From the IMG/VR virus record IMGVR_UViG_3300037483_001818: a stretch of DNA of 64,000 nucleotides, one strand, 5' to 3'. Both the position numbers and the translations under genes were made by a program. Of this stretch, positions 1 through 64,000 are shown in pieces (the stretch's first letter is position 1; every line of letters begins with the position of its first letter). The DNA comes from a virus (lineage: Duplodnaviria > Heunggongvirae > Uroviricota > Caudoviricetes). A model generated the notes under the pieces. The model searched no databases. It was not told where the DNA came from and saw only the letters and a list, made by a program, of their open reading frames with translations.

Positions 1-13
1 GCGAAAATGGGCC

Positions 14-391
14 GTGCAGAGCAGCGGTGGCAGAGCGTTCGAGGTTAGTGGCCGAGATGCGGCTATCCGCGAAGCACGCCGACTTGCTTTGGAAGTTGCC
101 GCGGAAGATGTTCGTGTGTTGGAGGCTGGAAAGAAGGCGCTGTCACGTCTGCATGCGACCAAGAAGAAGTCGACCGCGCAGCTCGATCGCGAAATCGCAT
201 CCGCGCTCGTCCGTAGCCAGCGCGGTGATCGCGTGCTCGCGGATCTTACGCGCTGGGGCATCGACCGTGAGCAGCTTGACGAAGTTCGCCAGGCATTCCG
301 TTCAGGCAACCATCGCAAGGCGATTGCGATTGCGCGCGACCTTGGCTGGAATCGCTCCTCCAAGCGCGGACGTAGCGGCGTCTATCCGTGA
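14..391 (+). CDS. Hypothetical protein with internal KKSTAQLDREIASAL motif
   Basis: ORF contains RLHATKKKSTAQLDREIASAL (motif at 164-208). Start is at the window edge and uncertain. Confidence 0.75.
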   Translation: MQSSGGRAFEVSGRDAAIREARRLALEVAAEDVRVLEAGKKALSRLHATKKKSTAQLDREIASALVRSQRGDRVLADLTRWGIDREQLDEVRQAFRSGNHRKAIAIARDLGWNRSSKRGRSGVYP

Positions 392-413
392 GGACACGCT
401 TGTGACGTCAGCC

Positions 414-827
414 ATGTGGGAATACATCGCCGCATCTCCATCGCTCGTGATCTTCAAACCGAGCGATCTATCCGCGCGCTACGGAATAACGGCGGACGCC
501 GTCAAGACAGTCGTCCTGGCCGCGCTGACCGCGGGCCTCCTCAGACCCGTGTACCGCATCGCAAATGCGTCGGTGCTCGATCGGCAAGCGCGTGCGTGGA
601 CACCGGAGCTGGTCACACTGCGCCGCAAATGGGAAACCACCGACGGTGATGAAGTGGACGGAGCGGATCCGAAGGAGATTGCGATCGCGTTCGAGCGCAC
701 GCAGGTAGACAGAGACGTAACCAAAGAACTTGAAGCCTCAAGGAACTTGGAACCGGACTGCCCCTACGGAGCGGTGGGGGCCGGTAGGTACATGCGTGAT
801 GGCAAACGGCTGCCTCCGCAAAAGTGA
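414..827 (+). CDS. Hypothetical protein
   Basis: C-terminal part of ORF 27..827 from ATG 414; protein-like composition. Confidence 0.55.
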   Translation: MWEYIAASPSLVIFKPSDLSARYGITADAVKTVVLAALTAGLLRPVYRIANASVLDRQARAWTPELVTLRRKWETTDGDEVDGADPKEIAIAFERTQVDRDVTKELEASRNLEPDCPYGAVGAGRYMRDGKRLPPQK

Positions 828-867
828 GTTTGCCCTGATCTCACAAGCTCGCAGTAGGCTCGTGGTC

Positions 868-1083
868 ATGGCCATCCTGCACTGGAAAAAAGTAACGGCC
901 GGCGTCTATCACGCGACGTCACCGTGGGGTCTTTACGTCATCGACGGCAACAACTTTGGCAGGAACCGCTGGACGGTGACCTATCCCAACAGCGATTACG
1001 GGATGGCTGACGCCCTTGCCGAGGCCAAGGCGTGGGCCGAGACGGATGTCGCCGAGCGCGCTGCGCGCGGTAAAGCTACTTGA
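868..1083 (+). CDS. Small hypothetical protein, probably leaderless
   Basis: MAILHWKK...; TAGGCT at 855-860 lies 7 nt before the ATG. Confidence 0.7.
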   Translation: MAILHWKKVTAGVYHATSPWGLYVIDGNNFGRNRWTVTYPNSDYGMADALAEAKAWAETDVAERAARGKAT

Positions 1084-1345
1084 TGGGAGACAATTCGGTG
1101 CGGATGCGTTGCTCGCGCACCGTGTCGTGCAGGGCGATCGCGCACAGCAACCTCTCACGCACGACGTGATCCGCGGTCGCGAACGCGAGATCCTCTAGCT
1201 CGTTGAGCGTCAGCACCACGGCTGTTGCCGGGCCTCTGCCGGAATGAAGAACCGGATCGTCCGGGCATCCCACACAACGGCCACATGCAGCGCAGCGATC
1301 CATCAGCGTGCCTCGGTAAACGGATCGTCAAGGAACGCCTGCGGC

Positions 1346-1654
1346 TCACGCATGGCGCTGGCGAGTCGCCTCCCGCTCGCGTGCTTCGTTCTCCCAGTCG
1401 ATCAGCCGCTGCACCGCAGCTTCGAGGCTGGCGTACTTGTAGTGGCTGTCCCCTTCGGCAGGCACCATGTTCCAGGTAGCAGCCCATTTGCCGGTCGTCG
1501 TGGACTTGCAGACCATGCCGCGCGGGTAGCCGTTTTCTTCGGCGTCGTAGCCGTCCGGCATGATCTTCGTGAGCGTGTAGCCCAGGACGGTGATTCGATC
1601 CTTACGGTCTTTGCGTGGCATGCGTCTCCAGATTTTGTTTAGCGCCGCGCCCAA
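1346..1654 (-). CDS. Hypothetical protein
   Basis: ORF within the minus-strand gene run; protein-like composition. Confidence 0.55.
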   Translation of the reverse strand: MGAALNKIWRRMPRKDRKDRITVLGYTLTKIMPDGYDAEENGYPRGMVCKSTTTGKWAATWNMVPAEGDSHYKYASLEAAVQRLIDWENEAREREATRQRHA

Positions 1655-1814
1655 GAGGCTTTGGCGTGGCCGATCGGATACGGATCGAATGGATAGAACT
1701 CACGTTTGGTGCTCACCAGCACCCCATCATCGCATTCGCGCCACAAGCACCGGTCACCCGGTTTGCCAGGATCGAATGCCCAGGGGCGTCGTTCGCACTT
1801 GTTGCAGATCCGGT

Positions 1815-2261
1815 TCATCGCGGCGCCTTCATTCTGCGCAGGTGCTGCTCGACCCATGCGCGTGCTTCATCGTGCCGGCGATACGTCTCGCCCGCCTCGT
1901 GCCGGTAGAGGCGTTCGTCAGTGTGCGCCATGAGCTTTGCGGGCTTGTCGCCGGGTGGGATCACGACCTCGAGCGCGTCGGCGGGCCAGATCTCCAGAAC
2001 CAGGCCGACGCGTCCCTTGCCGATCCGTCGGAAGCGCGTGCCGGCGACACGACTGTCGGTGCTCGTTCGCACGCGTTCGGCACGCGCCGCGACCAGCCGC
2101 CCTTGGTCGTCGACGAGCTTGTTGGTGTTGATCCATGCCGCGAGCTGGCGATGGTTGCGCGTCGGCGGCAGCTTCACGCTAGTCGGCGGCATGTTAGTTC
2201 GCACCGTCGTCATCGGCCTTCGTGGGAGTCTTCGTGGCGACGTTGTCGGCAGGCACATCAA
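1815..2261 (-). CDS. Hypothetical protein
   Basis: ORF within the minus-strand gene run; start uncertain. Confidence 0.55.
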   Translation of the reverse strand: MMCLPTTSPRRLPRRPMTTVRTNMPPTSVKLPPTRNHRQLAAWINTNKLVDDQGRLVAARAERVRTSTDSRVAGTRFRRIGKGRVGLVLEIWPADALEVVIPPGDKPAKLMAHTDERLYRHEAGETYRRHDEARAWVEQHLRRMKAPR

Positions 2262-2565
2262 ATGAGATCTTGATGCGCTGACGACCGACCTCGATCACAT
2301 CGCCAGGGCGCAGCTGAATGCGCCGTACCTTCACGCCATTGACGCGTGTTCCGAGTGGTGAGCCTAGGTCGACGAGGAGAATGCCCTCGTATGTCACGTC
2401 GATGACCGCGTGCATGCGCGCGACCTGATCGTCATGTTCGAAGCGCAGATCTGCGCTGGCGACACGACCGATCTTGATCGCTGTCGCCGACAATGGGCGC
2501 GGTTCGGATTTGAACGTCAGCACACGCGCGACCTTGTCATCCTTGTAGATCTCGAACGTAATCAT
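2194..2565 (-). CDS. FHA-domain protein (degenerate phosphopeptide-binding residues)
   Basis: IKIGR...VARMHAVI...LVDLGSPLGTRVNG...LRPGDVIEVG matches the FHA signature. Confidence 0.85.
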   Translation of the reverse strand: MITFEIYKDDKVARVLTFKSEPRPLSATAIKIGRVASADLRFEHDDQVARMHAVIDVTYEGILLVDLGSPLGTRVNGVKVRRIQLRPGDVIEVGRQRIKISFDVPADNVATKTPTKADDDGAN

Positions 2566-2572
2566 GCGTCCC

Positions 2573-3037
2573 TCACGATGCCGGCTCCTCCAAGATCACG
2601 TGATCACCATTGAACACCGGCGAGTCAGCGGGGATCACTTCAGCGCCGTGGCTGCCTCCGAGTAGATCCTTACTGCGGAGACCAAGCGTCTGCATCCAGC
2701 CACGTATGAGCCGGCGAAAGGCCTTTCCCTTGCCGTCGTATCGGGCTCGCGCGAGGAAGAAGTTCTCGTTGCGTCCCGAGGGCGTCTTGATGTCGCGGCG
2801 GAGGATCACGACGAAGCCCGCTACGATGTTGGCGCCCGTTGCAGCTTCATTCGCGGATCGAATCCAGTACATGGCGCCGTGCTTCGCATCGTACCGCTTG
2901 TTGATCACGCCAGCCGCGGCGAGCTTCTCCGCGACGTTTTCGTCCGTCCCGTACACCACGTGCGCCTTGTCTCGCGAGAACGCTGCGTTCGCGCTTAGGT
3001 GATCGAGTATCTCTCGCTGGCGGCGGGTGATCGGCAT
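2573..3037 (-). CDS. Putative winged-helix protein
   Basis: ITRRQREILDHL...VAEKLAAAGVINKR pattern. Confidence 0.5.
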   Translation of the reverse strand: MPITRRQREILDHLSANAAFSRDKAHVVYGTDENVAEKLAAAGVINKRYDAKHGAMYWIRSANEAATGANIVAGFVVILRRDIKTPSGRNENFFLARARYDGKGKAFRRLIRGWMQTLGLRSKDLLGGSHGAEVIPADSPVFNGDHVILEEPAS

Positions 3038-3040
3038 CGG

Positions 3041-3268
3041 TTAGCTCTCAATCGCGCCGATTTTGCGGAGCCAGCGCTTGACCGCCGTGCCGTCCGCGGC
3101 CGTTGGGATGCCCTTCACGCGAAACACCGCCACCCAACGAGCACCAGAACCGTCAACTTCATTCAATTTCCATCCGCGCGGTAGCGGTTCCGGTCGATCG
3201 GTGTCGAATGGATCGGCATTGTCGATGCCAAACGCGACTTTGCAATCATCCCACGGAGCTTTGCTCAC
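3041..3268 (-). CDS. Small hypothetical protein
   Basis: Tightly packed in the minus-strand operon. Confidence 0.6.
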   Translation of the reverse strand: MSKAPWDDCKVAFGIDNADPFDTDRPEPLPRGWKLNEVDGSGARWVAVFRVKGIPTAADGTAVKRWLRKIGAIES

Positions 3269-3289
3269 AGTGTCCCCTTTCCTTGCACG

Positions 3290-3625
3290 CTACTTGTCGT
3301 CGTCGTCGTCGTCGTCGTTGTCATCGTCGTCCGGCCCGATCCAGTCTTGCTCGGCCTCGTTCCATGTCACGGGCTCGGTCATGACGTAGAGTCCCGGCTG
3401 GCCGGGCTTCATCAACGGCGCATAGCCCGTCACTGACCGGAAGATTTCGCACAGGTGCGCCGTGTGCTCGTGGCCGATCCGCGTCTCCACATCACCTGCG
3501 ACGTCCATGTTGGGGAGGTCGAGGACGAACTCGATTACCACTCGCTGCATCATGATCTGTTCACCTTCCGGGTTCTTTCGTTTCGCCGACCATCGCACGA
3601 ACAGCGCGCGTCGCGCAGCCAGCAA
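3290..3625 (-). CDS. Hypothetical protein with poly-Asp tail
   Basis: Ends in PDDDDNDDDDDDDK; true start probably at MMQRVV. Confidence 0.6.
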   Translation of the reverse strand: MLAARRALFVRWSAKRKNPEGEQIMMQRVVIEFVLDLPNMDVAGDVETRIGHEHTAHLCEIFRSVTGYAPLMKPGQPGLYVMTEPVTWNEAEQDWIGPDDDDNDDDDDDDK

Positions 3626-3640
3626 GCTGGTGGGCGATCC

Positions 3641-3943
3641 CTACCTCGTCGCTCCCTTCATTTCGGGTGCGACGAGCTGCGCTGCGTACTTGAGCGCGGT
3701 CATCAGATCACGGAACTCACCGCCGCACATTTTCATCCAGAAACCTGCGCCTTCGCCGCCGTGCTGGTTGACGTAGTAACAGCCGTAGAGGCCAAGCTGC
3801 ACCGAGTAGCCGGTCGGCAGACCCGTTGCGTACGACAACTGGATCTCGCTGTCGACGGACTCGTCGCGTGCCTCGATGTACGTTGCTTTGAGGCCGTGCG
3901 CAGCTAGAAGTTGGTGGTGGCGAGACGACAGTGGCGTCGACAT
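3641..3943 (-). CDS. Hypothetical protein
   Basis: Start overlaps the stop of the upstream ORF at 3943. Confidence 0.6.
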   Translation of the reverse strand: MSTPLSSRHHQLLAAHGLKATYIEARDESVDSEIQLSYATGLPTGYSVQLGLYGCYYVNQHGGEGAGFWMKMCGGEFRDLMTALKYAAQLVAPEMKGATR

Positions 3944-5061
3944 CAGTGAACCTCGGCGATGAGTGCCGCAGGCACCCGGACATCGAAGCGAAGCACGATA
4001 GCCCCAGGCTCCTGCGCGCTGGTGAACGCCTCGGGAACGCCGACAATGTGGAGCCCGCCCTGTTCGAAGAGCGTACGAAGGATCTGCGCCGCGCGAAGGA
4101 TCCGCGCCACCAGGGTGTTTCGATCCTCAGCATACGGCTCGTCGATGTGCGTTGCCGGAACGCGGACATCAACACGAAGCACGACTGCCCCCGGCTCCTG
4201 TGCGCTGGGCAGTGCTTCGGGAACGCCGATGATGCGGAGCCCACCCTGGTCGATGCGTGCGCGGAGGAGTTGTTCGGCCTTATCGTCCCGGCTGGGCTCT
4301 TCGGCAGTTCGCACCGCGGTCACCAGCTTGCTGATCGCGCTCAGCGCGGCGTCACGAACGGCCCACGGATGCTCGTGCGCCATGTGTACACGCACGTGTT
4401 CGAGCGCCGCTGGCAGCGCGCGGATCTCCTCCGCTGTCAGGCTGACGTGCAGATCGGAGACTTCGTGCCCGGCGCGGAACTGTAGCCGTGTGGTTTCGAC
4501 GAGCGCGGTGACGCCAGCTGCCGGTGCAGCATGGAGGGCGTCGAGCAGCGCGGCGCACGGCGGACACTGCCCGCGTGCACTGTCTCCACCGCACCACATG
4601 CATGCGACCAGCGCGGGCGGAGGCACGATGACCCCAGGGACGTGGACGCTCCGCAGCGGAGCGCAATCGTCGACGACGCACGACCTGAAGTCGCCATGCG
4701 GGCACGGCTGATCCATCGCAGCCTCCTGCGTGGCGGGCGGCGGTAGCTTTGCGAGCTTGTCGAGCGTGGGCCGCACAAGATTGAAGAGCTGCTTTCCCGT
4801 GCGCCCCTCGCGCGGAAGCGGCAGCGTCGTGCTGTGCTCTTCGCAATAGCCGCCCTCGTCGTCATGGACCTCGATCGGTAGCGTGCCGTCAGCCTGCCAG
4901 TCCGGCGTGAAGCGGACACTGAACGGCAGGTTCTGACGGCTGTAGCAGAAGTAGCCGGGGAATTCGTACGTGAAGCTCCAGCCGTCGTATGGCCCCAGAT
5001 CACGCAGCTCGTTCATGAGGCGCTCGACCTCGGTCAATTCGGCGTTCTTGCTCATCACCAT
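3943..5061 (-). CDS. Mosaic hypothetical protein with duplicated C-terminal ~45 aa module
   Basis: QGGLRIIGVPEALPSAQEPGAVVLRVDVRVPA and QGGLHIVGVPEAFTSAQEPGAIVLRFDVRVPA; Cys pairs in the middle. Confidence 0.65.
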   Translation of the reverse strand: MVMSKNAELTEVERLMNELRDLGPYDGWSFTYEFPGYFCYSRQNLPFSVRFTPDWQADGTLPIEVHDDEGGYCEEHSTTLPLPREGRTGKQLFNLVRPTLDKLAKLPPPATQEAAMDQPCPHGDFRSCVVDDCAPLRSVHVPGVIVPPPALVACMWCGGDSARGQCPPCAALLDALHAAPAAGVTALVETTRLQFRAGHEVSDLHVSLTAEEIRALPAALEHVRVHMAHEHPWAVRDAALSAISKLVTAVRTAEEPSRDDKAEQLLRARIDQGGLRIIGVPEALPSAQEPGAVVLRVDVRVPATHIDEPYAEDRNTLVARILRAAQILRTLFEQGGLHIVGVPEAFTSAQEPGAIVLRFDVRVPAALIAEVH

Positions 5062-5240
5062 CACCAGTCTCCCTTCACGTTCATGGGGCGGATCTTGGTC
5101 AGCTCGCTGTAGAAACGGTAGGCCGCCGCGCAGCCGACGTCGCAGACGACGTCGCCACAAACAACCTGGCCGGTATTGGCGGGCGGCTCGCGCAGCGAGG
5201 CGGAGAGCTGGCCGATCTTGACGTGACGGGCTTCGGTCAT
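5061..5240 (-). CDS. Small hypothetical protein, first gene after a sigma54-type promoter
   Basis: MTEARHVK...; ATG 13 nt after the -12 GC. Confidence 0.55.
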   Translation of the reverse strand: MTEARHVKIGQLSASLREPPANTGQVVCGDVVCDVGCAAAYRFYSELTKIRPMNVKGDW

Positions 5241-5252
5241 GCTCGATTGTAG

Positions 5253-5363
5253 TGCGAGCCGCGGGCCAGCGCGCGGGCACGCCAGATCTCTCCAAGCTGT
5301 CAGATGCACTCGGACGGGTAGCTAGGTACCCGTGTCGTCAAGCCCCTGGGTAAGGAGATACCC
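5253..5363 (-). promoter_or_regulatory. Sigma54-type promoter with two upstream GGGTA-N6-TACCC palindromes
   Basis: Minus strand CTGGCCCGCGGCTCGCA (GG-N10-GC) at 5253-5269; palindromes at 5316-5331 and 5348-5363. Confidence 0.7.
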
Positions 5364-5444
5364 GGATACAGCACGCCACGTGTTTTTTGGTGAGTGTGCC
5401 CAGAAACCCCCACCGAAAACGGGGGGTTCTCGGGAAACTATCCG

Positions 5445-5540
5445 GGTTATTGGGAAACGGATTCGACCGTTTCGCGCGTTCTGGGGAAGCGCGTTCTACT
5501 TCCGTCGAGTTTCTGGGAAACGCGAGTTCTACTTCTGTCG
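5445..5540 (+). repeat. Intergenic degenerate repeat cluster (GTTCTACTTCYGTCG family)
   Basis: GTTCTACTTCCGTCG at 5493 and GTTCTACTTCTGTCG at 5526, separated by AGTTTCTGGGAAACGCGA. Confidence 0.7.
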
Positions 5541-5766
5541 CGCCCGATCCCATGGCTCCGAAACCACATCGCGAATCGATCCACGGCGCAGTAGCCTGGT
5601 CGCATGCAGGTCGTCGAAGGAGCGCGCGAGCTTCCTTGGATCGAGGCGCTGGCGAGGACGGCGTACGTCGGTCAGTCTTCGTTCACCGCGCCGGGCAGCC
5701 GCAGTCGATAGACGTAACACTGTTCGTCGTGCACGTCTGGATAGCGCCGATGTTACGCTTCTTGCG

Positions 5767-6183
5767 ATGAAAAAGTCGGTCGCCCAGCTCGATCGCGAGA
5801 TCGCCGAAGCACTCATCAAGACACACGAGACGCCAAGCGGCTTCACGTGTTCGTACGGCAGTGTCGGCGAGATCAACGTCCTATATAAAGAGGACAGCTG
5901 CTACGTCGACAACATTGAAGTCGACCCGAAGTATCAGCGACAGGGCATCGGCACGAGGCTTTGGGAGGCTGCCGCCAACTTCTGCTGGAAGCGCAAGAAG
6001 CTCCCTTTGAGATCGGGCTACATCGTCTCGTCAGACGCACTCGCCTTCTGGCAACGGCAATTCAAGAAGGGACGTGCAACGCGTACCAAGACCGATCCAG
6101 AACTCCTCGATCCGGACATTGACGACTTCTACAATGAGTACAGCTACACGCTGCGCACCCCACCCCCCAAGGATCTCTCGTGA
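5767..6183 (+). CDS. GNAT acetyltransferase with N-terminal KKSVAQLDREIAEAL motif
   Basis: VDNIEVDPKYQRQGIGTRLW (GNAT motif A) and DALAFW; extended -10 TGTTACGCT 7 nt before ATG 5767. Confidence 0.85.
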   Translation: MKKSVAQLDREIAEALIKTHETPSGFTCSYGSVGEINVLYKEDSCYVDNIEVDPKYQRQGIGTRLWEAAANFCWKRKKLPLRSGYIVSSDALAFWQRQFKKGRATRTKTDPELLDPDIDDFYNEYSYTLRTPPPKDLS

Positions 6184-6437
6184 GCACATTCGACAAGCTC
6201 GTCCACGGCGCCTGTCGTCATGACGCCTCGGACTCTCGCGCATGCAGTTCGTTCTCAAGCTGCTCGATGTAGAACTGACGTGTCGCTTGGTCTGAGGTCC
6301 TGCAAGGTCCGCATGTCTCGCAGCTCCGTAACAAGGTTGATCGTGGACGAGAACAATTCACGGCTACGGAGTGCCTCGGCGATTCGTTTGATGGGCTTCA
6401 TCCAGACGACCGATCCGACCCGGGTTGTCGCCTAGGT

Positions 6438-6477
6438 AGTAACGAAATGGACGTATTTCCGATCGTTTTGTTACCAT
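6438..6477 (+). promoter_or_regulatory. Leaderless sigma70-type promoter inside an inverted-repeat operator
   Basis: AGTAACGAAA TGGACG...TTTTGTTACCAT, then 6 nt to ATG 6484; near copies at 20091 and 24394. Confidence 0.7.
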
Positions 6478-6483
6478 CAAGCA

Positions 6484-6681
6484 ATGACGGACGATCAGCG
6501 GCTGATGACGCACCGGCGCGGCACATGGAAGAGCGCGTGGAACAGCTTGAACAAGGCGTCCACCTATCTCTGGTCCGATCCAGATACAAAGAAACTCGCC
6601 CAGGAAGTGGACGCTTTGATGATGAAGCTCGACGCGGTCATTGATCGGGAACGGTCGGAACGGAAGACGCGCAGACGATAG
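6484..6681 (+). CDS. Small helical hypothetical protein
   Basis: 65 aa ORF directly after the promoter element. Confidence 0.65.
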   Translation: MTDDQRLMTHRRGTWKSAWNSLNKASTYLWSDPDTKKLAQEVDALMMKLDAVIDRERSERKTRRR

Positions 6682-6694
6682 TTAAACGTGATTC

Positions 6695-7168
6695 ATGACG
6701 ACGGCCCGAAAGAAGACCGGCACTCAGCTCGACCGTGAGATCGCTGAAGCGTTGTCGCGAGCCCCTCGCAAGTCCCGGCATCACGCGACGGTCCTCGACG
6801 TTGAGTTGAGCCCCTACGCGTTGCACATCCGCAATGAGAGTGCCGCCACCCTCCGCAGCTTCGGGTATCAGAAACTGGCGACCGGTAGCGCGCGAGGTGA
6901 GCCGTACGAGATCTATGGCGACAACACGGGCTCGTACACCGTCAGGCGGACGAAGGACTTGAGTGAGTTGGCTACGGCGTATGTGGCTGACGACGGCAGG
7001 AAAAACTATCTGACCAGCGTCAGCCTCAACGACCCGAAGTACAAGCGCCTTGGCATCGGCACCGCGCTGTACAACACGATCGAGAAGCACCGTGGGCGGA
7101 AACTGGAGCCGAGTCCGACGCATCAGTCCGACGAAGCAAAAGCCTTCTGGTCGCGCCGTACACGCTGA
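6695..7168 (+). CDS. GNAT acetyltransferase with N-terminal KKTGTQLDREIAEAL motif
   Basis: LTSVSLNDPKYKRLGIGTALY and QSDEAKAFW; motif followed by SRHHATV. Confidence 0.8.
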   Translation: MTTARKKTGTQLDREIAEALSRAPRKSRHHATVLDVELSPYALHIRNESAATLRSFGYQKLATGSARGEPYEIYGDNTGSYTVRRTKDLSELATAYVADDGRKNYLTSVSLNDPKYKRLGIGTALYNTIEKHRGRKLEPSPTHQSDEAKAFWSRRTR

Positions 7169-7170
7169 CA

Positions 7171-7440
7171 GCGCGGTTCTACTTCTGTCGAGTTTGAGGA
7201 AGCGCGGTTCGATTCATGTCGGCACCCGTGCAAATGCCGTCGGCATCGTGCGCGGCCTGCGTGCAGACTCCGTCGATCGACGCGCGCAGTTTTCGACGGT
7301 TGGCTAGGGTTCTGAGGAAGCCCGAGGGGGTATCTGGGAAACGCGGGGTTTTTGGGCACACTCTTTTTTGGTTTTTTGGTTTTTCGGTTTCGGCGAGGCG
7401 TGCCTCGAAACCACCTCGGACCTCAGACCTTTTGAGGTAG
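7171..7440 (+). repeat. Intergenic repeat cluster with T-tracts
   Basis: GGTTCTACTTCTGTCGAGTTTGAGGAAGCGCGGTTCGATT at 7175; TCAGACCTTTTGAGG near 7423 is shared with 19615. Confidence 0.7.
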
Positions 7441-7497
7441 CCTGCGCGAAGTGAACGCTGCGCATGGCTGCTTGGAGACTGTCCGGCGAAAGGCCAA

Positions 7498-7767
7498 ATG
7501 AAACTCGCTTTCTCTTCACCTGACGGCGTGATCACGATCCTTGGGGCTTCGGACGTTGCGCCAGGAGCCTCGGATGTTTTGGCAGCACCAACGATCGTGC
7601 TTGATGGATCTTGGATGCGTCCGATCGGGTACCTGACGCCACGTCGTGATGGGAGCTTCATCGCCTACCTTGGCATCGGCGGAGGTTTTGCCAGTCCTCC
7701 AGCTCGCGCAATCCGCGTGCGCGATTGGACGCAGGCCCAACAACTTCTAACGTTCATGGAAATGTAG
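7498..7767 (+). CDS. Hypothetical protein
   Basis: 89 aa ORF with a short internal duplication (GASDVAPGASDVL). Confidence 0.5.
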   Translation: MKLAFSSPDGVITILGASDVAPGASDVLAAPTIVLDGSWMRPIGYLTPRRDGSFIAYLGIGGGFASPPARAIRVRDWTQAQQLLTFMEM

Positions 7768-8279
7768 ATCATGCCAACCGTTGCACTGCTCGACGCTGCG
7801 CTGCTCGACATTTACGTGCGCACGATCGGTCGACCTCTTGAAGCCGCAGAGGAATCGGTGCTGCCATGATGATCGGTGCAGCGCTTGTTCTAGCGACAAC
7901 GTCCGCGTTCAACTGGTGGCGACATGCCCGATGTACTTCATGCACACCACGCTGCCCCAACAAGCACCAGTGCGAAATCTCGGGAAACCAGGGCTTGTTC
8001 GCCGCATCAGTGCTCATTCTGTCCGTAGGCATCTTGGAGAGCATCTTTTGAAAATCAAAATCGAGGTTGACGGAGAAGTCGCTGAACTGGCCGACGATGA
8101 GATCATCAAGGAATTCACCTGGCACAACATGCGCGATTCGAATCATTGCCGCAGGGTTAGACGAAAGATCTTCGAGGCGGTACTCGCGTTCGCCGACCCT
8201 GCTGCCGCCGCCGCCCCTGCCGTCGACGACAACGCCGATGACTGTGACACCGACCCTGCCGCCGATTCGGAGTCTTGAG

Positions 8280-8735
8280 GTGGAGCTCGTCGTGTTTACG
8301 GGGTTGCAGGCTTCGGGAAAGACGTCGTTCTATCGAGAACGTTTTGCCGCAACACACGCCCACGTAAGCAAGGACCTGTGGCCGAACGCGCGCAAGAAGG
8401 AAGAGCGTCAAAGGCGCCTAATCGACGAGTATTTGCGCACTGGCCGGTCGGTAGTTGTGGACAACACGAACCCGACGGAGAGCGAGCGTGAACCCTTGAT
8501 TGCAATCGCGCGCGGCCTTGGCGTGCGCGTGGTGAGCTACTCGTTCATCGCGACCGTCGAAGACGCAGTGCGCAGGAATGCGAACCGCGAGGGACGTTCG
8601 CGGATCACGGACGTTGGAATCTACGCTGTCGCGAAACGGCTCGTGTTCCCTGACGAAGCAGAAAGATTTGATCAGCGTTTCGAGGTCCGACTCGCCGATG
8701 GCCAATTCGTGGTTGCCGTGGTGGAGCCATCCTGA
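8280..8735 (+). CDS. AAA_33-type P-loop kinase (polynucleotide-kinase-like)
   Basis: LVVFTGLQASGKTSFY Walker A, HVSKD, SVVVDNTNPT...R, RNANRE. Confidence 0.85.
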   Translation: MELVVFTGLQASGKTSFYRERFAATHAHVSKDLWPNARKKEERQRRLIDEYLRTGRSVVVDNTNPTESEREPLIAIARGLGVRVVSYSFIATVEDAVRRNANREGRSRITDVGIYAVAKRLVFPDEAERFDQRFEVRLADGQFVVAVVEPS

Positions 8736-9275
8736 AGAGTGGTCCCGTTTTTTGGCGCGGTACCTCGCAATCACCTCGGCTCATGACGGTTTTGAGGCAA
8801 CGGCCCTGACGCCTGAGGCACGTACCCGCACTGGCTGGACCTGAGAACGCGTAGAAACGTCACTGCCGAGTGCTCTGAACGAAACCAGACCGTCGCAGGC
8901 GCGCTCCACCCTGGATCGTGAGGAGAACGCCGATGAAGCAATTGAAGAAATCCGATCCAGCGACGAAGCGTGCCTGGCGTGTGTTCTGCCTGCTGGGTAG
9001 TGGTCGCGTGTCCGGCAGCTGCGGGCATTCGCACCGGACCCTGACGCACGCGATGCGCTGCTCTTACGAGCCCGTCGCGTACCTGCGCGATCCCGAGGCC
9101 GAGCTGCGCGCGCGCCAGGTGAAGGCCGCACGCCCGCGGTAAGCTCTCCGCGATACGGACGCTGAGCGCGAAGCTGAGGCAGCCAACATCGCTGACCGCG
9201 GCAAGAGAGATCTCGGGGCAGATCCTGCCACGCTGGTCGCGGGTGCTGCTCGATTCAGCGTGTAAAACAGGCTTC

Positions 9276-9845
9276 ATGCCGATGACCGACACCGACCGCC
9301 TGTCCACGTCTGCTGACATGGTGGACCTTTTGAAGCACCTGGCGAAGATCATGCGCGATGTCGAGGCGCTGCCCGACAACGCGCAGCAGCGCTTCTGGGA
9401 CGACACCAATCATGGCCTGGAAGCGATCGCGGCCGAGGAGTTTCGCCTCGAGCACACGCTGACGGCGTCGTCGGTCCGCGTGTTCTACAATATCCTCGCG
9501 ACGATGTGCGGTCCGCAGCTCGCCGAGATGGTGAACGGCGCCTCCAAGGAATACTACGAGAGCATCATCTCCCAGATGAAGGAGGTGACGCATCGCTCGT
9601 GGGACACGTTCCTCGATCAGAAGCTCGATGAGACCAAGGATACGGACCACGAGGGCGTCGCCGTCGTTTCGGTCAGGCTTGCCACCATCAACGACATTGG
9701 CGGTGGCCTTTTGAAGCGCGTCGAGGGCGTCTCGAAGCTCCTGAAGTTGACGGACACGCGGCTCGCCGACAAAACGGAGTGCTACTTCTCGAGCAAGGAC
9801 ATCATCCTGATGGAATTCGCGCGGACGCACACGCCCGAACCGTGA
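9276..9845 (+). CDS. Hypothetical protein
   Basis: 189 aa ORF with GC3-biased codons. Confidence 0.65.
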   Translation: MPMTDTDRLSTSADMVDLLKHLAKIMRDVEALPDNAQQRFWDDTNHGLEAIAAEEFRLEHTLTASSVRVFYNILATMCGPQLAEMVNGASKEYYESIISQMKEVTHRSWDTFLDQKLDETKDTDHEGVAVVSVRLATINDIGGGLLKRVEGVSKLLKLTDTRLADKTECYFSSKDIILMEFARTHTPEP

Positions 9846-9858
9846 AACGCTCGCTGCG

Positions 9859-10095
9859 ATGCGTCCACTGAGTGCGAAGGACCTCGATCGGCTCTGCCGG
9901 CTTGCTGCGACCGGCGACGTTGGGCTGCCAGTCCCGCACGCACGCCGTGGACGCTGGCTGTTCGCGCTCAAACGGAGACTCGCGCGCTGGGGATCGACGC
10001 CGCCGCGCAATGTGGCCGGACGGCTGCTCTACCCGCAGCGGATCTACGTCACCGATCTCGGCCAGAGCCTCGCGGAAATGTGCCCTAAGCAATAA
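9859..10095 (+). CDS. Small putative winged-helix protein
   Basis: LSAKDLDRLCRLA...IYVTDLGQSL. Confidence 0.4.
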   Translation: MRPLSAKDLDRLCRLAATGDVGLPVPHARRGRWLFALKRRLARWGSTPPRNVAGRLLYPQRIYVTDLGQSLAEMCPKQ

Positions 10096-10110
10096 GCTCG
10101 AAACTGCCAG

Positions 10111-10560
10111 ATGAAGCTGACCACCACGCATCGCGATCTCGTCACGCAGATCGTCGCGCGCGACGTCGCTGCCGGCGTCGAGCTCGCCCGCTCGATCGGA
10201 CATCAGATGCCCAAGGACTTCGCCGTCGGGGTCCGCTTCGTCGAAGACGGCGTGCACACGCGAATTCGGATGCGCCTCGATGACGTGACCTACGATGCCA
10301 TCGTGGAGCTGCCGCATCTCGACGGACGGCTATCGATCAGGGCCGTCGACGCGATGTGGAAAACCGCGTGGGAGCGCATCCACAGCGACGCTCTCGTCCT
10401 CGCGCAGGTCTGGCTCGACAAGCATCCCGAGACCTTCGTTCCAAAAGAGGGCGCTGCCAAGGCACTCGCGATCCTCGACGCGCTCGCGGCCGATGACATG
10501 CTGCAAGCACGTTGGATGGATTCGTGCCGCGAGCGAGCGAAGCACTTCACCTATCGGTAA
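10111..10560 (+). CDS. Hypothetical protein
   Basis: 149 aa ORF with GC3-biased codons. Confidence 0.65.
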   Translation: MKLTTTHRDLVTQIVARDVAAGVELARSIGHQMPKDFAVGVRFVEDGVHTRIRMRLDDVTYDAIVELPHLDGRLSIRAVDAMWKTAWERIHSDALVLAQVWLDKHPETFVPKEGAAKALAILDALAADDMLQARWMDSCRERAKHFTYR

Positions 10561-10634
10561 TCAGGCAGCTCGGCGGGACAGAACGTGCACAGAAGTCGCG
10601 TTTGTGCCCCCGGCGGCGGTAAGCTCGACGCGTC

Positions 10635-11435
10635 ATGACTGCGCTCAAGGACATTGTTTTCGAGACTGATCAGTATTGGGTGAAACGTGTGCCCAAGGGA
10701 TTTGAAGTCTACAAGACAGGGCTTACCCACAGCACACGCGTAGCCATCATTGGCTATACCGGCGACAAGGGGCTGCAACGCGCAAAGCAGGAGATCGCGC
10801 GAAGAGAAGGCTCGAACCTTCAACGCTCGGCGCACACGACGATGACGAAGAAGTCGCCGGCCCAGCTCGATCGCGAGATCGTGGAAGCACTCGCGAACAA
10901 GGACAAGCCGACGACGTGGAAGCAGCGTGAGGCCCTCTACGAACGAGGTGCGCGCTCCGACTGCACCGACTTTCTGCTGAGCTACCTGCCCTACGCGGGG
11001 GAGGAGCCCTATTCCTCGCGGAGCGGGCAGGGCTCCTACGAGGAGTGCTACGACACGCGCGATCTCGCGAAGCGGCGACTCCAGCAGCTCCGCAAGGACG
11101 GGCGGATCGAGTGGGCGAAGATCTACCAGCACGATCATCGCTACCCCCTGCAACGCAAGCTCGTCGACGAATGGGAAGAGAGGCGTCGCGCGCATTCGAC
11201 GGTCAAGACGTACAACGCTCCGAAGCCTGATCTGACCGTGCGCCAGATCAACGCCATCGTACGGGCGGCGGACGGCCGCAATATCTACCTGATCCGCACC
11301 AGGCTCGGCGACGAGACCGTCCAGCGCATCACGCGCGCGCGCACCAAAGGCCGCGAAACGGAGGTGCGCTCTCTCGCTACGGGGAACTGGATCCCTGTGC
11401 TCCCCGAGCGCGGCGACAAGCTCGAAGTGCGCTGA
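10635..11435 (+). CDS. Three-module hypothetical protein with internal KKSPAQLDREIVEAL motif
   Basis: Apparent modules separated by RSAHTTMTKKSPAQLDREIVEAL (motif 10848-10892) and RRAHSTVKT. Confidence 0.8.
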   Translation: MTALKDIVFETDQYWVKRVPKGFEVYKTGLTHSTRVAIIGYTGDKGLQRAKQEIARREGSNLQRSAHTTMTKKSPAQLDREIVEALANKDKPTTWKQREALYERGARSDCTDFLLSYLPYAGEEPYSSRSGQGSYEECYDTRDLAKRRLQQLRKDGRIEWAKIYQHDHRYPLQRKLVDEWEERRRAHSTVKTYNAPKPDLTVRQINAIVRAADGRNIYLIRTRLGDETVQRITRARTKGRETEVRSLATGNWIPVLPERGDKLEVR

Positions 11436-11438
11436 CGC

Positions 11439-12086
11439 TCAGAACAGTAGCGCTGCAAGCTTGCGCTCGATCTTCTTGAGCCTGTCGGCGAGATCCTTGG
11501 CGCGCTGCTTGTAGCTGTACGGTGGCAGCTCGAACCCGCGCTCACGGTAGCGCTCGTTCTGCCACGAGCGAAGGAGCGCCTGGCGCCGCTCGGCGTCGAA
11601 GCCGCGACCACCGAGCGTCCATACGTACGCGTCTCCCATGCCCCAGACTTGTCGCGCGCCGTGCGGATCGGGGCGCTCCTCCCGTAGCTCGGGCGACGGT
11701 GCCTGGAGTGCTTCCACGGCGCGCCATGCCTCGGACGCACGTGCGTGCTCATCCTGCGCCACGGCGAGCTCGCCACGCAATCTCGAGCGCGTCTTGGCTG
11801 CGCTCACCGCGCTCTTGAGTCGCGACTGCACCTCCATCGATTCGCCCTTGGCGCAGCCCGATCCGATGTTCGCCCGCCGCCCGTCGGACAGCTCGACGTC
11901 GACGTGGATCTCGTGCTCGCGACAACAGCGATCGCACGGACGCAAATCCCCGGATCCAGGCACTGGAACCAGTCGATCATCGACCTCGATGCGGTCGCGC
12001 GTGTCGCGCACGTCCAAAATGCGAGCGATCGTCGGGAACGTGGGCGTGGCTGCCACGATGCTGAGCATATGGTAAGTGCGGCTCAC
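11439..12086 (-). CDS. Hypothetical protein with Cys motifs and coiled coil
   Basis: CDRCCREH...IGSGC; 215 aa. Confidence 0.6.
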   Translation of the reverse strand: MSRTYHMLSIVAATPTFPTIARILDVRDTRDRIEVDDRLVPVPGSGDLRPCDRCCREHEIHVDVELSDGRRANIGSGCAKGESMEVQSRLKSAVSAAKTRSRLRGELAVAQDEHARASEAWRAVEALQAPSPELREERPDPHGARQVWGMGDAYVWTLGGRGFDAERRQALLRSWQNERYRERGFELPPYSYKQRAKDLADRLKKIERKLAALLF

Positions 12087-12147
12087 GGCGCGGAGCAGAG
12101 CGCCGTTTCATCGCTGTTCCTTACACCTTACACCAGCGCTACAATCG

Positions 12148-12648
12148 TCACCTCGGCCGGCGCAGACGCCGTTGCCGCGACCGCACATCCTCATCAAGAA
12201 GGCTGCCCTTCTCCGCCATCTTCTCCATGCGCTTCTCCATGGCCGGCGTGATCTTGAAGCGCTTTCGCAGATCGTCCATGTTGGCGGCCTGCTTGATGGC
12301 GTTGAACTTCGTAAGCAGCCCCCTCATGCGTTCCTTCGGCGTGCGTGCAGCCAGACCGGTGATCGCCTTATTGCCCACAGCTTGGAGATAGTCATCGATC
12401 TCACGTGCAAGTTGTTGTGGTGATTTTCTCGGCACGGAAGCTTTCATCGTTGCGTGATGGCTCCTACTGGTCGCGAGAACCTCGACGACCTGCGCCCATT
12501 TTGACGACTCGTAGCGACTCTCCATGGAGCGCGCGTAGCGTCCCGCCGCGTTCTTGTCTCCCTTGAAACGCTTGAGCGTGCGCTCTGCTAGTGCGACCAC
12601 CTCAGCGTGTGTGAACGATTTCTCGAAGCTCTTGATATTGCCGCGCAC
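12148..12648 (-). CDS. Basic hypothetical protein with variant motif RKSPQQLAREIDDYL
   Basis: SRSHHATMKASVPRKSPQQLAREIDDYL; TGTTAAGCT 6 nt before the GTG start. Confidence 0.75.
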   Translation of the reverse strand: MRGNIKSFEKSFTHAEVVALAERTLKRFKGDKNAAGRYARSMESRYESSKWAQVVEVLATSRSHHATMKASVPRKSPQQLAREIDDYLQAVGNKAITGLAARTPKERMRGLLTKFNAIKQAANMDDLRKRFKITPAMEKRMEKMAEKGSLLDEDVRSRQRRLRRPR

Positions 12649-12720
12649 GCGGGGAGCTTAACATCCTCGGGGCGCAGCCGATAATTTGCCCCCAGATCTC
12701 GGGCGGTTTAGCGTTGATCC

Positions 12721-13383
<663 letters not shown>

Positions 13384-13391
13384 GCTGACGA

Positions 13392-13763
13392 TCAACGCAC
13401 GGTCGGCAGTCCGAGCCGTGTGACAAGCTTGCCGAGAGCGTGACACGCCTCCGCGCGGCAGTTGCGTGGCATCGCGCGCAGGTCCTCACACGCCTCGTCG
13501 TCGACTACGACCAGCCGCCAGTGCCCGCCGCGCCCACTCCAGCCGAGCTTGCCCCAGGGCGGGAAGGGCACGTCAACGGGATGTCCGCTCGGGCGGTGCG
13601 TCACGATCGCGCGCTCGATCAGGGTGAGCGTTCGACCTATCGTGGCGTCGAGCTCGCCGAGCTGCCGGCTCTTCGCCGCGAGCTGCATGACAACCTCGCG
13701 CAGCGGTGGCGCGTCCGACGGCGGCACGTACGGAGCGGCTTGCTTGGGGCGCTTGCGCTTCAG
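13392..13763 (-). CDS. Hypothetical protein sharing its N-terminal module with 15908..16222
   Basis: KRKRPKQAAPYVPPSDAPPLREVVMQLAAK; start uncertain (CTG overlapping the upstream stop). Confidence 0.55.
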   Translation of the reverse strand: MKRKRPKQAAPYVPPSDAPPLREVVMQLAAKSRQLGELDATIGRTLTLIERAIVTHRPSGHPVDVPFPPWGKLGWSGRGGHWRLVVVDDEACEDLRAMPRNCRAEACHALGKLVTRLGLPTVR

Positions 13764-14053
13764 CGGGTTCGCTCCCAGTGATCGCGCGCTCTTTCCCACA
13801 TATCGAGCTGCCGGGTGTCCTTGACCTGATCCGCGTACCAGGGCAGTCCCGGAAATTCGGTCTCCCACGCGCGCACTTCTTTTTCGTGTGCGCTCAGGCG
13901 TGGGCGCGGACGCTTGGAGTACGCGTTGGCCACCACAAGACCCACGACCACGAGGCCGGCGCCGCCGAGCAACCAGGGAAGGGCCGAGCGCCCCAACGGC
14001 GCGTCGGCTCCGACGTAGGGGCGAGGGCTGTAGTGACCGCGCTCGTTCGACAT
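13760..14053 (-). CDS. Small single-TM membrane protein
   Basis: ALPWLLGGAGLVVVGLVVANAY hydrophobic segment; TAGACT 6 nt before the ATG. Confidence 0.7.
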   Translation of the reverse strand: MSNERGHYSPRPYVGADAPLGRSALPWLLGGAGLVVVGLVVANAYSKRPRPRLSAHEKEVRAWETEFPGLPWYADQVKDTRQLDMWERARDHWERTR

Positions 14054-14548
14054 GGGTCGAGTCTACCTCGAAGTCGATCGACGCTTCCCGCCGATCCTGA
14101 CGTCGCGCAACGCTTCGGTGAACAACACCTGCGTGTTTCGGCGCTGTCCTTCCAAACGTTGGGAAGCTGCCTCGACAGCTTCGTCGATGGTATCGGCAAA
14201 GGTCCAGCTGTGCCCGGCAGTACCGTCCTCGATATTCCAACGCCAGCCATATCCCTTGAGGCGTTCGTACTCTTGCGGCGTCGAGTCCCCGCGACTTGAG
14301 CGCAAGGAGTCTTTGGGCAACTTGAATGGCAGAACGATGCCGTGACCGAGATCGATCTTCGAGCGATCTACGTGCACGACTTGCCGGCCAGGACCGTAGC
14401 CCCAAAGCACCCACGTGCCCGGCTCGATTTGAAGATGCCACTTGTTCATGGGACCCTCTTCGCAAGCGCTTCGCACCCACGCACGCGATAGGGCCGGCCG
14501 TAGAGACCGCGCTCGTTCGACATGGAATCGAGTCTACCTCGAAGTCGA
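14035..14548. repeat. ~43 bp direct repeat spanning stop/promoter/start junctions (14035-14077 and 14505-14548)
   Basis: GACCGCGCTCGTTCGACATGG(g/aa)TCGAGTCTACCTCGAAGTCGA occurs twice. Confidence 0.85.
14063..14449 (-). CDS. Hypothetical protein
   Basis: MNKWHLQIEPG...; lies between the two direct repeats. Confidence 0.65.
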   Translation of the reverse strand: MNKWHLQIEPGTWVLWGYGPGRQVVHVDRSKIDLGHGIVLPFKLPKDSLRSSRGDSTPQEYERLKGYGWRWNIEDGTAGHSWTFADTIDEAVEAASQRLEGQRRNTQVLFTEALRDVRIGGKRRSTSR

Positions 14549-14772
14549 ACGATGCTTGAGACCCAGTTCGTGGCGGTAGTAGGACGCAGATCTACCAGCC
14601 GCAAGGTCATCGGCACACCCGTCGACCCAACCGACGAACCCGTTTTCCCACCTTTCGTCAGACAGATCGAATCCGAGAAGGAGCAGGAATGTGAGTTGGT
14701 AACGCGTCTCGTTCGGCATTTGTGCTGTTTCTCCTTCGTCGCCTTGAGCCTTGAACTTGACGCGCCCGCGCT

Positions 14773-15663
14773 TCACGGGTTACGCCATGAAATCCTCAAG
14801 TACATCGACTGATCAAGACCGCGCAAGCGCCCTGTTGGCGACGCATGGGGTGCGATGTTGTAGCCGACCCAGCGGCACTCTCGACCCGTCGGTCCATAGT
14901 CGATATCGAACAGGTACCACGTGCGCTGATCCTCGCGCGCGTAGACCAGGTAGCTCCCGTCAGCCATGTATCCACGTATCAACGTGACGCTGGTGTCGAG
15001 AAGGCGACGGCGCACGTCGCGCTTCCACGCTTCATAGACCTTCCAAGAGAAGGCCATGTGATCGTGGAAATAGTGAAAAACCTCAGTGGTCGAATGGACC
15101 TCGGTAACAACGACGTCCGTGACCTGCGCAAGTACCTCGGAGATGTCTTGCCGGCGAACATCGCTCCACCGTGAAACAGAAGGGCTGCCAATCTCGTCAC
15201 CGATGCGGCGGCGCCGCTCGTCGCTGGCCTGGCGCTCTTCTGCTTGTCGAAGCACCTCGGCCCTCTGCTCCGCGCACTCCGCCTCTTTGATCTCTTCGTC
15301 CGCTTTCTCGGCCATCTCGATCTTTTGACGAATCTCGAGAGCAACGTGCGGCTGAAGTATCCGGCAGCGCGATGGATGACGCAGCTTGCGGAGCGCCTTG
15401 GCGAGGATCTGGTGGATGCGGCCACCGCTGATACCCAGCTGTGCCCCTAGCTCGTCGTAGGAGCAGTCGTCACCCTCGAATCCGTAGTAGCGACGGACGA
15501 TCAGCGCTTCTCTGGGCGTGAGCGATCCGAGCACGCGGTCGATGTCAGCCCGGAGTTCGTGAAGCTCGGTGATCTCGTCCGGCCTGGGGATTGGGCTCAC
15601 GGGCGAGTGCACCTTGCCGCCGTTCGAGCACGCCCGTCGATCGAGGGCGTCTTGGCTGATCAC
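14773..15663 (-). CDS. Sigma70 region-4 (RpoD-like HTH) fused to an unknown C-terminal domain
   Basis: VLGSLTPREALIVRRYYGF...SYDELGAQLGISGGRIHQILAKALRKLRHPSR; no region 2 present. Confidence 0.85.
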   Translation of the reverse strand: MISQDALDRRACSNGGKVHSPVSPIPRPDEITELHELRADIDRVLGSLTPREALIVRRYYGFEGDDCSYDELGAQLGISGGRIHQILAKALRKLRHPSRCRILQPHVALEIRQKIEMAEKADEEIKEAECAEQRAEVLRQAEERQASDERRRRIGDEIGSPSVSRWSDVRRQDISEVLAQVTDVVVTEVHSTTEVFHYFHDHMAFSWKVYEAWKRDVRRRLLDTSVTLIRGYMADGSYLVYAREDQRTWYLFDIDYGPTGRECRWVGYNIAPHASPTGRLRGLDQSMYLRISWRNP

Positions 15664-15911
15664 GTTTCGCCGCTCGACAGCCGAAGCGCAGTGTCGGCCA
15701 TCGCCGTCCGCCAGTACTCGTAGGCTGCGTCCGCCTCACCCTCGTTGCCGCGCCACGCGCGCCGTGAAAGGACGCCAGCGCGATACAAGCTCGCGAGAGT
15801 GACACGCTCACCGCTGCGGGCGGCGCGGTACCACAGCCCGCGCCGGTTGTGCGCCGAGACGACGCCGAAGACGTAGCGCTGGAGTTTCGTGAACCGCTGG
15901 AGCGGTTTCAT
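15660..15911 (-). CDS. Small wHTH-like protein, paralog of 17070..17312
   Basis: TKLQRYVFGVVS...GERVTLASLYRAGVL.RRAWRGNEGEADAAYEY is shared. Confidence 0.75.
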   Translation of the reverse strand: MKPLQRFTKLQRYVFGVVSAHNRRGLWYRAARSGERVTLASLYRAGVLSRRAWRGNEGEADAAYEYWRTAMADTALRLSSGET

Positions 15912-16222
15912 GACTCCTCCGAGCTGGCCAGCACGATCTGGCGATCTTCGACGGATCCCACAAACCCGTTGTCCCAGCGCACACGGATCCGCGCTCGCGT
16001 TCCGCCGGATCCGTGCGGTACCCTCGTTACCTTGAGGATCGTGCCGACCACGTCGCCGCGGCTCGCGACCTCCGCGCCAACCGCCTTGTTCCGAACGACG
16101 CGGTCACCCACCTTGAAGTCGAACTGCCTCTTGGCCGAGAGCTGAGCGACGACCTCGCGCACCGGCGGTGCACCTGGGGGCGGCGTGTACGGCGTCGCCT
16201 TCTTCGCGCGTTTGCGTTTCAC
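15908..16222 (-). CDS. Hypothetical protein with SH3-like C-terminal part
   Basis: FKVGDRVVR...GTILKV...IRVRWDNG; N-terminal module shared with 13392..13763. Confidence 0.6.
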   Translation of the reverse strand: MKRKRAKKATPYTPPPGAPPVREVVAQLSAKRQFDFKVGDRVVRNKAVGAEVASRGDVVGTILKVTRVPHGSGGTRARIRVRWDNGFVGSVEDRQIVLASSEES

Positions 16223-17040
16223 AGCGCTACCACGCGTCCATGCTGCCGGAAGAATCTCTCGCCGGCGTGATGCCGCTCGACAGCTCTCCAGTAGGCAGGA
16301 TCTTCGGTGGGGTGCACATCAGGGATCGGCGTGACCGCCTCGAAGAAAGCGCGCTCCTCATCCTTCGTGTCGTACCAATCGTCGCAGTTGAAGTCCTCGA
16401 ACTCGTACAGATCGGGCGTGTGGACCTTGCCGTCCACCCACAGCTGTATCCACGCCGCGTCCTGCGGCTTCGGATCATCGTTCCCGCCGTCATCCCAGCT
16501 GTGGTCATCCGTGTAATCGCGTGACTCGTAGCGATCACGATCCTCGTACTCGTAGCGATCACGATCCTCGTACCAGTCGTCATCGAAGTAGCAGGAGTCG
16601 TATTCGTGCGCGAGGGGCTCGTAGGTGTAGACGTCCTGGTGCGCACGCCACTCGGCGTACTCTTCGGCTGTCATGTCCAGGTGCATCCACCTGAGGCTGT
16701 CCTTGCCCTTTGCCTTGAGTAGCTCCTGTTCCTGCACCCACCACATCGGATCAGTGAACTGAATGCCGTGGCCGGCAGACCAACGATCGTGATCGAATTC
16801 GATTAGTTGGGTGTCGATGTGCAAACGCCCCGCGAAGCGAGCACGCTTGCTCATGCCGCGTGCGATGTCACGGCGCCCGAGGTTGTTGTCCGTCTTCGTG
16901 AAGCACGTGGGTACTTGCCCGAGGAACCCATCTGAGGGCCGCGTCGCACGGTTTCTGCCTGCATTGCTGCGCACGTGGTCAGGACGCGTGGTGCTCCACC
17001 GAGAACCGTATCCGCTACGTCGCGCGCCGTACTTGAGCAT
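16219..17040 (-). CDS. Acidic low-complexity hypothetical protein
   Basis: D/Y/E-rich, with a YEDRDRYE tandem duplication; start uncertain. Confidence 0.6.
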   Translation of the reverse strand: MLKYGARRSGYGSRWSTTRPDHVRSNAGRNRATRPSDGFLGQVPTCFTKTDNNLGRRDIARGMSKRARFAGRLHIDTQLIEFDHDRWSAGHGIQFTDPMWWVQEQELLKAKGKDSLRWMHLDMTAEEYAEWRAHQDVYTYEPLAHEYDSCYFDDDWYEDRDRYEYEDRDRYESRDYTDDHSWDDGGNDDPKPQDAAWIQLWVDGKVHTPDLYEFEDFNCDDWYDTKDEERAFFEAVTPIPDVHPTEDPAYWRAVERHHAGERFFRQHGRVVAL

Positions 17041-17069
17041 TCGATCTTCCCCGCTTTGTAGCTAGAGGT

Positions 17070-17312
17070 TCACGGCTTCACGCCGTCGGACAGCGTCTGC
17101 CGTAGGACCTGATCCGCTTCCTGCGTCAGTTGGTACTCGTAGGCCGCGTCCGCCTCGCCCTCGTTACCGCGCCATGCCCGCCGCTTGAGCACGCCGGCCC
17201 GATAGAGACTCGCGAGCGTGACACGCTCACCGCTCGACGCTGCGCGATACCAGAGGCCGCGCAGGTGATGACCAGAAACGACGCCGAACACGTAGCGCTG
17301 GAGCTTGGTCAT
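17070..17312 (-). CDS. Small wHTH-like protein, paralog of 15660..15911
   Basis: Near-identical core to 15660..15911. Confidence 0.75.
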   Translation of the reverse strand: MTKLQRYVFGVVSGHHLRGLWYRAASSGERVTLASLYRAGVLKRRAWRGNEGEADAAYEYQLTQEADQVLRQTLSDGVKP

Positions 17313-18202
17313 GACTGATGTCCCTTGTAGATCGCGTCACCGTCGACCTCGCAACCAAACAGCTTCCCGGCGCAGTCACGGCCGACCCACAGGGAGTGAG
17401 GCACCTTGTCCGCGTTGTACGCGAGGATCGGCACCCAGTTGAATGGATTCTGGATCGCGTGCCCGCACGCCTGGCATTGCTGGTTGTTCTCGCTGTAGTG
17501 GAAGCGCGACGTGTTGTGACGCGTGCCCTCGGGCCAGTCGATCACGATTTCGTACACGCGCATCTTCTGTCCCTTGAAGACGAAGTCGACCCACTCGCCG
17601 TGCATTGGCGGCGACTGGATCGTCGAGACGTCGAGGCCGATGTTCTCGCCGACGGTCTTGGCGACCGTCGGCGACAGCGTCTTCATGACGACGACGGCCT
17701 TGGGGCGGCGAGAGTCGAGCAGCTCGATCAGTTCTGCGACCGGCGCGAACGCCTCCGCCCACCGGAGCGCGTCCTGGGCGTACGGCTTCTCCACACAGCT
17801 GAACTTCTTCTTGGCCGCGCTGAGCTTGGTGCGAAGTTCTTGCAGCAGCCGCGGGGCGCGTTTGAATGAGCCGAACAAAAGGCTCGCCTGCGCTTCGTTG
17901 AGCGGATGATCGTGACGCAGGTGCAACGAGCCGAACGAGTACTCGCCGAAGTCCTTCTCGACCTTGCGCGCCCACTTCGCCGCGATGTTCTGCTTGTTGA
18001 GCGTCGCGTGCACCGTGCGGGCGACACCCTTCTTCCAGTACCCGAGCTGCTCGGACTCGACCAGTGCCGGGATCGTGAAGTTGACGATCGTATCGCGGGC
18101 TTTGCCGCTGAACCACTCCAGGATGTTCTCGAAGCGCATGTCTTTGGGTACTGCGAACTGCACGCCAGGTCGATCGTTCGTCAAGTCAGCGATTGCACTC
18201 AC
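17309..18202 (-). CDS. Hypothetical protein with C-terminal Zn-finger-like motif
   Basis: CQACGHAI...VGRDCA; 297 aa with strong codon bias. Confidence 0.75.
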   Translation of the reverse strand: MSAIADLTNDRPGVQFAVPKDMRFENILEWFSGKARDTIVNFTIPALVESEQLGYWKKGVARTVHATLNKQNIAAKWARKVEKDFGEYSFGSLHLRHDHPLNEAQASLLFGSFKRAPRLLQELRTKLSAAKKKFSCVEKPYAQDALRWAEAFAPVAELIELLDSRRPKAVVVMKTLSPTVAKTVGENIGLDVSTIQSPPMHGEWVDFVFKGQKMRVYEIVIDWPEGTRHNTSRFHYSENNQQCQACGHAIQNPFNWVPILAYNADKVPHSLWVGRDCAGKLFGCEVDGDAIYKGHQS

Positions 18203-18205
18203 GAT

Positions 18206-18221
18206 GGGTAAAAATCTACCC
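18206..18221. promoter_or_regulatory. Single GGGTA-N6-TACCC palindrome adjacent to a start codon
   Basis: GGGTAAAAATCTACCC, 3 nt upstream of the GTG at 18202. Confidence 0.65.
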
Positions 18222-18538
18222 GGATATCGATCGCTTCGACGTGTCTTGTTTTCACCAACACCAGCTAGCGATGACCGTCCGTCGCGTCAATGACGATCAA
18301 CATCTCCGGCGACCGTCGCGGCATCCCCGCGCTCGATGATCCGTCCTTCATGGCAGCTCCAGTCCTAGCGTTGTCCGACAACGCTTCCCTCACAACGGTG
18401 CGTTGCCGGCTTCCATGATCGAGTCGTCTTCGCGCTTGAGCTTCACGTCGAGAAACTTCTGCGCGCAGTCCTCGCCCACGAACATTCCGTGCGTGACGCC
18501 ATCGTCTCCGGTCGCGTGCACCGGCACGCGGTGTGACT

Positions 18539-19045
18539 TCATGACGAGCTTGTGCAGAGGTGGCAGTGCAGGCCGTCATGGAAGCGGCTGTCGAACCGCG
18601 TGCCGGCCGGGAACCTCGGATAGCCGACTATCACCTTGGCGCGGACCAGGCCCTTGATCTTGCCCTGCGGGATCATGCCCCAGCCGCCCTTCTGCTTGCC
18701 GCACGTCGGGCAGTTGCCGTAGGGCTTGTTCGCCTTGGACGCATCGCGGTGCGCGGCGTTTCGGTAGGCGAAGCTGTCCGGCGAGTTGTCTGGCGGTGGC
18801 GGGATGACGCGACCGTCTTCGATTCGCACGAACTTGTGGCCGTGGCAGGTCGGGCACGGGATCAATCCCGGAACCTCGCGCTCCTCCACGACCCACTCGA
18901 TCGGGGTGAGCTGCCACTGCGACGGCGTGGTGCTCATGATCGCGAGGGTTGCCAGGGCCTTCGCGCTGTGCGGCATGGTCGCCGTTGTCGCCAGGGACGC
19001 AGCGATCTCGCGATCGAGCTGAGCGGCAGTCTTCTTCTTGGCCAC
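18539..19045 (-). CDS. Zn-finger-like protein with N-terminal KKTAAQLDREIAASL motif
   Basis: MAKKKTAAQLDREIAASL; CPTCHG, CPTCG, CHLC. May be frameshifted near its end. Confidence 0.7.
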   Translation of the reverse strand: MAKKKTAAQLDREIAASLATTATMPHSAKALATLAIMSTTPSQWQLTPIEWVVEEREVPGLIPCPTCHGHKFVRIEDGRVIPPPPDNSPDSFAYRNAAHRDASKANKPYGNCPTCGKQKGGWGMIPQGKIKGLVRAKVIVGYPRFPAGTRFDSRFHDGLHCHLCTSSS

Positions 19046-19047
19046 GG

Positions 19048-19446
19048 CTAGTAGCCCATCTCATCATTGTACGCTTCGATCCCGTGCAGCATACCAGCCT
19101 CCATGGCCTGCTCGCGGCGCCACTCGCCGTCGGAGCGCTCCAGCTCGCGGCGGCGGCGCTCGCACGACGGACGATCAGGGTTCTGCGTCAGCTCGTGCGT
19201 CTCCGGGCCGTCGATCATGACGTACTCCCACGAGCCGCGCGGACCGCACGCACGCGCGAGCTGCGAGTCGTCGGGGAACATCACCACCTCGCGGTAGGCG
19301 AGGATCGCTTCCTCGCGCGTCGCGTAGTCGTCACCAGTCCAACAGTCGTCGTTGTCGGTCTCGTCGGGGTTCGAGCCCCACATCGTCACGCTGAAAGGCT
19401 TGTCAAGACCGTGGGTGAAGTCGCGGCGCTCGGGGGACGTCGTCAT
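19048..19446 (-). CDS. Hypothetical protein, first gene after a sigma54-type promoter
   Basis: MTTSPERR...; ATG 14 nt after the -12 GC. Confidence 0.7.
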   Translation of the reverse strand: MTTSPERRDFTHGLDKPFSVTMWGSNPDETDNDDCWTGDDYATREEAILAYREVVMFPDDSQLARACGPRGSWEYVMIDGPETHELTQNPDRPSCERRRRELERSDGEWRREQAMEAGMLHGIEAYNDEMGY

Positions 19447-19459
19447 GTATGCCTCTTGG

Positions 19460-19559
19460 TGCGAACCGCGCGCCAGAATACGCGCTCGGCAAGGCCGCGA
19501 ATAGCCTGCCGTGGGTAGCAGGCTACCCGTGCCACGACGCCGTGGGTAGCTCAAGACCC
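19460..19559 (-). promoter_or_regulatory. Sigma54-type promoter with two upstream palindromes
   Basis: Minus strand CTGGCGCGCGGTTCGCA at 19460-19476; GGGTAGCAGGCTACCC at 19513 and GGGTAGCTCAAGACCC at 19544. Confidence 0.7.
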
Positions 19560-19614
19560 GGATACCGAGCTCTACAGCCACGTCTTGGAGCGTGCCCCGA
19601 AACCCCCTCGAAAA

Positions 19615-19755
19615 TCAGACCTTTTGAGGAACCTGTCTGGGTTTTGAGGTGACCGATTCTAGTCTCGCGAGGTTTTGAGGTAGGTCGTGGTTCTACTCGC
19701 GTCGCGCAGTTCTACTCTCGTGAGGTTTTGAGGAACCGCGGTTATATTTTTGTCG
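19615..19755 (+). repeat. Intergenic repeat cluster (TTTTGAGG / GTTCTACT family)
   Basis: TTTTGAGG at 19622, 19642, 19673 and 19726; GTTCTACT occurs twice. Confidence 0.7.
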
Positions 19756-19832
19756 CGGGGCGCGGGACGATGCCGCTTCGCGACGTGCTTACGTAAGGGT
19801 CGTGTCGGCTCATTCTGTGACCTGGCGCGTTC

Positions 19833-20075
19833 GTGGCGATCCGGCGCAAACGGCGCACGTACGACGGCGCTCCTCCGACTCGACGGGTGATGTCGATCGT
19901 GTCCCTGATGATCTCCCATAGTCAGCGTGTCGAGATGACCTCGGGGCGGGTCGAGGTGAGCACCACCATCGCGTTCCGCATCGCGAAGCTCCTGGAGGTC
20001 TCGCTACACGACGTGCTCCAGGGCCTCGCGATAGCCAAGCCGACGTGCCCGCACTGCGGGAAGGTAATTGCCTAG
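19833..20075 (+). CDS. Xre-like HTH protein with C-terminal CPHCG (possibly degenerate)
   Basis: EMTSGRVEVSTTIAFRIAKLLEVSLHDVLQG resembles the last helices of Xre HTH domains. Confidence 0.5.
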   Translation: MAIRRKRRTYDGAPPTRRVMSIVSLMISHSQRVEMTSGRVEVSTTIAFRIAKLLEVSLHDVLQGLAIAKPTCPHCGKVIA

Positions 20076-20090
20076 CGGTCACGGCTGTCA

Positions 20091-20130
20091 GGTAACAAAA
20101 TGGACGAAAATCCAGTTGTTTTGTTACCGT
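20091..20130 (+). promoter_or_regulatory. Leaderless promoter inside a perfect 10 bp inverted repeat
   Basis: GGTAACAAAA TGGACGAAAATCCAGTTG TTTTGTTACC; TACCGT lies 6 nt before ATG 20137. Confidence 0.75.
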
Positions 20131-20136
20131 CCCTGC

Positions 20137-20388
20137 ATGACGAAGAAGACACCCGAACAACTTGACCGTGAAATCGCCGAAGCCTTGTACGGTGGAGGCC
20201 CCCGCGCTCCGCGCTCCGCGCCCGTGGCAAGGGATCGGTTTGATCGCGAATGGCTACGACAGGAAGCGCGTGACAAGGTGGACGCCTTCGGAAGCATGCA
20301 ATACCGGCGAGAGAAGAGTGATTGGATCTCCGCTGGGCGTCCAAAGGCACTTGAAGACTTCATTCCGGGAAGTGGTGGCGACGACTGA
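20137..20388 (+). CDS. Small protein with N-terminal KKTPEQLDREIAEAL motif
   Basis: MTKKTPEQLDREIAEALYGGG. Confidence 0.8.
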   Translation: MTKKTPEQLDREIAEALYGGGPRAPRSAPVARDRFDREWLRQEARDKVDAFGSMQYRREKSDWISAGRPKALEDFIPGSGGDD

Positions 20389-20708
20389 AATGCCGAAGAC
20401 CGTAGGGAGCTGCTCCTGCCATTGCCACCTGGCAGCGCGCGCCTTACGAACGTCGGATGCGCCCGCGCAATCCCAATCGCATGCCACCCGTGGGCACAAA
20501 GCACGTCGTAACCATCCAGGCCGTCGCTCGCATGCTGGGATGGTCTACACAGCGCATTCAAGACGTGATCCCGTGGCTCCGAAACCACAGTGCGAGTCAA
20601 TCGGTGTTGCGGTGCCCGCGTCCGCGTCTCGCGCTCTTCAGCTCACGCGCGAGCTTCGCCATCTCGGTCCGCACCCAGGCGCGCAGCTGCGCTAAGCTCT
20701 GACTTACG

Positions 20709-20987
20709 ATGAAACACGCCTTTTACGTGGTGGTGACTGCGTACGACAAGCGAACAAGGGCAGTCGTAGAATCGCAGCTACCCGCAAGCGGGCCGGTGAG
20801 TACCTTTGCACTTGCCCAGCGCATCTGCGCCACGGAGCATGCGCACTGCATCGCAGGCGATGAGCGCTGCGGAGGGAGTGCGTTCGAGCATCGGTACGAA
20901 GTAATCGAGCGTCCCCTAGAGGCGAAGGCGTACTCGGACGACGTTTATACCGAGGCGTGGTTCGAGCAGAGAATGCTCGAACCGTGA
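20709..20987 (+). CDS. Hypothetical protein
   Basis: 92 aa ORF with protein-like composition. Confidence 0.55.
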   Translation: MKHAFYVVVTAYDKRTRAVVESQLPASGPVSTFALAQRICATEHAHCIAGDERCGGSAFEHRYEVIERPLEAKAYSDDVYTEAWFEQRMLEP

Positions 20988-21013
20988 GTGGTTACGGCGC
21001 TAGGACTTAGCTT

Positions 21014-21061
21014 GGTTCTACTTCTGTCGAGTTTTGAGGAAACACGGTTCGATTTCCGTCG
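21014..21061 (+). repeat. Intergenic repeat, near copy of 7175-7221
   Basis: GGTTCTACTTCTGTCGAGTTTTGAGGAAACACGGTTCGATTTCCGTCG. Confidence 0.75.
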
Positions 21062-21431
21062 AAATTCGTTCTAATGCAAGTCGGCACGTCGGCGCAGCTC
21101 GCGCGCTCCGTGAATCGCGACGCGTGATCACCGACGGTCACGAATGATCTCGGTGGCGACGGTAGCGCCCAGGGAGCGAGGGCGCGGTAACCTCAACGTA
21201 TGAGCAAGCTCTAACCCGGCGATCAGGTTACGATCAAGCACGCGGATCGCAGCATCACGGGTGCCGTGCGCCGCGTGGGGTGCAGCGATCCCGAGTGCCC
21301 GTCGTGCGAGGGTCATTGGCGGGAAGAGCCCGCGTCCGATCCTGCGCCTGTGTCTCCGCGCCGCCCGAACTAGCCCGGAAACGCGTTGTACTTCGAAATT
21401 CCGTAGGACTTCGTCCCAAGGTCTTCACGGA

Positions 21432-22115
21432 TCACGGAAGACGACGAAGGCGAAGTTGAACGGTGGGATAGTCCTGACGCGCTCTCAGCGCCGCGTCGTC
21501 CCCATAGTGGCAGGCGATCTGTTCCGGCAGAAGGGCTTCGCCGTACGCGGCCTCGTACTTCTGCACGATGCCGCCGCAGTCGTAGACTACGAGACGCCAG
21601 GCTTCGCCGTAGAGCAAACCAAGAGAGTGGGCATACGTGTAGCGCCCCACGTCGGAGAGCGGCAGCCACACGAACCCTGGACCTGGACCGGCATCGACGC
21701 GCACGAGATCAAGGCACAAAAAGTCGACAAGTGCTTTCTCGTCGCGCCGGGGGAGGAAGGCCCCCGTGTACGCATACGTTGGCCGCGGAGGCACCGGTCG
21801 ATCTCGATCGAGCCAGTACCCAGACAGCTGGCCTTCGATCACGTCGCGCGGCGGACTCAAGGGCTGGACGGCTCGGAGTAGCTTACGCGCGCGTCCCTGC
21901 ATGAGACTCACAACCGACAAATCTTCGTCGAGCTCTGGCCAGTGCAGTCCGATTCCTCGGCCCACAAGGCTCACGTTCTTGCGCTGGGCCGCGTCTGCTT
22001 TCAGTAGTCGAGGGAACCACACCAACGGGACGTGAAGCACGCGACCATCGTCCAGGTCGACGACCAAGGCGTCTTCGGTCACCTGTACAGCCACAGCTCT
22101 CAAAAGATCATGCAT
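21432..22115 (-). CDS. DUF2442 (antitoxin-like) domain fused to an unknown C-terminal domain
   Basis: LVVDLDDGRVLHVPLVWFPRLLKA...GIGLHWPELDEDLSV. Confidence 0.8.
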   Translation of the reverse strand: MHDLLRAVAVQVTEDALVVDLDDGRVLHVPLVWFPRLLKADAAQRKNVSLVGRGIGLHWPELDEDLSVVSLMQGRARKLLRAVQPLSPPRDVIEGQLSGYWLDRDRPVPPRPTYAYTGAFLPRRDEKALVDFLCLDLVRVDAGPGPGFVWLPLSDVGRYTYAHSLGLLYGEAWRLVVYDCGGIVQKYEAAYGEALLPEQIACHYGDDAALRARQDYPTVQLRLRRLP

Positions 22116-22120
22116 GGAGC

Positions 22121-22642
22121 CTACTTCAGAGCGCGCCCACACCGACGGCAAATGCGGGCGTGGGCGAGGCCGCGATGGTAGCGCTCTTCTTCCGCTGCGA
22201 CGTTCGTCTCGTAGACGTAATCGGGAAGCCTGAAAGCCTGCTGCGCCTCTCGAGCGGGACTCGTGTCGTTCAGTGCGTCGAGGTCGATCCGGTCGAGACA
22301 GTACGGCTTACCCTCCGGCATCGCCGCCCAAACAGCTTGCGCGATCGTCCTGGCGCCCCGCTTGCCTTGCAGATTGTACTTGTGGTTGATGGCGTCGAAT
22401 TCGGACGGAGACACCGCGTAGTCCACGCCGCCGTAATTCTGGACGACCTCGTAGTTGGTATCGAGGAAAGCCTTGAGCGCCTTGGTCTTGGTGTCGTAGC
22501 AGACGTGATCCTCTTCGGGCGTCGCCTTTCGCCACCAGTTCGCGAGTTGGGTGCTGTGCGAAAGGTTTTTGCGGGGCACGCCGGACGCGAGTGCCGCGGC
22601 GATCTCGCGGTCGAGCTGGACCGCGGTCTTCTTCTTCGCCAT
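22121..22642 (-). CDS. Hypothetical protein with N-terminal KKTAVQLDREIAAAL motif
   Basis: MAKKKTAVQLDREIAAALASG...LSHSTQ; TGATAGGAT 6 nt before the ATG. Confidence 0.8.
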   Translation of the reverse strand: MAKKKTAVQLDREIAAALASGVPRKNLSHSTQLANWWRKATPEEDHVCYDTKTKALKAFLDTNYEVVQNYGGVDYAVSPSEFDAINHKYNLQGKRGARTIAQAVWAAMPEGKPYCLDRIDLDALNDTSPAREAQQAFRLPDYVYETNVAAEEERYHRGLAHARICRRCGRALK

Positions 22643-22725
22643 GCAGTGATCCTATCAGCTCGACGGCAGCGCGGAGCTCCGCGAGAGGATTGAGGGGTCG
22701 CCCGATGCGGGGCGGCAGCTACGGG

Positions 22726-23391
22726 CTACGGCCACCAGCGGCTCTCTCGTTCCTTCGTTCGTTGGGCGCGCTCAGCTCGAAGCTCATTGGCAAACCTCTT
22801 CACAAAGACCGCGTTGAATTCCCGTAGCCGCGCGAAGGCTTTATCAACGCGCGTCTTTGCAGCTCGATATTCCGCCGTCGCCCGCACGGCATCTGGAGTG
22901 AGCCCCATCGGGCCGCTCGGGAAAGTCTTGATGACTTTGGTGGCCGCTTCCAGTTCGTTCTCGAGCGCGGCTGCTTCGGCCTTCGCGTCCTCGAAGGGAC
23001 TTGACGATCCCGATCCCGCGAGCGCCGCGTCGATTTCGCGTTGAAGCTGGGCCGGCGATTTCTTCTTCGTCGCGTGATGACGGGCCTTCCGCGTCGAGTG
23101 GTGCGCCTTGGACTTCTTCACGCCAGCCTTTCCGTGAAGACGAACGGCGGCCGACACACCACTGATCCCTGGCTCGACGGGCCCGAGATTGAACGCGATG
23201 GCACCGTCGCGCTGTTGAGCAAAGAGCTGCCCCTTCTCGACCCAGCTCGCGCCCGTCGTCGGCAGATGAAGCCATACCGAGTCGACTTGATCTTGGGTAA
23301 GCGGCGCATCGCCATCCACATGAAAGCTGCCGGTTCCGAAGTCCATGTAGGTCGTGCCCATCGCGAGGGATTCTACCGTCTCACGGGACAC
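22726..23391 (-). CDS. Two-module protein with internal KKSPAQLQREIDAAL motif
   Basis: KAHHSTRKARHHATKKKSPAQLQREIDAAL linker (motif 23020-23064). Confidence 0.8.
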   Translation of the reverse strand: MSRETVESLAMGTTYMDFGTGSFHVDGDAPLTQDQVDSVWLHLPTTGASWVEKGQLFAQQRDGAIAFNLGPVEPGISGVSAAVRLHGKAGVKKSKAHHSTRKARHHATKKKSPAQLQREIDAALAGSGSSSPFEDAKAEAAALENELEAATKVIKTFPSGPMGLTPDAVRATAEYRAAKTRVDKAFARLREFNAVFVKRFANELRAERAQRTKERESRWWP

Positions 23392-23634
23392 AATGGCAGT
23401 TTCACGCGTGTTCTGTCCCTACTACGCTACGAGTTTGAGAACTGCATCGCACGGCCGATCCTCATCGACGTGACGCCGGTCTTCTACTTTCAAGAACGCT
23501 GAGCGCAGGGAAGTGGAAGCTCGCCGTCAAGGTACATTGCGGTCATGCGTGTGGCCACAACTGGGGGTACTGATTTGGGAGCGCATGCGGAGGGATAATT
23601 TCCCAAGCACGTGCGTGTCAGGCACGACGTTCGA

Positions 23635-24387
23635 TCAGTATCGCGCCAGAGCTTCGCCACGCTTTAGCTGACCAAGCTCGCTCGGACTCAGCTTGCGACA
23701 ACGATGACCTGACCCACGACGTTGGATTCCGTGCTTCGTGCAGTACACGAAACCTTTCTCATCGAGGTGCGTGACAGGTTCCTCGCACGTTTTGGACATG
23801 TCGCACTTCAGGACACGGCCTTCAGCCGTTGTCACCGTCGCATGCGATCGCTTCGCGCGCGCTCGTTTGGGCTGCATCTTCGGCGAGTGCGGCCCGGCAC
23901 CAGCGCCACCAGCATGTTTGGTGATCTCTGTCCGAGCACGCTGCCGCGATGAAAACGTGCCGAGATCAACCTCATTGCTAGGCCCCCAGGGCTTGTAGTC
24001 GACGCGATGTCCGGTCGGCACCGTAACGATCCAGTAGGCGCCGTCCCCGGTCCGAACGTCGGCAGTGCCGAGATCATGGGTACCGATGACAGCTGGCCAC
24101 GCACTTCTCTTGCGAGCGTGCGCCGGTTTACGTGTTGCCGCCTCGACGGTTCGCTCGCCTGAGGCGGCACCCATTCGTGCCTGCGTCTTCTTCTCCCAGA
24201 ACGGCTCGTACGCGAATGACACATCAAGCCACCGCTTACCGTCGATGTTGCTCGTGAACGTCTGGAACTTGTACCCGTACTTTTTGACCGTCTCTCGCGC
24301 CGCGGGCGTGTCAAGGACGTAGAGGTCCGACTCGTGGTGGTCGGTCGGGATCCCAGCTCGGACCAGGTCCTTGTAGAGGCTCGCCAT
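23635..24387 (-). CDS. Three-module hypothetical protein with basic His-containing linkers
   Basis: Modules separated by RKPAHARKRS and RAKRSHATV; C-terminal Cys/His module. Confidence 0.75.
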   Translation of the reverse strand: MASLYKDLVRAGIPTDHHESDLYVLDTPAARETVKKYGYKFQTFTSNIDGKRWLDVSFAYEPFWEKKTQARMGAASGERTVEAATRKPAHARKRSAWPAVIGTHDLGTADVRTGDGAYWIVTVPTGHRVDYKPWGPSNEVDLGTFSSRQRARTEITKHAGGAGAGPHSPKMQPKRARAKRSHATVTTAEGRVLKCDMSKTCEEPVTHLDEKGFVYCTKHGIQRRGSGHRCRKLSPSELGQLKRGEALARY

Positions 24388-24393
24388 GCGGCG

Positions 24394-24433
24394 ATGGTAA
24401 CAAAACAACTGGAATTTCGTCCATTTTGTTGCC
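24394..24433 (-). promoter_or_regulatory. Leaderless promoter inside an inverted-repeat operator
   Basis: Minus strand GGCAACAAAATGGACGAAATTCCAGTTGTTTTGTTACCAT, then 6 nt to ATG 24387. Confidence 0.75.
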
Positions 24434-24708
24434 GTCGAAGCGGCCTCGCATGGTGGACGGTGGACGACGACCTTTCGCTGTTCGCACGGCACCACGTGTC
24501 CCGTCCGTCAGATCCCTTGTCCGTGACACGCGCGAGGCGGATCCTCTGCCGATGAAGTGCTCGAACTGCAAGGTCACGAAGCCGGCAACGCACTCACGCG
24601 CGGGAACGCGGCTCCCTGATCCCCAGTGGTACATCAACACCGCAGGCATCATCGTGTGCTCGCCGTACTGCGCCGGTTTCATCGGCGGCCAGGATTGGAA
24701 GCCCGTCG

Positions 24709-24939
24709 TCACTCATTGACAGCCTTCTTTCCCGCCGCCGTACGGCGGTACGCCCAGGCGCTACGCGTGTGGCCGCCCCGCAGCTGTCGTTCGGCAAGTC
24801 CTTTGCGAACCAGTTGCGCGAGGGTCGCGCTGTGATGCGAACCGTCGGTGCCGCCGAGCATCCTCGGGGTGCACCAGTAGTCGTCGGCCAGCTGGTGATA
24901 CAGCAAATCACGCTGCCTCTGTGTCAACCGGATGGCCAT
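24709..24939 (-). CDS. Small winged-helix protein
   Basis: LTQRQRDLL...SATLAQLVRKGLAER...YRRTAAG. Confidence 0.6.
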   Translation of the reverse strand: MAIRLTQRQRDLLYHQLADDYWCTPRMLGGTDGSHHSATLAQLVRKGLAERQLRGGHTRSAWAYRRTAAGKKAVNE

Positions 24940-24947
24940 GACGGGTG

Positions 24948-25373
24948 TCAGACCGCCACGGTCTCGACGATGCGCACGACCCGCCACCGGAACTTCGCTG
25001 CCCAGCGATCGGCCGCGAGGTTCGGCTTGGGATCGCGGTGGTACTTCGAGAGCACGATCGTCCGATGCAGGGTGTTGTTGTCGAACAGGTCCTCGATCGC
25101 CTTCGCGCCCGTCTCGTCCGCGGGCCATGCACAGGTGTAGCGCAGCATGTCGATCGGGAACGGGCCCTTCCCTTCCACCACGAAATCGGTGCGGTAGAGG
25201 GTGCCGAGGTAACCCGTCTTTTCGGCCGCGCGCAGGTGCTCGGTGATCGCGCCGATGGCCTCCACATAGCTGTCGATGTCCTTCCAGTCGCGCCGGAACC
25301 TCTCCAGCACCGCGTAGATGTCGATGCTGTCACCTTCCTCGTTGCACGTCGAACCAGTCTTCATCTTCGCCAT
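24948..25373 (-). CDS. Hypothetical protein
   Basis: FVVEGKGPFPIDMLRY segment; operonic. Confidence 0.65.
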   Translation of the reverse strand: MAKMKTGSTCNEEGDSIDIYAVLERFRRDWKDIDSYVEAIGAITEHLRAAEKTGYLGTLYRTDFVVEGKGPFPIDMLRYTCAWPADETGAKAIEDLFDNNTLHRTIVLSKYHRDPKPNLAADRWAAKFRWRVVRIVETVAV

Positions 25374-26338
25374 CAGGGTTTCCCTCGAAAGATCAGCGTG
25401 TCGTTCGCGAGTCCCGGATGATCGTAATCACGCTCCACGGTGTAGCGCGGCGCAAACCAACGCTTGGAGCGGTAGTCCTGCACGTACTTCCATCGGATCC
25501 CGGATCTGCCCTCACCCACGCGAAAGCGCTGGAGATGTCCCTTGACCATGGTGTCACCGAGAACGCGCTTGGACGGATCGATAGGGTCCTGCACTTCGGC
25601 TCGCAGTAACGGCGGCGCCTGTCCACGCGCACTGAGATCGCGCAATCGTACCTGTCGCGTCTTCGTCTTCTTGTCGAACTCGAAGCGCAGGGGACCATCG
25701 TCGATCTGTTCGAGCAGTCCAAAGATCACGAGAAAGCGCGCGGCTGCCTTCGCGTATCGTTGGTGCTCGAAGACGTCGACGCTCTCAAGCAAATCCGCTC
25801 CCCAATCTGGAGGGGGCATCTGTTCGTCGAGATCTTCGCCGGTCCACACGGGCTGCCAACGCGCGATGAAATGGCGCTCTGGCCAGCATTGGCCAATGAG
25901 GACTATCGCAGGAAGCAGCTGTGGTGGCGTACGCTCAGCACCGGCCGCCTCGTACCAAGCAAGCGACACGACATCATCCCAGAGGCGCTCGCCAGTCTCC
26001 GGCCGACGCGCCTCGATGATGCCGGGCGCACGTAAGAGCGGCGGGGGCTCTGATGGAATCGAACACAGATCGGTTTCCTCCACGACGCGACTTGCAGAGG
26101 GCCTTGTCATGTACGTTGCAGGCTGCCCGGCCGACTTGATTGCCAACACGCCGATCTTGGGGGCGAAGAGTGGATCCTCGTCGACAAGCTCCGTGCCGTA
26201 GTGAGCTGCGACGAGGGCTGCGCCTCGCAGGCCGATTGGGACATTTGACATCGGCGGAGCGCGCTCGACCATCTTTCGTAGCGGAGCGATCAGCTTCGTG
26301 ATCGGCACAAACACGGTATCGGTGTCGGTGATGCTCAC
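25373..26338 (-). CDS. Hypothetical phage-type protein with C-terminal VKGHxxR motif
   Basis: MVKGHLQRFRVGEGRSGIRWKYV resembles the C-terminus of 41004..41618. Confidence 0.7.
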   Translation of the reverse strand: MSITDTDTVFVPITKLIAPLRKMVERAPPMSNVPIGLRGAALVAAHYGTELVDEDPLFAPKIGVLAIKSAGQPATYMTRPSASRVVEETDLCSIPSEPPPLLRAPGIIEARRPETGERLWDDVVSLAWYEAAGAERTPPQLLPAIVLIGQCWPERHFIARWQPVWTGEDLDEQMPPPDWGADLLESVDVFEHQRYAKAAARFLVIFGLLEQIDDGPLRFEFDKKTKTRQVRLRDLSARGQAPPLLRAEVQDPIDPSKRVLGDTMVKGHLQRFRVGEGRSGIRWKYVQDYRSKRWFAPRYTVERDYDHPGLANDTLIFRGKP

Positions 26339-27024
26339 GGCTCGTCTCCTTCTCCATGCTTCTTGTCACCGCTCGGCAGAAGCGACAGCAGCCGGCCCTC
26401 GGCGATCGATTGCAGCCCCGCCGCGCACACGACCCCGGTGACGAAGGCGTCGACCTCGGCCTTGGCCGCGGTGGTGATACGCGACGTCGCTTCCTGAAAC
26501 TGCTTGACCACGAACGGCACGTTCGAGGTGAGCTGATCTTCGATCACGTCGAGCGCGATCCGGATCTCATCCTTCGCCTTCGCGCCGAGCTTGCTCGTGA
26601 GTTCCTCGATCTTCTTGCGATACGTGCGCGCCTTCGTCTTGTACTTGTCGAGCGAGCCCGCGAAGTTCTCGCGAATGTGCTCGGCTTCGGTCGCGTGATC
26701 GGGCGGATCGGGGATGCGCTCTTTGCCGATGTGGCGAATCGTGCACGGGGTGCTGCTGCCCATGTTGAGACTCGTGATCATGTCGGCGAACTGCGCGGCA
26801 GACATCTCGACCTCGATGTGCTCGCCACGGAGGCTGCCGTGGTAGCGGTCGTGGTGCAGGCCGTGGATCCACTTCGCGGTACCGATCGACAGACGGATCG
26901 TACCGTAGTGGTTGGCGAGCGGAGAGCCGAACAGGCGCGTGGCACCGGAACCGCCGGTGATCCGCGAGATGCTCACCAGGCCGTAGCTCGGGTGCTCGCG
27001 CTCGAATTCGTCGTCTGGAAGCAT
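26335..27024 (-). CDS. Hypothetical phage-type protein
   Basis: HPSYG...RLFGS...IEVEMSAAQFADMITSLNMG..TPCTI; strong codon bias. Confidence 0.75.
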   Translation of the reverse strand: MLPDDEFEREHPSYGLVSISRITGGSGATRLFGSPLANHYGTIRLSIGTAKWIHGLHHDRYHGSLRGEHIEVEMSAAQFADMITSLNMGSSTPCTIRHIGKERIPDPPDHATEAEHIRENFAGSLDKYKTKARTYRKKIEELTSKLGAKAKDEIRIALDVIEDQLTSNVPFVVKQFQEATSRITTAAKAEVDAFVTGVVCAAGLQSIAEGRLLSLLPSGDKKHGEGDEP

Positions 27025-28628
27025 GATCGTTCTCCTATCGGTAGGACTGCCACTGGTACGCGGCTTCGAGCTGCGCGGCGCGCTGAATGCGCTGCTTGTA
27101 GAACTCGTGGATGACGAGTGCAACTACGCGCGCCCTGAGCTGGTCGAGCGCGGGCACGTCCCACTGCGAACGAGGACCCGTACCACGGACGTCGTAGAAC
27201 AGTCCCTGAAGCAGGGCCGTAGTACGGCACGTGAGGCGCTGCTTGTCCGTGTCGTCGGTCTTGCCGGCGTACCACCAGATGACCTCGGCGTCGCCGCGGA
27301 AGTCTTCGGGGACCCAGACCGTCAGGGAGGAGAGCCCGATCGATTCGGGAAACGGATCGGGGATGACGTGACGCTTGGGGCCGTTGTTGATCATGTGGAC
27401 GCCTCCAGCACTGCAAGCTGCCGCTCCTCGTGCTCCAGCTCAGGCGCGATGTTCCAGCCAGCTTCGAGCGCCTCGCGCAACCGCAGGACGTTCTCGCGGG
27501 TGTCGCGAAGCTGCCGGCGACGGCCCGCGGAGCGGCCCACGTAGCGCGGCGGGGGAGCGGGGCGGAGGTCGTAGATCGAGGTCGCGTCCGGGTCGGTCGG
27601 ACCATCGACGTCGAAGCGGGGCCGAACGAAGCGGAGCGTGTCGGCCGCGTCGTCCGTCGTGTCGGTGTCGAACTGCATGGCGTTGGACTTCACGGTTCGC
27701 CTTGAGTAGCAACGAGCATGTGGAGCGCCGCAAGCTGCGGCTCGGGCAGCTGCTCACGGTAATTGCGCAGCAAGTGCTGGGCTGTTCCGACGAGCAGCCG
27801 CCATTCGATCTGTGCGGCGTCTTTCGGACCTACGTGGTTGATCATGATCGTAGGACTCGGGCCCTCGTCGCTGTACAGCGTGACCTTGATCGAGGCGGTC
27901 ACGAGAGCCTCACGTCGGCGTACATGTCCGAAGCACCGTGGAGCGCCGCGGAGCGGAACTGGAGCCCGAGGTCGGTGATCGCGACGCAGCTGTTCCAGCC
28001 CTGCTCACCGCGGGTCTCGAACAGCTGGGGCCACGCAATCGGCCACACGACGCCGCCATAGCTCACCAGGCGCACGTCGACCTCGCCGTCGACCACGTAC
28101 AGCGTGAAGTGGCTCGACGGCTCCCACTCCGCATCGTACGAGCCGACGTCTTCACCGAGCGAGTTCATCTTGCGACGCCAGCTCGGATCGACCTCACCGC
28201 CAGTGATCGTCCACTGCTCGCTACGGTACTGGCGACCGTCGTCGCCTTTCCACGCGCGCGTGTTGCCGAGCGTCATCCGAATGCCTGTGTTCGTTCCCTT
28301 CATGGCGTCACCAGTCCTTGTCCCCACGAGAAGTGCAAGAGGAGCCCTTCGCTCCAGCGCCGCTCGATGTCGGCCTTGAGGAAGTTGCCGGCCGACTCGT
28401 GGACGGAAGCGTCGTTTGCGAGGATGTGCGCGGGCGGCAGCTCGCCGGTTTCCGCGCATTCCAGGAGCTGCTTGTAGCAGACGTACACCGGGCCGAACGG
28501 TTCGTCCCGATCGAGGCTTGCGAACGGCAGCGTGAGCAGCGATCGAGCGATCGCCTCGCGCACAAAGCACTCGTGCTGGTTGCGTTGGCCGCTGAGATCC
28601 ATGCGCAAAGCCGCGCGCTTGCCGCGGC

Positions 28629-28796
28629 TCACGAGCGTCCCTCCGGCATGTGTGCGTGCTGGACGACGTGGATGCGGCCCCACTGCATGAAGGCTGCGCA
28701 CCAGCCGATCGTGAACGCCTTGCGGTGCTGGCAAAGACCGTTCAGCAGGTTGGAGCGTGCGTGCCGCGTGGCAGTTTTGATCTGGGCGGGGGGCAT
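28629..28796 (-). CDS. Small protein, first gene after a sigma54-type promoter
   Basis: ATG 13 nt after the -12 GC. Confidence 0.45.
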   Translation of the reverse strand: MPPAQIKTATRHARSNLLNGLCQHRKAFTIGWCAAFMQWGRIHVVQHAHMPEGRS

Positions 28797-28808
28797 GCTC
28801 AGTTGTAG

Positions 28809-28909
28809 TGCGAACCGCGCGCCAGGCGGCGCTCGCGGCAAGTATGCGATTGCACTCGGCGTGGGTAGGAATTTACCCGTATCTCCACGCCCTGGGTAGC
28901 CCGATACCC
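28809..28909 (-). promoter_or_regulatory. Sigma54-type promoter with two upstream palindromes
   Basis: Minus strand CTGGCGCGCGGTTCGCA at 28809-28825; GGGTAGGAATTTACCC at 28863 and GGGTAGCCCGATACCC at 28894. Confidence 0.75.
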
Positions 28910-29066
28910 GAATACCGATCGTGTCGACCGTTGTCGCTGTCGCGTGTCGCGTTGTCGCGGTGTCGTACCTGTGCGGCGGTAGCCGCGGATCTTCCTCTTG
29001 CCTTTCTCGCCCCCGGTACCACAAAGTGATGATGGGTCCGTGGCACTGCGTGCCGAAAGGTTGGTC

Positions 29067-29624
29067 ATGAACGATCGGATACATGGAGGCGTGCGGAGTC
29101 GTGTTGCTTGCAGGAGCATTGCCCTGCTGTTTGTACTGTGCAGTGTTGGCTGCGGCAGTGGCAACGACACGCAAGACGGTGGCTCATGCCCCCAAAAGCC
29201 TGAGCTGTGCGACGGAGACGCTCCGTTCTACTTGGTCGGCTGTGATTGCCGAGAGTCTGAGACACTGGCGTATACGTGCACGTGTAGCGATGGCACGGTA
29301 ACGGGCACGGTCACTTGCGAGGATGGCTGCTACGGGCGCTGTAAACGCAATGGAACCACTTGCGCCAAGGACGACTTGACTCCTGCCCCTGTCGACGCTG
29401 GACTTCAAGTGGATGCCGATCCGACTTGTGCCGGGTACGAAGGATGGCTTGGTACTCGGTATTATTGTAAGGCCATTGGTGCTCCGTCCGGCACTGACTG
29501 CGAAATAAACCAGCTCGTGCCTGCCTCGGGGGTTTGTTCTATCACTGGCGCGAACTGTCCTTTGTGCCCTGCTCCATCAATGACCCCCATGGGCTTCACC
29601 TGCCAAAGCATTATTTGCATGTAA
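29067..29624 (+). CDS. Cys-rich putative lipoprotein
   Basis: IALLFVLCSVGC lipobox-like segment, many Cys, PVDAG linker; codon usage is less GC3-biased than its neighbours. Confidence 0.65.
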   Translation: MNDRIHGGVRSRVACRSIALLFVLCSVGCGSGNDTQDGGSCPQKPELCDGDAPFYLVGCDCRESETLAYTCTCSDGTVTGTVTCEDGCYGRCKRNGTTCAKDDLTPAPVDAGLQVDADPTCAGYEGWLGTRYYCKAIGAPSGTDCEINQLVPASGVCSITGANCPLCPAPSMTPMGFTCQSIICM

Positions 29625-30390
29625 CGGAGTGCGCGCAGTTCAGAGCCCATAACGCGGCGTTCGAGTCCCGTCGACCCTTGGCGAACCGTCAGTACGGCTC
29701 GACGGCGCGCCAGACACTGGGCAGCTTGATGCCCATCTCTCGCGCTGACTCCCACGCGGCAAGCGCGCGCTTCGACACCACCTGGCGAGGCGGCACGAGA
29801 GCGCGCCAGAGCGCGCGCATGAATGCAGCGAGCCCCGTGAGACCGCGGAGCGCGTCCTCGACGCGGGCGACAACAGCCACCGTCAAGAAAGCGATCGCGC
29901 GCGCGAGCGGCGCACTCTTGCGCGGGCGACGCGCCAGCGTGACGAATTCCTGGGGCTCGAACGTCGCGGCGATGAGCCCTTCAGACGTCGTCATCCGACC
30001 GTTGCGGCAGCGGGGGAGCGCTCGCCCACCTGCGCCGATGCGCGTGACGCCGATCTGGGCCTGCCACAGCACGCGATCTTCGGCGCCGATGCCCTGCCCG
30101 ATCGCCTCGAGTCCCACTGCCATGATCATCGCGTGCATGCCTTCCTCTAGTTCAAAGGGGATGCCGCCCCGAGCTCCGCGCTACCCCTGGTACGCGCCGC
30201 GGCACTCGTCCAGGTTCATCGTTCTGCCGATCAAGACCGAACCGTTTTTCACGAGCGGGCCAAACATCCAGAACATCCCGCGCTCGCGCTCCAACGGCGC
30301 GCCGCCGTTCCACTGGTCCTCGGGGCGCCGTCCGAGGCCGCCTCTGATCGAGCCCGATCACGAGGCCGTCCGCCACGAAGGAAACTGAGC

Positions 30391-33300
30391 ATGCGTTACA
30401 TCGACGACAAACCGAACGGGATCATCCTCAACCACACGGCGGAGTGGAACGGCGCGGTGCGTATCGCCTGGTACATTCCCAGCGAGCGCCGCGATCCCGG
30501 ACCGACACCTCCGTCTCTGCGCGAGTGTTGGTGCAGCGGTCCTGATCTCGTTGCCGGTCGCTTCACCCCCGTGAGTGCGGCTGACCGACAAGTCTTACGG
30601 ACCAGCGAGCAGCCTTCCCGCGGTGTCGAAGTTTCCGAGCCGCCGGTCAATGTCATCACACGCGCCGTGGCACTCGCGGTCGAGACATATCTGCGCTCCA
30701 AGTTGGCACGCTTCCTTGACGACGACCTCTTCATCCCACGGGGCACGCTGTGAAGTTCGACCTGATCCGACTCGGCGAGCAGCTCGCCGAAGAGAACAAC
30801 GCGGCACACGACCTGTGGTCTTGGCTGCCCTCCCACGCGATCGCCGAGAAGCACCATGGCGACTACGCCTCGGAGCACTGCCCGAGCAACGCCGACGTAA
30901 TGAAGGAGGCCGCCATGTACCTGGGGCATCTGAAGCACCCCGAGGTCGCGCTGACGCCCGAAGAGCAGGAATGGTTCACAAACTGTCCATGCGGGGACGA
31001 CCACTCTACGGAGAAGGCTCCGTGACCAAGATCGATCAAGAGCACGCGCAGAAAGCGCTCCAGCACGTGCGCAGCGCCATGATCGCCAACAAGCACGGGG
31101 CACCGCCCGGCCCTGCGCTTGAAGCCGCCGAAGAAGCCTTGCTTCGGATGCTGTTCTCCGAAGAGGAGGTCGTCGAATACCTCCAGTCACTCGGCGCGCA
31201 GGTGTACCGATGATCCGCGAAGCGGCGACCGCCGGCCTCGCCACGTGCCACTGCTGCGATCAGGGCTTCCGCCGCGTGGCCGGGATCCATATCGGCAGTC
31301 AGCGCCTGGGGATGATCTCAAACGAACCGTGCGCGCGGGTGTTCGCAACGTGCGACCAAAAGGCGCCGGACCTCGCACGTTCCTGGCTGGCCTGTGTCGA
31401 TGGAGCCCCCCTTCGCAAAGGCAGCGGAGAAGTCCGTCGCTACACCTCAGCCTCGACGGCACGTCGTGCCGCTCGCAAGGCGGCACCGCGGAGGTGGCAT
31501 CCATGATCGATACGAAGATGATCAAGCGCATCATTCAGGTCGCCTGGCACCGCAACGGTGTCGACGGCGGCGGTTTTCACGCGGTGATATTCACCCACGT
31601 GCTGCACATCTGCGCGCTCTGCGGCAGCGAATGGGGCTGGGGACCGATCGGCGCGACGATCAAGCAGCGGACCTGTAGGCTCGGTCAGGGTGACAAGAAG
31701 CACAAGGCCGCGGCGCGACGGGTCAAGAAGGAAGTTCGGCTGCTCGGTATCGTCTACGACACGCCCGGATGCGTCTCGGTGCTTGACATCGACAAGCTGA
31801 GCGATCCGGCGATCGGCGTGGCATTCGGTGATTTCGGCGATGGCAACTCGTGGCGCGGAAGCCTATTCGAGGGCGAGCTCCGCGCCGCGATCAAAGCACA
31901 CTCCAGCGACGGCTCGACCCGCATTGGGCCGTTCGCTATCCCGACGAAAAGGCGCCGCCCATGATCGAGATCGAACGCCTGATCAAGCGCCTGCTCGACA
32001 AGCACCAGACGATCCGCAAGGAACTCGGTGACCTCAAGAAGACCTATAACGGCAGCGTCAGCCTGCACTGCCAGAGCTTGAACGACCAATGCGATCTCCT
32101 GGAGGAAATCCTGGGAGTCCCGCGCTCGTATCCACGCGCTTCCCAGGAGGATCGATGACGCGCTCTGAGTACCAACGGATCTGCGATCGAATGGCCCGCA
32201 AGGCGATCCGTTACACAGCGAAAAAGGTCATCGACGAGGAGCTGAACGATGACGTTGAGACGCAGTGCGAACGCTGGATCAACGCGTTTCTCGACGAACA
32301 TTTGCCCGACATCGATCCAGACGTGCTGCTCGCCGTAACGCCCAACGCGGACATCTGGCTCAAGCTGCTTGTACCTGCTGATGCAGCAGTCGCAGCGTTC
32401 CAGGCAGATGTATGGGCCGCGCTCGTCAGGCCGGGAGTTCCACGCGCTGCGGAGGACCGATGACCGGCCAGCAGAAGCGCTGGATCCACAAGGACGTTGC
32501 TTGTCGGCGCCACGTCGCCGAGGGCATCGTGCAGAGGATCTATGTCGCCGTGCAAATCGCCAAGCGCCAAGGACTCCACGGCGGCTACACCGTCGACCTC
32601 ATCGAGCGGAGCGTCGGCCGCAACCTCACCGTCTACGAAAACAGCGTCGCGCACCTCGCTCGCGAGCACCTGGGCTACAGCAGCCCGCCGTGCGGCTACG
32701 GCGGTCCCAAACCGCGGGGTTCAGCGAAAGAACCGTCACGCGCGATCGACCGCGTAAAGGTCAACGAAGCCATGCGACTGGTCTCAGAGGGGGACGCGAT
32801 CATTACCGACGTGCTCAAACGAAGAAAGCGGTCCACCAGGTCCCGCAAGCCTTCGTTCAGCGTGCTCCTCAACAAAGCGGCGAACATCCTCAACGTCGCT
32901 GCGCGCGCATGTGCGAAAGCCGGCGCCTCGATCCGCGCCGGAACGCTTCGCGAGCGAGCGAAGTACGCACGGTGCGCCGACTTCGACATGCTGGCGCTCT
33001 ACAAACACTACAACTTTTTTCAGGAGGACCGGTGATCGACCTCAGCCGCGCGCGCAACGGTTTCCGCGTCGGGGGCAGACTCCCGATCGCTGTTGTCGGC
33101 CAAGCCTACGACTTCATCACGGTTCTTGAGCGCGTCGAGCCCGACATCCGGGGCGACAGCATCCCCGCGCGCTACGACTGCCGCTGCAATCGCTGCGGTG
33201 CGATCTTCGTAGCGAAGGGATCCGACGTGGTGCATCGCCGCGTCCGTCTCTGCTGTCAACCACGGAGGCGCACGTGAAGTCCGACAAGATCTACCAGGTA

Positions 33301-33725
33301 TCGATCCACTTCCGCGGCGGCGGCATGTCGCTCCGCTACGTGCAGGCCGACAGCGAGGACGAGGCGATCAGCAAGATCAAATCCGCGCTGGCTAACTTCG
33401 ACTCCGGCCCCAGCGCAGATGCCATGCGCCGGGGCATCGAGTCTGCCCGCGCCCAGACGGTGTCATGACCGAACGAGGAACAGCCATGTTTGAGATCGAG
33501 CGGCTGCCAGGCAAGTCTCCACTCTCCCCGTATCGTTTTCAGAGTGATGACGACGCGATGGGTGGCCACTGGACGTTTCAGACCACCCAGGAAGTAGGTA
33601 CGTTCTTTTGGGGCCGGGACGTGGCGCTCTACCGCGTCTCCAAAGATGGGCGCGAGCTGGGCACGCCAACGACGAGCGACCTGGACGCGCTGATCGCCTG
33701 GCTGGAGCAGGAGAAGCTGTCATGA
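30391..33725 (+). other. Run of small overlapping hypothetical genes
   Basis: Examples 30391-30753, 30750-31025, 31210-31506 and 33465-33725, joined by ATGA/GTGA overlaps. Confidence 0.6.
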
Positions 33726-33828
33726 TCGACCTACCCGCTGACACGATCACTGTCGGGCTCCGGCTGCGACTTATACTTGCTCGATCAGTTGAACGATCGA
33801 GACTGCTGTCAACCACGGAGGCGCGCGC

Positions 33829-34536
33829 GTGACGGTCAGCGGCACATACGTGCGCACGTTCGACGAGGCCACCCACGCCCTGCCTGACGGCATGCACATG
33901 CACGCGGACTACCCGTTCGTGCTGCCGAAGATCGTCGGCCGCGCGCCCGATTCGATCACGATCGAGGGCCGTGGCGAAGCGAAAGTGACGTTGTCGATTC
34001 GCCGTGATGAAAAGGGAGGCGAGTTCTGTGCGCTTGAGTGGCAGCACGTGCAGATGGGCACGTTCGAACGGCTGTTCAGCCGGCCGCTGACGAGGCTCAA
34101 GCTGCTGCCGTTCAAACGGCTCGGCACGGTGAACCAAATCGACGCCACGACGCCGAGCGCGTGCGAAGGCACGTGGATCACCTATGCGCCGACAGACAAC
34201 CTGCGTTGGGTCTCATGGGAGCAGCACGGCGACGCCGAACACGATCCGGACTGCCGTCCCGTCGCTTGGCCTCCACCACCAGAGGTCCTGGCCTTCTGGG
34301 AGTCGGGCCTTGGCGGTGGCGAGGGCGCGGACGCCTACTGCACGGTCGTCGCACTCATGCGCGCACCGAGCGAGGATGCCGCAGCAACCATCGTCAAAAA
34401 GGCGTGGACGCCGGGCGTTGGCGAGTGGCGCTTCAACCGCGAGTACGGCAAGGACGTGCCACCCGGCGAACGCTTCCCACCGCCGAAGTGGTCGATCCAA
34501 CTGAAGCGTTGGCCCTGGACGAAGGAGCAGCCGTGA
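33829..34536 (+). CDS. Hypothetical protein
   Basis: 235 aa operonic ORF. Confidence 0.65.
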   Translation: MTVSGTYVRTFDEATHALPDGMHMHADYPFVLPKIVGRAPDSITIEGRGEAKVTLSIRRDEKGGEFCALEWQHVQMGTFERLFSRPLTRLKLLPFKRLGTVNQIDATTPSACEGTWITYAPTDNLRWVSWEQHGDAEHDPDCRPVAWPPPPEVLAFWESGLGGGEGADAYCTVVALMRAPSEDAAATIVKKAWTPGVGEWRFNREYGKDVPPGERFPPPKWSIQLKRWPWTKEQP

Positions 34537-34801
34537 CAGAAGGCGATCTCAAGGACATCTGGCAAGAGGTTGATGAAGCGCTGTCCCCGACGAACGTTCT
34601 CGACGGCGACTACAAGAAGTGCCTCGACGTCACGACGTGCATCGACGGTGGCGACAAGGGGGAGCCGGTGTTCGTCTTTGAAGCAAAGAGCCCGCGAACC
34701 GCCGTGAATGACCTCGCGATGTCGGTCTACTGGAGTACCGACTCACGTGCCGAGGCCGCGGCATTCCTCCGCCAGCTTGCCAGCAAGATCGAGGAAGGCA
34801 C

Positions 34802-35539
34802 ATGACGGGCGACGATCTCAAGCGCATGCAGGACGGCTTCCTCAAAGGAGCGAAGACGCTCCTTTGTCAGTACGAACAACTCCGACCTGTGGGCTTCGTC
34901 ATCACGCTGTACAAGCACGTCGAGAAGCTGTTCGAGAGTGGCTGGGGCATCGAGTTCATCGATCCCAAGAGCTGCGTGGGCGTAAACGGCGACGGCACCG
35001 CCACGCTCGTGCTCGATCTCACGATGGGCTGGAAACGGCTCTATCACGCCGTCGTGACCGTGTTCCCCGAGACCAAGGAAGTGCTGTCACCGATGATCAC
35101 TCTCGCCGAGACCATTGCCATCGACGATCCGTACAAGCGGGTGATGCGGCCGTTTCTGGCGCACACACAGATGGACGAGAAAGACATCATCGCCGCCACA
35201 ATGCGCCACGTTTGCGGAAAGGTCGACGCCTATGCCAGCATCTTCCAAGCGGAGGCGTGGAGGCGTGACGTCGACCTCGACAAGGAGAGCGAGGCCGACG
35301 TCCCCCAGAACCTGAGCAATGACGCGAAGGCCGTCGAGGTCATCATTAGCTCGATGGAGACCTACGACTTCACACGCATGCTCAGCGTTCCGATCGTGCG
35401 CGAAGGCGGGAAGAAGCGTGATGCGGGCAAGGTCGTCGGTTTCGGAGAACTGGTCGAGGGCCTCGACACGCTGGACAACACGAACGTGGTGGATGGACGC
35501 CTCGCGCGCTTTCTCAAGCCGCTGGAGATCGCGTCGTGA
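34802..35539 (+). CDS. Hypothetical protein
   Basis: 245 aa with strong codon bias; SD-like GAGGAAGG upstream. Confidence 0.75.
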   Translation: MTGDDLKRMQDGFLKGAKTLLCQYEQLRPVGFVITLYKHVEKLFESGWGIEFIDPKSCVGVNGDGTATLVLDLTMGWKRLYHAVVTVFPETKEVLSPMITLAETIAIDDPYKRVMRPFLAHTQMDEKDIIAATMRHVCGKVDAYASIFQAEAWRRDVDLDKESEADVPQNLSNDAKAVEVIISSMETYDFTRMLSVPIVREGGKKRDAGKVVGFGELVEGLDTLDNTNVVDGRLARFLKPLEIAS

Positions 35540-36960
35540 TCCAGATGCGCATGCAGGAGCGTCCCTACACGACGCGTGATCGCGTAAGCACGATGGGCAA
35601 GAGCTCGGTGGTCGCCGAATGCCCGTTCTGCGGCGCCGCGGTCGTGATCTTTCTGTGGTCGATCGCCGGCAACGGCAAGAAGCTCTGCTCGTGCGGCGCT
35701 GCACTGCACTCCAATGGAATCGCGCGCAAGCTCGTCGAGCAGGAAAACGATCCCGAGAACCATCGAGCGCCTGCTCGAGACGCGGACGGCGAGCCGGGGA
35801 ACGGCAGCGAATGAGCAACCCGCCGCTCACCGCGGGATTGCGGGTCGTATTCACCGAGGACCTGTCTCGGGCCAGCTTGCGCAGTCTGGCGGGCACGGTA
35901 ACGGAAGTCATCGAGCAATTCCGCGTCGGCCCGCGTGTGTGGGTACAATGGGATGACGGCGAGCTAGCGATCGAGGATCCGCGAACGTTGGTGGCGCTGT
36001 GACCGCGGACGAACTGGTCAGGCTCCGCACGCTCGCCGCGAACATCGTCGCGGCGGCAGGGCTGTGCGCGGCGCATCAACTCGGCTTGGCTTCGTGTGGC
36101 TGCGACCAGGGGACGCCCTCCGACGCGTGGGTGCCGAACGTGAACGGTCGCCTTCCGCCGCAGATGTGTCCGCACGCGTCGTGGTCACGCAAGGCCCGCC
36201 GCACGTGGGACCTCGAAGATCCGCCCGAGGCGGAGTGCGACACCTGCGGGACGCGCGCCCCTGCGTCCGCCGACATGATCGGTGAATGCCTCGTGGCGCG
36301 CTGCCCGTCGTGCACTGGGTGGACGATGTTCCACAGCAAGCCCGACAGCGAGCAGGCCAGGGATTGGACGTGGCATTGCGAAATGTCCGGCGACGTCATC
36401 GCCCGCGAGTTCGTTGGCATTTCACCTGGCCGCGCCTGTGAGCAAGCGGATTGGCGAGCCTCCTCGCGGACCTGGTGCGCCACGCCCGAACCCGACGCAA
36501 CCGAGGCTCCATGACCAAGGTACATCTACTCATCGACGGGTATCGGCTGATCGCGTGCGGCGACGGCAACGGTGTGCCAAGCGACGAGGACGACACGACC
36601 ACCATCTCCTGGCGTGCCTCCACCGGGGCTTCAAGCTGTACGAGGCGCTGACCGAGGCGATCGCCGTGCGTCTCGTCGAGCTCGGGGAGACGAAGCTGTG
36701 AAGCGTATCGCCCGCAAAGCACGTCGCAGCGCTGTGAACCACGATCTCGCCAAGGCCGCCACGAACTACGGCGAGGCACTACGTCGCCAGGCCACGCTGT
36801 CCACGGCGCTCCATCTCGCATACTCGCGTGGCGAGGACGCGACCGCTCTCGATCGCGATCACTCGGCTGCGTGCGACGAGGTCGGCACCACCGAGCACGA
36901 GCTGCTCGTTTGCGCGGCGGTCGTCGGCGGGTGGACGCGCAAGGCCGCCGAAAAGTCTGT

Positions 36961-39018
36961 GTGAACCCCATGTCGAACGAGCTGAACAACATCCTGAACG
37001 AGGCTATTCCTGCGTGGGCGAAGCTGACGGGTACCAAGCTCGGCGCCAGCTCGTTCTCGTTCACGCTTGGCAGTAACTCCGAATTCCAGAGCTACGATCT
37101 CAAGAAGTACGTCGATGACTTGAACGCGTCCCGATCGCTCGACATGTCGGGGACAACGACGGTTTTGCTCCTCCGCGGTTTGTTCGAAGCGTACGTCGAG
37201 GAAAAGTCGTTCAAGGTTCATTCGCTCCTGTACGCAGCCGCCGAGGTCGAGAAAACGCTCGCCACGCTACGCGCGTTCCACGCAATGATCACGCAAGCGC
37301 CCTGCGAGGACGCCGTCACTGCGTTCCAGGAGACGGTGCGCGCGGCGGCCGTGCACTACGGCTACGACCTCGGCAAGCTCAAGAAGCACCTCGCGGACGA
37401 GCGTGGCCTCGGCCAGCTCCGCCTCGCCGCCTCGCGTAGCCTCGGCAGACTCGCCACACACCAGTTCACGCAGGGTGCGCGAGATCCGAAGCCGCTCCAG
37501 TACAACCGCCAGATCTTCGAGTTCTCGAGCATCAACGCGTTCGTCTACGCGTTGCGCCGCCAGATGGTCTCGGGCATCACGTTGGCGCTGATCCGTTCAG
37601 GTGACGTCTACAAAACCTACTTCGTGCTCGGGCTGCGCAATGGCGAGACGACCACGATCTTGACCGACTTCGAGGAAGGGGCGCACCCCGAGTACCACAA
37701 CATGACCCGTCGTCCCGATCGGCGTCTCGAAGAGCGGTCGCAGCAGCACTGGTTCCCGTACAGGCTCCTCGAAGAGGATCCGGTCAAGCACAAGCACCTC
37801 AAGAACAAGACCGCGCTCGTCCCGCTGGACGCCAAGGCGTTGCCGATCGAGGAGATCACGAACCTGGAGCCCTCCGAGTTCATCTGGCTCGTGCTTCTGT
37901 TCGATCTCGTCTCTACCAAGTTCGACCGCGACGATTACAAGGCGCCCGAGCTGTCGTACACAGGAGAGATGGTCGTGTCGCCCCACGCGCTCGTGGAAGC
38001 GAGCAGTGCCCTCGTGCTTGCCGGGCAGTACGCGCCGCTGATCCTGCCAAAGCTCACCGCCCGAACGGCGACGCCGGAGCTGGCAGAAAACCACAAGCCT
38101 GTCGGACACAACGCGTGGCTGGAGGAGCGCTACCGCGATCACGTGCCCGAGATCTTGCTCGACGTGGTCGGCGAACGAAAGGCTCTCGAAGTGGGCAAGG
38201 AAGCCGGCAAGCTACTCCCTGGCACGATCAAGGAAGCGAAGCTACCGACGATGCGCAAGCAACCGGGCGTCATCGGGTGGGGACCAGACTATCGTGTCGG
38301 GGCTCTTCATCCCCAGGCGCTCGATCCAACCTACTTCGGCACCCAGAAGGACATCGAGCGCACACGCGCTTGGTACGCGCGCGTGAACCTCATAAAGGCG
38401 GTCCAGCGCCTCGCGTCCGCAGAATTCGTCGCGAAGCACGAGCTGATCTTGTCGTGGTACCGCAAGCGCATCGAGCGGAACATGACCTTCATCTGGAAGG
38501 CCGTTGCGCATGCCGAGCTGATGGCCCCCATCACGACGTGGGACAGCGACGAAGATCATGGCTTCCCGTCCGAGGACAAACTGCGCTGGAAGGAGGGAAA
38601 CATCCTCCAGCAGAAACAGGCTCCCAAGTACAACCCGTTCTACAGCAGCCGCGAGACCGTGCAGATCGGCGGTTGGGACAACGACCGCAACTACAACGTG
38701 TGCGCGCTCGATCCTCCCACACGCGCGACGGTGTTCACGATCATTGAACCGGACAACCCTCGCGCGCTCGCGCTCCTGATGGGCATCCCGGAGAAGAAGA
38801 TGCCGTGGCCGCTCCAGCACTGGTCGACGCGCGAGCCGTACACCGGCAACAGCATCCTCGATCGCATCGATCCACAGGACTCACGACTCGACGACCCGTG
38901 GCGCCATCTTGAGCTGCGCCTCACGATCTCGCTCTCGAAACGCGCCTACAACCGGCTCCGCAAGGAGCACGGCCTGCCGCCCAAGGAGGTCGTGGAAGCC
39001 AAGGAGGACGCAGAATGA
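36961..39018 (+). CDS. Large hypothetical protein (~685 aa)
   Basis: Longest ORF in the window; strong codon bias; no motif recognised. Confidence 0.8.
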   Translation: MNPMSNELNNILNEAIPAWAKLTGTKLGASSFSFTLGSNSEFQSYDLKKYVDDLNASRSLDMSGTTTVLLLRGLFEAYVEEKSFKVHSLLYAAAEVEKTLATLRAFHAMITQAPCEDAVTAFQETVRAAAVHYGYDLGKLKKHLADERGLGQLRLAASRSLGRLATHQFTQGARDPKPLQYNRQIFEFSSINAFVYALRRQMVSGITLALIRSGDVYKTYFVLGLRNGETTTILTDFEEGAHPEYHNMTRRPDRRLEERSQQHWFPYRLLEEDPVKHKHLKNKTALVPLDAKALPIEEITNLEPSEFIWLVLLFDLVSTKFDRDDYKAPELSYTGEMVVSPHALVEASSALVLAGQYAPLILPKLTARTATPELAENHKPVGHNAWLEERYRDHVPEILLDVVGERKALEVGKEAGKLLPGTIKEAKLPTMRKQPGVIGWGPDYRVGALHPQALDPTYFGTQKDIERTRAWYARVNLIKAVQRLASAEFVAKHELILSWYRKRIERNMTFIWKAVAHAELMAPITTWDSDEDHGFPSEDKLRWKEGNILQQKQAPKYNPFYSSRETVQIGGWDNDRNYNVCALDPPTRATVFTIIEPDNPRALALLMGIPEKKMPWPLQHWSTREPYTGNSILDRIDPQDSRLDDPWRHLELRLTISLSKRAYNRLRKEHGLPPKEVVEAKEDAE

Positions 39019-39206
39019 GCACGAGAAAGGTTCGACAACCACGCGCGTGCCCAGGGATGAAGAGGGACGGCCGCTGTAGTCCTGGCGCTTGGCTCTGTCG
39101 CCTTTGCAAGCGGTGGCATTACCTCAAACGCTGTCCGATTAGGCGCGGGACCTTGTCCACCCAGCGTGGCCGGCCGGACTTCAGCAAGTGGGATCTCCTG
39201 TGAGGC

Positions 39207-39337
39207 GGGTACGAAACTACCCGTGTCTTGAGCACTACGGGCACTACGGCTCGGGACCTTGGCGGAGACGGGTGCGCGCCTACCCATGCTTGTCTCCCAA
39301 GTACTTGCACGACGTCGCAGTCGGCACGCGAACTGCT
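39207..39337 (+). promoter_or_regulatory. Two palindromes upstream of a sigma54-type promoter
   Basis: GGGTACGAAACTACCC at 39207, GGGTGCGCGCCTACCC at 39270, TCGGCACGCGAACTGCT at 39321-39337; ATG 13 nt after the GC. Confidence 0.75.
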
Positions 39338-39349
39338 TTATCTGCGGCC

Positions 39350-40033
39350 ATGAGCAAGTCCCAGCGCAGCAAGCGGTCCCGCGGGGTGGTCGACCGATCG
39401 GCCACCACGGACGTCCTCACGCAGCTCGAATGTGCAATCCGTAATCCCCACGCCGCGGCGATCGGCGCCGTGGTCGGTGGCCTCGTCCCCTGGTTCGGCC
39501 GCACGCTCGCACACGTCGAGATCCCGGTGGCGTGGTCCGCTGGTAACCAGCCGTTCGCACTGGTGATGCTCGCCGTCGTGCTCGGCTGCGCGTGCTTCTC
39601 TGCGATCTCGGTCTACAAGTTCGGCAAGGCCGCGTTCGGCGACACGCGAAAGGCCCTCGGCTTCGTGCTCGCCCTGGAAGGCGTCATGCTGGTCAGCCAC
39701 GGCGCCACGAGCGCCGTTGCACTCGCAGTTCTGGTCCTGATCAACGCGATCGCGAACGGTTCGGTGATCGCGCTCTCGCGTGACGCCACGCGCCGCCAGC
39801 GCGAGGCGGATGCGCGCCGCGCCGGGACCCGCGCCCGCACCCGCGCTGGCCACAACGCGCCGCACGAGCAGCCCGCGGCGCCGTCCCCGCGCCCCGCCCC
39901 TGCCATGCCGAGCCGCGCACCCCGCCCAGCCCAGACGCCGGGCAGCGCGCTCGTCACGCCCATGTGGCGACGCGCGACGCTCGACGACGTGATCGACGCC
40001 GAGATCGTCTCCGAAGAAAGGCTCCCGTCGTGA
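39350..40033 (+). CDS. Multi-pass membrane protein with Pro/Ala-rich tail
   Basis: About four hydrophobic segments. Confidence 0.75.
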   Translation: MSKSQRSKRSRGVVDRSATTDVLTQLECAIRNPHAAAIGAVVGGLVPWFGRTLAHVEIPVAWSAGNQPFALVMLAVVLGCACFSAISVYKFGKAAFGDTRKALGFVLALEGVMLVSHGATSAVALAVLVLINAIANGSVIALSRDATRRQREADARRAGTRARTRAGHNAPHEQPAAPSPRPAPAMPSRAPRPAQTPGSALVTPMWRRATLDDVIDAEIVSEERLPS

Positions 40034-41003
40034 CCGCTGCCGCCCTTCGTGCCCGCGTCTTCAGCTATGGCCCCGGTCCGCACTCGATCAGAGATCACGT
40101 CCAACTCGCGATTCAGGCGCACGACCTCACGCGCGCAGAATGTCGTCTGCTCAAAGCGATCGTCACGAACAACAGGATGGACACCAAGAGCTACCAGCTC
40201 GGACAGAAGTGCGGTCGCTTTCTGCAAGGCTACGAGGAGCCATGGCCCTCGGATCCACGCAGCGGCTGGGTTCTCGTCGAATTCTGGTGCAATCCTGTCG
40301 AACAGGAAGATGCGGTTCGCGTCTACGTCGACCATGTCAATGAGGAGTTCGCGCGCATGAAAAATGCGTTGCTTGCCGATAGCGAGGAGACATGAGCATC
40401 GATCGTCCCACCCCGATCCAGCGCGGCTTCGAGTACGAGGTGAAGTTGGCCGTGTCGATCCCGACTGCATGGGCACAACTGCTCAAGGACGCCGCCAAGC
40501 ACCACTACGACCATCGGTGCAACGAGGCCGGGCACCACGGCGTGGTCAACGGGCTCTACAACACGTCGCAGAACGGCCCGTTGCAGAGCACCCTTGCCGT
40601 AACCTGGCGCGACCTCGATCTTGTCACCAAGATCGCCGAGCAGCTCGAATACCACACCGCCGATCACGTGATGCTCCGCGAGATCCGCTCATGGCTGCGC
40701 ACGACCAAGGACACGATCGAGAAGCAGCACCGCGCCTGCCTGGAGCTGCCTGGTTCTCGCGACTACGACGAGGACGTGGAGCCGACGTGAGCCGCAAGAA
40801 GACCAAGGAAGACGACGCGTTCGATCCCGGAGAGGTCCTCTGCGGCCACGGCACGCGCATCACTCAGCGCTCCCACTATCTCGGTGGCGGCCTGTGGGTC
40901 TGCTTCGAGTGCTTCGCGAAGCTCTTGCTTGGAGGCCGCACGCCGCTCCCGCGTCAGGAGACCCCGTGAGCAAACAGCAAGTCCGCGCGCGCATGCTCGA
41001 CGC

Positions 41004-41618
41004 ATGATCATCGGCACAGGTGCACGATCGACGCCCGCGAAGATCGCCGAGTTCCGGCAAGACCTCCGTTGTCGCTGGATCTACCTGACGCTCGACTTCT
41101 TGGAGTTCCCTCTCAAGAGCGGCGACGGCCACGTCTCGGGGTTGCGCGGTCCGTACCACATCGGCGCGATCTCGGTCGCAGAGGACGGGGCGATGCTCAA
41201 CTTCTGGATGAGCCACGCGACGGCGCAGATCCCCAAGGACGAGTCCATGCAGGTCGCCGCCGCGTCGCTCGTCGCCTGGACGACGCTCTCGATGCTCAAC
41301 TGCGCCAACATCGAGGCCGTCGAGCACAAGATTCCCGACGCATTCCAGAAGGCGCGGCAGCGGATCAGCAAGCGTCCGTTCGTCTCGTATCACACCGTGC
41401 GCGTCGACCTCGACAAGACCCCGCGCCAGATCACTGCGCCCAGCCTGCCGGGTGACGGAACCACGCCCCGTCTCCACAAGAAGCGCGGCCACATGAAGGA
41501 CTACCGCCGCGGCAATGGCCTGTTCGGCCGCTACAAGGGCGTCTGGTTCTGGGGCGACATGACAGCCGGATCAAAAAACGAAGGTGTCGTCGTGTCCGAC
41601 TACGAGGTGAGCCCGTGA
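41004..41618 (+). CDS. Hypothetical phage-type protein with PRLHxxRGH motif
   Basis: TPRLHKKRGHMKDY...GVVVSDYEV; start uncertain. Confidence 0.7.
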   Translation: MIIGTGARSTPAKIAEFRQDLRCRWIYLTLDFLEFPLKSGDGHVSGLRGPYHIGAISVAEDGAMLNFWMSHATAQIPKDESMQVAAASLVAWTTLSMLNCANIEAVEHKIPDAFQKARQRISKRPFVSYHTVRVDLDKTPRQITAPSLPGDGTTPRLHKKRGHMKDYRRGNGLFGRYKGVWFWGDMTAGSKNEGVVVSDYEVSP

Positions 41619-41683
41619 CGAAGAAGACGGGAGGGCGTCGTCGTGTCCGACTACGAGGTGAGCCCGTGACGAAGAAGACGGGA
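41586..41683 (+). repeat. 47 bp perfect direct repeat (period 51) at a gene junction
   Basis: GTCGTCGTGTCCGACTACGAGGTGAGCCCGTGACGAAGAAGACGGGA at 41586 and 41637. Confidence 0.9.
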
Positions 41684-42595
41684 CAACGCGACGCGATGTC
41701 TGACCTCCGGGCCAACGTCGACAGTATCGTCGCAGGACTCTACGATCTGCGCCGTGACCCGCGCCGCGATCTAGTGCTTGAGCGCGCGATCCACCTCGCC
41801 GACGTGCTTGCTGCGAAGATAAGGGCGATCGCTGCACGAGACCACACACGCGGCGACAGCTTTTCCACCGGTCACCTGAAAGTCTTCGTCGACAACCGCG
41901 AACGCGACTTCGTCTTCCGACCGGACAGCGTCGGCGACACCGGCGTCATCGAACAGATCTTCGAGAGCAAGGACTACGACCTCAAGCGCTTCACCTTGGG
42001 CGCGCTCTTCGAGCACTACGTCGAAAGTATCCGCGAGAGTGGTCGACGACCCCTCATCGTCGACGCAGGCGCCAACATCGGCGCGAGCCCAATCTATTTT
42101 CTCTCGCAGTATCCAGACGCCACGATCGTCGCCATCGAGCCGGAGCGACGAAACTGTGCCCTCCTACGCGTCAACTGCACCGGCCTCGCTGTGCAGATCA
42201 TCGAGGCGGCACTCTGTAGCGGGCCGGGCCGGCGATTTCTGAGCGATCCTGGGCGTAGCGACTGGGGCTTTCAAGTTACCGACTCCGACCAAGGTCTCTA
42301 CGAGGTCGCTGCTGTTTCCGTTCCCCAAATCCTGCGAGACTATCCGTCCAGCGCCTACGCGCCAGCGATCGTCAAGATCGACATCGAGGGCAGCGAGAAG
42401 GACCTCTTTTCAGGCGAGATAGGTTGGCTGAAGACTGTCCCGCTCCTCATCATCGAGCTGCACGACTGGATGCTGCCGGGTGAGGCCGCGGCGCGAAACT
42501 TCCTGCGAGCGATCTCGACATTCGATTTCGATTTCGTCCACGTCGGCGAGAACGCGTTCTGCTTCAACAACGCACTGCTGAAGAAGGATCCATGA
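41615..42595 (+). CDS. FkbM-family SAM methyltransferase with N-terminal extension
   Basis: IVDAGANIGAS...VAIEPE..N, IVKIDIEGSE, IIELHD. Confidence 0.9.
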   Translation: MTKKTGGRRRVRLRGEPVTKKTGQRDAMSDLRANVDSIVAGLYDLRRDPRRDLVLERAIHLADVLAAKIRAIAARDHTRGDSFSTGHLKVFVDNRERDFVFRPDSVGDTGVIEQIFESKDYDLKRFTLGALFEHYVESIRESGRRPLIVDAGANIGASPIYFLSQYPDATIVAIEPERRNCALLRVNCTGLAVQIIEAALCSGPGRRFLSDPGRSDWGFQVTDSDQGLYEVAAVSVPQILRDYPSSAYAPAIVKIDIEGSEKDLFSGEIGWLKTVPLLIIELHDWMLPGEAAARNFLRAISTFDFDFVHVGENAFCFNNALLKKDP

Positions 42596-43385
42596 GGCAT
42601 CTCGTTGACTGCACGCGGACGAAAGCGGGAACACCGTGAGTCGCGCGGCCCCAACATGGTGGCCGCCGAAGATCGGCGACAAGCTGCGGCACGGCACGAA
42701 GCATCACGGCGGAGGTGGCCGCATGATCGACGTCGAGGTGCTCCTACACGTTCTCTCCGTATTCGAGGACAAGGACGGCGAGCAGCGCATCGTCACCTCG
42801 GAGTGGTTCCCGACGGAGCGCCGATGGAACTACACCGTCATGTGGTGGTACGAGGCGGCCATCGGGCTTATCTGGCGCGACGGCACGAAGAAGCCGGAGG
42901 AACCGTGAAGCTCAAGATGTGGGTCGGTAACCTCGATGGCCGGCGCGAGGGGCTCGTGATCGCGCCGTCCAAGAAGCGTGCGCGCGAAGTTCTCGGTCAG
43001 CGCACGAGCGAATCCGACTTCAACAGCTACTGGCGTGAGTGGCCGGTCGATCCACACCTCGAACCCGAGGTCCTCTACACGCGGCGATTCGGTATGGAAC
43101 CATGGTTCCGCGGACGGTGCGAGCTGTGAGTTCGCGCAGGCATGTCTCCAAGGGCGTGCGTGACATGCGTGCGCACTACCGATCGGCCTGGGTCGGTGCA
43201 GTGCTTCGCCGTGAAAAGCGCGAGTACAACGGTCGCCGGATCGGCGACCTCTTGACCGTCGTCCTTGTCGCCGATCGCCACGGCAAGCCCATGCAGCGTC
43301 GGATCGTGATGTCGATCGACGCGAGCTGGACGACGCCGGTCACGTTCGATACGACCGCCGTGAACCCCGACTGGTGGGTGATTCC

Positions 43386-43817
43386 GTGACGTTCATCGAT
43401 CGCGCGACCACGATCGCCCGCGGCATCCGCACCGATCTCTTGCGCTACGACGAGACGCCGCGCGACCTTGCTGGTCAGTGCGGTCTTGCCGCGATGCTCA
43501 TGGCGGCAGCCTTCGAGAACCCCCACGCGCTCCGCACGGGCTTCTATATGAAGTTCGAGATGCTGTTCGGCAAGCGCGGGCGGTACCCGCATCGCCACGC
43601 CTGGTGTCGTGTCGGCACGCTGATCGTCGATGTCACCGCGACGCAGTTCGATCAGAGCAACAAGGCCGTTCACGTGGCGCGCTTCGACGAGGACACACGC
43701 TACATCGAAACCGCGAGCGGGCGCGACGCGATCGACGACATCATGAACAACTGGCGCGGGCGCGAGGTGCCCGCGTACATGCAGCTCGCCAAGGGCCTGC
43801 GGCGAGGGACGCGATGA
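43386..43817 (+). CDS. Transglutaminase/papain-like Cys-His-Asp protein
   Basis: LAGQCGLAA...HAWCRVGTLIVDVTATQF. Confidence 0.6.
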   Translation: MTFIDRATTIARGIRTDLLRYDETPRDLAGQCGLAAMLMAAAFENPHALRTGFYMKFEMLFGKRGRYPHRHAWCRVGTLIVDVTATQFDQSNKAVHVARFDEDTRYIETASGRDAIDDIMNNWRGREVPAYMQLAKGLRRGTR

Positions 43818-44446
43818 ATAGAGCCGTGGCCATCAAGAGCTACCTGCACGCCGGTAAGAGTGTCTGTCCGTTCGCCAAGACATGCCCGGTAGAGCTGGCG
43901 TCGGTATCGGCAAACCCTCGTGCAGATCGCGCGGGCATCCTCCGAAGCGTCGCCACCTTCGCCACGGCGCGCGGCAACGCGATCATTCTCTTGGCGAAGA
44001 CCGACGAGGGATTCGCAGCTACCGCCTCCTGGGCCGCAGAAGCATTTCTTGAGCTGATGATCTGCTGCGCCCAGATCAGCCAACCATCCGTCGCGATCGC
44101 GGAGATCGAGCACTACGTAGAGAGCACTATTCGTCCCACCCTCAGCTCCGACGAGATCCGGCCCCATCTCGCATTGCACGAGAGTGCTCTGATGACGATC
44201 TGCATGACCCCCGTCTATCCAGCAGAGCATCCACGCTATGCGCCCCACACGATCCTCGTGGTGACCTGGAGCGCCGACGTCGACGAGGCGTTAGGCGCCG
44301 GGGGCATCCCAAAGATCCGAGAGGCCATGGCTAAGGCGCACGGGCACGTCTATGACGCCAACGAGCTGATGCTGCCGCTGCCAACGAAACGTCCGCCGCT
44401 TGCCAAGTCCGAGGCCAACGTCACGAACAACGTCGAGGTCAAATGA
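43814..44446 (+). CDS. Hypothetical protein (weak YqcI/YcgG-like resemblance)
   Basis: VCPFAK near the N-terminus and PVYPAEHPRYAP. Confidence 0.45.
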   Translation: MNRAVAIKSYLHAGKSVCPFAKTCPVELASVSANPRADRAGILRSVATFATARGNAIILLAKTDEGFAATASWAAEAFLELMICCAQISQPSVAIAEIEHYVESTIRPTLSSDEIRPHLALHESALMTICMTPVYPAEHPRYAPHTILVVTWSADVDEALGAGGIPKIREAMAKAHGHVYDANELMLPLPTKRPPLAKSEANVTNNVEVK

Positions 44447-45090
44447 TGAAGCTTGTATGGCACCAGCGCGGAGATGGTCTGTGGAACGCGGCCTGTGCAT
44501 GCAACACGACGATCTGCGGCGTGGATTTCGCCCGCCGCACAGAGGCCGAAGCGTCACACTTCGCCCGCGCACGCATGGAGCGCGAGCGTCGGTTCCAGGC
44601 AACGCCCGCGCTCGCCCCAGGCAGCCAGATTCCCGCCTGCGGTCCCAAGCTCCCCGAGCCGAACCCGAACCACCCCGGTCCCCTGGTGTTTCCATGATGA
44701 AGTTCTTCAGCAACGGAACGTGGCGTCCGCGCGCGGCCGAGATCACAGAGGTTCCGACGCCCGTCGGCGAGAGCTGCCTGGCATGCGGAGCTGCGATCCA
44801 GCCTGACGACTGCGGCGTCTTGATGGTGCACATGGACAGGCGCGGCGACGCGTACCGGCCGTGGCACCTCAGCTGTTTCCAGCGATCCCTCGGGATTGAA
44901 GGGGCGTCCGCATGATCTTCTTCGTTGCTGTCGCCGTCGCCGTCGCGGCTGTCGAATCCCACATGGCCAACGAGGGCTACTACGAGATCGACGAGGAGCA
45001 GGCCGTCTTCCGCACAGCCGCTCGCGTTTTCGAGTACGCCCGCGCTTGCTGCCGAACGGCGCTTCCCACCCGCGACCTTCAAGGTTGGTC

Positions 45091-45564
45091 ATGGTGACCA
45101 GCGCGCCCCGCCCAAAAGGCAAACAGTTGGGAGCCCTTTCCATCGCCCTCGTCGGCTGCTCGGGCCCCAAGCTCAAGGTGCCCGCGCCCGCAAGGCAGCT
45201 TTACACCTCGCAGTTCCGGGCGACGCTCGCGCTCGCCGAGCGTCGGCACCACGTCGTCTACGTGATCAGCGCCAAGCACGAGCTCGTGCAGCTCGACCAG
45301 GTGATCGAGCCGTACGATCGCACGATGGCGGACATCGCCAAGGAGTGGCGCGTGATCTGGGGCATCCGCGTGTGGGACTCGATCCTGCGCCGCCACCAGA
45401 ACGTCGATCGTCAGGTCTACATCTACGCCGGCAAGGACTACGCGAAGCCAATCCAGCGCGCAGGGTTCCATCGTGCGGCGTTCCACGAGCCGCTCGCAAA
45501 GATGCAGGTCGGGCAGCGTCTCCAGTGGTTGAAGCAGCAACTCAATGCTCCGAGGCCCGCATGA
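45091..45564 (+). CDS. DUF6884-like protein
   Basis: IALVGCSGPK...PARQLYTS.F...ISAKHELV....IEPYD...AGKDY...GQRLQWL. Confidence 0.75.
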   Translation: MVTSAPRPKGKQLGALSIALVGCSGPKLKVPAPARQLYTSQFRATLALAERRHHVVYVISAKHELVQLDQVIEPYDRTMADIAKEWRVIWGIRVWDSILRRHQNVDRQVYIYAGKDYAKPIQRAGFHRAAFHEPLAKMQVGQRLQWLKQQLNAPRPA

Positions 45565-46298
45565 CTCGGCGCCCGCCCGTACTCGTACATGCCTGGATGT
45601 CCGCCACGGAGATGACTAGCGCCTGTGGCCTGACCCTGCGGAGGGCATCGACGTGGACCTACAGCGTCTACAACGCCGCGAACGAGAAACTGTTTTCCGG
45701 GACCATGACCAGCATCAAGACGTGGCTCCGCAAGGAAGGATACGTGGCGTGAACGTTCACGAGGAAAGAGCGTGGAAGTTGCTCGTGTCACTGGGGGCAC
45801 GAGAGACCATGCTTACCAACAAACACGCGCTCGACCTCTCACCCATCCGGTTGACGAGCAAGAACAAGCTCGGCCTGTTCGTGCAGGCCGTGCTCGACGT
45901 CGTCGGCCGCAGTAACGCGAATCGCCGCCACGTCGATCGCCGCGGTTGTCCGATCTACGTCGTAACCGACTACTACACGGTAGGCCGGCCCAATGATCGC
46001 GATCGTCACGAGCCCGAGCGAAAGGCGTTCATCGCGCGGACGCGCGAGAGAAAGGCTGCTGAATGATCACCGACGAGCAGATCAGGAAGCTGCGTGACGA
46101 GCTGCTATCCGAGATCGCCCGCCTCGCCAGCACGCCAGAAGCCTGGACGATGCCACTCGACAAGGCCCTCGTGGAAACGGACTGGGCGCTGTCTTGGGAC
46201 TGGGGCTTTGTCGATGCGTCGTGCGACATCTTTCGAGACCGCAGAAAGGCCGCTCGCGCTCGCTGCGCCGAAATCCTCCATACGCGGAAGGCCACCAC

Positions 46299-47165
46299 GT
46301 GATCCACAAGCTCGATATCCTCAACGCAACCCAGACACCCGTTCCGTGGCTCTCGAGCGTCGAAGCGTTCAAGACGCCACGCACGTTCGAGTTCAAGCCA
46401 GGACTCAACGTCCTGTGGGGCCGCAATGGCTCCGGCAAGACGTCATTGACCAAGGTACTCGCGCGCTTGTTCCACTGCGAGCAGGGCAACCATCCGACGG
46501 TCTCGCAAGAGTCGCTCAGCGAGCTGGTCGGCGAACGCTTCCATCCGATCGATCTCGCCAAGGGCCTCTCGGTCGAACACGACGGCCAGGGCGTACGGCA
46601 CTTCGATCCGGGTCACGCGGTCGGGTTGATGGCAGGAGGAGCGGCGTTCGACTGGGACTTCGGAACAGAGGGCATCCAGAACCAGATGTTCAAAGGATCG
46701 GCCGGCCAGACGAACATGTTCCGCTTCGACCGCATTCTCAACGAGATCATCGCGGGCAAGGTCCCGGAGGTCGAATGGAAAATCCGGCGTGAGCTCGTGA
46801 GCGATGTGTGGCGTGAACGCATCGACCGCGCGAAGAGCCTCCTCAAAAAGAACGGGAAGAAGGGTCCGCCAACGATCCTGCTTGACGAGCCCGAGCGCAG
46901 CTACGATCTGAACGCCCAGGTCGGAGTCTGGCGCTTGTTACGCGCGTACTCGGATCAAGTCCAGTTCATCGTAGCGTCACATTCGCTGTTCGCGCTCAAG
47001 ATCCCCGATGCGCACTACATCGAGCTGTCACCGCGCTACCTGGCCGGCTCAGAGGCCGTGCTCGACATTCTCCAGAAGTGGCCGGAAGAGAAACCATCCA
47101 AGCCTCCCAAGGAGGCGGCGAAGACCGCGCGCACCGACCTGAAGAAGCGCAAGGAGTCGCTATGA
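46299..47165 (+). CDS. ABC/SMC-type ATPase (AAA_21-like), soluble
   Basis: GLNVLWGRNGSGKTS Walker A, SAGQ signature, ILLDEPE Walker B, QFIVASHS H-loop. Confidence 0.85.
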   Translation: MIHKLDILNATQTPVPWLSSVEAFKTPRTFEFKPGLNVLWGRNGSGKTSLTKVLARLFHCEQGNHPTVSQESLSELVGERFHPIDLAKGLSVEHDGQGVRHFDPGHAVGLMAGGAAFDWDFGTEGIQNQMFKGSAGQTNMFRFDRILNEIIAGKVPEVEWKIRRELVSDVWRERIDRAKSLLKKNGKKGPPTILLDEPERSYDLNAQVGVWRLLRAYSDQVQFIVASHSLFALKIPDAHYIELSPRYLAGSEAVLDILQKWPEEKPSKPPKEAAKTARTDLKKRKESL

Positions 47166-47777
47166 CCAAAGAACTCGACGTTGCTGTCAACCAGCTACTA
47201 ACCACGGCGCAGATGGCGTTCACCACCTCCGACGCGCTTCCCGACATCAAACAGAGTGCGGACGCGCTACGCGAGATGCTCCGCGAATGGCGCGAGCACG
47301 ACAAGCGCGTTGAATCGACGGTGGTTGGGCTGCTCCGGCTCGTGCAGTCCCGCTGCAAGCACGTCGGTGCAGCGACCGGCCGCAACGACCGCGACGGCTC
47401 GTGGATGGCGCCATGTCCGACGTGTGGAGAGAGTCGATGAAGCTGATCTGGTTCCAACGTCCCGACGGCTTGTGGAACGCTGACTGTACGTGCGGCGCGT
47501 CGTGCTGCGGCATCGTCCTTGGCGAGCGGGCCGAGTGCGAAGCGTGGCACTTCCAGAAGACCGACGAAGATCGCAAGAACGGCAACAAGTACTACGCAGG
47601 CGGATTCGACGGCGTCGAGGTTCACTACGCCATGCACGAGCTGCGCTTCTCGACATACTGCCTGGGCTCCGCCATCCCTGACGTCGCGCGGCTCGCGATG
47701 ATCGCATGGCAGCGTTGGGGCGGAGAGGTCTCCGCGGATCCAGAAGTCAGGCGTGTCGTGTACAAGGATACCCACCC

Positions 47778-48347
47778 ATGAGCGACATCATCATCCAGAG
47801 CGAAGCACAGCTGCGCGCAGTGCTCGATCAGATCACGTTCGCGCCGTCATGCGTGAGCATGGATTGGCAGTGGCAGATCGAAGAGCTGCGGTTGCAGTCC
47901 GGCGAACTGCGCGGCTGGCTCGTCAACACCACGTTCCGCCGCCCCGACACGCACACCGGTGAGATCGGCATCGGCGCCGGACGCCAGGAGCTGATCGCCT
48001 ACGCCGCGAGCGAGTCGGCCGTGGTGAAGACGTGCTGGCTACTCGCCGAGCTGATCGTGCGCCACGAGCTGATGGAGGCATTTCTCTATCGCGGCGTGCG
48101 CATCTTCAACCCGCACCACTCGGTCGACGAGCTGTCGATGCCCGAGAAGACGACGGTGATCCCCGAGCCGGGCAACGGCCTGCGGGCCTACCTCAAGGTC
48201 GCCGAGATGGCAGACGCCGCGATGAACCTCTACCGGTCTGGCGTGATGGGCGACCTCGCCGATCTGCCCGACGGCATCCGCGTGCTGATCGGCGCACTCG
48301 ACGAGCTGCGCGCCAAGAAGCCGGCTCATGGGGAGCGTCGCCCGTGA
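47778..48347 (+). CDS. Hypothetical phage-type protein
   Basis: HELMEAFLYRGVRIFNPH segment. Confidence 0.65.
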   Translation: MSDIIIQSEAQLRAVLDQITFAPSCVSMDWQWQIEELRLQSGELRGWLVNTTFRRPDTHTGEIGIGAGRQELIAYAASESAVVKTCWLLAELIVRHELMEAFLYRGVRIFNPHHSVDELSMPEKTTVIPEPGNGLRAYLKVAEMADAAMNLYRSGVMGDLADLPDGIRVLIGALDELRAKKPAHGERRP

Positions 48348-48645
48348 ACGAGTACGAGTACATGGCCCACTTGTGCTCGATCTACGCCAGCGATCGCGCG
48401 GGTAAGACGCAGACGATCGGCCTGCCGCTGCCCGGCACGCCCGAGTGCAACGCACTCTTCCTCGCCACGTGGGAGGCGTTCCGGCACGTGACCACGGAGA
48501 TGGGCAAGCTCCGCATGGCCGCGCAAGGGCTCCGCGTGAAAACGTCAGATCTGCTTGAGGCGTTCGTGCACGGCCGCCAGATTCCTGCACACGTCCGCTG
48601 GGCAGAGACCGAGGCGTTGATCCGTGCCGGTGAATGGCCGTGCCC

Positions 48646-49581
48646 ATGAAGCGAACGTTGACGGAAGCGGAGTGGAACCAGGTGTTCCAACTGCGCTGTC
48701 GCTCAAAGCAAGGGCAGTACCTGCCGCCGGACGCTAGCGCGCTCGTTGATGCCGCCTTCAAGGAGGACCCAAAGCGCTATGGCGCAGCGGAGGACGACGT
48801 CTTCAATGCAACCGTGCCGTTCGGATCACATGCGCGTATAAAACGGCGCGCCATGCAGAAGTACCTGTTCCTCGGCGACACGCACAACGATCTCGACTTC
48901 GTCGAGAGCGCCAGCAAGCTCGCACGAGAGCACGCGGCGGAGATCATCCAGCTTGGCGACTGGGGCTTCATCTGGCCGCGCAACCCGCAGCTCACCGAGC
49001 TCTCTGACATGCTCGTCGGACTCGGCGTCACGATGCGCTTCGTCGACGGCAACCACGACGACCATCCAACGTTGAAGAAGCTGCGGAAGCGGGTGCGCAC
49101 GCGCGCGGTCACGATCGCCACGAACGTGATTTATCAGCCCCGCGGATCGGTGCACGAGGACGAAGACGGCACGCGCTTTCTGTTCTGCGGCGGGGCGCCA
49201 TCGATCGATCGCGCCGGCCGCGTCGAAGGCGAATCGTGGTGGCCCGAGGAAACCATCACGGAGGCCGAGTTCAAGCTCGCGCTCTCGGCGAAGGACCCGA
49301 TCCACGTCCTCGTCACGCACGATGCACCCACCTATCCGCCCGGCTACTCGGCCAAGGGCACGCCTGACTACAAGCGCGCTCAACTGCTCTCGATGAAGCG
49401 CATCGCCGCACTCATCAAGAAGCACCGCCCGCTGCGCCACTTTCATGGTCACTGGCACACGAACTACACGCGCCGCCACGCGAAGGGCACGATCGTCACC
49501 GGGCTCGACTGCAACAAGCTCGACTCCACGTACCTCGACGAGGCCACGCTGCTGTGGTCGCGCGACCAGGAAACAACGTGA
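48646..49581 (+). CDS. Calcineurin-like metallophosphoesterase (domain starts ~48853)
   Basis: GDTH, QLGDWG, DGNHD, VTHDAP and HGHWH motifs. Confidence 0.9.
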   Translation: MKRTLTEAEWNQVFQLRCRSKQGQYLPPDASALVDAAFKEDPKRYGAAEDDVFNATVPFGSHARIKRRAMQKYLFLGDTHNDLDFVESASKLAREHAAEIIQLGDWGFIWPRNPQLTELSDMLVGLGVTMRFVDGNHDDHPTLKKLRKRVRTRAVTIATNVIYQPRGSVHEDEDGTRFLFCGGAPSIDRAGRVEGESWWPEETITEAEFKLALSAKDPIHVLVTHDAPTYPPGYSAKGTPDYKRAQLLSMKRIAALIKKHRPLRHFHGHWHTNYTRRHAKGTIVTGLDCNKLDSTYLDEATLLWSRDQETT

Positions 49582-50363
49582 AGTCGGCCAACAAGCGCAT
49601 GAGCGCCGCCGACAAACACTGGACGCGAGGCTACGCAACCGCGCTCGCGACCTGCTATCGCAACCACCACGAGAAGGACACCGTGCGCCACGCCATGATC
49701 GGTGACGGCATCACGATCGAAGAGTTGGAGCGGGCCGGCGTGGAATCGTACGACCTCGACGTGATCAAGGAGGCATTGCAATGAGTGACCAGCCGCTTAA
49801 CAAGAACACGTGGCCGTGCCTCGGCAAGCCCGAGGACCTCAAGGGTCAGCCGATCGGCATGTACCACTGCGAGTTCTGCGGTGAGATGCAACTCGCAGGA
49901 GCGCTGCATCTACCGCCGCAGTTCCCGTCGCAGTGGGAAGAGCCGTTCCCATTTCAATCCACACGATCGCGGAATAAAGATCGTGACGCTCATGAGGATG
50001 CACTACAACTCGGCGAACGTCGACTACCAGAAACCATCTCGCTGATCGGGGCGACACATACGCCACACGCACTCGTGCCTCCATCAAGCTTTCCGGTGCT
50101 GAAAGCAACGTGTCCGTCCTGCCACGAGTACAGCGTTACGTTCACCCGCGAAGAGGAGCGCTTTCCCTACGGGATCGCTCCACACACGGTGGAGCTCACC
50201 GCCATCGTGGACAAAGGTCGTTGCTTGGCGTGCACGTTCGAGTTTACCGACGTGCGCGCGGAGAACGAGAGAGACCGCGCGGTGCAGGCGCATCCACAAG
50301 CCATCCGCAAGGAGCAGCCGTGATGCCCACGGTCGGTAAGGGCGTACTCCGCAGGAGTAACGC

Positions 50364-51170
50364 GTGACGAAGGATGACCTCGGGGATCGTTGCAAGAGTT
50401 ACGAACTTGCAGAAGCAGGGCGTCGGGCGATGCGTGGACTTCCCCTGATCGCACGGTTGGACGGGCGTGCGTTTCATACGTTCACGCGAGATCTGAGCAG
50501 GCCCTACGAACACGGCATGTCGATCGCGATGATTGAAACCGCGCGCTACCTCGTACAAGAAATGACTCCACGCATCTGCTACACGCAGAGCGACGAAATC
50601 ACGCTCGCGTGGTTCGAGTCGTCACAGTCCGCCTCAGATTACGCGTTCGATGGACGCTTCCAAAAGCTTGCCTCCGTACTTGCTGGAATGACCTCCGCGA
50701 AATTCGGCAAACTTGTCATCGAGCACCTGCCCTCGAAGTCGATCGAGGTGCCTCACTTCGACTGCCGCGTATGGCAGGTACCAACGCTTCATGACGCAGC
50801 GGAGATCTTCCTCTGGCGCGAAGATGACGCGGTCAAGAACAGCATCACAATGGCTGCCAGTGCCTACTACTCGCATCGAGAACTCGATGGAAAAAGCGGC
50901 TCTGTCAAGCAGGAGCTGCTCTGGCAGAAGGGGATCAACTGGCACGATTTCCCGGCCTTCTTCAAGCGCGGGACGTATCTTCAGCGACGCGTATTCGATC
51001 GCGAATTGACCGCCGAAGAGCGAGAGCGCATACCAGAAGCGCATCGCCCGCCAATCGGTGCGACGTTCCAACGAACGCAGGTCGTAGAGCTGGACCTTCC
51101 GCCTGCGCGCAAGATCACGAATCTGATCGACGTCCTATTTGAACGTGCTGATCCTGTGAGCGCGGCATGA
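50364..51170 (+). CDS. thg1: tRNA-His guanylyltransferase Thg1-like protein (3'-5' polymerase family)
   Basis: RLDGRAFHTFT, YTQSDEITL, FDGRFQKLAS, FDCR, WREDDAVKNS, GINW...FKRG. Confidence 0.92.
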   Translation: MTKDDLGDRCKSYELAEAGRRAMRGLPLIARLDGRAFHTFTRDLSRPYEHGMSIAMIETARYLVQEMTPRICYTQSDEITLAWFESSQSASDYAFDGRFQKLASVLAGMTSAKFGKLVIEHLPSKSIEVPHFDCRVWQVPTLHDAAEIFLWREDDAVKNSITMAASAYYSHRELDGKSGSVKQELLWQKGINWHDFPAFFKRGTYLQRRVFDRELTAEERERIPEAHRPPIGATFQRTQVVELDLPPARKITNLIDVLFERADPVSAA

Positions 51171-51400
51171 AGTGGCGCATCGTCTCGAACAAGGGTGCAC
51201 CTGCACGCTGGAGCAAGCCGTGTGCGCTTGTTCAGATGTACGTCCAAGATCATCCAGACGAGCGTACTCATTCCATGCGCTGGCCGGACATCGAGCGCGC
51301 GTACAGCGAAGTTCAAGGCCGTGACAGTGGCACGTCAGGCACTGTGCCAAGCGCTGACGCACATCGCTGGCTACCGAATTGCGATCGTACGGCAACATCC

Positions 51401-52000
51401 ATGAGAGCTGACATCAACCTCTACATCAACTTCGCGCTGCACGCAGTCCTGGGGAAGCTCGGCGAAGCCGACACGATCATGCGTTTTAAGGGAGATGCCG
51501 TTCGCCGCGTCGCCGACGAGATCGCTGCAAAATGTCCGATCGAGCCGGCACCGATCTACCGCGGCATGCTCCTCGATCCAGCGGTACCCTTCCGCGCCGA
51601 GTCCAGCCTCTCGTTTCTATCGTGGAGCGAGGATCTCGACGTCGCGCGATGGTTCGCGTGCCCGCGCTCCATCATTAACGAACCCCTCGTGCAGCGGAAT
51701 CCAACGTTCTGCGGCTACCTCGCGGAGCTGCCGGCGCCACGGTCCCGCGTACTGTTCCACCACTCCTGGGCAAGCGCCCTCGGCGGCCTTGCCTGCTTCG
51801 CGCTCGCACACCCGCTCATGGGCAGAGAAGGGAAACGGCAGATCGAGTGGTCACTGCGAAGCCAGCGTGAAGTTATCACCGATCCGATCGTGGACCTCCA
51901 CCCCGAGATCGCCAACGACCTCGACACTGCTGCACTGAAGATCCTGGAACGGCGCCTGTCGCCGCCGTGGATCGTCGCGGAGGAGAGCATTCGGCGATGA
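51401..52000 (+). CDS. ADP-ribosyltransferase-like protein
   Basis: IYRG, FLSWSEDLDVARWFA and QREVI fit the R-S-E ART pattern; start may be upstream at 51167. Confidence 0.55.
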   Translation: MRADINLYINFALHAVLGKLGEADTIMRFKGDAVRRVADEIAAKCPIEPAPIYRGMLLDPAVPFRAESSLSFLSWSEDLDVARWFACPRSIINEPLVQRNPTFCGYLAELPAPRSRVLFHHSWASALGGLACFALAHPLMGREGKRQIEWSLRSQREVITDPIVDLHPEIANDLDTAALKILERRLSPPWIVAEESIRR

Positions 52001-52523
52001 CGAAGAAGCCACCCGTACGCGCTAATCAAAGGAAGTCGGGTAAGCAGGACAGCAAAGCCCCGCGCCGCGAGAGCCGAGCGCTTGCACGGGTGCCGCGGGC
52101 CCGCGAGGAGGTCCGTCACGCCGATCGTCCAACGAGCGAAGGGCGGGTCAAGTCGCATATCGATCCGCTTCTCAACGACCTGCCTGCTGTCACCCTCAAG
52201 GACGAGCACGAGGTCCTCTTTCACTTCGGGCGCATCGATCCACGTCTCGCAGAGGCGTGGAAGCGCGACGTGGTGGTCCACGAAGGGCCGATCACGCTCC
52301 GTCGTGTCATGTATCCCGCGAGCTTCGGCGGTGCGACACACTACGCGTACGTCGATCGACGCCTGCTCTGGTATCTCAGCCACGATCCATCCGATCCGGA
52401 CGGCGCGCGTTGGGACGGCTACCTGGCCAGCGCCCGTGATGCGCCACCGGGCACGACCGTGGTCGTTGTCGGCCGTGACATCGTGGTCAAGAAGCGTCCG
52501 CCGCAGCTCGGGAAGGGTGGGGA

Positions 52524-52733
52524 ATGAACCATCGCAGAAGAGAGAATCTGATCGTGAAGCTCACCGAGAAGCAGCTCCAATGCCTAACGTATGTTGCGGA
52601 CGGCGACCGACCGCCATTCAAGATCACGACCGTAGAGTCGTTGGCACGAAAAGGGCTCGTCGAGCACACGTCCCTCGGTTGGCGCGTGACGCCAGATGGC
52701 GCCGAGCTGCTGGCAAAGGCGCGTACGACATGA
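52524..52733 (+). CDS. Small winged-helix protein
   Basis: LTEKQLQCL...TVESLARKGLVE....WRVTPDG. Confidence 0.6.
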   Translation: MNHRRRENLIVKLTEKQLQCLTYVADGDRPPFKITTVESLARKGLVEHTSLGWRVTPDGAELLAKARTT

Positions 52734-53248
52734 CGTTGCGTCTCACCGAGATCTGCGACCTCGCGCACCGCTTCGTTCCCGGCGTAGCTGCCGACGAGCG
52801 TCTCTACCGGTATGGGGCTAAATCGTGGTGGCCAGCTCACGAGATCGGGCACTTTCTCGTCGCCACGAAGACCGAGTGCCAGCAGTACATGTTCGGCCTC
52901 GACGGCGAGTTTCTGCACCAGGCGAGGATCCAGGGAGACGAATCTCAGCCGTCTCGCCGCTACCTCTACGCGATCGCGAAGGAGATCGCAGCGATCTCGA
53001 TCTCGCAGCGCATGCTTCGCCGATCAGGGCACGTCGAACTCGCCGACGAGGAAATCCAGTACACGGACGAGGACACGCTCGAGTGTGCGTTCGAGCGCTG
53101 GTGCAAGAGAGCAGTCGACAAGATGCTCCGCACGCATCGCCTCATACGGCTGCCGGCCACGTTCGCGAGCATGGAAGCCCTGCTCGCACGCAAGGCCCGC
53201 GAGGTCGGCACGACACCGCAACACACCGCTGAAAGTGGTCAACGGTGA
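52730..53248 (+). CDS. HEXXH metalloprotein
   Basis: AHEIGHFLVA...FGL...KEIAA. Confidence 0.55.
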   Translation: MTLRLTEICDLAHRFVPGVAADERLYRYGAKSWWPAHEIGHFLVATKTECQQYMFGLDGEFLHQARIQGDESQPSRRYLYAIAKEIAAISISQRMLRRSGHVELADEEIQYTDEDTLECAFERWCKRAVDKMLRTHRLIRLPATFASMEALLARKAREVGTTPQHTAESGQR

Positions 53249-53474
53249 GCAAAGGCGACAAGGACGCTCGTGTACTGCAAGACGCCACCGGGGCGAGATA
53301 CATGACGTGCCTAGCGCGTGTGCGCGCCCTTCGAGGGCTCCGTTTCGAGAAGGCCCTCGACACGTTCATGAACAGCGTCGACCTGTTGCCCGACCTCATC
53401 GAGGGCCAGACGCGCTGCGTAACCTGCCTGCAAGATCTCACGCCAGCCAAGAGCTGCACGTGCCTGTGAGTAGC

Positions 53475-54365
53475 TCAGCGAACCCCGCCGCCGCTGTTTC
53501 GCGCTCCGCTGCGCTTGTCGACCAGCGTGCGAAGCTCATCGCCGCGCGATCCGCGTCGGTAGTAGTTGATTCGTTCCTCGTCAGGCGCGACAGCGGCTTC
53601 GAGCGCGGCCATGCGCTCGAACGCCATCGGCTGAAACGCCGAAGCGATCGCCGCGTTGCGCTCAAGCTGCCCGATGTTCTCGATGCCCACGATTGCGAGA
53701 TCGACGGGCAGCGACCACACGTATCCGAGCGCGTCCTCGGCCGACCCGATCCTGCGGAATACCTCTCCCCGCGCGAACACCTTCATGGCCACGATCCCAA
53801 TGCCGGACTGGACCGCGTAGGGCAAGAGGCGATCCTGGAACGACAACCGGTGAACATCTGCCGGGTTCATCGCGAGAAGAATCGAGTCGAAGTGGTAGCT
53901 CGCGAGCGCCCGAAGCAGAACCTCGGGATCGGAATGCCCGCTGATCCCGACGTAGCGCACGAGGCCCTGGGCCTGAGCCTCCGCGGCCATCGTGACCGCT
54001 CCACCGGGTCCGAGCACTGCGTCGACCTCGGCTTGATCGTCGAGATGGTGGATCTGGAGCAAGTCGACGTGATCGGTGCGAAGTCGCCGCAACGAGGTCT
54101 CGAACTGCCGCCAGGCATCGTCGCGCGATCGCTGATCGGTCTTGGTCGCCAAGAACATCCGATCTCGCGCATACGGCGTAACCTCGCCGTAGTTCAGCTC
54201 GGAGTCCTTGTAGAGCGGAGCGGTATCGAAGTAGTTCACCCCGAGCTCCAGCGCGCGCACGATGATCGCTACCGCCGCATTGGAGTGCTGGTAGAGCGCC
54301 GACTCGCCGCCAAGGCCCAGGATCGAGCATTGGATGCCGGTCGAACCGAAGGTTCTGTATTGCAC
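53475..54365 (-). CDS. Aldo/keto reductase
   Basis: YRTFGSTG...LGLGG, GVNYFDTAPLY, FLATK, SLRRLRTDHVDLLQIH, VRYVGISGH, IVAMKV. Confidence 0.92.
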   Translation of the reverse strand: MQYRTFGSTGIQCSILGLGGESALYQHSNAAVAIIVRALELGVNYFDTAPLYKDSELNYGEVTPYARDRMFLATKTDQRSRDDAWRQFETSLRRLRTDHVDLLQIHHLDDQAEVDAVLGPGGAVTMAAEAQAQGLVRYVGISGHSDPEVLLRALASYHFDSILLAMNPADVHRLSFQDRLLPYAVQSGIGIVAMKVFARGEVFRRIGSAEDALGYVWSLPVDLAIVGIENIGQLERNAAIASAFQPMAFERMAALEAAVAPDEERINYYRRGSRGDELRTLVDKRSGARNSGGGVR

Positions 54366-54418
54366 GGCCCCATGATCGCACGGAAGGAATACATGCCCAA
54401 CAAACGTGAGGTTCACTG

Positions 54419-54754
54419 ATGGACGGATACCTCGGAGAGTTTCCCGTCAAGCTCAAGGACACGCCGTTCGCGCAGTTTACGAGCACCGACTGGGCGCTCT
54501 ACTTCATCGAGCGCTACGGCGGGATCGACGGTGCGCATCACAAGCAATGGCTGATCGATCAGACTGCGCGCGGCCTAAACGGTGCGCCCATCGAAATCGT
54601 CGAAGCGCGCTGGATGGGCGGTAACGGGCTGCCCGACGCCGAGTACCGCATCCGTGTCGGCACCAGCGACAAATACACCACGTGGGTCACAAAGATGAAG
54701 GCCGGTGAAGACGGTCCCGAGACCTATACGTGGGACGAAGGAATTGCACCGTGA
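54419..54754 (+). CDS. Hypothetical phage-type protein
   Basis: YGGIDGAHHKQWLIDQ...WDEGIAP. Confidence 0.7.
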   Translation: MDGYLGEFPVKLKDTPFAQFTSTDWALYFIERYGGIDGAHHKQWLIDQTARGLNGAPIEIVEARWMGGNGLPDAEYRIRVGTSDKYTTWVTKMKAGEDGPETYTWDEGIAP

Positions 54755-55105
54755 CGCGTACCGAGGAACAAGAGCGTGCACGTCAACAGCTGATCGACGC
54801 CGTCAAAGCGTGGCGTGAGGCACGTTGCCTGTATGCACAATCGCCGGGACGCGAAGGCGAGCTGTGCGACGGCGACAACCACCTGCTGGAGTGTCCCGTC
54901 GAGACCACCCGCCAAGGCATCCTCGCTGCGCACAACAAGGTGGAGCTACTCCGTGCCGGATAGAAAGACAACGACGAGCTGATCGCCCGAGGGCGCCGCA
55001 TCCGCCGCGCGAAGAGCACTCATGCGCGATGAAATCGCCTAGTGGCGTCGGAGGTCGAGCGTTTACGACGTTCACGTGATCATGGATTAGGGTCAGGAGT
55101 TACCT

Positions 55106-55121
55106 GGGTATATTCGTACCC
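55106..55121. promoter_or_regulatory. GGGTA-N6-TACCC palindrome
   Basis: GGGTATATTCGTACCC, intergenic, with a degenerate copy at 55090-55105. Confidence 0.6.
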
Positions 55122-55208
55122 ATCCTGTCGTACTTCCAGCCAAAAACCGCTTGCACGCTTGCGACAAGATCCTTAAAAAGAAATGAACCGTCCACCCGAC
55201 AGGAATTC

Positions 55209-56147
55209 ATGAAACGCGCTCTCCTTCTCACTTTTGCTCTCACTGTTTTGTCGGCATGTGCCGACGAAGTCCCCCCAGGAATCGTGCTTGGCCGTGCCTT
55301 GGTCACCGCATGTCCGGTCGCAGCTGCGAACGATGCTGCTGCACGCGAGGCGTGTGCCGATGCACTGACCGACATGACCGAGCTACGCGACGCACTGACC
55401 GATCCGGTGCTGTGGGGAGGACAGCCCGATGGCTTCCACGCCGCCGATCTTCTCACCGACGCGAGCCTCACCCAATTCGATCCGCGCGTCTGGCGACGGA
55501 TGTACTTGTCGACGTTCATGTTCGAAGCTGCTCCGTCCGAGATGGAGCAGGATGGCAAGTACCAGGTGCTCCGCATGCGCGTGCAGTTCCGCAACAAGCT
55601 CGATGCGGGCGACTATCCGTATCCGTTCTGGCACAGCGGCAAAAAGTGGACGGCCTATGAACAGGCAACCGAGGTACTGTTCGTCTTCGACAGCGCCGGC
55701 CGAATTCCGGTGGCAGTGCGCACAACACCCGATCCAACGCACGAGCATGATCCTCGGACGTGGGATGGCGTCTGGACATGGAACGCTGGTCAGGAGCCCC
55801 ACGTCTCTTTGTATACGTACCTGTTCTCGCCCGGAAACCCGCACGTCGCGGCGCTCGACACGGCGTATCGCAGCCTTGAAGAGACGATGCGCGAACAGGA
55901 TTGCAGCAAGTGTCACAGCCCGTCGAACAGTGCGATGGCCCTGCATCTGGAATTGCTCAACTATCCGAATCAAGCTCTCACCGCACGGCACAAGATCGCG
56001 CATCTGATCCAGATCAACGCGATGCCCCCTGTGACCGGCATTCCAAGCGACGACACGCGTGCCGATCTGATTCAGCGGGCCATGACCTTCGCCAATGCCG
56101 GCGATGCAGCCTTGGCGTATGAAGGCGAACCCGTTCCCTCGCTATAG
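55209..56147 (+). CDS. Lipoprotein with a c-type heme motif
   Basis: MKRALLLTFALTVLSAC lipobox; CSKCH; downstream AMPP; SD AGGA upstream. Confidence 0.75.
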   Translation: MKRALLLTFALTVLSACADEVPPGIVLGRALVTACPVAAANDAAAREACADALTDMTELRDALTDPVLWGGQPDGFHAADLLTDASLTQFDPRVWRRMYLSTFMFEAAPSEMEQDGKYQVLRMRVQFRNKLDAGDYPYPFWHSGKKWTAYEQATEVLFVFDSAGRIPVAVRTTPDPTHEHDPRTWDGVWTWNAGQEPHVSLYTYLFSPGNPHVAALDTAYRSLEETMREQDCSKCHSPSNSAMALHLELLNYPNQALTARHKIAHLIQINAMPPVTGIPSDDTRADLIQRAMTFANAGDAALAYEGEPVPSL

Positions 56148-56341
56148 GTGAAGGTGCTCGTGGCGCTGTCTGCCTGAAGCCTGCACCCAAAGGATCCTCG
56201 TGGCAGCCGAATGCTGACTACTGCGTCGGCGACAACCACCTGAAGGCGTGTCCGGTCGAACGTGCCACACACCAAGGTCGAGCAGCTCCGTGCTGGCTGA
56301 CCAAGCGCAACAACCTCCAAGAAACCATCAAGGTCCCGCAA

Positions 56342-57250
56342 ATGACGAAGTGCCTCGCCGTGTCCCCATTCACGATGCCCGCCGCGCTCGCCGCTGCTGA
56401 CGCCCTGCTAATCAACCCGACGTGGCGCGGCGAGCCCGGCACTGCGGAACAAACTGCCGCCTGGCTCTCCAACCCAACGTGGCTAGGAAAGCCCGACAAC
56501 GAGGAGCAGGCAGTGTGGCTCAGCAGCTTTCGGCGCCGTGCTGAGCTGGCAGCTGCGATGCCCGAGATCCATCGCAACGCCACCGATTCCGCCGCGCAGC
56601 ACGTGGCATGGCTGAAGAGCGAAGGCTGGGAGGCCCAGATCCCGCAGGGCACGTCCATGGATCTTTTCCTCGCGAGCACACTGAACATCGTCGCCAAGTG
56701 GCGTGAAATCGGCCGCGCTTACCAAGAGCAAGGCATTGATCGCGTCCTCTTGAAGAAGGGGGCGCGTGCCTCCGTGCCCGGAGCGCAACATCCCGTGGTG
56801 GCGGTCAGCACCCAGCAGGATCGTTTCAACTTCTGTTTTCAGCAAGTCGACACGGCGCCGACAACCGTGGACGCGTTGACCACGTGCGCGCTGGACATGA
56901 TCGGCACCACGGCACGCGAGGAAGTCCATCTCGACTTTCCAATGGTCGATCTACTCGTACGTGACGACGCGAAGTACATGCTGGGCATCCACGCCGGAAC
57001 GAACGTGATCACGCAGGCCGCCGAGCAGCTTCGCCTGGAGCTGAACGAAGTCGGTGGACGAGCGAGCGCCGCGGCGGAGATTCGGGTGACCCGGGGCATT
57101 CGCAAAACTCCCACCATCAAGCTGGACGGTCCGTTCGTGGTCGCGATCGCGATCCACCGCAACGGAACACCCCACGACGCGGCCCCGATCCTGTTCGCAG
57201 CCTATGTCGATCGTGACGCGTGGAAGAAGCCTGCCGAGGGGCGCATCTAA
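56342..57250 (+). CDS. Serpin-like protein
   Basis: VHLDFP, LELNEVGGRASAAAE (hinge-like), IKLDGPFVVAI and PILFAAYV resemble the serpin C-terminal signature. Confidence 0.6.
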   Translation: MTKCLAVSPFTMPAALAAADALLINPTWRGEPGTAEQTAAWLSNPTWLGKPDNEEQAVWLSSFRRRAELAAAMPEIHRNATDSAAQHVAWLKSEGWEAQIPQGTSMDLFLASTLNIVAKWREIGRAYQEQGIDRVLLKKGARASVPGAQHPVVAVSTQQDRFNFCFQQVDTAPTTVDALTTCALDMIGTTAREEVHLDFPMVDLLVRDDAKYMLGIHAGTNVITQAAEQLRLELNEVGGRASAAAEIRVTRGIRKTPTIKLDGPFVVAIAIHRNGTPHDAAPILFAAYVDRDAWKKPAEGRI

Positions 57251-57330
57251 CAGGCCCGCCCGACACGACACGGGCCGCAAACGGAGAAAGGAGAACGGAG
57301 AACGGCACGATCCACTCCCGGGAAGCACAC

Positions 57331-57383
57331 TTCGAGTCCCGTCTATTTTCCGGGAACCGCGGATTCGAGTCCCGTCCGAGTCG
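57331..57383 (+). pseudogene. tRNA-like 3' remnant
   Basis: TCCCG/CGGGA stem then GCGGA-TTCGAGT-CCCGT T-arm-like segment; no 5' acceptor strand or D-arm found. Confidence 0.3.
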
Positions 57384-57417
57384 TACGGTCATCTCGCCAC
57401 GCTTATAACTAGGTGCG

Positions 57418-57927
57418 ATGAAAGAGCCCAGCGACGCGGAATACCTCCCGATGATTTACGTCAAGATGACCTCTAAGGGGCCGCAGGTCTACGTCGGCCC
57501 TGTCAAGCCGGCCGTAAAAGACGTTGCCCACGCTTACACTGACAAGGTCCTCGACCCATCGAAGAAATGGGTGTTGCCGCTGTCGACGGGCGTCCCGGTC
57601 TTGCCCACACAGTCAGCACACATCACTGCATGCCCGAGGATGCTCTGTGTGCCAAACCGCTTCATGATCTCGAGCTCGGGTACGGCAGGAGGGGCAGCTG
57701 ACTGGATCGTCAAAGACATCAAGATCGACGGCTGCTCACAATTCAGAAGACCAGGTGATATTTCCGGAGAAATGTTCGCACCGAACGCGGGCATTGCTTC
57801 GGATGTGCTTGAACGCTTCGTTCAGTTCACTGCGATCCAGCCGAACACGGATGTTGATATAATTGTGACGTACGTCGGTATTAACGAGCATGGCTGCCCC
57901 TTGTTCGCGTCGCTGGATCGGGATTGA
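57418..57927 (+). CDS. Beta-rich hypothetical protein
   Basis: DWIVKDIKIDGCSQF...GEMFA...VDIIVTYVG. Confidence 0.6.
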   Translation: MKEPSDAEYLPMIYVKMTSKGPQVYVGPVKPAVKDVAHAYTDKVLDPSKKWVLPLSTGVPVLPTQSAHITACPRMLCVPNRFMISSSGTAGGAADWIVKDIKIDGCSQFRRPGDISGEMFAPNAGIASDVLERFVQFTAIQPNTDVDIIVTYVGINEHGCPLFASLDRD

Positions 57928-57974
57928 CAGCACTGATCCCACCAGCCTGGGCAGACCATCACCTCGTCGCGCAC

Positions 57975-58433
57975 TTAGCGGCAGCCGAGACCAACGCGTC
58001 GACACGCGAGGGCCTTGTCCTCGGCACACGGCATAAAATCTTGTCCGCTCATGATCCCGCACGCCGTGTGCGTGCTCGTATCGAGCACCGCGTGCCCGAC
58101 CTCGTGGGCAAGAGCCACCCACAACCCGAAGCCGGTCAAGTCCGCGCGTATCTGGATACGACGCTCCAACCTGTTCGTAACGCCGCCCGCATTTTTGGGC
58201 GTTTGTGCCACGCGCTCGACGAGCACGGCCGAAATCTGACCCCCCGTCTTTACACGGACAAGTCCGATCGAGGCCCAGCCAACGAGGGCCTTGTCCAGAT
58301 CAGCCTCCAGGGTTGGATCCGGCACGATCAGCTCAAAAGTCACGCGGCCTGTCTGCTGCCCCGACGGCAAGGAGCGCTCCGGCAGATGACAGCACGCGAG
58401 CAGCAACACTACGAAGATCATGCCTGTGCGCAT
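57975..58433 (-). CDS. Putative lipoprotein zinc metallopeptidase (matrixin-like)
   Basis: VVLLLAC lipobox; AHEVGHAV...H..CGIM Met-turn. Confidence 0.7.
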   Translation of the reverse strand: MRTGMIFVVLLLACCHLPERSLPSGQQTGRVTFELIVPDPTLEADLDKALVGWASIGLVRVKTGGQISAVLVERVAQTPKNAGGVTNRLERRIQIRADLTGFGLWVALAHEVGHAVLDTSTHTACGIMSGQDFMPCAEDKALACRRVGLGCR

Positions 58434-58462
58434 GCTTTACAGAATGGCACGAGCGCGCGGCT

Positions 58463-58681
58463 TCAACGCATTTTTTGCCACGGCCCGACCTCGTAGTCGC
58501 CGACCTCGTAGTCGCCGGCCGGCAGCTCGAAGCGCCGTGGATCCTGATAGCCGCACGCCAGACACCGCGGATTGAGCGCCTGGCAGTCTCGAGCCGCCCT
58601 GCACCTCGGGCAGGTGAACGTGCTCGTAGCCACATCGACGCCCGGTGCGAAGCCTCGGACTTCTTCCTGGTCCTTTTTCAT
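58463..58681 (-). CDS. Small Zn-ribbon protein
   Basis: CPRC...CLACG; TACACT 7 nt before the ATG. Confidence 0.55.
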   Translation of the reverse strand: MKKDQEEVRGFAPGVDVATSTFTCPRCRAARDCQALNPRCLACGYQDPRRFELPAGDYEVGDYEVGPWQKMR

Positions 58682-58711
58682 AGTGTTTAGTGTACACCAT
58701 TGGGCACGGAT

Positions 58712-58844
58712 GGGTGCGTAGATACCCATGTCCCGGTGCGACGTCTTCCCGTATCACTCCTGCAACGGGTACCTTGATACCCAGGTGTCCTTGCGCGGAC
58801 TTGCCTGCTTCACTGGGCTTTCCCAGCCCGGCACGCTGCGTGTA
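58712..58844 (+). promoter_or_regulatory. Two palindromes upstream of a variant sigma54-type promoter
   Basis: GGGTGCGTAGATACCC at 58712, GGGTACCTTGATACCC at 58767, CCGGCACGCTGCGTGTA (GG-N10-GT); ATG 13 nt later. Confidence 0.65.
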
Positions 58845-58856
58845 CTACCAAACAGC

Positions 58857-59354
58857 ATGACGACCGTAACGATCGACACCAGCAAGAACGACGACACGAG
58901 TAACCTCATGGTCCAGATCAAGCTCCGTGATCGCGACCTCAACGCCAAAGGCAGCGGCACGGAGGAGCATCGCCTCGTCGTGCTACTCGACACCGCGCCC
59001 GAAGATCCTACCGTCATGGGCACGGGGCGAGCGAAGTGGGCACGTGACTGCGCGGAGCGCGTGACTGGCGACTGGCTGCGAATGGATTTCCGCGCGGCGA
59101 ATCGCAAGTGTGGCGAGCGTGGATGGGTCCCGATCGGCACACTCGTGATCGCGATCGACAAGTCGATTCGCGGCTACAAAAGTGAGGGACGTGCAACCTA
59201 CGCGCTCGGTGTCGTCGGCGCCGATGCGGAAGGAAAGACCAAGATCACGTGGAACCTGCCCGGCAAGGACGGCCACGTTAAGGTCGAGTCCAACGGATCG
59301 GGTTGGACGCACACGATCGTGTACCAGGGTCGCCGCTACGAGGTGCGATCGTGA
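58857..59354 (+). CDS. Hypothetical protein, first gene after the promoter
   Basis: MTTVTIDTSK...; strong codon bias. Confidence 0.7.
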   Translation: MTTVTIDTSKNDDTSNLMVQIKLRDRDLNAKGSGTEEHRLVVLLDTAPEDPTVMGTGRAKWARDCAERVTGDWLRMDFRAANRKCGERGWVPIGTLVIAIDKSIRGYKSEGRATYALGVVGADAEGKTKITWNLPGKDGHVKVESNGSGWTHTIVYQGRRYEVRS

Positions 59355-59893
59355 ACGCCCGCGACATCGAGAAGCAGATCCTGAACCTCATCGAGTCCTC
59401 GTTCGAGGACACCCGCGTCCCCGACGCGATCGCCGCGCACGCCGACAAGCGCACAGGCAAGTTGGTCACCAAGACCGACGCGGAGCAGCTCGAAGCACAG
59501 CTCGGAGTCCCCGTGCGCATCCTGCGCCGGTACGGCATGACGCAGGTCGCCTGGGCTGTCGGCCAGGGTCCGAATCCGTGGAGCGACGAGCGCTCGATCC
59601 TGCTCGCGCATTCAGACACGAACGTTCGGTGGCCCACCAGCGCCGAGTTGAAGACGAAGGAGACCGCCTACTTCGGAGCGCGCGACGAGCGCAACGAGAG
59701 CCGCAAGAAGCTGCTCGCCGAGCACCGCCAGCACGAGCGCATCCCGTACATCAACCCGTCGCACGTCGAGCGTGCCGCGGCGGCGGTTGCCAAGCTTCGC
59801 GAGGCCCGCGAGGAATTGCTTCAGCTCAGCGACTACGGCCAACCCCTGAACGTCGTCCGATACGCCGTCGAGAAGCTCGCGGGGAAGGAGTAG
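59351..59893 (+). CDS. Hypothetical protein
   Basis: GTGA overlap with the upstream gene. Confidence 0.7.
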   Translation: MNARDIEKQILNLIESSFEDTRVPDAIAAHADKRTGKLVTKTDAEQLEAQLGVPVRILRRYGMTQVAWAVGQGPNPWSDERSILLAHSDTNVRWPTSAELKTKETAYFGARDERNESRKKLLAEHRQHERIPYINPSHVERAAAAVAKLREAREELLQLSDYGQPLNVVRYAVEKLAGKE

Positions 59894-59961
59894 GATCGGC
59901 CTGTATCCGCTCGAAGAAGCAGCAAACCCTCACGGATGTGTAGAGGACAAGGATCTAAGAC

Positions 59962-60297
59962 ATGACGAAGCCTGCAAGTACGATCGCGATCACTACTGTC
60001 GTCGAGAACCCCCGCCCGACCAGCACTGGCGTCGCTAAGGGCGTCGACTACGATGCCGATATCATGGTGACGGACGAGGCCGGTATCACCACTCGGTGGC
60101 GTGGCGAGCTGACCTACGCACCGCAGCACGACGGCACCCTCGTCCCCTACGGTAACTCGGTCGACTACTGGATGTCGGGCTCACTGATCAAGGCGCTCAA
60201 TACGCCATGGATCGCGGCTCACAGCAAGCTGGTCAAGGCGATCACGAAGTCGCTCGGTGGCGGCGAAGGTACCGAGTCCTTCGACGTGTCGCTCTAA
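59962..60297 (+). CDS. Hypothetical protein
   Basis: 111 aa ORF. Confidence 0.65.
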   Translation: MTKPASTIAITTVVENPRPTSTGVAKGVDYDADIMVTDEAGITTRWRGELTYAPQHDGTLVPYGNSVDYWMSGSLIKALNTPWIAAHSKLVKAITKSLGGGEGTESFDVSL

Positions 60298-60594
60298 ATG
60301 AGTCACTCCGCGCGATCCCTCCGCGTCCTCCGCTACCTGGACGTAACTCCAGGTAGTGCCACGACGGACGTCGTCAGCTACGAGAGCGGTTACGGTGCTC
60401 ACGCCATCTCCACCTTCGCGCTCGTGGTCCGAATGGCCGCGCGCGGGCTTCTGCGACGCGTGCGCTACGGCGGACATCATCGCCTGTACGTGACCGCGCT
60501 CGGTCGCCGCGTGATACGAGCCCCCGGCATGAGCGCTGCTGAGGCGCGTGTAGCCCGACTCGCCGCTCGCATGGCGGCAAAGGCAGCGCGCTAG
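60298..60594 (+). CDS. Small winged-helix protein
   Basis: LRVLRYL...LVVRMAARGLLRR......LYVTALGR. Confidence 0.6.
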   Translation: MSHSARSLRVLRYLDVTPGSATTDVVSYESGYGAHAISTFALVVRMAARGLLRRVRYGGHHRLYVTALGRRVIRAPGMSAAEARVARLAARMAAKAAR

Positions 60595-61172
60595 ATGGCG
60601 GGCGTGAAAGTGGAAGCTGCCCAGTTCGACATGCCCGGAAAGAAGACCTGCACGCGCTGCCACGATACCGAGTGGCCATGCTTCCTCGTCGATGGCCTGT
60701 GCCGCATGTGCCAAGCCCGACGCCGCGACGAGCGCCGCGAATCATCCATGACGCAGGCAACCCCGTACCGCTTCTGCTCCATCGAGGCTGACGGTCCATG
60801 GACCTCGCCGCCGTTTCCAGCCGCCGCCCGCCGTCACATCATGCAGGAAGTGATCGGCGGCTTCATCATGGGGCGACCGCGCTGGACCGAGGACCTGGAC
60901 GGAAACTTCATCTACGGTCTCGACGCCAAGGGCAAGGAGTTGAAGTTCGCGCCCACGTACACACCTGAACCGACGCCGCGACGCCGCGGCAAGAACAAGC
61001 CTGCGACCGCAGAGCAGCTCAAGAGCGAACGTTCGCGCGCGCGCAAAGAGCAGCTCGACGCGGCTCTCGCGACGACACTCGAAACCCGGCAGGCGGATCC
61101 GTACAACATTGCCTCATGGGAATCCGAGGCCAAGCCGACCGTGACGATCGAGGCGCTCACTAAGGATCACTC

Positions 61173-61601
61173 GTGAAGACGTCTTCCCGCGAAATCTGGA
61201 CGAACCTCACGCCACAACAGCGTGCGAACCTATTCTTCGTAGCCGAGGTCGATGTCGCTGAGGTCACGGGTCTGATCGAAGACACCACCGAGGACGAGAC
61301 AGGAATAGAAGAAGCACTGCACCGCGCCGGAGTGGGTGAGGCTAGTTGGGGGACACGGAATCGGGGATCAGTCCTCACGAACCTCGTGAAGAAAGGTCTG
61401 ATCAAGTCGAAGTCGACCTGGGAAGGCGAACATCACGAGCTGACACCACTCGGACGTCGGGTCATCAAGCATGTCGAGGCAATCTTGCTCGGGAAAGCCC
61501 CTGCCATCACAAAGGCATTTCAAGAAACGCGTCCTGAGAAGAAGAGCCCCGCGCAACTTGATGCCGAGATCGCCGAGACGCTCGCAAAGGAGACACGATG
61601 A
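61173..61601 (+). CDS. wHTH protein with C-terminal KKSPAQLDAEIAETL motif
   Basis: VLTNLVKKGLIKS...ELTPLGRRV; motif at 61539-61583. Confidence 0.75.
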   Translation: MKTSSREIWTNLTPQQRANLFFVAEVDVAEVTGLIEDTTEDETGIEEALHRAGVGEASWGTRNRGSVLTNLVKKGLIKSKSTWEGEHHELTPLGRRVIKHVEAILLGKAPAITKAFQETRPEKKSPAQLDAEIAETLAKETR

Positions 61602-62630
61602 CGCGCTTCTACGGAACGATCGAGTACGTGTCCAACCGACGTGCCGTTGTTGCTCTCACGGACGCTCGGGGCGAATTTTAAGGCATGCAGCGCATCGATC
61701 TGCCCCGCGCCAAGCACGGCAAGCGTGCGCTCTACGAACTGGGCTACAGCACCGCCGCGGTGATGGCCACGCTCAAAGGCGGCGCGCTCGACACGTTCAA
61801 GGTCCTCAAGACGTGAATCAAAGGAGTGCGTAATGCCTCGGCCGATCAAATGGAGTGGTCTGAAAGATCCACCGGACTACGACCTCCACACGAAGCGCCC
61901 GTCCGGGCACTGGGACGTCATGCTCAGCAAGCGTGAGGGCTGGGTCATCAGCTCTCCGCTGTATTGGAAGACCTTCCGTGACGCCGACAGGATCGTCGTC
62001 GGCCACGTCGACCGCGCGGTTGCGCGTCTACAAGCCGAAGCTCTGATCCGCATCGACGAGAAATGGCCGCTGTGAGCTGGAAGGAGCTGCGTGCCTCGTG
62101 CGTGTACAAGATCGCGCTTGGCACTCCCCGCCGTCCAGCCAACGCCCTCTGCATCGAGATCATGGAGCCGTTGCCGCGTTGCACGCTCAAGCTGCCGTCG
62201 CACTGGACGAGCACCGGAGCTTCCGCACTGCGCTGGCTCGGATCCGGTGGCAGCCCCCTCGTCCTGGGACGCTGCTCACCGAACTGCCCGCGCGCATACG
62301 AAAGCGCGGAGAAGTGACCGTCGACGAGGTCATCGCGACGCTCTTGGAGCTGGGATTCGCCCCTGCGGGCGAAACCACCGAACAGATCGTCCGGATCCCG
62401 ACGATGCGATCCCCCGTTTACGGCGGACTCGGCGGCGAGCGCCGAACACTCGGTGGTCGAGCGCGCTACACGCTGCCCGGCACCGATCTCCGCGTGACCG
62501 TTGGCTCGCGGACGACCAACGTGTACTTCTCTCGAGCCGGCAAGATCGAGTTCGTGCTGAACGAACGAACCAAGGAACTCGACGCGAAGATGCTCCGGGA
62601 CGCCATCACCGCAGCCACGGACTCTCACCA

Positions 62631-63116
62631 ATGAAAAAGACCGGAGCACAACTCGACCGCGAGATCGCCGAAGCACTTCGCTCACGCACCCGTACTGGGC
62701 ATGCCAGCAAGCGAAAGCCCAAGAAGACGGCCCACGAGATTCGGACGGATCGTCTGAAAGCGCTGAGGCGTCGCATGGCCGACGCTCTCGGCGACGACAC
62801 CTGGGACGATACGGATCCCGCGGAAATCGAGAAATGGATCAGCGTCGATGACGAGCTGTCCGATCGAGAGTGGCTCCAGGCCGCGCAAGACCAGCTCCTC
62901 GATAACAGCGTCCTGCCGGAGCATGCCGGCGCGCCGCCGCCCAACGTGTATGCCTGGAACGACGTCTTCATCTCCACGTATCGAATGAACATCGATGACG
63001 GCTTGGATGAAGAAGCTGCGATCAACAGCGCGCGACAAAACGCCTTCGACACGGTCGAGCTGACACGGAACGAGCGCGAGATGATCAAGACGGATCCCAA
63101 GCTCTACAAGGACTGA
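62631..63116 (+). CDS. Acidic hypothetical protein with N-terminal KKTGAQLDREIAEAL motif
   Basis: MKKTGAQLDREIAEALRSRTRTGHASKRK. Confidence 0.8.
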   Translation: MKKTGAQLDREIAEALRSRTRTGHASKRKPKKTAHEIRTDRLKALRRRMADALGDDTWDDTDPAEIEKWISVDDELSDREWLQAAQDQLLDNSVLPEHAGAPPPNVYAWNDVFISTYRMNIDDGLDEEAAINSARQNAFDTVELTRNEREMIKTDPKLYKD

Positions 63117-63120
63117 TGCC

Positions 63121-63405
63121 GTGAAGCCCATCCCATCGTTCGACGACCTCAACACGATCGCCTGGCACGACTTCATCCTGTGGGCATGGAACGAGCCCGA
63201 GATGCGCGCGCAGTTCGCCACGAAAACGGGTATCGAGATCCAAGCAGTGACCTCTCCGATCAACGCAGCAATCGACGCGGCAACCGGAGCCAGCACAAGT
63301 ACCGCCACACGATTCATCGAATGGGCCACGCGCGAGCACTGGGGCATCGAGCACGCGCCCGTGGCGTACCAAAAGGCGCTCACCGCCAAGGAAGCACAGA
63401 TCTGA
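63121..63405 (+). CDS. Hypothetical protein
   Basis: 94 aa operonic ORF. Confidence 0.6.
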   Translation: MKPIPSFDDLNTIAWHDFILWAWNEPEMRAQFATKTGIEIQAVTSPINAAIDAATGASTSTATRFIEWATREHWGIEHAPVAYQKALTAKEAQI

Positions 63406-64000
63406 TGGGCACAAAATCGACGCGCAAGTACCCGCGGTGGATCGTCCTCTACTACATCCACACCCCCGGTTCGACGTGGCTCGGAAAGGGCGTGGAGTTT
63501 TTCGACGACGAAGCGCCTGCGCGTGAGCGTGGTCGCGTAACAAACGGCACCAGCCGCCCGTTCTATCCGCCCTGGGATCGCCAGTACCTGGGCGCCGCAC
63601 AGGGGCACGCCAACCCTGTAGCCTTGACGGCCTACCTTCAGGAGTACCGGCCGTGACGTGCGGTCGCTGCCGCGAGAGCGGCCACAACCGGACGACGTGC
63701 CCCAAGTCAGAGCATCTGCCGCAAGCGCCGCCCGCCGAGCTGCTGCGGGTGCTGATCGATCCGATGCATGCGCTCACGCTCGTCACGGAAGGCAAGACAG
63801 CTGAGGCGCTTGCGAATGCCACGCGTCAAATCGGAGAACTCAACCGCGACGGGCTCGGGCACCTGGCGTGCAGCGACATCTTGATCGCGCTCGCCGAGTT
63901 GGAGCTGCGCTCCAGGCAGATTCCTGCGGCAATCGAAAACGTCCGATCAACACGCATGTCCGTCGAATCCGCCAAAGCAGCGCTCGCCGCCGCCAGGCAC

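Follow-up and report, generated by a model that had tools for sequence, protein, structure and literature searches.

What could a peptide of 15 residues be doing on 11 otherwise different proteins of one viral DNA? The stretch analysed here, called the window, is 64,000 nucleotides long, and all 11 tag peptides that a preliminary description had claimed for it translate exactly as quoted, seven on the plus and four on the minus strand, each inside an open frame. The pattern [KR]K[ST]xxQLxxEI has 11 matches in the six frames of the window and none in each of 60 second-order Markov simulations, while a profile scan returned the same 11 copies at 26–36 bits with the next best at 6 bits, a gap indicating that no copy was missed. 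Their division into six N-terminal, four internal and one C-terminal copies agrees with the gene map. The carriers named at that time hold in part: the GNAT at 5767 is firm (Pfam E 1e-7), while the second GNAT at 6695 (E 0.023), the zinc finger, a Cys-finger at 19045 on the minus strand (E 5e-4), and the winged helix, winged-helix-like at 61173 (E 0.023), are weak. Most of the tagged genes have small accessory genes, and no structural gene, as neighbours. The copies are given below with sites of a second motif, H-[AS]-[TRK] (HAT), absent from the preliminary description, with a promoter-like box and with three further genes.

164–208, plus strand: tag copy 1, internal, immediately 3′ of HAT (152–160), in a gene open at the window start with its stop at 391
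5770–5814, plus strand: tag copy 2, N-terminal on the GNAT gene 5767–6183; promoter-like box 5754–5759
6710–6754, plus strand: tag copy 3, N-terminal, gene 6695–7168 (weak GNAT), followed by HHAT 6779–6790
10848–10892, plus strand: tag copy 4, internal, gene 10635–11435; HST 11193–11201; promoter-like box 10620–10625
12385–12429, minus strand: tag copy 5, the most diverged, internal, gene 12148–12648; HHAT 12448–12459; promoter-like box 12655–12660
13760–14053, minus strand: small membrane protein of the N-terminal RGxY family; promoter-like box 14060–14065
18992–19036, minus strand: tag copy 6, N-terminal on the Cys-finger gene 18539–19045, which has 83% identity to a tagged gene of metagenome locus L004
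20143–20187, plus strand: tag copy 7, N-terminal, gene 20137–20388, preceded by an imperfect palindrome
22589–22633, minus strand: tag copy 8, N-terminal, gene 22121–22642, followed by HST 22550–22558; promoter-like box 22649–22654
23020–23064, minus strand: tag copy 9, internal, gene 22726–23361, flanked by two shuffled modules and preceded by HHST 23092–23103 and HHAT 23068–23079; promoter-like box 23370–23375
23635–24387, minus strand: untagged three-module protein with HAR and HAT at its joints
57418–57927, plus strand: homologue of the head gene of a conserved operon of L043 and L060 (phmmer E 1e-10, 2e-11)
61539–61583, plus strand: tag copy 10, C-terminal, gene 61173–61601
62634–62678, plus strand: tag copy 11, N-terminal, gene 62631–63116, followed by HASK 62700–62711

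That selection acts on the peptide, as had been proposed, is supported by a pairwise pN/pS of 0.26, rather than about 1, over the 11 window copies; the ratio is 0.10 on nine core positions, which were picked for conservation. The codon use of the copies is close to that of the genome, and two tags from the same locus resemble each other no more than tags from separate loci do (0.714 vs. 0.707; third positions 0.55 vs. 0.53). Among 52 copies not selected by a DNA pattern, the Q, L, E and I are retained in 50, 51, 49 and 49, respectively; the polar residues are as fixed as the hydrophobic ones, which is expected of binding to one receptor. The Gln hardly ever gives way to Glu (it is kept in 83 of 86 and in 151 of 152 pattern matches), although the profile that collected the database copies favours Gln. 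The motif was rightly taken as undescribed: the tag has no family match in Pfam, NCBIfam, PHROG or the PDB, where designed coiled coils are the sole rows (E 0.05 or worse), literature searches for QLDREI and for cargo packaging in huge phages gave no match, and none of the titles listed describes the tag-bearing clade.

The tag recurs at metagenome loci, of which 10 of 124 (L001, L009, L012, L014, L023, L045, L051, L073, L074, and L080) were taken as chance matches and left out of every count. All 130 tagged locus proteins carry a single tag, as do 144 of the 150 best database proteins; among the 130, it is N-terminal in 63, internal in 44, C-terminal in 18, and otherwise placed in five. The carriers are indeed unrelated, falling into 78 sequence clusters, and 24 of the 130 share a domain with an untagged protein, the tag having been gained and lost between homologues. 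They are small (median of 170 residues; all of the best 150 database matches have 58–377) and slightly basic (median +0.036 per residue against 0), and none of the 130 has a membrane helix, compared with 54 of 715 other proteins. Any Pfam hit is found in 8 of 108 tagged locus proteins and 7 of 150 database ones; the cargo includes GNATs and other DNA-binding-like or modifying domains (Sigma70_r4, ParB-like, and RHH-like), as well as a PARP/ART-PolyVal domain (L002:4211-4675; Pfam ART-PolyVal E 1.3e-5, PARP E 1.2e-7). No zincin-like peptidase or other typical large-polyvalent domain was found in these 108 and 150 proteins.

HAT marks the joints of shuffled modules of 60–100 residues. H[AS][TRK] closely precedes the tag in 31 of 44 internal, 4 of 18 C-terminal, and 1 of 63 N-terminal cases, on a background of 0.75% per 10 residues; with one protein per cluster, it precedes 16 of 25 internal tags, and the spacing from its His to the Gln of the tag is 8–9 in 31 of 38. 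The form H[AS]T occurs 4.0 times per 1000 residues in tagged and 0.52 times in untagged proteins, with 86 sites observed and at most 13 in shuffles. Homology breakpoints lie within 10 residues of an H[AS][TRK]-type site in 39 of 60 cases (27% expected), a count of breakpoints that are not independent and that is aided by masking of the tag beside HAT. Furthermore, two modules of the untagged protein at 23635–24387 recur in tagged proteins of L044 and L054. GPCR GPS sites self-cleave between x and T of H-x-T, but self-cleavage of this type is unlikely as a rule here, 29 of 115 sites being HAR or HAK. Of the 101 tags that have a long stretch of protein after them, only 30 are followed by a HAT within 35 residues, and no H[AS][TRK] site exists in 58 of the 130 tagged proteins, the GNAT at 5767 included, so the tag is often not removable.

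Tagged genes also share a leaderless promoter-like box with genes of small membrane proteins. Under leave-one-locus-out scoring, the box is found at 21 of 38 tagged operon heads compared with 28 of 339 others, and at all four untagged RGxY heads; it may be an ordinary strong −10 element. A conserved operon, known from relatives rather than from the window, places a tagged gene no more than 20 bases after a transglutaminase-like gene in L043 and L060, together with jelly-roll, membrane and transglycosylase-like genes.

The enzyme of this operon is intact, with C92, H143 and D160 invariant in 63 of 63 aligned sequences, and in L060 an intein sits just before the catalytic Cys. It falls just under the cut-off of Pfam Transglut_core (E 1.4e-4), and its profile found no transglutaminase-like chain in the PDB; with its predicted model (pLDDT 86.7), transglutaminase-like folds top both fold searches, at middling scores (best rows Z 6.5, rmsd 5.3, 114 aligned; Foldseek E 0.04 or worse). 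Small prokaryotic proteases (LapG, PeiW/PeiP) come nearest to it, and both cell-wall hydrolases and cross-linking enzymes are found among its relatives. On the basis of gene adjacency in relatives, this Cys-His-Asp enzyme is a candidate protease for HAT. The jelly-roll protein (L043:1893-2813) is predicted to have two beta-sandwich domains (pLDDT 85.6) and weakly matches the STIV major capsid protein (Z 6.5, rmsd 6.8, 203 aligned), its best fold row being to a single unrelated domain (Z 7.5) and Foldseek giving a TM of 0.2–0.3 against capsids. The tag is carried by none of 120 jelly-roll proteins and none of 120 enzymes, and H[AS][TRK] is present in six and two of them, respectively. No capsid, portal or terminase hit was obtained in the 100 longest of 699 non-redundant near-tag proteins or in the 110 window proteins.

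Several known systems invite comparison. In T4, the capsid-targeting sequence (CTS) of the internal proteins IPI–III is an N-terminal propeptide of 10–19 residues, cut at its own end after Glu and removed by the prohead protease gp21 (PMC9026906). It resembles the tag as a short peptide common to small, basic, otherwise unrelated proteins and as an address coupled with a protease motif, on the tag side the candidate cut site HAT; similarly, Alt is among the T4 head proteins, as an ADP-ribosyltransferase is among the tag cargo. Unlike the CTS, the tag sits at the N-terminus of fewer than half of its carriers (63 of 130), its candidate cut site is external to it and mostly precedes internal copies, and neither a gp21-type protease nor an HK97 capsid or other hallmark was seen in the DNA examined near the tags. 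An "IAE" in the tag as a T4-type cut is not conserved (70 of 130 copies have Glu at position 13); the conserved Glu10 may be a cut site. SPN3US and phiKZ-type giant phages likewise process many internal proteins with one protease, gp245, at a short motif, after A-X-E (PMC10052503), although processing there takes off N-terminal propeptides and extends to the shell and portal, whereas here H-[AS]-[TRK] lies between modules. Polyvalent proteins of phages and conjugative elements are proposed to accompany the DNA into the host and to be processed, with ART and GNAT among the classes reported for injected proteins (PMC5512222). They resemble the tagged proteins in joining disparate domains, ART and GNAT included, in one chain, but they have 2–15 domains, are often large and contain a built-in zincin-like peptidase, whereas tagged proteins are 58–400 residues long, have the tag in common, carry an explicit junction motif and contain no peptidase of their own. 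In African swine fever virus (pp220/pp62) and adenovirus (pVI/pVII), a viral cysteine protease cuts precursors at a short motif of small residues as the particle matures. Such core polyproteins of jelly-roll viruses are few, fixed, conserved precursors of eukaryotic viruses, and they differ from the tag system in protease clan and in having no portable tag on fast-changing cargo.

The reading favoured here, to which we give about an even chance, is that the tag loads polyproteins cut at HAT into the virion, much as the T4 CTS does but free of position and without the T4 cleavage motif. Indirect support for it comes from HAT at the module junctions, from the promoter-like box that tagged genes share, from the operon of relatives and from Alt-like cargo. 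The tag would form a helix and dock its carrier on one conserved assembly protein; tagged genes would be expressed late, and docked proteins would be loaded into the particle, cut there at His-Ala-Thr junctions, presumably by the transglutaminase-like viral cysteine protease, and their freed modules delivered into the host. Against loading, the jelly-roll protein resembles capsids weakly and no capsid was identified near the tags; T4 and SPN3US also process shell proteins, whereas the jelly-roll protein rarely carries H[AS][TRK]. The partners first suggested (T4-like capsid, scaffold, portal, and RNAP) may be wrong, because the DNA examined has no HK97-type hallmark and the glutamate cleavage motif of T4 and SPN3US is not kept.

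Recruitment to an intracellular hub (a viral factory, a replication or transcription machine, or a host complex) instead of the particle, with HAT as a separate processing or linker motif, is rather unlikely. DNA-binding-like and modifying cargo, the accessory-gene surroundings in the window and the many tags that cannot be cut off would suit such a hub, but no tagged polymerase, helicase or ligase is found among the 100 longest proteins around the tags, the best database carriers stay within the small sizes given above, and the box shared with small membrane proteins and the jelly-roll operon point away from it. Self-binding of the tag is unlikely: short amphipathic helices would bundle, basic tagged proteins would need no dedicated receptor to co-assemble as a nucleoprotein core or condensate, and HAT cuts would loosen it at maturation. 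L7, I11, A14 and L15 do share one helical face, and the coiled-coil rows in the PDB, the slight basicity and the single tag per chain, which fits a stoichiometric bundle, are consistent with this; however, about 11 helical residues are short for a stable coiled coil, and the near-invariant Gln, Glu and Lys-Lys suit a pocket better than a generic bundle.

The kept Gln carries some weight for a further mechanism, as Glu would cap a helix equally well: the enzyme could be a true transglutaminase, with the Gln and Lys-Lys of the tag as acyl donor and acceptor, cross-linking tagged proteins mutually or to the particle. Transglutaminases are among its fold neighbours, yet the nearest are the small proteases, the collecting profile favours Gln and HAT is left unexplained, making this improbable. 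A selfish or newly spread DNA repeat that landed in frame and does nothing at the protein level is almost certainly the wrong explanation of the motif: the copies do appear as a direct and inverted repeat family of 41–49 bases, and the tag comes and goes between homologues, but pN/pS, codon use and the equal likeness within and between loci largely refute it, and every one of the 11 window copies is read in frame from the coding strand.

Whether or not virion loading is its role, the tag is the hallmark of an undescribed clade of very large virus-like elements from soil and sediment. It comprises 114 metagenome loci, on contigs as long as 461 kb, and 761 tagged-protein clusters, of which more than 90% have no known family. 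By one core protein, the clade is large as well (324 clusters, contigs up to 502 kb). It has no match in the phage, plasmid and viral-contig collections searched: neither tag region nor enzyme matched INPHARED phages, the jelly-roll protein had no match in plasmids, and viral contigs gave no match to the tag patterns and no relative of the jelly-roll protein. Two viral-contig records matching a pattern for the operon lead gene were chance matches in 32% GC polymerase DNA, and seven GTDB tag matches were all judged chance; all ESM Atlas matches were below 0.9, and no longer homologues of the partial operon lead gene were found. Matching DNA occurs in five sequencing runs from sediment and soil, two of which may be the window's own sample, with no RNA run among the matches listed; contigs from these runs confirmed the window assembly and contained relatives, with no tag gain or loss observed.

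The clade may be something other than a tailed phage. As a tentative possibility, it is an unrecognised lineage of 400–500 kb bacterial viruses, not tailed phages, with a jelly-roll shell and an inner membrane, in which a general cargo-loading code of 15-residue address and His-Ala-Thr cut site serves to build, shuffle and package effector polyproteins processed by a LapG-like protease. The tag points in any case to a large clade outside the phage, plasmid and viral-contig collections searched. If the virion-loading reading is right, a CTS-like address works at any position of a protein and can be combined with polyprotein processing, the tag reads out the proteins that a whole uncultured lineage brings into its host, and the 761 clusters would be ranked candidate takeover or counter-defence modules with boundaries marked by HAT.

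All 11 copies of the tag, the 15-residue peptide KK[ST]xxQLxREIxxAL, were recovered at the window coordinates and on the strands first claimed, each in an open frame of a codon-biased gene, and the frames of the window genes bear out the placement given in the preliminary description (six N-terminal, four internal and one C-terminal). The pattern matched 11 times in the window and 0 times in each of 60 simulated windows, while a profile of the motif scanned over the window returned the same 11 copies at 26–36 bits, with the next match at 6 bits. The observation is real. Selection had been proposed to act on the peptide and not on the DNA, and pN/pS among the 11 window tags was 0.26 rather than about 1. 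Codons inside the tag match genome codon use, and tags at one locus resemble each other in DNA no more closely than tags from different loci do; because of these two properties, the tag is regarded as a peptide kept by selection. Judged from its sequences, it is a selected peptide and not a spreading DNA repeat, an explanation that all three results oppose and that is very improbable.

The tag consensus is K-K-[TS]-[PA]-A-Q-L-D-R-E-I-A-E-A-L, and 52 unselected copies, lying outside the DNA search pattern, conserve Q in 50, L in 51, E in 49 and I in 49. Among 1,025 called genes (845 after dereplication), 130 encode tagged proteins with one tag each; in the database, 144 of the 150 proteins listed from 761 clusters have a single tag and six have two. 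The carriers are unrelated, as initially suggested: there are 78 unrelated clusters among the 130 tagged locus proteins, all of which lack a membrane helix. A domain is common to a tagged and an untagged protein in 24 of the 130; therefore, the tag has been gained and lost. A metagenome search with the tag DNA pattern found at least 130 stretches (at least 124 loci); 10 of 124 loci were judged chance and dropped, and those retained (57–71% GC, contigs up to 461 kb) have many genes in common with the window at 45–90% identity. The tag was not found in viral contigs or INPHARED, and seven GTDB matches were rejected as chance. Against 1.84 billion 50%-identity clusters, the tag profile gave 761 matches at E ≤0.001, the 150 listed proteins being 58–377 residues long. 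That the tag is not a described family agrees with there being no corresponding entry in Pfam, NCBIfam, PHROG or PDB; the motif occurs in none of the papers searched, and neither passages of the geNomad preprint nor the titles listed in the literature search describe the tagged clade.

A second motif, H-[AS]-[TRK] (HAT), marks junctions between protein modules, typically as HAT behind a basic, small-residue linker. It lies within 10 residues upstream of 31/44 internal, 4/18 C-terminal and 1/63 N-terminal tags (background 0.75%), and precedes internal tags in 16/25 cases with one protein per cluster and in 13/19 copies not selected by the DNA pattern. The spacing from HAT to the tag Gln is 8–9 in 31 of 38, so a cut at HAT would create a new N-terminus with the formerly internal tag roughly as close to it as other tags are to a start Met. 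H[AS]T is eight times denser in tagged than in untagged proteins; the 150 listed database proteins carry as many as five in one chain and have segments with a median length of 83 residues, although HAT counts there are biased since the profile behind them included the HAT flank. Homology breakpoints fall near HAT sites in 39/60 cases versus 27% expected, the pairs being non-independent and tag masking favoring an excess, and modules are exchanged at HAT in several examples, among them window genes 22726–23361 and 23635–24387. These HAT-bearing proteins appear to be polyproteins with a putative protease site. Of 101 tags that have a long tail, only 30 are followed by HAT within 35 residues, and 58/130 tagged proteins have no HAT site, which counts against a T4-like removable tag.

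The box TA[AG]G[AC]T stands 4–11 bases upstream of the start codon in 22/38 tagged operon heads versus 23/339 others; because it was first derived from the tagged genes themselves, the analysis was redone leaving one locus out, giving 21/38 versus 28/339. It also precedes 4/4 untagged operon heads of the small RGxY membrane-protein family, which suggests that this family and the tagged genes form one regulon of leaderless transcripts. The regulon may be a late one, and the box may be an ordinary strong -10 element. An imperfect palindrome (GGTAACAAAA...TTTTGTTACC), a putative operator or promoter element, occurs at window 6439–6489, 20091–20143 and 24381–24433, ends about 10 bases upstream of start codons and is kept in the related metagenome loci L007, L031 and L047 as well as L067. 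A GCGCGGTTCGCACTACAA-like element (5228–5284, 18148–18228, 19459–19500 and 28784–28885), probably another promoter class, heads minus-strand runs of untagged genes. Origin- or iteron-like TTTTGAGG-core repeats occupy long gene-free stretches (about 5490–5530, 7175–7221, 19656–19755 and 21015–21061) and are conserved in L007, L011 and L031.

Pfam matches were obtained for 8/108 tagged locus proteins and 7/150 listed database proteins, the families being PARP/ART-PolyVal, ParB-like, DUF6496, DUF5661 and Sigma70_r4; GNATs also occur among the tagged window proteins. Proteins reported to be injected along with the DNA, for which T4 Alt is the prototype, include the ART and GNAT classes (PMC5512222). 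The window has 63% GC and about 125 small, densely packed genes, few with a family match and none with a structural one. Its other recognizable features are:
2194–2565, FHA domain
12721–13383, collagen repeat
46299–47165, ABC-type ATPase
48634–49581, metallophosphoesterase
50517–51170, Thg1-like
53475–54365, aldo-keto reductase
55374–56147, cytochrome c (weak match)
56342–57250, serpin-like (weak match)
A 51-base tandem duplication (41580–41681) spans the beginning of an FkbM-type methyltransferase gene (41666–42595), and a 186-base duplication (15705–15890 and 17124–17309, 80% identical) yields two paralogous small genes.

Relatives L043, L060 and L065 have a conserved operon of a beta-rich lead gene (homologue in the window at 57418–57927), membrane proteins, transglycosylase-like genes, a 307-residue protein and tagged genes. 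For the 307-residue protein (L043:1893–2813), 324 homologous clusters were found, their contigs reaching 502 kb; its predicted fold consists of two beta-sandwiches and matches double jelly-roll capsids weakly. Both jelly-roll-like proteins, L043:1893–2813 and window 57418–57927, belong to a clade with 400–500 kb contigs. Capsid, portal, terminase and sheath families had 0 matches among the 100 longest of 699 non-redundant proteins from DNA near tags, in which no tailed-phage hallmark of the tagged clade has been found so far; "tail fibre" matches among the longest proteins were collagen repeats. In L043 and L060, the gene immediately before a tagged one encodes a 175-residue enzyme; 121 clusters are homologous to the enzyme, and Cys, His and Asp are invariant in the aligned homologues. 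It matches Transglut_core and LapG weakly, and transglutaminase-like folds topped both fold searches at middling scores; its profile found no transglutaminase-like chain in the PDB. In L060, an intein with a LAGLIDADG-like domain (8618–10126) sits just before the catalytic Cys. By gene adjacency alone, this enzyme is the best candidate HAT protease. The tag is absent from both the enzyme and the 307-residue jelly-roll-like protein, and few homologues of either have HAT. Proteins starting with RG[THSE]Y, many with one membrane helix, occur at window 13760–14053 and in L003, L039, L043, L058, L059, L060, L065 and L066, and V-G-[AS]/V-S-G motifs are repeated in operon proteins (3.7 versus 1.1 per 1,000 residues); together they might constitute another system for addressing or cleavage.

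The most likely reading, given about an even chance, is that tagged precursors would be produced together and enclosed after docking, through the tag, on a single assembly protein; cuts at HAT would then release the modules. That the tag instead directs proteins to an intracellular hub is possible but unlikely, and self-assembly of the tags is somewhat less likely still; transglutaminase cross-linking through the tag's fixed Gln and Lys-Lys is improbable.

Precursor proteins of African swine fever virus and of adenovirus offer a parallel to the proposed cleaved precursors, and LapG specificity and GPS autoproteolysis are further points of comparison. Tagged proteins and polyvalent proteins have cargo types in common, but the latter have a built-in peptidase and the former do not. 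The tag would work like the T4 capsid-targeting sequence but falls outside that class by position and cleavage motif (PMC9026906), and the tag/HAT system resembles SPN3US maturation (PMC10052503).
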